Shown here: piece after piece, positions 1 to 64,000 of the stretch
Layout: each line of letters opens with the position of its first letter
How positions within the stretch are numbered: position 1 is the first letter of the stretch
Assembly: GCA_040954595.2 (NCBI GenBank)
Contig: CM082594.2
Span: 6,209,962-6,273,961, forward strand
DNA: 64,000 nt
Source: Balanoglossus misakiensis
Taxonomy: Eukaryota; Animalia; Hemichordata
Direction: 5' to 3'
The notes under the pieces: model-generated
What the model saw: the letters and a program-made list of their open reading frames with translations, nothing else
The model's database searches: none
Told to the model about the DNA's origin: nothing
Position numbers and translations under genes: made by a program

Positions 1-565
1 CTCGACCATTTCATGAATGTTCCGTTCGTAAAAAATAAATATCGTATGGCGGCCATGTGTCATAATGCAATTGTAGACAGCAAGAATGGGCCCTGTGAAT
101 TCTGACAAAAGTTATTCATTATACACTTGCCTTCCGCTCGGGCACTAATATACATGTAGTCAGATAATGCAATCATGCATGCAAGCTATACATCTCGTGA
201 TATTACTCTGGTTAGATCATGATTTATCATTGCATTGTCATAAAACTCAGCCCGATTGAGTTCATTAAATTTCAAACAGGCAATGGATAACATGGATAAC
301 ATTTACGTTTGACGTGGTGTCGTGATCAGAGTTTGCTAAGTATATAGGAGACTGAAAAGGACCCAACAGAGGATGACTCTTAAAGGCGCTTATTTTTTTC
401 ATAAAACACCTCAATATCTCCGTGTCACTATGAGTGACGCATGCATGGAAGTGACGTCATCTTATATCATCTTATGTTACTAATATATAGGACGAGAGCC
501 CCTCTCTGAAACCAAAAAAAGCATACTTTGTAGCCACTATTAATATATTGCAACTATATTTCTAG

Positions 566-3500
566 GCTGGAGTGATATTGGTTTCAATAATCCCTACGTC
601 ATAAGTCCTACCATAGATGCACTGGCCAGAGGCGGTATCATACTAAATCAATCGTATGTGACGCAGTCCTGTAGTCCGTAAGTACATTGTATTAGCATAC
701 ATTTTACTATCTGGGCACTAAGTTGTATGCATGATGAGATTTGTAAGGACGGACACGTCACATTTCGGTGCTGTTGTCATTTGTCACCGATTCAGAGCTA
801 CACACTATTTTTTATGATCATATGACAAATTTTAAACGTAACAATATATGGCGTTCACACATGGACCATTGAAACATTTCAGAAACGTCTCAGCCAAAAA
901 TCTGACTTTTTTATGTGTGAACGGTTTGAGTGGTTTCAGATTTGAGACGGCTTTGCCGACCAGACTTAAGCCGGTGTGAACGATTATCACGTCTCCGCAA
1001 CACGCTGTCTATGGAGTCGAGCGCCAATACGCTTTAGCTTTGTGCGTGTGGACACAAAGCGACTCAAAGGATTAATCCTCTGTGTTTACAATCGGCAAAT
1101 ATTGTCTCTAAATCAATCAATCAATCAACAAATAGTTTATATAGCGCCAAAATCCAAAACAAGAAATTTTGCCCAATGACGCTCATGGTTAAACCACACT
1201 GTAAAACGTTCTACCCTTACCCAGTGTAAACATAAATACAGATGCTACGTGCCATCATATCAATTGCCTTCTGTTATGTTCTGAATGAATAACTTTCCGT
1301 TATAGGTCCAGAGCAGGTTTGATGAGTGGATACTATTCCTACCGACTTGGGTTCCAGGTATTTGCCAACATTGATTGTTCAAAACTTCAGAGTCTTTGTT
1401 ATGTTTCAGACTGCTAGTGTCTTTTCTACTTTGTTATAAAAGTTGATACCAGGCGACCTGGGGCGGAATTGTCCTCAAACCCCTTTCCAATCTCTGTCAC
1501 ACATGATACATCCCTCTTAACGCCCGCTATATGCGCCCTGGCACCAAAGATGAGTTCCATCTGCTAAAACATCTGCACTAGTGGATATGGCCAATCACAA
1601 CATTTGTCCTTGTACTTCAGGCAGGCGGAGTGCAACCTCGGATGCCATATGGTTTGCAAATAAACCTTAAACTACTCCCGAGAAAACTTCAACAACTTGG
1701 TTACACAACTTATATGGTTGGAAAGTGAGTACTTGTCATGTATGTATGTATGTATGTATGTATGTATGTATGTATGTATGTATGTATGTATGTATGTATG
1801 TATGTATGCATGCATGCATGTATGTATGTATGTATGTATGTATGTATGTATGTATCTATCTATCTATCTATCTATGTATGTATCTATGTATCTATGTATC
1901 TATGTATGCAGTAACGTTCTTACCTCGTCCCTGTCATCCATGACGTAATTGAACGAGAGATCCTGACACCGGTCTCAAACTCTTTGCTTGTAAACTTCTT
2001 ATTCTGCATTGTTCGCTTCATAATAACTTATTTCGAATAATCTTAAAAAAGTAAGAATTGGGCCAGATTGGTACATTGTATATTGCAAGCAATGTCTTAG
2101 TGAAGAACTAAATTATTTTCATGTTACAATAGGTGGCATTTGGGCTTCTGCAAAAAGGAATATACTCCAAACATGCGTGGCTTTGACAAGTTCTATGGCT
2201 ACTATCTGGCGGGCGGAGATCACTACACTCACACCACATACAGTACGTATACTCGACATCATATTTTGAATTGGTACGTGATTTGATGAAAAGTACACGA
2301 GTGACATGATATGGAACGATACTGTCTATAAAATCCTAAGGAAATTCCTCATTGATACAGTTCATAGAAATAGATTGGAAAATTTCTACCAATGGATGCC
2401 TACATTAGTAACAATATTACCTTTCATGAACAGATGGTGGTTTCGACCTTCATGATCAGTTTGAGACGGCCCGGAGTCAAAATAGAACGTATTCATCTGT
2501 AAGTATAAAGAAAAAGATCATCACGAGAGTGTGTTTAAGGTAGCAACAATTTTGCGACATTTCTGGGCAAACATTACCAATGTGTAATGGGAGCTTAAAT
2601 GAATGACGTTTTAGCAAATAGTTTTCTATCTGGCCGGTGGTTTTAATATTTCACGATTAACATATTCACATTCCATCTTTTAGGTTCGTGCTCGATTGTT
2701 GATTTTTATCATCATCTCTTTGCTATATTCTCATTTTTTATTGTCACTGGTTTTGATCTCAAACTGCCAAGCATGCTCAGACACGCTATGCGTCAGCTCG
2801 TTCAGTAGCAGATTATGGTTGGATGGGTAGATGTGATTAACCACATTGCTGATATATACTGATACCATGCAACAATGCGTGTTACTACATTACAGCACTT
2901 GTTTTCTGACAAAGCTGTGAGTTTCATTGAAAACCACGACGAGTCCGAACCAATGTTTATGTACCTGGCCTATCAAAGCATTCATTCTCCACTTGAGGTA
3001 AGTGATCTGTGCACGTCCTCCTGCGTGCGGTCTCACTTGGTCACAAGTGGGATGAATTCATGACCACACGTGCTGCAATACATGGCGCCCATAAGTAATC
3101 GGATATGAGCGTTTAGCTAACTGAGGTACTGCGGCTTGCATTTGTACAATAATGCCAAAGTATTCAACCACAGTAACTCGCCTGATCTTACATGTATGCG
3201 ACAGCCGGGGTATTAAACATGTCTGTGCAGGACTGGAACTGTGCCTGCCATACTACATGTATAATACATTTCCATCAAAAGATGGCAATATTTTGAGCAG
3301 TATATACATATGATGGGTGTATAACCCCATTATGTAACAATCAACTCAATATGTATTACAAGCCGAATCTGTAATAATTTAATCCAATATATACAACAGT
3401 TATCATGGCTTCTGGGTAGTATTGACGTGTTTGGTGTCCCTGAGCAACAACACAGTTTTGCAGGTCTATAATTTGAATATTGCTCTCATTTTAGGTACCG

Positions 3501-5919
3501 AAAAAATATTTTGATATGTACCCACACGTTAAGAACGTCAATCGAAGAACTTTAATGGGTAAGTGTGTTTTCCTTCCCAAGCATCCAATATCGGATGATA
3601 AGATAACCACAAAACAATCCAAATTGCACTGTCGTTAAATACATGTTTGATTGAGGTCTTAATTCAATTTGTGAGGTAGATAAAAAAAATGTATCTTTCC
3701 TCTTAAAGGTATGGTTACTGCCATGGATGAAGGCGTTGGGAAAGTTGTCGATGCTTTGCAGAGGAGAGATCTTTGGAAGAATACTTTACTAATATTTTTG
3801 TCTGATGTAAGTTCCACTGTGTGTTCGGTGTACAAATCACCAATGGTAAATCTGAAACCTTGCTTTCGATATAAATTGGACTTCAGGAACCGGTGTAGTT
3901 TTTGACAATCACAATTAACTTTTCTCTGCCTTTCTATTCGTCCTCCACAATCGCCTAATCATCACCACCACCATCATCACTGTTCCTGCTGTACGGCTAA
4001 CCCTATTTCATTTGTAACAGAATGGAGCTCCACAAAATGCAAAATATGAAGGAAGTAACTGGCCTCTCCTGGGCACGAAACAGACGCTGTACGAAGGTGG
4101 CACCCGTGCAGTTAACTTTGTTTACAACAGCATGCTACAAAAAAGCAGCTATATATACAACGGGTTTGTGTTCTCATCTTTTCTTGTCTGAAGGATTAGA
4201 AATTATAGCTGGTAACACTGCAATACTAGCGGATGTGTGAAAGACATTCCAGCTTATTTGTTTTGTCGAAGTTGTTAGCTACTCAGGAATGCAGCCCACT
4301 ATATGATTCGTTATGGGGTAACAAATAAATTAGCATCACCGGAAAGATCAACCAGCTTTGGTTTTCTGTTGTCCTTAAAAAACAGAAATACATACTTTGC
4401 CAATAATATACCAGATACACATGTAACACTGTCCATGTGAACATCCCAAGAAATATGCATCTTGAGATTATGATGATAATGCACCTTTTGTTCTTTTCAT
4501 TTCATGCCAAAGAATGATGCATATAGTCGACTGGTATCCAACACTTGTGACAGCTGCAGGTGGTACAATAACAGGTAGACAAGTTCTATCGAAGTATAGT
4601 GGATCATTCAAATACACAAATGCATGCATACATGATACCCAGGCACGCATTCAAATATAAATCAAGAACAGGGAATGGGAATTCTCCTCGGAACAGCTTG
4701 TTTTGTTCCGAAGGAACCGACTAATACCATCTATCCTTACTCTCCTAGATCTGGAAATGGATGGTGTGGACATGTGGAGGGCCCTGTTGACGAATTCGCC
4801 ATCGCCGAGGAAAGAATTGGTGTATAACATAATAGACGATTGGAATTTGGCAGCCATTAGGTAAACCACCACTATTGCCACCTATGCCACTTGCATTGGC
4901 AGCCATTAGGTTAACCGCCACCGAACAATAAGTATATTTGGGATAAGAGAACCCACAGTTGTCTGATGACTGCAACAGCGTCAAATTCAGAGGCACATCT
5001 AATTTCCCCGGTAACCTACAGAAACTTTGATCTACATACAGCTCTGCAGAATTGCATCGAATATTCTTTCAACTAGCGAGGACATACACAAATGTACATA
5101 ATTGACTTGTTTTTATTGCATGTTGTTAGGTATGGCGATTTCAAGCTGATGCTTGGCCCAAGTACCCATAAACATGACTGTAAGTGCTATCGACATAAAC
5201 AAACGTTCATAGTTACTGGGAAATATAATGTGGCCAGACGATTTACTTCTCTATCATACAGATGGAGCAGGACATTTTTGACTTCTCCTTAAGATAGTAC
5301 TCATGCGTCATACTTTACCATAACAAGTAAATTGCTTACCATATACTACAGACCTTCGACTTTTGCCTTTCATGAATCATGAATCATGAACATAAAACGT
5401 TTTTTAATTGTAATAATTTTTCATCTTTTAGTATGCTGGGTTCCGCCGCCTGAAGCGGAGGGGGAATTTGGCAGCAAGATTTGTATGGAACAAAAGTCAG
5501 ATGTGCAACTGTTCAATTTAAAAGGTATCCACTGATAATGAATTCAACGATTATTTTGCTCTTTTTCGTTTTGCGTTTTTAAGTAGTGTAATGCGTTTTT
5601 AACTTAAATACTTGTCGAGATATTTAAATTGGTTCATATAGCTCTGTCATTATATCAACCATGTAAATATCCGTATAAGATTACGTCATGATTATTACAT
5701 GCATACCTAATTTAGATATACACTCTGTACTTTCTCATATCAGACGACCCACTGGAACAAATCAACCTTGCTGATGAAATGCCCGAAAAGGTTGGAGAAT
5801 TGAAGGCAAGACTAGAGGAACGCAGGAAACAAGTTGTACCGGCCTTTAACAAGTCCCACTTGTTGCAGGAGGCAGATCCAATGAACTTTGGGGGTGTATG
5901 GTCATCTGGGTGGTGTTAA
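566..5919 (+). CDS. ARSB: Arylsulfatase B/I/J-like sulfatase, 5'-partial (14 exons in window; the signal-peptide exon is presumably upstream of base 1)
   Basis: GT-AG exons join in frame: 566-677, 1306-1357, 1621-1724, 2133-2242, 2434-2498, 2896-2997, 3495-3558, 3709-3806, 4021-4163, 4513-4574, 4749-4860, 5130-5179, 5432-5524, 5744-5919. The translation has GWSDIGF, the formylglycine motif CSPSR (split by intron 1), GKWHLG, RGFDKFYGY, HSPLEVP, MDEGVG, SDNG, KQTLYEGGTR, DWYPTL, LFNLKDDPLEQINLA and the ARSB-type end ADPMNFGGVWSSGWC*. Orthology among ARSB/I/J is not resolved. AATAAA near 6305. Confidence 0.95.
852..982. repeat. Short inverted repeats, possible non-autonomous DNA transposon remnant in arylsulfatase intron
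   Basis: CGTTCACACAT (852-862) is the reverse complement of ATGTGTGAACG (913-923); a further GTGTGAACG lies at 974-982. No target-site duplication identified. Confidence 0.3.
1738..1908. repeat. (TGTA)n/(TCTA)n microsatellite
   Basis: Directly visible tetranucleotide repeat; source of the spurious MYVC ORFs. Confidence 0.98.
1911..2070 (-). pseudogene. Decayed duplicate of guanylyl cyclase exon 3 plus flanking intron, inside an arylsulfatase intron
   Basis: 1924-2042 aligns without gaps to 55126-55244 (12 mismatches in 119 nt by hand count), and intronic flanks are shared. The copy has two in-frame stops (TAT>TAA, CGA>TGA) and the acceptor AG has become AA. Confidence 0.93.
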
Positions 5920-6858
5920 AAGAGAAAATGCTCCTTTATCAAAGTTTCTTCTTCCGATGAAGTATATTTTAGTGTTTGTTTATATAACTGTTACAATTAA
6001 AAACGATATGGATTCGCAACACAATGCTGTCTATTATTTAGCTTGGTTGTTTGAGCTGGTGTGGAACTGTGAAAATGACCACTACGAGCAGATGACAATA
6101 CATAAACACTTTACGAAATTAAGTGACAAGAAAACAGAGCTAAGCTAGATTCTACAACTTCCCTCAGATATAAACACCATTTGGACAATTCTAGAAAAGT
6201 GTCCAACGATCCTGCCGTGTTGTGGTGTGTCACCTTCGCAATGTTTTGTCCGCGTTGCAGTTTATTGTCTGCCCGTCCTATTCATTACTCCACACTATAT
6301 AAAAAATAAACACCGATGCGTGCTATACAGTCCAACGCTGTTATAAACTGACGGTGTTGCCGTTATTGTTCCTCTGTGTTTACGTGCAACTCGCTTCCTT
6401 TATCTCTTTGTAATGGTAGAGCTGCTTCCAACAAAGGGGAAGAGTACGTCTGTGAAAGCACGCCCGTCCAACCTGGGTTCACATATGACATTACGACTAC
6501 TGTCATAGCGAGAGCGTTGCGGCTGTGCATCTTATTGACTACACTCCCTCGGTATGGGCACATGGGAAACTAAACCTCAGCTTTTAACAACTACGTTAAT
6601 TTTAACAAACTTGAAGTATGCATGTACCTTCTCTATTCTATTGCTTAACTGGCTTCAATGTTCACGTCTGTATTTGTTCTCTTTGACTGTGATTTGCATC
6701 CACACGCTGATCACCAGTGGCTGTTCTGTGATCAAAGCGGTGGGGGTGTGTAACGTCACCAAGACCACCACACTCACAAGACGCTGGTATTCGCGAAAAA
6801 GAAGCCTGCAAAGAGGGCAAGGGCATTTTTTCTCGTATCTGGATATAATTTGTTCAAA

Positions 6859-9800
6859 ATGGCGATAATTGTTCGGTGTTGCTGCTGTAACATTCGAAGT
6901 GGTGCTATCATTACGGCCATATTCACAATGGTAAGTTCTCCAATCACACTACATTCTCAGATTATGGTTCGGTGGACGGTGCCGCCATTTTCCTTTAACC
7001 GGGACATCTTCTGTGTCATTCGTTATTAGTGATCGGCGCTCTTGACGCAAATGTTATGATTATTTACATTCAATGAAAACCACCCTAGGATTCCTGCGTC
7101 ACAACCAAATATGCAATACTGATTGCTTTTCTTGAAGGTTGAATACAGTTCTGCGCAAATGGCTGCAACAGGCATGCTTTAACGTGCAATATCGAGTTGA
7201 AAGCCAATATCATTATCCTGTAAATATCGATAAAATATTATTTGGCACTTTTTTCCAAGTGACTCCACACCTCCGGAGAATAGGAACATCGAAGACCGCG
7301 CATCAGTCTACATACATGTACATATAGTTGTCATCTGAGCTATATCAAACATTTCTGTAACACCAGTAAAGTCATCGCCATATTAGTGACCAATTAATTT
7401 TTTTGGTTTACGAAGAATGGACTGTTCATGGTTGGGTAAATTCGGTTATTCAACCCATGCTACAAGATTTATTATCATGTATACGAATAACACAGGCTAC
7501 TTTCTATCTCACAACCTTCGCACTTTTATAATGGACAGACGTTAGTCGTCATCAGTTACGCATTTGTGTGATCGTTAAATGTGTTTGAAGATTACAAAAG
7601 ATCATGGCAGTGCGAGTTGTAGAGATGAGACTCCACCCTGTCTTTAAATGGCCCCAACAAAAGAGTAGGGTGCGCTTTTGTGTTGAGTCTCTCGGACTGT
7701 GCTGATAAATGTTTATAGAGGCCGACCACGCCATTCATTTGAGGACAGTGATTTTATTTGTTGTCGGAGATTGTTTTTGTCCCGCTTCTTCTCGTTAGAT
7801 TACCGTTCATGCGATCATCATCAACACTTGCGCAGAAACGTCAACATCTGATCGGAAGGAAAGTTTCCGTTTCAAGTTCATGATTTAACGTCAGCTGATA
7901 ATTTTTCAATCATTAAAAAAACATTTGGCCTTATCCTACTATTGAACTTGAAACAGACCAGGTTATGGTGACCTTGGGGGAAGAGAAGTTCACGTAACTT
8001 CCCACTGCTTATTCTGAATGGCAATTAGCCATGTCCTATTATTTGGCTGACGAATTGTGGATGATAAATAATTATTTAAATTAATAGGAATAATTGTGAA
8101 ATTATACATGCAGTAATAATTATACACATTCGTCTGTTTTAATTCCAGATCATAGCACTGCTCAATATTGGACTGTACCTCTATTTTACCATACAGTACA
8201 AGAGCATAGACGACGGTAAGGCAATACTATCCTAGTGACCAAATGTACGCCAGGCACAATATCTTACCGACGCTCGCTATGGGATACTTCCAAACTACAC
8301 TATGAATGTCTGTATACTTCTCAAGATAGCATTCTCATTGTTGCGCTGTCGACTGCCTCGTATACGCGTTCATTTGAAATTATTGAAGCTTAAATTTTAC
8401 TTTAACTGTACAATGTTTGAAAGTGAAGGACGCGTAATTTGGTATATAGGGCTCAAGTTCAAGACAACACAATGTGTGACATCCACACTGAATGGAGTTC
8501 AGGACACAAGCCGATGATTTGGGGTTGGTGGGGTTCATTGTGTCGAGGGCGTTGGCATTGACCCGCTGTGCTTGAGTTCGATTGTCTGTCGCCGCACAAA
8601 AGGTGTGGCATTGTGCCACGGATCCACGGAGCGACCAAGCACATCTCAAGTACAAAGAACCGCTTAGGGGGAAGGTTGACTCCATATAGCGGCAAATTAG
8701 TAACACAATCTTAACCAGCAGTCCACCGCAGTGGGATGAAACGTTCCGTGTCAAATTTGCCTGTGCTGAAATATGGGCGATGGCATGTAAAATTATTGAC
8801 TATACGCCCTCACACTTCAAACATGAGCTAGGGCTTTTGTTTTTCCACTGACCCGTGGGTTTATTAGCTACAGGGTCTATGTTTATAAACAAATGCCATG
8901 ATTTCAATTATTCAAATACTACACACATCCGATCCACTGTGAAGCCCTTGAAAATGGTTACTCTGTTTTAGCATGTTTAGAGAATAGAGAAAACATGCTT
9001 TTCCGTGGCTAAAATTCCTGATTAATCATAAACCGAAAAAAGACAGACTAAAAAACATCTGGATACACATTCATAGATTCCATGAAGTAAAAATGTCCTT
9101 ATACTACAAATTTTATGGACGGGTTATCAAAGCTCTTGACTTTTTTATTTTAATTGCATTTCAGGTTACCTGAGAGTACCTTTCACTGTTTATCCTACAA
9201 TGGTCGCAGCCAGCGCAGTGCTGTTTCTGTTATCACTGGTTCTATTAGTAGGCCTCACAAAGGTAAAAATGTCAAAGTTCATTTTTTCAAACTACTTATT
9301 AAATTCTTTGAGACAAATACATCAAAATCTACAATATATATGCCATCGCCCATATGTCCCATCACATGAATTGTTTTTTCTATAGGATGAACACAGAGCA
9401 CTGATGCCATGGATTTTGTACTACATCCTGTACTTGCTGTTCGAAGGAGCAACTGTCTTTATTCTCATATTTTTCTATGTGAGTTTCTATCTTGATTTTT
9501 TGCCCTCAACATTAGCAATTTGTTTTAAATGAATTGTTCGATTCTCACGGCAATTATATGTACCATCAATGACCTAAGTCTTTTAAGTGAGTGATTATTT
9601 CAATACAAAACAATGACATTAGTCTCTTGCAGCTATTAACTAGATTTATTTCCTTTCCAGGACGCGACTGCTCTCAACATATTTGCTTTGGCGTGGTTTG
9701 TATCAAGAGCAGTTCTAGGGGTAAGCAATAATTAATTACTGTGATTAGAGTCCCCAGAGGCTGTGAATTATTGCCATATACACTCGACAACAGAAAACCC

Positions 9801-10095
9801 TATAACGACTACAAGAACCAGAAGTAAAAGCCAGTGAGCCAGTGCCACAAGTCAACGGAAACTTCCACGTACTTGGAAACGGGTATATTTTTCCAACTAC
9901 AATCTTGACTTCACTGACAGAGATTCGTCTCTTATGTTTACCTCCAAATCAGCTTTACTCAATCATTTGCGTTGTTTCGCAATACCAAGAGCTCGGAGCT
10001 GGAAGAGGGAAAAGTTTCGACTACCAGGCAGTAAGTCAACTAAATTCATCAATTACCATTTTTTTTTCAAACTTTTGTACTACTGCTGCTTAGCT

Positions 10096-10166
<71 letters not shown>

Positions 10167-10472
10167 CTTTGCTTTTAACAGGAGCACGATGACACAGAAC
10201 GACCACAGTCTGATGAGCGACGGGAAAGCACCAAGATCGTGGTCACCGGCCCCAACTCTTACAATCACTCCGGCGGCTACTACGTGTACGACGGAAACAC
10301 CGGTCGCAACTACTCGTCCAGGTCCACGCTGCCGCAAACCGAGGACATCGAGCTGGAGGAACGCACCACGCAACGAACGTCACGACGCCCTCGCTCGCCC
10401 AAGATCGTTCCCCGCGAAGTGCAGACGCCGAACACGTACAGCAATCGGTACTTTGAGGACGACGTGTTCTAG
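6859..10472 (+). CDS. Four-transmembrane protein, array paralogue 1 (~252 aa; TMEM217/Pasiflora/LAPTM4-DUF4728-like)
   Basis: Exons 6859-6930 (MAIIVRCCCCNIRSGAIITAIFTM), 8149-8215, 9165-9262, 9386-9478 (DEHRALMPWILYYILYLLFEG...), 9661-9720 (..AWFVSRAVLG), 9953-10030 (LYSIICVVSQYQELGAGRG..), 10182-10472 (..TYSNRYFEDDVF*). All GT-AG and in frame, with four hydrophobic segments. Family name is from recall, not a search. Confidence 0.88.
10095..10166. repeat. (TTTA)n microsatellite
   Basis: Visible repeat in intron 6 of paralogue 1, just upstream of the acceptor. Confidence 0.97.
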
Positions 10473-13077
10473 AAGCGCGATCAAGTGAAGTTATGAAAAT
10501 ATACCTTAGGATAGAAACGGCTACTGGAAATGGTGGCCTAAGACTTGATAGGGGTTCTGACTTAAGGCAACAACAAAAGACAATGGTCACTTTTCATTCT
10601 GCTCATGCTTTTAACTTTTTTTTCATGACTGGAAACTCTAGATAGGGCACCAAAGTGGTCATATTGGCTTTAAATTATTACGATGTAGATGTTTATTTTG
10701 CGCGATGAGAGAAAACGAGTCTGATAATGTTAAAAACAGGCAGACCGACAGACAGAGAAATACTAGTATATGTAGAGAACTGATCAACATTGTAAGCAGT
10801 GTATTAAAGGAAAATATCATAATTTATATTATGTACAATAAGACACGTTTTGGAAGAATTTTACCCGAAAAAAGTTACGTATGCATTTACAACCTTTCAT
10901 TCACAAAGTGTAGGCTTATATATAAATGTATTACTTGCGACAGTTCACAGTTAGTGAAATCATTAAATCAGTCATATTAAACCAGTTTCCATGTTATTAT
11001 TCCATTTTAAAGTAAACCCACGGATACCAATTGCACAATATGGGGGGTTGAACATAATTAGGTAGCTATCCGTTATTATGGGAGGGGTGGGCCCCACCAG
11101 GTCATGGGATAGTTCTCGCCCTGCATTTAAAATCACACAGGTCTTAATGCAAATATGCATATTTTACAAGTTTTATCAGCAACCACACCGATATACATAT
11201 TCTAAGTTATCCCAATTCATTATTGACATGTCTAAGACAGTTTAGTGATATATTATCAATACGAAAAAAATTGGCTAAGATTCTAGTCAATAGGGACCAC
11301 CTGGAAAACATGATCTCAGAACATCGACACGATTATTTACATACACAAAACACGTGTCGTGTTGACTACAATAATATGTGGGAAAAAACTGCAACGTACC
11401 TGGTTACCCAGTTTCATATCCCTGTTGAGGTGTACTGGCGAAGGCTTTTCCTTGTTATTTCCTGGAAGATGTCAAACAGAAACACACCGGTCAAATTCTC
11501 GTTCGGTATCACCATTCCCTGCCAAAAATTCTTACAGCACAAAATCTGTACACGCGCGCTGGTCATGCTCCACCATGGGTTTCCTGCTCTACCGACGAAG
11601 AAACGTGTATTCCCCTTTTTCCACGGCAGTAATACGTACACATGTAACCACACAACATCCCTCCGGTAGCTTCCATTACACCGTGTTCCTATTTGACACT
11701 CTGCACGGGGAAACAAGCGTTCTCGGCCGCCCGAAACATAAAATATCCGAGAGGGTCGGGCCATGGCCACGCGCCTTTGCTCTTCACTAAGAAAGCCTAG
11801 AGGGCCTGAGGAAATATTATGAATGGTGTCTCCAAACCACCTGTTGCTTTCCAATCAAAGCGACAGCCTATGATAGGCAATCTGGAAAATTAGCCTACTT
11901 CTACAGAACACAACTGCCCTTGCCAGAGACAATATGACAAAGAAGGGGGAAGCAATTGACCAATCAGACAAAAGTTTTCTTCTACACAGATGATGAGTAA
12001 GTTTGATCATGATGTTACTGACGACAAACCACTAATTGTAGAAAAATGGAATTAATTTACTGGCAAACAAGTAACTTCAACTTTGCTTAGAGTAAGCAAA
12101 CTGTGTAGTAATACAAGCATGTCACGATATATGTAAAGGTAACACGCCTGTTTCGTATTTTCTCCAATCGAATGGATACTAGTATTTGCGGTATATTTTT
12201 GTCCTTTTTATATGCTGTTCATGCACACAGGACGTTGACACATTAAAGAATTCGCGACCGACATATCAACCTAACAAATATAGCGTTGTTTTTATATATC
12301 CAGTGTATGTATATACATGTTCAGGGTTGTTTATGAACCCAGAAATCGTTCGGATCCAATTTTGCACATGTTCTGATTATTTATAAATAGTGTGTCTGTG
12401 TCTGGCACATTCCACTATTCGAGAGGGAAACTAATAAAGTCAGAAATCAAGTCCAGGGATCAATAGTTTACGTTTTTGACCACTTTTTTCAGTTCATGGT
12501 TCAACTGACATATTGTTTAGTTTGTTGTTTCATGAACTGTTAACTGTTTTATACCGTTTCCTAGTTAATTAGTAGGTTCTGCGGCGTGAACCCGGCGTGT
12601 ATTGTGATAATTTGCAATGATATTACATCTTGATGGAACAGCCTTGCGCTGTTACATCATGATTGTTTCGCCCCCTGTATAGGTGTGCACAGTGAGAATT
12701 GGTTCCCAGCACCCAGACCAAAACATCTGTTTTGATCTGTTCAACGCCTGGAACCAATCGTAAAGCGTCACTGTTCGTCTGCGCAGGAGGATAAAGCGTT
12801 GCGGACTCAACTCTATAGTTGGCGCTGAGAACAAAAGACGCCCGGCCACTTCACCTCTGCAGCCAACACCGCTGGCACTGGGCCATCATGACCTTTGTGT
12901 GCTTACACCCTGTACCTGTTGGGATGACAAAACAAGCGTATTGTTTCCTTTCATCGCCGATGGTAAAATGAAGATCGGTGCATCACGATAGATCGTTGGT
13001 ACAGTACTGAGATTTTTGCCCGTACACGAACACTTATACAGTCACACACACACGAAAAATTACACACACTCACTGCA

Positions 13078-16000
13078 ATGGGGACAATGCCGCTGATTAA
13101 GAGATGTTGCTGTTGGGACGACTTGCGGAGTGGAGCGCAGGCGACGGCCATTTACAGCATAGTAAGTGAATTGAAAAACCTTTTACAAACATTTCGCTGC
13201 CTACAACAAACACCTATTGCTCTTATCCTTTGTGGTCTCTGAGAAGGTTTTGACAAACACGTTTGCACTGTTACACCTTGTCTCACAAACCCCAGCTAGG
13301 AACCTAGTCCAATGTATTCTCTATCCCTTTCTCTCCTGTACTATTTCGCTCTCTCTCTTTCTCCCTAGTTCAGAACAAATATCATTATCAGCATTTTTGT
13401 GAAACGAGGTTGATGGAGAAACTCGATCCTGCTTTGGCGGTCAGAATTAGTAAGGACAGTTTCCCTCACATGGATTTTTTATGCCTTGCAAACGTTATAA
13501 TCACTCAACATACATTTAAAATTACAGTGCGCGTATATATATGTACGTACGTCAGAAGTGACCGGTAATAGGCAAAACGTGGCCTGAGCTCGCGATCGTC
13601 CAATCGTGATTGACAGTTCATGCCATTTCGGCGTTGTGAAGACGTAAGTCATACTTGCTGCAAAGAATGAAAACATGACACTCCGCACATGTAGGGACAA
13701 AAAGTTTGACAAATATATATGTGCGCAAGACATACTTTCGCATAAACATCTACGTCGATAACTAGGTCGAAAATCATTGGCAGTGTTTACTTTTCAATGG
13801 CACACAAAATCAAACAACGGCAGCGTAGTTGTTTTACCCTGAACTATTGATGTAATTCACGATTTGAGTACATGTTTTCATGTTGCAATTAACCCAGAAC
13901 CAGCAAGAAATCCACATCGCTTTACAAATGCATTGATTACTTCAGTGAAAACTGCAGGTAGCCAGCGATACATTGTACATGTACATGTATTTAGCGTGTT
14001 CGATAGCGAGGACAAGTTAAAAGCAAATTCAAATTTACTTTTTTAAGTTAATTTGACTGTGAAGTCGCCCTGAAGTCGGCATTATTGTGGTGGGGTTAGT
14101 TTTAGTTTGTCCGTGACTTAACGATATGCTGATCGTTTATTCCTTCCTTCATCCACTCCTTCATTCATTCATTCATCCATTCATTCATTCATTCATTCAT
14201 TCACCCATCGACCTAAATGACATGTACATATGTCAAGGCAATTGCGAGTTATTTACAAATTACTTTGGCTCCGAGGAGGATAACCTTCTCACATTCTTCT
14301 GCTATATTCTTTGAAATGTCCTTTTTAGTGGTATTATAAATAACTCACCAATTGCTGTTACACTTTCAGCTGTTTTCGCTGGCTTGTATATTTCTATTCA
14401 TCTACTACCTGAGCTTCTACGGCAAGAACGGCGAAGAAGGTAAATCATGTCAATTGGAGAGTGTTGGCCGACGTGATTATGATAACAGAACCACCTCGCC
14501 AAGACTTCTTTCATAGTTCAATGATTTACTAGGATTACATTTCGCGATTGATCGAATCGAATCGACACGAGCTTCAGTAAATGACGTCACGATTCTCTGC
14601 TGGAGCCGTTTTCTCTATTAACAGATAAAACGCGGGAGGCTATACTTTGTCTTGGGAATGTCAAGAAACAGCAACTAGCGATGAGATACATTAGACAACA
14701 CAGAAAGTTATCCCATTCTTTTAAGAGAAATCAATTACTTACGAGAAGTAATCAGCTCCAACATTCCTACAATCTCGTGACAGTGTTTGATTGCCCAATC
14801 ATTTTTACCTTCAAATTAAACACCTAGTCATGGACAGAAGAACACAACCGTCGCTCTAGGATATTGAATAAACCACAGCAGCTGTGGCAATCTTGTAAAT
14901 GGACATTTTAAATGGCGAAGTAGATCATTTTGAATCTTTAGTCGTTTATTCCCCCTACAGAAGTTTACGGGACAGTTTACAAGATTTGGTTCGGTGCAGT
15001 GTTCCTCTATGCAATGGTGTTCATCGTTTCTATTATACTGTTAGTGGGAGTGCAAAATGTAAGTTGCTACTATCGTTAAAGTTGGATATTATTCCTTCGC
15101 CAAATACATGCAGAAAAAAAGAAATGGTTCATTCTAGCTGCCAAGACCTTCAGCCACTTGAAACCTCGATTGTTAGAGAAATTATGTTCATTGTACTGTC
15201 AATTAAAATTAAAAGCATTTAGGCCTAATTAGCAACTCCACAATTGTTGTCTAATTACATGCTATTGACATTTCGAATATTTTCAATATTATATTACCAT
15301 CACTTTCCATCATTGTGGAAAAAAGATGAATTGGTGAAAATATTGGTGAAAAGTGCGTTATGGTCTCTAACAAAGACACTTTCATGAACAAGAATACGAA
15401 AGGATTTGCAAAGAAATTTATGAATATTCACACACATGACAATTATGGAAGAATACCGACCATAACAATTCATAATGCCCCCAAAAGCATTACCGTTGCT
15501 CCACTAATGTCTTCCAGTTGTCTTTTATGTCATTCAGCACACTTATATTGTCAAAGCGTTAAGCATTTTCAAATATTTTAACTTTCACTCTTCGTTTCAT
15601 TGTGTCTTCTTAGGACCAGAAAGCCTTGTTGTTGCCGTATATTTGCTACATGATATTCTATATCTTCGTTGATCCTGCCATCCTTATTTATGTCGTTCGT
15701 GCAACAGTAAGTAAAGATTATGAATACAATTTTCGCTATTTGTATGGGCAACTTTGTCTTTTCCATCTATATTCGTCAAGGCATATGAAGCAAATACCAG
15801 AAATGGGAAATGATAAAAGTGTTCAGAACGGGTCTTTCTTTCTAGAACTTCTTCATCAGCAGTACTTAACTAAGAGAAGTGAAGGTAGTCTATTCAACTC
15901 AATCACATAATATTATATTCCGACAGGGTATAAGTGAAGTTAACGCATTTAACATTACATTCTGTATTTTACGGATAATAATGACGGTAGGTACAATTAA

Positions 16001-17269
16001 TTTTTTTTATTTATGTTGTTTTGTTTTTGTGTTTGTTTTGTTTTGTTTTGTGTTTGTTTGTTTGTTTGTTTTTTGTAAAACTGTTGCAATGTTCAGAAAG
16101 ACCTCTTCAAGGCTAAAGTTATGTAAAACGGCGTCAAAGAGATAATTGCAATATAATTACTAGCCATTTAGCTACCAAGGCAATGCACCACGTGTATCGT
16201 ATTTATTGGGGAAAGAGTGTTTCCATGGGAGTGTGTGATTATGTAACATGGACATAACCCCTACCCTGGCATAAAATTGCGTTCCATCAAACAACTTAAT
16301 AGATTGTGAATTTAAAACGTCACTTGCGCCATTTTGGCTTTATAAATAAATGCCCCTTAATGATCGGTCGTTTAATAACTTATCTAGTCTGCTGTGAATT
16401 TTCCATTAATATCGGGGTAGAACATTTAAAATCACATTTGGTGGTATCTATCTTTGACATTTAAATGCTATTTCCCATTACAATATGACAGTAAGAACAT
16501 TGATGATAAATTTTCATTTCATACATTTGAAATGTTTTATGAACTCCATAGACTCATTTGTTTGCCTTTAATTTCATTTGTATCCGCAGTCGTGCTGCGA
16601 GTTGTGTGTTATTTCCCAATATCAGCTGCTTGCAGCCGGGAAAGGACACAAGAATCAAACACAGGTATGCCTTATTATTCTATCTAATCACGTGAGACGC
16701 AGTGATCAGCAAACATGATCATGTGGCGGCGCCCTTCGTACGTGTCCATCATCATTTAAACGCTGGTGATGAGGGTAAACCTCCAGTGGTTGCGTTATGG
16801 TATGGGGCAATAACTGATTTATACAACAAAATATGTGTGTGGGTAAATTCTCGTTCTCTTGCTATTATTACAGGATGGCCCGATTCTGGTCGAAACGCAG
16901 GCATCGTTTGCGGCATCGATAGATGCATCGCCGGCAGCAACCTGTGCGGGTTCAGTCGTAGGCGATTTCACACCTGCGGTGGTACTACCCGACATCGAGC
17001 TAAACCAATCTGACTTTCAGTCGCCGCCGTCAAATAGCAATCTGCCGTACGGTGGTGAGCGCCCCCGTCCCAGAACAGCGCCAGCAAAGCTAAGCATGGA
17101 AAATGAAACTTTTGACACGCTGTTTTTACACGCTGCACATATTGAGATTAACACGGGGGGTGCGCAGCCTCAAGGGTCCACGGAGAAAACAGGTGCAGCG
17201 GAATCGACTCCGAAGGTGCGAAAATCGAAAAAATCGGTAAAACTCTCAGACACATTGTACCATATTTAG
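13078..17269 (+). CDS. Four-transmembrane protein, array paralogue 2 (~291 aa)
   Basis: Exons 13078-13161 (MGTMPLIKRCCCWDDLRSGAQATAIYSI), 14370-14439, 14961-15058 (..VYKIWF..), 15614-15706, 15927-15986, 16590-16664 (SCCELCVISQYQLLAAGKG..), 16874-17269. Intron phases match paralogue 1. Confidence 0.88.
14140..14202. repeat. (ATTC)n imperfect microsatellite
   Basis: Visible repeat. Confidence 0.85.
16015..16075. repeat. (TTTG/TTTTG)n low-complexity repeat
   Basis: Visible repeat. Confidence 0.85.
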
Positions 17270-18363
17270 AATCGAGACATTCGCAGAGAAACACATTATT
17301 GCAAATTTTACTTGCGGAAAAGTTTTGGGATTAATTGAGTTTATTGTTTTTTCGTGTACAGAGGATTATGAGACATTGTAAATATTGAAATGCTTTCTAT
17401 TTTGTTATCCACTTTAATTAGTGTAGACTTTCACAACAGATGATAACCTATTTCAAGTTTTTGTAACTACATGAACGAAGGGAAGTGATGTATTTTATTT
17501 TCAGTTTCCATGTTATATGTAATGAAATACGCTGCAAAAACTACAGGTCAAGGTCAAATTCAATATAACATTGCCGCTCCTTAATAATTATGTATTCTTA
17601 TGATGACAATACTCAATTACAAGGGGTAATTAACGTTAAAGTCCCTTCCCATTTTATGACCGTGAGTTTATGTAATCTTTATGTAATCATCGCGTAGATT
17701 TATATGCATATCATTTAATTATATTCAAACATTCGATCGAGTTTAATCGTTGACAGTTATTCTCAGCTCGAGAATAACTCATTCTGAGACTTTTTGTATA
17801 TCTCAGCCCGAGGCGGTATAAGAAAGAACATTGATTAAAATGTCCTGATAACACCATATTACATGTACATGTACCTGCATGGCCATTGCATGTCCCACAC
17901 TATCATTGGGTATCACTACACGCAAAGGGAGATACGGTATCATTTCTTTGCTATTGGTGACTGGCTTCATGTACCCCTGGTGACGCATGGTGAGATTTGG
18001 TGACCGTCGGTGGTTTTGGTAGTAAGTATAGGTAAACAACGGTGTACCTTTTGGAGAGTGTAATTCACGGAGGGCATTGAAAGGTCAGCCTACACTGTTG
18101 TTTTCTCGCAAGACATCATAGCAACTGTGATTATTATAGTTATCGAGACACTGAAAACCGTGTGAATAATAACTGCGCAATATATAACTGGATGATAACT
18201 TAGAATAAATCCGCGTACAGTACTTTTAAATCTTGCTGTTTTCTATCATGGCATAACCTACTCTGCTGATCGTTTTCCAACATTTGGTTTACAATATTGA
18301 TTTGATCATATGGAGACCTGTAAGCGCTAAAAAACGCACTAACGTTTCGGTGTTTCTTTCTAG

Positions 18364-18642
18364 GCATCTCACGCCATTCTCGTGGACGAGTTTTGGCCGA
18401 GCGTACAGATGACGTCACCACGCACAAAGATGGACGCAGCGACCTCGACGACGGACCTGCTGCACGAAACCATGAGGCAGCTGGCGGACAAGATGCAGGA
18501 GGTCAGCCGAAGGACGCAGAAATGCATCACGACCATCGAAGACGTGGCCGACGAGCACAAGTCTTTGCGACAGGAGGTGGAATTGTTCACTCTTGACCAA
18601 GGCAAGACGGGAAGGTGTTGTGGGAAAAATCGAGATTGCTAA
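18364..18642 (+). CDS. Unassigned coding-like exon (predicted coiled coil), possibly an extra or alternative 3' exon of paralogue 2
   Basis: A strong acceptor (TGTTTCTTTCTAG, ending 18363) precedes a GC-rich open frame ASHAILVDEFWPSVQ...LLHETMRQLADKMQEVSRRTQKCITTIEDVADEHKSLRQEVE in AT-rich surroundings. The phase-0 start is compatible with paralogue 2 donors. The 3' end is uncertain (donor at 18576, or stop at 18642). Confidence 0.5.
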   Translation, partial: ASHAILVDEFWPSVQMTSPRTKMDAATSTTDLLHETMRQLADKMQEVSRRTQKCITTIEDVADEHKSLRQEVELFTLDQGKTGRCCGKNRDC

Positions 18643-19162
18643 AAAATACGCGTAACTGTCGTTTTGTCATCCACATCTCCATGGACAACAGTCACCCATG
18701 GTAAACCCCGTGCACAGAATTTTCTAACTGGGTTGTCAAGCCCTTAAGATGACGGCTGCTACAAATCAACTAACCCAAAGTAACAGGGAAAACAATATAC
18801 TTCATGTCAGGAGAGAAGAGGGCGCTTACCATTGCTATTTTGCGGAAAGACTCATAGCCTTATTAGCCGTGTCATTTCATATCATTTCCAGGTTATCGTG
18901 TGTTGCATATGTTATGTCATCTGATTGGACCCATCAATAAATGCGACCATCTGTTTCTATATTTGTACACATAGTGATTAAGTTATGAACTCAAATAGAA
19001 CCTGTGGATACACCCTAAAGTGTGGTCTGTCGAAAGTACAGCTTCATATAGAAGTCTGGTCACTTTACTCACATGTTCAGTGAGAGTAATGGAAATTTAA
19101 AAGCAATATGATAACGTCAGCATTCAGAATTCGTTACGTACAGTATGGTATAGGTATTAAAT

Positions 19163-19310
19163 GTAGTACAGTACAGTACAGTACAGTACAGTACAGTACA
19201 GTACAGTACAGTGCAGTACATTACAGTTCAGTACAGTACAGTACAGTACAGTACAGTACAGTACAGTGCCTTGCAGTACAGTACAGTACAGTACAGTACA
19301 GTACAGTACA
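19163..19310. repeat. (AGTAC)n pentanucleotide microsatellite
   Basis: Visible repeat; source of the spurious STVQY ORF. Confidence 0.97.
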
Positions 19311-20234
19311 TGCAGACTGCACTAAAATAAATCGAGGTGTGCCTCCATTAATAGCTCTGGTTCCACAGCAATAGACCATTCTCTTTGCACACGTTGTTGT
19401 AATGTTTAAATTGCACTGTGAGGCGTGTCAGTCTGAAAATACACTTTCCAGTCAAACGAGCGGGTCATATGCTCTACCGAGAACGAGAATAATGCTTCTG
19501 GGAACACAGAACATATTTGCCACACCTCAACCCTTTCGTTACTAAGCAACTTTTTTTACTGCAAAACCTTTGGCAGGATTACAGTTTAGTTACCAACATA
19601 ATTCTATTTGGATGTCAAAGGTCCCGTGATACCGGCATGCTAGGCCTCTCAACAATGCCAAAATTAAATTACAACTGGCCTTGATATATGGAGTCGGTCT
19701 ATTACCCAATTTAATAGTGTTACTGACAGATGCAGACGATTTCCTGGTAATATTGTGTGGTAAAGGGCGAAGGGAAACATGGCACGTTTTCGAGTCGCAT
19801 CTAAACATTGCCATGCCAACCAAAACCCATGCCCTTGGTATAAAGTGCAGTTTCCATATGTCTCTTCTTGGAACAATAGGAAATGATATGCTGGGGTTGA
19901 TTTTGCACAATAAAAGAGGGCTGTACCCGTACACCGTTGATTGGGTAGACGAGTAGCAGCTGTTTAAGAGGTTAGGACGACGTCACGCCTCGTCAGTGCT
20001 GTTTATGACCAGGCTGCAAGTCAACATCGAGCTCCGCTGGGGACACGCCCCAGAATGGGAGAGAGTTACCAACTAACGCCTAGAGCCGCGAGGGTACTCC
20101 CCTGCTGGTTTTGACGGGGTTGTGCAGCCAATATAACGAATCCAGCCACAGTGATCTGTCTCACAGGGCCTGTGGTGTCCTCGACGCTGACGCAGCTGTT
20201 GTGTATCAAACCGCGTGCGTCACCGTGACAGAAG

Positions 20235-23200
20235 ATGCCGATCGTAACACAGTTCCTATGTTGGAGCAACACCAAGGATGCGACGCGTGCAGTCGCCATG
20301 TACGGTGCGGTAAGTATACATCTCAGATTTGCCTCTACCAAATTTGACAACACAACACTTGCATCAACAGTTCCCAGCACAGTGTACATGTACATACCCA
20401 AGTTACTAACGAATTAATCGCTAGCCGAAGGTTGCAGACTATGGCGTCGCCGTCGATATATTTAATACCAAAGTTATCAAAATAACAAAGGCATATCGAC
20501 TGATCCAGGGTCGCCTGGTGTGCAGCATAATAAAATTTAACTGCGCTTTGCAATAGCAGACAGAGTTGTTGAATATATTAATTTACACCAATTTTCGATT
20601 AGATTACATAATTTCTCTCGGTATATACCAGCAGAGATTAAGAATCTACCCATATTAAATAGCGAATCAACAGGAGTTGATGCTCGTAAACAATGCCACA
20701 GATTTCGATCAAGAAGTGTTATATTGAAATATTAACGATCAGAATTGGTTTATGTTATTGATTATTTCAAAAATTGAGGCGTGATCACACCATGGCAACT
20801 GTGGCTATGGTAATTATAATTTTGGCAAGTACAAATTCGTCGGTCGGATTTCTCTTAACTGTACGCGTTAATGAAACTAGTTGTAGTATGCAACCATTTC
20901 AAATTGCCCAATCCATCATAAAGAAGTAGCGACGGAGTTTTATTTACTCATCAAATAATGAGTATTTTCCATGCCAAAGTACGTGCATACGCGTTCTGTG
21001 GCTTTAAAACGTGAAGTAGCCACTGTATTTTTTAAAACGTCGAAAATTATTTGTACTTTTTAGGGTTTCCTCACACGGAAACTGGAACTGTTAACATGGT
21101 GTCCAGCAACAGTCATTTTGCATATTTCAATCTAGGATACAACAGGTCATAAAGACACATGTGTCCCCAATACCCACCAGACAAATGTCAAATAATGACA
21201 AAATGCACGGGACCTCAACTTGCTCTACCACGCTGCCATTACTTTCAAACATTAACTACGCCGACGGCTATTTGTTTGCAGTAAGGTCGAATAGAGTTGC
21301 TGGTACATATGTGCGTAGAATATATAACAGGGAGAGAGTTGCTCTGAAATTAACCAATTTAAGGCGATTGAAAACTGTATTTTGGCGAATTTTTGTCTCT
21401 AAGTTTGTCAGTTGGAATCTAGACACTTGCTTCGATTTTTCAGAGCAGTTTTCGCTTTATTCCGAAAATGTAAAAAAAAATAATTTCGCTCTCAAGCTTC
21501 TGAAGTTTGACATCATTACATATGATATGCTAATGTTCCTATTTTTGTCGTACTTATTCTTTAAATTAATACTATTGTTATCACATCTTCTTTTTACTGG
21601 GTGGAGTCATTTTGACCTATTTAAGGGTGCGGTTCGCTAAATGCTATGTTTTGATGATTATATGTGGCTAACATACGACAAAAATCATGCAAAAGGAACT
21701 ACTTGATGCGTAAAATAATATTTCGAAGGCAGTACCCATGCTATGCACACCACGAGACTGTCCTATAAGCGACACGCCAATTTCCATTATGTTATGAATG
21801 CACACCATAAAAACCATTTTTAATGTTACTTGTTTTGCAGCTATTGTCGTCAGTGTTCTTATTCTGGTATCTCCATTCTATCACCATCAAACTTGGCAAC
21901 AAACCTGTCGACGGTGAGTCTACGATTTCCAGTCAAATTTGACTATGACTGTGGTTACTGAGTATGGGCATTGTGAGCACTACACTGCAAGATTAATATG
22001 AATGATATAAAAAGATAACTGAATATGTTTTTCTATAAGTTATTTTCATCCGAACTACCATTGAAATCTTTATCACGTTAATCCATGTGGTTTTAGATAA
22101 AGCTTGTGTGCCTTTAAATGACAACTGACGTTCTTCTTTGTTTCCGTAGAACACCATGACACTCTCTACAAGGTATGGTTTGCCATGTTATTCGTTTACT
22201 CTGTATATTTTATCGATTCCTGTATTCTAATGGTCGGGGTCGAAAAGGTAAGTGAGAAACATTACCATTCTAATGTTTTCAATTTTATTTATTTACTTAC
22301 TTATTTACTGAGCGCCCGAAGTATTTCGGGATATAGATGGGTGTATCATAAAAACTGCTTCGTCGCATTTTTTTTTTCGATTATAGAAGAATGTAAAACA
22401 GAAAATTATATATATGTTGCCTCGTCGACTCATCAGCGCGAATAATCCGAATAATCATGTAGTTCTGGGCTGCTAAATGTATGTTGCCTTGGTTTTGACT
22501 GGTCATGTGCTGGCCATTTAATAGACATTAAGACCAATTAAAATTGGCCAAGGCCAACGTTAATCTACCTCTGCTTGTTATTTATAAGTACCGTGTTGTG
22601 TTTCTATACCTATATTTACTGATTGTACGAATATGCTATTGTTAGCCAACCCTGGGCCATTACAATACCGACCTAAAAGATATACGTTTATACTTGTAGA
22701 CGCGAAAGCTCGCGTCGTAGCTAGCGTATGGGGCCTCTTATAACTCGAACACTGTGCATTTAGACACACGTATCGTATGTGTGTCGGTTGTTGTTCGGTT
22801 AAACCTGACACAAAAGCGACAAATTATGAACTATTGTGCACCCGCATCAACTGAAAACGACCCCTTGACCTCTGTGCATCAGACACACTGTCGGATTAAT
22901 CTCAGGGAAGACCGCACAGCTCAAAGGTCTACGGTGTGTGCAAATCTGTTATTTAGCATTGTATTTTATGCATAGGCACCCGTGTCATTGCATGTTATAT
23001 TCCGAACCAGATTGTGCTTTATAATTAGAGTGCGATTACGATATTGTAGCTGTAACTGATTTCCAATATGTTTCTTTATGTCCATTGCAGTTTCTTGTTA
23101 TACCCCATATAACAAACAAATGGCCAGTAATATATTTGTAAACGATCATTATTGCTGTTGACAAATGAATTTAAGTCCATAAATTTTACTGCGTTTCTGT

Positions 23201-24038
23201 ATAAACGCGTTTACATGAAGTAATTTGGGCACTTAATCGGCCGAGGGGAATACACTGACGATTTTCAACAGAAGCGTAACGAGCCTTATCTTCAGACGAA
23301 ACAAAATTCAGTTGGAATGATGGAAATACCGCTAATGGAAACATTTGGCCGTATTTCAGCCCTATGTGATGTCAATAGTCTGTAATGAATCCTTGACAAA
23401 TGGTAGTCTCAAAATAGCATTTTCGGGTAAATTAACGTAAAACTACACATATAAATGGGTTGGATGTGCGTTTAAAGTGCATTTAACACAAATGGACTGC
23501 AATTGTAGAACTACGTTAATGTCGCCAAAAGATACATTGAATATAAACGTCACCAGTTTTACGCTCATCATTATGTAATAACGAAAGGTGCACGAATACT
23601 GCTGTTGCTCGATATAAATAGCAACGATCTCACCGCGGTCAAGTCCATTTAACTGTAGTTTCGACCAACCTCGGGTTATATACTTCGCGCTTTACAGTTT
23701 TGACTGATAGTTACAGGGAATACAGAATGGGATAAAATGGCTAAAATCAAATCTTATTCTGTTTAATTACATGTATTCTGATACTGTAATCTGTTTTGTA
23801 CATTTTTCTGCAGGGTACGCGGTTCTTGATGATAAACTATCTGATATATTTAATATTGTTCGAACTTATTGACACTGCACATATAAGTTACCTTCTACTC
23901 ATCTATGTAAGTTTTAAACGTTTCTTCTAATTTCATTGCATGTATGTATGTATGTATGTATGTATGTATGTATGTATGTATGTATGTATGTATGTATGTA
24001 TGTATGTATGTATGTATGTATGTATGTATGTATGTATG

Positions 24039-24070
<32 letters not shown>

Positions 24071-27000
24071 AGTATGTATGTATGTATGTATGTATGTATG
24101 TATGTATGTATGTATGTATGTATGTACGTATGTACGTATGTACTTACGAACGTATGTATGTATTGTACACACTGAAATTCAAAGCACTAGCTGTTTTTCA
24201 AACATGCAATTGTACGATATCTGAAGATGAGAACACAATCATGACTATTACAAATTATGAGCCCAATAAGTCTACGGCTGTGTCACACCAATTCCCCTCG
24301 GATATCCCGCTTAGTATTTGAAAATGTCTTCTTCTATTCAATTTGCAGGGTACTTCAAATGCAGATGTCGTCATCGAATTAATATTTTATGTGTTTATTC
24401 TTGCAATGAACGTAAGTAAGGGGATAAATCATAATAATATGTTATGCCTGTTTACAATATAAATGGAGGCTTACTTCAGAAGATTTAAATATTTGATTTC
24501 TTAACTGTTACCAGTTATCGAAAGCAGGTGCCGCATGCAAATTACTGAGTACAACTTCGCCATTTTATATCTCACATTTTGGATGAATGTGATAGACCGG
24601 AGAAATAGAGTTTTTGTATGAGTGAAATTAAAAATATAAAAAGTACGAGGTGTTATTGACAGCATGTTTTTTCAATAGAGGTTTAATGGCAGACTCTTGT
24701 GTATTCAAAAAGGCCGTTTGTGTGTTCGAAGCCAATGTTTGGCAACGTTTAAAAGCTTGCGTGATGGCATTATATTGTAATAGCTGCTTCTCTGTCGCAG
24801 CAATTATTTTATTGTGTAATCTGATGAAACGTCTGACTTTTATGGTCCCTGTAGATTCCTATATTTATCATCGTTCTGGCAGAGTACCAACGAACCACGC
24901 TAGAAAAGCGGGCGGCAGCGGCCGAAGATAAGCAACAAGCGGTAAGACACGTTTAAATTTAACAAAATACAGGCAGGGGCGCACAGAGACAAACACAGGA
25001 ACAAAGGCGGTCAATAGATAAATTTTCGCGACGATCTATCAACGCTCTTCCAAAATATTCATGGTTAAGCCCATCTATACAATCAGCTCATAAGACAAAT
25101 AAAGGCATATTCTTTCAGCGAAGGCTTAATACGGCACACTACATTTATATCAGTTAACGTTATTAATGCATATCCTTCCGCAAAATCTCCCCAAAAACAT
25201 ACTTCTTACGTAGAATCAGCTACAATTTATTGTGCTCTACCTATATTACTGAGACCCTTCTTCTGCCTGCTTCCTTGTAACCTAGCTCGTTTCTTCCTCT
25301 TTTGCATTCTAAATTGACAGTTTCCCTATCTATGTCCTGTTTTCTTATAGGAAGCATCCAACACTCGGCCTATAGAGACCATCACATAACTGCCATTTGC
25401 TACATGTATATGTTCCATGCCTGCTGTTGACTCATCACTTGTAACTCGTATCACCACCATAGGCACTTCATCCTACTGCACTGCAGCCACAGAACTTGCA
25501 GAACTTTTTATACTCTGTATATTTATCTTATTTGGATAATTACATTTTTACATTTATTTTTATTCTTTCTACGATTATCTTTAACGATATGCTTTTGTGC
25601 GTTGTAAGGAGGCCTGACAAACAATATGTATACACAATTTAGTGTATTAGTAATTCATAAACAGCTTATGTACAGTCCATGGAAATAAGGACATCAACGT
25701 TTCCTGTTGGCTGTGTAACACTGTGCTATAAAAACATTCAGTTGGCGTGCGAGTATAGCAATTATACTAGGCACAGTGGGGGTCATTAATGATCTGTTCT
25801 CATCATTGTAGAGGGGTAAGACCCTCTCGCTCTGAACTAAATTTGAATTATGAACTGGTATCCAATTGCATGCCATGATTTTAATTTCCAAATACTGAAC
25901 CAAAATTACCTCAATGGACTGGAATAATGTGTCTAGTGAGTTGCCAGATAAACCATTTGGTTAAATACATAAATTTTCCTATAAACTTACAATACTCTGT
26001 CTGGTCAAAAACCCTGGCACTATATGTAGAGGCACACATTTTGAACAAGTTACAATAGTACATAGTTTATATAGATTAAATTAAATAGTTAAAACAAGTA
26101 GATAACCACATGATAGCAAGATAATATTAAATTTGGGTTGCAAGAAGTCGACTATAAGTAATAACCTTCTAGTAGATCAGTAGTGAATTCCCAACATAAT
26201 GCTAAATTTACTGCAGTTTAACCAATGATGATACCTTTGAGATTGTGTTTTTCTCTTGTTCATTAATTTTGATAATAAAAACAGTTGAAACATTTTCAAA
26301 TACTGGTGGCGGGTGTTTTAATGTGAGATTTTGTTTCTGAAAATGGATCCTTATATTAGTATTTCCATTACTATTTAAGGGAAAGGATGGCAGTTTGTTT
26401 AGACAGACCGATGGATGGTATGATAAAATACACACTTCGACAGGTATTTAAAGCTAACCAGTAAGCACAAACAAAAGAAGCACAACATGAATAAAGCTAC
26501 CTTTAATCGTTTTTTTCTAATAACGACAAAGTATTTAATTTTTTGCTCAACTCAACTGCGCAGGACAAAATATCGCGTGCTCTCGCAATGCGCAATGCAC
26601 CGTACGCGAAAAATGTCATCTGCTCCTCGGCACCTCAAGTAATTTCGTACGCGGCGCGGCGATGATCCCCGGCGGTGATACTGACTGTGTACTTGAATGT
26701 CCTAAAGCCGACCGCAATAGATTCCGGAATGAAACGTCGTAGTTTTTACCAAGAAAACAGAAACGCTTGAACTCCGATGGCAAATGAAATGCAAACATCA
26801 CATCGTGCGCGCTTCCGAACGCTTGCTGACGCATGAATCTTTAAAATACTAGTATAACAAACTCACCTTCAAACAAAGTAAAAACATATCTTGAGATGTA
26901 GGGATGACCACGTGGGGAGGGGACGTAACATCGTTGTCATTCTCGTGCATTTCCGGCCGTCTCCGTCTCGAGGGGAACGCCACGCTCAAAATTGAAACAG

Positions 27001-29094
27001 TTTGGTATTGTTTGCTTTGTGATGTAAATTCGTTTCCTCCGTTCTACACGTGCACGGTGTGGTTCGCACGGCCCAGCATGGCACTTGATGCAGTGCGTGG
27101 TATCGCAGGTTGGAGCTTTACCCTGCGGAAGGCATATTTTATATTATATTATGATATAAACAACAATATTCACCTTGTAGACCCACAGAGGTGTAATCGC
27201 TGCAAATGTCCGCAGCTTGCCCGTCGTCTCCTTCAGGAAATACGTGACTCTGTGTTGTAATCTAACCCGTGCTTAGTCTAGTCGTTCACTGTACAGTCGC
27301 CTGGGAGTTGGGTCGTTTACACGGCGATCGCCGTGTAAACGACCCAACTCCCAGGCGACCCAACACCGTGCACCGATCCCAGGCGACTGTGGTTCACTGT
27401 AAATCTTACCTGTCGTTGGCTATCAAATACTTCAGTCGAGCAGCCCCATTCCTCTGACTTGCCTGGTGCTTCCTTCACTTGTCGGGTTCTCCGAGTCGTT
27501 CTGTTCTGTGTACAGACACTGGACACGCTATTTCGTTGAGATGAATGTTAGATTGTTCGACAGTCTGCATAGAACTTTGTACTTCCAGCAAAAATAGCGT
27601 GAATCTGTCCATTTTGACGACACGGATTGCAGCACGCCCGACCACGGTGAAGGTCCACCAGTCAGCAACGATAAAGTAGTGCGGCGCGCCGTTGGTAGCA
27701 CTGAAAGTTATGAATCACGTCGCCTCATAAACATACACAGGCCGGCGTCCCATCCATCGGCCGTATGTCACACCAAAAAGTTACGTATCATCGTACCCGA
27801 ATATAGTGCGCCGTCGCCGTTCTGTCTACCCGGCGTGAAAAGGAATGTAACAATCGGACAATGTTTTTTGGTGAACGCAGTCGATAACTTGGAACACTGT
27901 ATCTAATGTTTCCGGTGCAAAACAAAAATCACAAGCTTCAACCGGGAACTAATAAAGTAGTATAAATAAATAATGTGAGGAGGGGCTTCGTGTTTCGAAC
28001 CACGATTATCCGTAGATCATGTCTGGGCACTGTCCAGCTGCAATGAGTAATTAGCCCGGTGGTCGTGTTGTGGGTTATGTTGGCTGAGGCCAAGCCGACG
28101 CAAAAACAAAGGCAAGAAGCCAGCGCACGGCTACCGGACTAAAAAATTACAGCTATCTTTTTTACAGCCCAGAGGGATCAAGGTTTTCTTCAACTTGAAG
28201 TAAGGATATAGCGTTTAAAGTTATCAACTGTTATATTTTGTCTGTATCCTTTCTTTCACCATCTTTAAGTTTAATTTTAATACTTTATTTTTTTCATATA
28301 TTTTGCGCTAAGTGCGCAAGATTTGTAATGTGCTAAGCATTTTTATTGGCATAGATTGGAAATTACGACATCGAGGTAGACGGGGCCACTCCCTCATCCC
28401 AGGACGACGTTGACTGGTTACCCTACGGCCAATATGCAGAGACGGGTGGACTTCCGGGATATAACAAGAAGTACCCTAAAGCGAAAAGTGGAGGCAAAAA
28501 GTTGGATTCCAATAAGGAACCAGTGCTATCAATTGACGAATCCTTTGCCGCTGAGGGCGGGGCGTACAATATAGGGATTCAGACGGTAATCAGTGAGCTT
28601 ATACCGTTTGGTATAAATGGGGGAAATCTTCAAAATTTTACCAAAAAGATTTTTCCTGTTTTGGATTGGAAACTGAGACATTAACATACATAATTTACTT
28701 TCAATGTGAAAATATATTTAACAATAACATAGTTCGGTTCCCATGTAATTAACCTGCAGATTTTTGGCATACCTACTTACGAAATTTATTATTATCTAAA
28801 AATAACTCAACAGTTCAATGCCATTAATAACCATTTTATGATAATTTACATGTCTGTTCTTTTCCACACATATAGGATGTCGAAGCTGTGGTTCCCGACG
28901 TTCACGTGTCTCCTGGCCGGGAGAACGAGCGCATAGCACCAGCGAAGAAATCGTCACCACCACCACCCCCGCCTCGACAGAAACCACCGCCACCATCACA
29001 ACAAAAACACCAGCAGACAGTACAGTCGGCACGGCCGCGGACACCGCCCTCCCCGCCACCGCGATCTCTACCGATAAAACCCAGCTACAACTAG
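20235..29094 (+). CDS. Four-transmembrane protein, array paralogue 3 (long isoform ~312 aa with proline-rich tail; possible short isoform ~175 aa)
   Basis: Exons 20235-20309 (MPIVTQFLCWSNTKDATRAVAMYGA), 21841-21913, 22150-22247 (..LYKVWFAML..), 23814-23906, 24349-24411, 24855-24941 (..VLAEYQ..). These continue either into 25351-25389 (EASNTRPIETIT*) or into 28355-28585 + 28876-29094 (..SSPPPPPPRQKPPPP..PIKPSYN*). Confidence 0.82.
23940..24161. repeat. (TGTA)n microsatellite
   Basis: Visible repeat in intron 4 of paralogue 3. Confidence 0.98.
27284..27400. mobile_element. MITE-like element with 14-bp terminal inverted repeats, flanking direct repeat and internal perfect palindrome
   Basis: ACAGTCGCCTGGGA (27293-27306) pairs with TCCCAGGCGACTGT (27377-27390). 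GTTCACTGT occurs on both sides (27284-27292 and 27392-27400). 27296-27359 is a perfect 64-bp palindrome. Confidence 0.7.
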
Positions 29095-30572
29095 TGCCCC
29101 TCCCCGCTGACTGACTTCCAGGCCCGTGTGTGCTATACTCCAAGTCCCGCGTCTGGGATCGCGAGTTCCGAGACAACTGAATATCACACGCGACGGAACA
29201 GAGTCTCCGACACAGTGGTGGTAACAAGGGCTCAAAATACCCATCAAAGTTTTCGTACAGTATGTCAAAACACATTTGAAGTGTTTCATTTCTAAGCGCT
29301 GAGTCGGGTGCTTGGAAGCGTTGCTTACTTGTACTCCCTTAATAACCGGATTTGCGTTTATATTTTAGCTGTTGCAAACAACTGCGTATTGTAATGAAAA
29401 TTGTTAAAATAGGCCGTTGGTGGCGCTTCGTTGCCAGGTAGACCATTTTCCAGCCTTATTTGCCATTCTAGCGGGAACCGCCCCTAGATAATCATTTTAC
29501 GTAATGTTGATCAGTTTTATGTGATTTTAAAGACTTTTTGATACTGCGATTTGTACGGTACTGATTTATAAAATTTGCAGAATTTGGCGGGTTTGGCGGG
29601 TTACACTGACAGTAAGCATACAGTACATGTTAATGCATACTTTTTCAGTAGTGAATGCTTGAATAAATAAATATGTATAATAATAATTGAAATCACGAAT
29701 TGGTCAGTTTCAGTCAAAGGACATGAAATAAATACAATACTTTCTAATTTACATACTTTCTAATTTACATACGCCCATATACGATAAAAGAGTGTATCTA
29801 TAATGTATTGTAATGACGTGGCGATATACATTTTGTCGCATGGCCACTCAAGTGGAACTCTTCGATTGACCAGATCACAACTCATGGTAACTGTGTCTAA
29901 TTTGCATAGGTAAACGTGTACATGTATGAAGTCAACACGTTTGAATAAAAACTCGTGTTGATGACAGCCGATGTACAAATCACACCAAAGACACGTGATC
30001 ATGTGTGATCGTACCAGCGACATGGGTTCCGATTGTCTAAGGCGACCTAGAACACAAACAAATTTTCTACGGACATTTTATTATAACAATCATTCGTTAT
30101 GTAACTTTGAAAAGTTGTCGACATGCAAACGACTACTTTGATTCGAAACGTACGTACACAAAGGGAAATATTTTCAAACATGTTACAACCAGTGTACAAT
30201 GTGCAGTTTTGTTTTCATCGACACCGTGACAGGATCAAGAAAGAAAGAGAGGATTTCAGTCTCACAACGTACAGAACGGTGAGTTTATTAGAATTTATCG
30301 ATTTTGCTTTTTTTTGGTCATCGCCATAAATTCATGTTGACGTTTTGAACCCACGCGGTTAAAATTTCTTTCAACTCGAGCCATATAAATTAAATAATAG
30401 CATATTAGCCAGCGGCCTTGCCACGTAAGTTGGGAGGAGATTATTTATATATTTATTAATATATTTTGCCTTAACAGTGAACCCGGTGCTTGTTGTACAT
30501 GTAACAACAATTGAAGCTCTTCGGTTGCAGTTCCTCAAAGTGACATTGCGTCTCTAAGCATCGACTGCCAGG

Positions 30573-32985
30573 ATGCCGTTGTTAAACTCGTTTCTGTGGT
30601 ACAAAAACACGAAGGATGCGTCGGCTGCTTTTGCCAAGTTGGGGGCTGTAAGTAGTGGTTCTAAATTGCACGCTCGTTCTTGTTCTGCTCAAAGGGGACT
30701 AAAGGTTCGCCATGTGGCTATTGACGACCACATGAAATTATGGAAGGGGCTATCCTGCTTTCGTCAGAAGAGTCACTCGGTTTCGCTTTTGTTCATGGGA
30801 GCTCCTTATTGACAGACAAGAAAACACATTTATACCCCTCCTCGGAAAAAAAACCTGACCAGTCCCTAAGCAAAACGACAACGCCACATCCTGCATGCAA
30901 AAAAAACAACAGTACGTACTTTCACAGCATCGGTACAGTAGAGGGCGTTACAACCGGTAGTATCTCTAATACATGTACCTTTTGTGACATAACTCCACAG
31001 CTGATGTCGACTTTGTTTATTCTCATTCACATCCACCGGTTGACGATTAGCTTGAAGAATGACCCCGACACAGGTAAGACTTTTCTGTACTTCTTATACA
31101 CCGTTGACTATAGAGAGTACCGATTCGTTTGATACAACCCCAGTAAATTAGGTCTAATAGAGATAGACAATCATTTCCAAACTTACCCAGATATTTGCCC
31201 AGATGGTCATTACTGTACTCCTGAGGACGCCCTTCCAAAACATGGCGTCATCTCCAAGACAGCTGATCATGTCTTTTGTATATTCCTATCTTGCAGGGCC
31301 TTATGCGGTAGTATACAAAATATACTTCGGAATGCTGCTCGTGTACTCTATGTATTTCATCATCAACTTTATAACGATAATGGCTACCAGTAAGGTGGGG
31401 ATTCGATCACTGTGTTGTGTGACTGGTGTTGGTCACACAAACTCTTATATTCCAAATGCACTGTATTTCTATGTTTTTTCTGGGTTTTGTGTGTGTGTGA
31501 CAATATTTCGCTTCACTTGATTTGAACCAAAGAAAATCAGCTTCGCTCTCCTCACATCGGCAGAGGAATGAATACAATATCATCAACACATACTCAGGCA
31601 TTGGCCTAAGCCAGCCTCTACCGCCAAATGCAAACAGGCCCTCGTAACAATTGGATTGGAAATACCTCTACTCCTTACACAAACCCAGCAATTCGGGGCT
31701 GTGACGTGTACCTCTTGTAATTATAAGCTTACGGTGCCAATGACTTCACAGGTAGGTTACTCAGTCTTTGTAATACACATGTATTCCGCGACTGAATCTT
31801 ACTTAACACTCTGCCGTTTTGAATTGTTTGCAGGGATCACGTTTCCTCATGATGTTATGCCTTGTCTATGTGGTCATTTTTGAGATATGCGATATTTCTG
31901 CATTCAGTGTGATCGTCTGGCAATTGGTGAGTTGCTTTACAAATAATTACCATATAAAATTATGATCGTCAACTATCGAAGAAAATACGAATGTCTAATC
32001 CCGATAGGGCGTTGATTATGTATCTCACAGGGTTTCGGAAACAGAGAACGACTTGAATTGCTCCTGACGCTACTGAAGCTGGCGATAAACGTGAGTAACA
32101 GCTGAGAAGCGTGCTTTTGATTTAGTGGTGTCATACATACGAATTCACAAATCCTCTGCAGATTTTCCTGTCCTCCTGACCGACATGTCTGTCAGTCTCT
32201 CTGTCTACCTCTCTCTCTCTCTCTAGCAATTTCCTCTGCATGACATGTAAAGACATGTTTTTGTGTGATTTTTCCCGCCTAGGCCACATTTTTCTTCGTG
32301 GTTCTGTCTGAGTATCAACACACTTCAATGCTGGTAACACGTGCTAAGAAGGTAAGATTCGGGACGCGGGATAAAATAACCAGAACCTTCTATACAATAG
32401 CTCAAACTTGAAGTTCAACATTCATTCACATGTTAGTTCCAAGCCCAATGACCAGAGTATGCATTTATTCCTGATTGTTTGGGGTGCTTTTTTTAACTTC
32501 AGAAAGGACCAATTTCGTCACACACAAACACTTACTCCCCTCCCACACACAAATATGTGTTGCACCTATTTGTATCACATGTTTTGCCTTGCACTTAGGC
32601 GCAAAAAGCAAAAGAAAAGAAACCAAAAGAAGAAAAAGCGATGAAGAAAGATAAAAAGTCAAGCGGTCGGGCTTCTGAGGACGACATTTCTTTGAACATA
32701 ATCACGACAGAAGTACAACGTCAACAGAGTCATGCGGAGTCAAACCACCTGTCCATCAAGCGAGAGTCATTACCTGGCGATGTTGTCACTATGGAGACGC
32801 CCGAGCATCCGGGAAACTATGAGGGCGGCCATGTTTCTGCAGGAACCGGGAAAAGGAAGCCAAGTGTTGTGTCATTCAAGCCAAACGACGACAAAGCGTC
32901 GGTGATGACGCCGTCGGTAAAAAGCCAGAAATCCAGTGGATACGAAAACCAAGGTTTCCATACAGGCAACACTTCATTGCATTAG
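30573..32985 (+). CDS. Four-transmembrane protein, array paralogue 4 (~284 aa)
   Basis: Exons 30573-30647 (MPLLNSFLWYKNTKDASAAFAKLGA), 31001-31073, 31297-31394, 31834-31926, 32031-32090, 32283-32351 (..VLSEYQ..), 32599-32985 (Lys-rich start, ending ..GYENQGFHTGNTSLH*). A 5'UTR exon probably ends at the donor at 30278, with its acceptor at 30530. Confidence 0.88.
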
Positions 32986-34020
32986 AAATGAGCAATTCAA
33001 CTGGTTGGAAGACTCGTCGATTGATGGCGTTGTCCAGTCACACCTTCCTTTGAATTTCCAAACCGACTGTTCAGTATACTATACAATGTACATGTATAAT
33101 AAATATTATATGTTTCAGTGCAGTTTATGAAGTCATTAATAATCCGATATATGTCTCCATATAACACCATTCCCGCAGAACTCATAAATACAAAATATAC
33201 AACGCTATGACTATACAGACTATGTTGGCAAGCGGAATACCATGTATGCTGTAATAGCAGAACGAGAATATGCATTTGATGCAGACAGCGAAAATATTGG
33301 GTAAAAAGCCGAAAAGTTACAGATAACGCCCCTTTATGAGACCGCCTGTGTTTAGCTGACTGGCAGTACGTGGCTTTTGATCACCAAGAAAGTTATTTTG
33401 CCCCGCGGCCACCTCACGTCTTGGCTCTCCCTTTGTTGGTGATGTTATGCGACGGAAATCACGTGACAGGGTCTTGAATACAGAGGTCGTACCGTGGCCC
33501 ACAACACATACAAGACCCATTACGTGTGACTTTCAATTGGACGCTTCTTTGTACTTCTGGTATTCATGAGTTCCGAAGTACACCGCGGAGGTCAATGCAC
33601 AGCAGTGGCATGGCCGGACTCTAGCCGAGTCTGAGTATTTCCCCTTCATTCATTCATTCGTTCATTTATATATTATTTAAGAGTGACAATAGCGACTTCT
33701 CACAGGGCGTTGAATTCCCACCTGTCGAGTCCAGAGTCTGTGTGTGAGAGAGAGACTGAGGTGTACTCCGCTGGTGATAGCCGCTTGGGAACATCACTCT
33801 TCAAGTTCAACTCACCGTTGAGTGACGGGGATCTTCCGCCCATTCAGACTCGGCGTTCTCGCAACCCGGTGTAGGTCGGTGCGGTGCGGTGGCTACGAAG
33901 GGAAAATTCTGACGGGGCTCCAGAGACACAATGCTGAGTATCTTAGACTCCGATCGATTGATGGTGATCTAGTTCTCGCGCCTGCTGCAAGACTTTTCTC
34001 AAATCCCCTACCCCTGTAAC

Positions 34021-36963
34021 ATGAACACGAAGACAACAAGTCGCATGTGTGCCTTATACAGTGCGGTAAGTTCTACTGACACACATTTCTACCTCCCCCC
34101 CCCCCATCCCCAAGAAAAGGAAACTACATTGCACACATTCCTTTATATAAGGGCCATTTTCTGTGGTTCTGTACACAGCTGCGCCATTAACAATTCCGTC
34201 AGGCTTTTTTTGTTCTCGGCTTGTCTATCGATTTATGTGACTAATGATCGCGCTATTTATAGATTTGTGTGAATGTCTTGCCTTTGCCGTGCAAGAAGCC
34301 CCTATGTCTTTAATCACGTACATCTTGGAACGCCCCTTATATTCCCTGGCGTCACCAGAAAAGTATATCAAATTGGCAAATAAGCAACAGTGCCAACACT
34401 TTCCACGCCCGAAGGAAGTTATACTATTGTGTAATCTGTGCACGTGGTTGACCTAAATTGTTTGGAGTCACGATCTTCGCGTGTTTTATAGTTGAGTCCG
34501 GTCGGTGGATACCAGTATGTCACGCGTAAGAATTGTTCGCTGGCCTGCGCTGTGATAAGATTCGTCTAATTCAAGTCCTTGAGAAACCCTGATGACTGTT
34601 CGCTGAGGACAATCTATTTTTAGCGAGTATTATAAGTGTGAATATTGTTAATCTGATTCTTCAAAAACCGTCTCTGTCCCTACCCACAGTGCCCTACCCT
34701 TTTGTAAAGGCAGATGACAGATAGGAACATTCTGACAAAACAATGGAACGCCGCCATTAACATAATAATTGATTCTATTGTTATGAAAATGAATGTAACC
34801 TTTTTTCCTGAGGAGTTCACCGACTTGACTTCTTTTTGTCTCTCATGGTCTCAGCATGTCTCAGACACGTCATTGATGACGCGTATGCAGAACACCTGCC
34901 AAATAAATCATTTACAACTATCAAACACAACCGGCATCATTCATAATTAAACTCCAGTATATACACGTTACGTATCATCATGACGTTTTGAAGGTGCACT
35001 GTGTAATTCTCATGTCGATATTCTTTCAGATGACCTCGATTGGGTTCATATTTTTCTACGTTTTCATGCTGACGAGTCCGGGGGATAAGAACCCTGCAGA
35101 TCCGGACTATGGGACAGGTAAGAAACCAGTGTGCCCGGTGTAAATAATAACAGCGTTATAAGATATGGTAATTTACGAGGTTTGCACGGTCAGAATTTCT
35201 GACGTGGACTGCCTGTGCAGTGTATCATCGTTAGCAAGGGGAATACCGGGGTCTTGGCTTCCATATGTGCATTCTTCCAGTTAATTTGATCGATGTTATA
35301 TTTCACAGAAAAGGAAGGCGACATTCGCTATAAAGTATGGTTTGTCTTCGTAGCGGCGTACTCCATGTACTTCATTACATCGTTTATGCTAATTAACGGA
35401 ATTGAAAAGGTGGGTGTCGTGCTGCTGGCTGTTACAATAATTTACATATGTGGTGGGGGTGGTGGTGGTGGTGGTGATTGTGTTGATGGCAAAACAAGCA
35501 AACCTTAACCCTCGAGAAAAATGTTCATAAGTGACACTTGTATCTTTAATTTACAACCAACAGGAAAGTCCTGGCTTGATGCTTTACTTTCTGATATTCC
35601 TTGCTTTATTCATCGTTTTGGACGGTGGACTCAACATTTTTCTCGTGATGAAGGTAAGGGTTTCAATTGAGAGAACTACTGAAAATAAAACAGATGTTTA
35701 AAACAATAATATATAACCGTTTGGTGATAAATTGCATTCAGGCAAACTTCGGCACAGCTGAGAAAGTAAAACAAGCAGTAACTATTTTTATTTCGTTTTC
35801 GTTTACTATAATTACATTTATTGCATTTCAATTGTATATCGCAGGTTTTCAATGCAAGTCTGCATTTAGTTATTTTTTTGTACGTCTATATCACATATGC
35901 TTAGCCGTTCGCGTTTTTTTCTTTACAGAAAGGTGTGTTGGCTGTTGTGTTTGAATTCGCACTCTTCCTGGCCACTTTTATAGCAAACGTAAGTCGTGTC
36001 TAATCTTACCATTCTCCGAACTCAACATGGTGGTTTGACTTCAAACACTGGAACGGCCAACCAATGCTATCGAATCTGTGCTAACTCACCATAGGACAAA
36101 CATTTGAATATCGTCTGTTTGAAAATGGCGAACAGGTGTCCGATCAAAACACAAGAATGTAAAGGTTACTCGGGGGTCATGAAAATGGCCCCACGGTGAC
36201 GTCATATTTAATTTTTAAACAGAGAGTACTTCACTTGAGCAGTCTATACATGTAAGAGCTTTCATTCGTTACACCTAAGTAAAACCTGCTTAGTCTAATG
36301 CTGTTTTCACACACTTCAGATTTTTGTATTTGTCGTGGTGCTGTTGGAATACAAAGCGACGAAAATAAGACGTTGGGAAGAGTCGATTAATCAGGACCAC
36401 AATAAAATGGTAAGTCGGTCAGCAGCTGCATTTGGATCCCAGTTCTTCAGTTTAAAACCAATTTAATTCGGGTTAGCTTTCTCACCTGCATGGGGGTTGA
36501 TTTTGTTGGGGAGACTAGAATTTCTGTGAGACTCTAAATTCTTTGGTCAATGCCCCTTAACGACGATGTGATGCGAATCTGACGTTCTCCGGCGAGAGTT
36601 TGTGCGAGCCATTCCAAGCGAATCGATAGCCAGACTATGTCTACTGTGGTCGACAAGCGCACAGTATGCGCAACCACAGTACAGTAATTTCTTGTCTTTT
36701 TCCGCCCACAGAATCACTTTTTTGAGGAACACCTGCAGCCGGGTCAAGCAGGAGTCGACCTGAACCATTTCATGGAAGACGAAAAGCAGAATCATAACAA
36801 GGGCGGTGGCGAAACGACGACTTCGGTTAGATTTGCAGACACCATCACGGTGACGAGGTCCAACGGCCCGGTGGACGTAGGCAGAGCGCAAAGGAACCAC
36901 TACGAAGAGAGAGCACACACTTACGGCATGGAAAATGCGGGGAGAAACGCTCGGTATATCTAG
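34021..36963 (+). CDS. Four-transmembrane protein, array paralogue 5 (~241 aa; start codon uncertain)
   Basis: Exons 34021-34065 (MNTKTTSRMCALYSA), 35030-35117, 35309-35409 (..RYKVWF..), 35564-35653, 35929-35988, 36320-36409 (..VLLEYK..), 36712-36963 (..SVRFAD..GMENAGRNARYI*). Confidence 0.85.
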
Positions 36964-38690
36964 AAAGCAGAATAAAAAGGGTCAATGTGAAGCAAACAAA
37001 ACCCAAAGACACATTCCATTAAGTGACCACCTTGTTGGAGAGGATAAATATTCAATTGACTTGTCGCGGGCTTGACCACGAATATACACACAACACAACG
37101 CAACTGAACACCCAAAAGACTGAAGTTTGGTTTCAGATAATTCTGAAGCCCTACATATTCGAACGTTTCGAAATTCTGGTCAGGCCTTTAGGAGTTGAAT
37201 GGTGGAACAGTGTCATGAACCGACAATCATCATATCATTTACAGGCGGACATGTTACTCCTTCAACATATTTTTAAAAGAAAATCAGAAGGAAGATGATT
37301 GACTTATGCAAGAAGATGAAACATATTCTAAGGTGCTTATTAACAATAGAATTTTAAAAGTAGTTGCCTGATTCCCTGGGCGATAAAGTTAACCCATTTT
37401 GTACGTATCATGTGTACCCAGGACCATAAAGCTGTTTGTATTTGCTTTTTATTGATATTTAATTCGCTAAATACCTGCCATGTACAACACATTGTTACCA
37501 TACAGAATGCCATCGTACAATAACATTGCCAGTCTGACGTAGACGTTGTCTGTTTTTAACACAGTGTATATACTGCCGATACTTAACTGCTTGAAAATGA
37601 ATTCGAGAAGTGGATGTATTTGTTTTGAAATATTCGTGCTTATATTGTGACTGCCACTACACCCCCCCCCCTTTCTTCCATTTTAACACATATTTAGTGT
37701 ATTTTATATTCCAAGTGGATTAATAAAATAGTAATAATTTTAAACTGTCCGTGCAGTATGTAATCTTTTCGTGGTATCAATTTACACGGTAATTTCCAGT
37801 CAACTTTTGTGACCAAATGGTTTTGCAATGTTAACAATATGAACACACAGGGAGTAGTTTGATTCGTGGAGGGAGTGGACTTCCCTTTACTGCGAAGATT
37901 TCCACCACTCCGTGCTGAGAGCGCTAAAGAGTCTCCACGTTCACAGCTCATACGAGCACGGGTACCGCCGAGGAAAAACACTTCATTTGTCATGGAATAA
38001 ATTTTGAAGAGGACTACAGTATTTGTCACGCTTGGTGTCGTTTACACGTGGGCGTAATAGTGTCCACGTTTCGGTCAACAAGGTGAATCGGGGACACGCG
38101 GCTCGTTGTACATCAGGGCCGATGGAATATTTGCCCCCATGTGAAGGTGTCTGTCACGGTTGAATGAAAACCCAACAAATTGTTCAGGTTGCGGACGAAA
38201 ACAGCTGGGTAGGAACCGTTGGTATAAAAGCGTCGTGTCATTGATTACATTCATTTGGACTATAAACTGCACAATTGGACAATGGTAATTTTAGTTTCGG
38301 TCATTTTTTCCCTTCTATACCCACTGTTCGTACGGTTTTGACCCCCCGTTACCCTCCCCACCCTTGAAAGACCCAGAGTTGAAAGGGTGAAGGGTTGGAA
38401 ACAAAATCGATGTCACCAATAAAAGGGAGAAAGTGTTTCATATTCATGACGTAGTCGGGCCTATTCATATGCAGGATACCCACACGCAACAATTGACGCT
38501 CCACTAGCACATGCGTAGTGAGGAATGCGCGTGTGACCTTTCACACTATTTGGAGAGGAGAGCAAGTGATTACTAATATTGGGCGAGGCCTGGTGGTCCG
38601 CATTTTGTTTTTAGATCGACTTGGTTCTGGTCTGATCTGATCCCACTTTCGACGTTCTAACTGGTGGCTACACGAATTCCGATCAACAAG

Positions 38691-40761
38691 ATGCCGATTA
38701 TGTACAGCTGCGGCTGCTGCAGCCTCAAGGCGGGCAATATGATCTGCAGTATTCTGGTTTTGGTAAGTTATACCCTAGAAGTACCATTATAGATACGTGG
38801 TTATAGTATTTTATAGTCAGGGCAGTATCAGTCTCACATCATGCCAATGATAACGTCTGGCAGTAAAATGAATCCCTGAATTGCATTTGCCAGTGTGTAG
38901 CGAGGTCCGTGTCTCTGTCGACCAGCATAAGTCATTATCTGAATGGATTCAATTTGTCGTACCGATTTTGATACGGCAATCGCCACATTATATGTCTGCT
39001 ATTCACCGCAGAATTATAACATGTACGATTCGCCGCTCTTGCGGATCAATGTTGATCGAATAAGGCCATTCACGATCTCGTTCGCCTCAAAGCATTCGAT
39101 CGACGGTTCTATACGATCAACCCAGCAATACAATAGAATCCAGCTACTGGTGTTACGTACTTAAGCATTTATCTGGGTGGGGTCACTGGCACAAAACTCT
39201 CGGTCGTCTCGTCAGAAAGTGTTTTTCCTTATTATTCCCCCGAGTGTGGCTATTATAATTGATATTATGAGACGCTTGATGAATATATAGTATGATTAAT
39301 AGCGCCAAATTGCTGTTTATTACCCCCAGCTTGCCAGCGTGCGCCCGGTCTGTGCGTACGCTAATCACTCTCGCTGAACGGAATGTTTACGTTCGCCATT
39401 TTGAATATACAGCAACCTGTTGACAATGGGCGCTGACTGCATGGCTGGTTCACGTCAACAGTGACCCTCCCAAGCATGCACGCATGCAACATTTAATGTC
39501 TTAATTTACGGCTCACAATTAAAATCGTCATATCCGATCGATTTTAAATTTTATATTTCAATCGTCAACAGATTGAAATGGTGATAAATCTCATTGTATA
39601 CGTCTACGGGGCGCTGGAGCTGTTGATAGATAAACCGACTCTGAGCGAAAACGTATACATCGGTAAGTACATAATAGCTCCCTCTACGTTACAACCAGGA
39701 ATTTCGGATGCTAGCAGGCATGTACTGAACTGATTTTACAGACTTACAGCATTTTGCTTGCAATCAGGTGAACTTTTGGTCATCTATTGACGACATGCTT
39801 TCCTGTAAATCGTTATCATCCCTGCGTGTGACATATTCCACTTTCTGTAGTTCATTCTTAATTGCCGCCTTTTGTAGTCATTACTGATATGCAAGATTTT
39901 CTGTCTCTTCACAGGAATGGAAGTGGCGTTCTACATACTGATTGGGTTATTTGTAATCGTTATGATTTGTACCAGTCTGTACTTCTGCGGTGCCGTCAAG
40001 GTAATAGTCTTTTTATTTCCTCGTTGAAGCCAAAATAATTGGGACAGTTGGAACATGGGAAAGGCAATAAGACTATCCTAATCACAATGTCCATCGAAGT
40101 GTTGTCATTCACATGTATTTTTCACCTTTCAATTTTAGAACCACGCCGGTCTGTTGGTTGGTTGGATCGTTACTCTTGTGTTGTACATGATTCTCGAATT
40201 GGGCGGCATGGTGTACATATGCTACGTCTACCACACATACATGGGGGTAAGTACTGCGGCAAGTGCAAAAAGAAGAAATCTGAATAGTTCAATTCTGTGT
40301 ATGTTCAATTGGGAGGAAATAGAGAGATGAGGACCAGGCTAATGAATAGTCTATTTTACTTCCAGGGTTTAGACTACAGCATCTATTCACTGGCTCTGAT
40401 TATCTGGTATTTGGCGAGGACCTTTTTACACGTAAGTACAACAAATAATGCATCTCTGTGATTTCCATGCAGCCTGCAAGGCCTATACATGTACAAGTAT
40501 ATCCCCTTTCAGTTTTTTTTTTTTTAATCAAGACTACTTGATGTTTCAATATGCGAGAAGCAGGGGTGAAATCATCAGTTGACTGTGGCAAGATCAATGA
40601 GAGGTTCAACTGGGAAAATGGTCAATTTCAATTTTTTTAAATTTCAATTTTAGATCCTTTACCTTCTGTGTGCCGTGTCCCAGTATCAAGAGGTGTCCGC
40701 CAGAGAGAGGAAGATTCGGCGTCACCGATTGGTCGAGCGGGAAAGTGAGAGAAGAATGTGA
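38691..40761 (+). CDS. Four-transmembrane protein, array paralogue 6 (~176 aa, short tail)
   Basis: Exons 38691-38762 (MPIMYSCGCCSLKAGNMICSILVL), 39572-39662, 39915-40000, 40139-40246, 40366-40431 (..IWYLARTFLH), 40654-40761 (ILYLLCAVSQYQEVSAR..RRM*). Confidence 0.87.
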
Positions 40762-42453
40762 AGAACGCCAGCCAATGACATTTCTCAAAACTAAAATTGT
40801 GATGAGAGACTCGGTGAACTTAATCAAAACATGCCGTCTTTAAAAGACCGCGGTATTCAGTGTACCATACATTAACAATCACAGGTCAACAATTGTCACA
40901 GGTTGGCTGGAATAGCTTCAGCTAAACTGTGAGGTTAATTTAGTTACTACAGGAAGGATTTTCGGAAACTTGGGTACTGGCGAACACACACAAAACGCGC
41001 GCGAGCGAAGACATACACACACATCACACCCATTGTTCATCTGTTACTGGGGTGCCATTAGTTGCACCAGTTCCACAATCAGCCAAATCACAATGCATGA
41101 CTGGTGTTTTCAAGTTCTACTCAGGTACTCTGTGATGTCACATATCTGATATATAGCGCCAATATCTACACTTCTAGGTTAGGGACTTTATATAAATAAA
41201 ATGGTGGTAGAATACTTTGTACATATCCGAGGAAATTACGTCTACTCCAGGGTTGACCGAGGGTCGTCTCAGTATGTGTTTGTGGACGAAATGACGTCTC
41301 CGATATGATAAAGTTTATATCATAACAATCTCATCAATATTGTATTTATATATATACCCTCTTTTTATAACATTTTCATTTTCCGATGTAAGTGGAGTTT
41401 ACATTAAATAAATAACTTATCATTTTTATCTATTGTATACTTCTATCATACCTGAATCACATAGAGAATATGTTTCTCTTTGTGCTGGAATCTCAGACTT
41501 TTTCGTCATTCAGTACCTTCACTTCATCTGAAATTGTCCTCCTGGTATAGCATACCAAAATACCCGTGTAATTTTCGGCTCATCAACAAGTGACTGAGAA
41601 AGAGCGCCCTCAGTAACCACAAGAGACACAGCTTGAAGAGGCGGTGACGTCCAGGCTGTACAATGTTACATTCATACCCAACCACCAGCGAGACGAATCC
41701 AATTATGACATCTCCAATCGATCTATGTATGCACAGCAGTACCCTTTAAATTTTGTCCCCGAGTAATGAAAAAGATCCGCGCACTTGTGATCATTCTTGA
41801 TTAATATAAATTGTGGTTTTCTTGGAATATCAATTTCTACTTTCATTTGCCTTTGTCTCAGATATAAAGTGCACGTTTTATTAATTCATAGACCGGGAAA
41901 TTGGATTTATTAAGTCTGATTACACTGTACATAAAATATTGATTAGAGAGAAGAATTCACCCTCTCTCTCTCCCACCTCTCTCTCCCCCTATCTCTTCTC
42001 ATATTATAGAAATATTGAGGTTCAATCTTTTTTCTGATTCAATTTTAAATCACCTTCACCTCGTCAGATTTGATGAAATCAATACAGAAGGTCGTAGGTT
42101 TGAACTTTTGCCCTTAACGATGACTACATGTCAATAGAAGGCTTAACTTGCAAAATTTCTTCTTGGTATTGTGAAATACAGCTAGTACTTGACATTGCAC
42201 GACAATAAATACTCTTTGTACAAAAATGTTCACATGAAATATAATGGTTTTCGATACAAAAATAAATAGTCAAAGTTTCCACGTGGATAAAATGTCCAAT
42301 AAAAAGGCATGTTAAAACTCTTTATATTAATACTGTAAATAGCCGTAATCAGTTCTTGTGTTGGTCTCCAGAAACAAACGCGTCTCAAACGAGACGAAGT
42401 CTCAGCGAGATTTCATTTTAAAAACTTCCCACGACTGATTGTCGTCGTCCTCT

Positions 42454-63508
<21,055 letters not shown>

Positions 63509-64000
63509 ATCACCACCGTTTTCATCAGCAGACTTCAAACATCTCGGAATCTTGACAGATGACTCTATTTGGTTTTACGGCTGCCGGTTCAGAACTTCCC
63601 TTTTATTGTGTTGACTTTAGTCTATAATTCCCTCACAAAGCACCTGCATCTAACGGAAAGGCAGGCGTTTGTACTGTACCCTGAAAGTGGAGGAAAAAAC
63701 CATAAGAACATGGACTATCAGTAAATAATGTAATCGGTGTTCGGGGCCAAAGCCCCAGAGAATCTATCTACATGTATATAGTATACACTGTAGGCCAGCT
63801 TACCGTAACACGGTGTAAAACTGATGGCGATTCTTCACAAGCTAAATGCCGTCGAATAGGCAACAAGGCAACTTACAGAGAATTCTGCCGTCAGCGTCCC
63901 TGTTCTGAGCTTGAAAACCCGGGTAATAAAATGCAGATAGCGTGACATCAATCCTAGCTTTCTTATAATGACCAAATTACGCGAATTACGAGCGACCACG

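What the first reader, a model, noticed from the sequence alone, without database searches (positions are those of the whole stretch)
6859..40761. Tandem array of six divergent tetraspan membrane-protein genes with a conserved core and unrelated tails
Seen: six co-oriented genes whose transmembrane exons are mostly missed by ORF calling. They share intron phases (0,1,0,0,0, then 0). Exon sizes are nearly fixed: exon 3 is 98,98,98,98,101,86 nt; exon 4 is 93,93,93,93,90,108; exon 5 is 60,60,63,60,60,66. All have four TM helices and a post-TM4 [S/A/L]-[Q/E]-Y-[Q/K] motif. All frames are intact despite low protein identity and no evident intron similarity, which suggests an old expansion maintained by selection. 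From memory, the N-terminal MP/A-x-x-x-x-CCC...SG..AIY and C-terminal CVISQYQE..GRG resemble arthropod Pasiflora/DUF4728 septate-junction tetraspans. The TM4 WFVSRAVL / WYLARTFLH resembles vertebrate TMEM217. Inference: an uncharacterised lineage-specific family of junctional proteins or transporter/channel auxiliary subunits, diversified through the cytosolic tails. This is the best candidate for an undescribed system in the window.
Basis: partly seen in the sequence, partly recalled or inferred. Interest (0 to 1): 0.85.

Follow-up and report, generated by a model that had tools for sequence, protein, structure and literature searches.

The report
Old acorn-worm pasiflora-like gene cluster
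Six neighbouring spliced genes in what is likely an acorn-worm genome encode four-helix membrane proteins related to the known pasiflora family, which seals cell junctions in flies; it is a real, old gene cluster, and its five divergent members likely act as membrane scaffolds whose partners are untested.

Summary
The six genes are real. All 35 introns are GT-AG, the frames are open, and phases and exon sizes are as reported. Five of six have collinear orthologues in other acorn worms. All six belong to one homology group: 50-134 bits against a profile of 111 outside homologues, shuffles at most 7.7. The family is described. The Saccoglossus orthologue of gene 1 (XP_002739793.1) is listed in the Pasiflora paper's supplement, and gene 1 has both family motifs (PW, VxSQYQ). 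Genes 2-6 lack PW; genes 2-5 form one clade (97/98) with only acorn-worm rows. Accession order and shared contigs suggest the cluster is shared across acorn-worm genera. Genes 2 and 3 have longer tails than a seven-exon reading gives. Most likely these are cis-acting scaffolds in junction-type membrane complexes (inferred). A TMEM217-like role has only weak, sub-cutoff support. I found no RNA data. This scan noted pasiflora arrays earlier in other DNA. Verdict: divergent variant of a known family, interest 0.3.

The parts
6859..10472 (+). Gene 1, pasiflora-family tetraspan, 252 aa. Exons 6859-6930, 8149-8215, 9165-9262, 9386-9478, 9661-9720, 9953-10030, 10182-10472. Carries PW and VxSQYQ.
   Evidence: Collinear with Ptychodera XP_070536377.1 (core 84%, tail 73%) and Saccoglossus XP_002739793.1 (57%/56%). 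Both orthologues pass the DUF4728 cut-off.
13078..18642 (+). Gene 2. Exons 13078-13161, 14370-14439, 14961-15058, 15614-15706, 15927-15986, 16590-16664, then either 16874-17269 (stop; 291 aa) or 16874-17215 plus 18364-18642 (366 aa, ending in a coiled-coil-like segment). Has VxSQYQ; PY in place of PW.
   Evidence: Orthologues in Ptychodera (XP_070536375/376), Glandiceps (XP_077993203) and Saccoglossus (XP_006822859). The 18364 exon matches their C-termini (tblastn E 3e-18, 1e-4 and 0.19).
20235..29094 (+). Gene 3. Exons 20235-20309, 21841-21913, 22150-22247, 23814-23906, 24349-24411, 24855-24941, then either a short last exon 25351-25389 (175 aa) or 28355-28585 plus 28876-29094 (312 aa, Pro-rich tail).
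   Evidence: The Ptychodera orthologue XP_070536373/374 matches 28355-28549 at 45% (E 8e-14) and supports the long form. The Glandiceps orthologue XP_077993797 is 174 aa, like the short form. The 28355 acceptor scores weakly and the 25351 acceptor strongly.
30573..32985 (+). Gene 4, 284 aa, the most divergent. Exons 30573-30647, 31001-31073, 31297-31394, 31834-31926, 32031-32090, 32283-32351, 32599-32985. Lys-rich and Ser-rich tail.
   Evidence: 50 bits on the outside profile. Groups with gene 3 and its orthologues (99/93) on a long branch. No orthologue found.
34021..36963 (+). Gene 5, 241 aa, short N-terminus. Exons 34021-34065, 35030-35117, 35309-35409, 35564-35653, 35929-35988, 36320-36409, 36712-36963.
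   Evidence: Ptychodera orthologue XP_070536359.1 (core 61%), which also has a short N-terminus.
38691..40761 (+). Gene 6, 176 aa, six exons, short tail. Exons 38691-38762, 39572-39662, 39915-40000, 40139-40246, 40366-40431, 40654-40761.
   Evidence: Saccoglossus orthologue XP_002739792.1, also 176 aa, core 71%.

Best explanation
This is a tandem cluster of six pasiflora/DUF4728-related four-helix membrane proteins, likely older than the split between acorn-worm families, that likely work as non-catalytic scaffolds packing side by side in the plasma membrane of their own cell. Shown: gene structure, homology, a four-helix core with short loops, and conservation of five of the six genes in other acorn worms. 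Inferred from Drosophila Pasiflora1/2: gene 1, which keeps both family motifs, is a structural part of septate-junction-type sealing complexes, acting in cis, with large single-pass adhesion proteins bridging the cells. Inferred more weakly: genes 2-5 (one clade) and gene 6 are old duplicates that kept the helical core, lost the PW motif, and gained different cytosolic tails (coiled-coil-like, Pro-rich, Lys/Ser-rich, short). These tails would give each copy its own sorting or binding partners in different tissues.
For: Gene 1's Saccoglossus orthologue is one of the two Saccoglossus sequences in the Pasiflora paper's supplement. That paper defines the family by four TM helices, PW at TM3 and VxSQYQ after TM4, and proposes cis ribbon formation; gene 1 has both motifs. 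DUF4728 matches 92 of 98 aligned homologues at E<=0.01. All six models score 50-134 bits on an outside profile. AlphaFold2 of the gene 1 orthologue core with a 98-row alignment gives pLDDT 93, pTM 0.86 and four long helices. The Atlas structure search puts a DUF7027/DUF4728 cluster first, TM 0.87. The membrane folds among the top VIA-align rows are four-helix accessory or scaffold subunits: Kei1 (Z 12.4, rmsd 2.9, 133 aligned), an Fc-epsilon receptor chain (11.8, 3.0, 139) and uroplakin (11.4, 3.1, 131). Predicted outer loops are short, about 17-25 and 7-12 residues, with no N-glycosylation sequon, too small for adhesion across a junction.
Against: There is no expression, localisation or interaction data for any of the six. 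Five of six lack the PW motif, and genes 3-5 also lose VxSQYQ. Orthologues of genes 2, 3, 5 and 6 fall below the DUF4728 cut-off (23.7 bits or less against 26.7). Drosophila Pasiflora1 was not in my tree (no hit carried its short motifs), so one-to-one orthology with gene 1 is untested, and acorn worms have further paralogues outside this array (P0011, P0006). Other fly members have other roles: Ikebana/CG15098 acts in cell competition. Fold Z-scores are under the bar of about 13 for helical bundles and are tied with soluble bundles.
Confidence: 0.5

Rival explanations
1. They are LAPTM4-like endosome/lysosome adaptors that sort or degrade membrane cargo through their tails.
For: Pfam Mtp (LAPTM) matches 5 of 98 homologues at E<=0.01 and the gene 2 orthologue at E 0.015. 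The Atlas structure search gives an Mtp cluster at TM 0.63. The Ikebana preprint says the family extends to LAPTM4A/B. A Ptychodera paralogue outside the array is annotated LAPTM4A-like.
Against: The Mtp scores I saw for array orthologues are far below cut-off (15.4 against 25.2). Only the long gene 3 tail has one L/PPxY motif, against 32 of 143 other representatives, and no tail has a Yxx-hydrophobic or acidic dileucine pattern. That PY motifs drive LAPTM sorting is recalled. Pasiflora1/2 sit at the plasma membrane.
Confidence: 0.2
2. Genes 2-5 are TMEM217-like auxiliary subunits that escort or stabilise a transporter, channel or receptor, such as the sperm exchanger SLC9C1 or the neighbouring receptor guanylyl cyclase.
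For: Pfam DUF4534 (recalled to be the TMEM217 family) is the top hit of the Glandiceps gene 2 orthologue (E 2e-4) and hits P0153 (0.0085) and P0113 (0.0095). In alignment A4, 2 of 5 clade members but 1 of 93 others hit it at E<=0.01; these rows are related and the comparison was made after seeing the result. TMEM217 binds the voltage sensor of SLC9C1. Kei1, an enzyme's accessory subunit, is the top fold row.
Against: All DUF4534 scores are below cut-off (16-21.5 against 29.2), and 3 of the 6 clade orthologues scanned show no DUF4534 hit at E<=1. The Atlas feature search with the gene 3 orthologue lists no DUF4534 cluster among the rows shown. The TMEM217 paper calls it absent from invertebrates. 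The cyclase is only a neighbour.
Confidence: 0.15
3. They are surface modulators of signalling or cell-fitness labels, like Drosophila Ikebana, and are not tied to junctions.
For: Ikebana carries Mtp and DUF4728 domains, is predicted to bind Flower and lowers Flower-LoseB (passages). Knock-down of four wider-family genes in fly glia did not impair viability.
Against: Gene 1 keeps VxSQYQ, which the paper reports for Pasiflora1 orthologues; most wider-family members share only PW. Nothing here links the genes to Flower.
Confidence: 0.12
4. Some of the models are artefacts or pseudogenes.
For: No RNA evidence was obtained. Gene 4 has no orthologue and a long branch.
Against: Open frames, shared phases, collinear orthologues for 5 of 6 genes, and gene 4 at 50 bits against shuffles of at most 7.7.
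Confidence: 0.03

Closest known systems
Pasiflora family (Drosophila Pasiflora1/Pasiflora2, CG13288, CG15098/Ikebana, Fire exit; Pfam DUF4728 PF15860; Deligiannaki et al. 2015, PMC4582180)
   Same: Four TM helices with no signal peptide, a larger first loop, similar length, and a Cys-rich N-terminus in genes 1, 2 and 6. Gene 1 has PW and VxSQYQ, and its Saccoglossus orthologue is in the paper's sequence list.
   Different: Six copies in tandem. Genes 2-6 lack PW and genes 3-5 have degenerate VxSQYQ. Genes 2-5 form their own clade, whose orthologues share an invariant YKxWF at the start of TM2. Tails are unrelated. No functional data exist in acorn worms.
LAPTM4A/4B/5 (Pfam Mtp PF03821)
   Same: Similar four-helix fold (Atlas TM 0.63) and weak profile matches in 5 of 98 homologues.
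   Different: Below cut-off; PY-type motifs are nearly absent from the array's tails.
TMEM217 (SLC9C1 partner; PMC12557800; Pfam DUF4534 by recall)
   Same: Weak DUF4534 scores in three orthologues of genes 2 and 3.
   Different: Below cut-off; reported absent from invertebrates; no direct sequence comparison could be run.
Tetraspanin, MS4A, uroplakin and Kei1 four-helix proteins
   Same: Bundle topology (VIA Z 9-12); the family profile hits uroplakin 1b at E 8e-6 over the N-terminal half.
   Different: No large second extracellular loop; Z-scores are within the range common for helical bundles.

Membership tests
Pasiflora family (PMC4582180) | Four TM helices, no signal peptide, about 170-260 aa or more | tested here: met
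   Four hydropathy peaks in 6 of 6 models; four helices in the AF2 model of the gene 1 orthologue core. The signal peptide was judged by eye from polar, Cys-containing N-termini, with no predictor.
Pasiflora family (PMC4582180) | First extracellular loop larger than the second; both termini inside | tested here: inconclusive
   Loop windows are 17-25 against 7-12 residues in 6 of 6; membrane orientation was not predicted or measured.
Pasiflora family, gene 1 | PW at the start of TM3 and VxSQYQ after TM4 | tested here: met
   Gene 1 and both orthologues carry both motifs.
Pasiflora family, genes 2-6 | PW at the start of TM3 (shared by the wider fly family) | tested here: not met
   Absent in genes 2-6 and in all seven of their orthologues checked; gene 2 has PY and gene 6 GW. 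They are reported as divergent homologues, not as pasiflora proper. PW occurs in 106 of 152 proteins held.
Pasiflora family, genes 2-6 | VxSQYQ after TM4 | tested here: inconclusive
   Exact in gene 2, one residue off in gene 6, degenerate in genes 3, 4 and 5.
Pfam DUF4728 (PF15860) | Score above the gathering cut-off of 26.7 bits | tested here: inconclusive
Gene 1 orthologues score 30-32 bits (met). Orthologues of genes 2, 3 and 6 score 10.7-23.7 or show no hit, and the gene 5 orthologue shows no hit. Gene 4 is untested.
Pasiflora/DUF4728 homology group | Detectable homology over the whole four-helix core | tested here: met
   50-134 bits on a profile of 111 outside homologues; shuffles at most 7.7.
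Pasiflora1/2 (septate-junction core components) | Localisation at septate junctions and need for barrier function | not testable with these tools
   No expression or imaging data.
Pasiflora1 orthology group | Groups with Drosophila Pasiflora1 in a tree | not tested
   Pasiflora1 was not among the fetched proteins, so it is missing from the trees.
LAPTM4/5 (Mtp PF03821) | Mtp score above the 25.2-bit cut-off; PY motifs in the tail (recalled) | tested here: not met
   Best array orthologue 15.4 bits; one LPxY in one of the eight window tail forms.
TMEM217 (DUF4534 PF15049, link recalled) | DUF4534 score above the 29.2-bit cut-off | tested here: not met
   Best 21.5 bits.
TMEM217 | Testis expression and binding to the SLC9C1 voltage sensor | not testable with these tools
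   No RNA runs were listed and no SLC9C1 sequence was held.

The most novel reading that the evidence does not exclude
The gene 2-5 clade is an acorn-worm subfamily that links pasiflora proteins to vertebrate TMEM217. It supplies a set of tissue-specific auxiliary subunits for voltage-sensor transporters or receptors, for example sperm SLC9C1, which would overturn the view that TMEM217-type escorts arose only in vertebrates.
Probability: 0.08. Interest if true: 0.7.

Novelty: new variant of a known kind. Interest (0 to 1): 0.3.

Why it matters
The pasiflora family is functionally known almost only from flies. A deuterostome cluster that has kept five or six very divergent copies, apparently across acorn-worm families, gives a natural series (same core, different tails) for asking what these proteins bind and whether septate-junction scaffolds diversified by tissue. 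If the weak TMEM217 lead held, it would also give the evolutionary origin of a sperm-motility factor. As it stands it is a gene-family expansion of a described family, and this scan has noted similar arrays elsewhere.

Tried and rejected
No whole genome is held for this window. Aligning all 36 exon pieces to two anchors misplaced the TM exons and was not used further. The word-based search with the gene 1 orthologue core found only the two orthologues. Single-sequence AlphaFold was poor (pLDDT 51) and its fold search gave only generic bundles. Foldseek against PDB with the good model gave no match at E<=0.001. No solved pasiflora, LAPTM or TMEM217 chain appeared; that is not evidence about the fold. 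The complex prediction of the gene 1 orthologue core with the gene 3 orthologue core gave no verdict (score 0.00, alignments not used). No gene 4 orthologue was found among the best 150 of 230 representatives or in a word search with three of its exons (3 hits among 2027 candidates, lengths up to 368 aa); this is weak evidence of absence. A seventh copy in the window was sought and not found. I first read 18364-18642 and 28355-29094 as separate genes and rejected that after the orthologue matches. Repeats in the array are microsatellites and one 64-bp palindrome, unrelated to the finding. Literature: no listed title described this cluster in searches for DUF4728 (3 papers), pasiflora (43 papers, 38 listed), pasiflora/septate junction/tetraspan, hemichordate + septate junction, DUF4534 (0 papers), TMEM217 + LAPTM (4 unrelated) and acorn worm/tandem/LAPTM terms. 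The library lacks most subscription papers, bioRxiv supplements are closed, and file 2 of the Pasiflora supplement was not searchable.
Full report
1. Observation. I read 1-41,999 directly and built six + strand gene models by coordinates. All are open from ATG to stop, 35 of 35 introns are GT-AG, and phases are 0,1,0,0,0,0 (gene 6 has five introns). Each protein has four hydrophobic peaks, and core identity is 13-40%. There is no DNA similarity between the genes and no seventh copy in the window. The tails do not match each other.

2. What it is. The 96-residue last exon of gene 1 found two full-length proteins among 36 candidates, from Ptychodera flava and Saccoglossus kowalevskii. They are collinear with the model and both pass the Pfam DUF4728 cut-off. 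The window is therefore most likely from an acorn worm, closer to Ptychodera (core 84%) than to Saccoglossus (57%). A profile of these two cores plus four first exons found 230 representatives at E<=1e-3, of which the best 150 were returned. Named ones include amphioxus, sea urchins, Lingula, a midge and a scorpion. I built a second profile from 111 of these with near-complete cores, after removing the 12 orthologue sequences then known. It scores genes 1-6 at 122, 134, 89, 50, 74 and 80 bits, while 200 shuffles per gene reach at most 7.7. The search profile contained four window exons, so the homologue set is slightly biased towards the array, but the gap is large. The six genes are one homology group. 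In a 98-member alignment, DUF4728 matches 92 members, DUF7027 64, Mtp 5, Tetraspanin 4 and DUF4534 3 at E<=0.01.

3. Orthologues and age. Gene 2 has orthologues in Ptychodera, Glandiceps and Saccoglossus; gene 3 in Ptychodera and Glandiceps; gene 5 in Ptychodera; gene 6 in Saccoglossus. None was found for gene 4. In Ptychodera the accessions of genes 3, 2 and 1 run 070536373-377 on a 40,130,686-base contig that also holds gene 5 (070536359), and second copies of genes 1, 2, 5 and 3 lie on a 488,843-base scaffold. In Saccoglossus, genes 1 and 6 have consecutive accessions on a 206,916-base contig. In Glandiceps, genes 2 and 3 share a 24.1-Mb contig but their accessions are not adjacent. This is synteny inferred from accession order and contig length, not read from the assemblies. 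A paper passage dates the Ptychodera-Schizocardium ancestor to more than 370 million years ago (PMC11175523). That Glandiceps belongs to the same family as Schizocardium is my recall; on that basis genes 2 and 3 are at least that old. In a 47-row IQ-TREE tree (15 array rows plus 32 chosen representatives; Pasiflora1, LAPTM4 and TMEM217 absent), genes 2-5 and their orthologues form one clade (97/98), genes 3-5 a subclade (100/99), and genes 1 and 6 separate branches. A single origin of the whole array is neither shown nor rejected (p-AU 0.38). The 125-row quick tree agrees on the gene 2-5 clade.

4. Model additions. Two stretches that looked like separate genes are tails. The exon at 18364-18642 matches the C-termini of the three gene 2 orthologues, and 28355-28585 matches the Ptychodera gene 3 tail directly after exon 6. 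Both join in phase 0 with GT-AG sites. The shorter ends may be alternative last exons; the Glandiceps gene 3 orthologue is short. RNA is needed to decide.

5. Known family. Deligiannaki et al. 2015 (PMC4582180; I read search passages, sections 9 and 15, and part 2 of supplementary file 1) describe Pasiflora1/2 as core septate-junction tetraspans. They define PW at TM3 and VxSQYQ after TM4, report Pasiflora1 orthologues in molluscs, echinoderms and hemichordates, and list XP_002739793.1, the orthologue of gene 1. Gene 1 has both motifs. Genes 2-6 and their orthologues lack PW, and genes 3-5 have degenerate VxSQYQ, so I call them divergent homologues and do not file them as pasiflora proper. The Ikebana preprint (10.1101/2024.04.13.589362; passages) links the family to LAPTM4 and to cell competition. 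The TMEM217 paper (PMC12557800; passages) shows binding to the SLC9C1 voltage sensor and calls TMEM217 absent from invertebrates. The tardigrade preprint (10.1101/112664; passages) only names DUF4728. All other papers were seen as search listings only.

6. How it likely works. The AF2 model of the gene 1 orthologue core is a confident four-helix bundle (pLDDT 93) with short loops and no glycosylation sequons in them. I saw no catalytic signature. The nearest solved membrane folds are accessory or scaffold subunits, at Z-scores that soluble bundles also reach. The simplest reading, taken from the fly work, is a cis-acting scaffold in a lateral-membrane, septate-type complex for gene 1, with the duplicates using the same core and different cytosolic tails for other tissues or partners (confidence 0.5; every functional step is inferred). 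The rivals are LAPTM-like lysosomal adaptors (0.2; Mtp below cut-off and almost no PY motifs), TMEM217-like auxiliary subunits (0.15; DUF4534 at 16-21.5 bits against a 29.2 cut-off in 3 of 6 clade orthologues scanned, and the family link is recalled), and Ikebana-like modulators (0.12).

7. Novelty. The family and gene 1's orthologue are in print. I found no description of the cluster in the searches named under Tried and rejected. Earlier notes of this scan report pasiflora arrays in other DNA (unchecked AI notes, seen after my reading was formed). What is new here is a cluster that appears stable across acorn-worm genera and a motif-less gene 2-5 subfamily.

Noticed in passing
window 1-5919 (+): 3' part of a multi-exon gene that reads like an arylsulfatase (recalled resemblance). 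One exon (2896-2997) hits Pfam Sulfatase weakly, E 0.04, below cut-off.
   Followed up: partly
window about 43,900-63,574 (-): Receptor guanylyl cyclase gene next to gene 6: ANF_receptor domain (E 2e-32) in 62786-63574 and a cyclase piece (E 6e-6) in 44836-45120. No link to the array was tested.
   Followed up: partly
window 28168-28199 (+): A 32-nt AG..GT exon-like piece with good splice scores just upstream of the gene 3 tail exon. It ends in phase 0 if entered in phase 1, so it does not fit gene 3 exon 6; unexplained.
   Followed up: no
window 27296-27359: Perfect 64-bp palindrome (two 32-nt arms, no spacer) in the long intron of gene 3.
   Followed up: no
window 18364-18642 (+): The last exon of long gene 2 encodes a coiled-coil-like segment conserved in three acorn-worm genera, while the rest of the tail is poorly conserved. 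No Pfam family reaches its cut-off.
   Followed up: partly
window 10182-10472 (+): The gene 1 tail is well conserved (73% with Ptychodera, 56% with Saccoglossus) and ends in the same six residues in all three species, which suggests a binding or sorting motif.
   Followed up: no
window 20084-20347 (+): An 87-codon open frame overlaps gene 3 exon 1 in another frame; no Pfam hit. Probably chance.
   Followed up: partly
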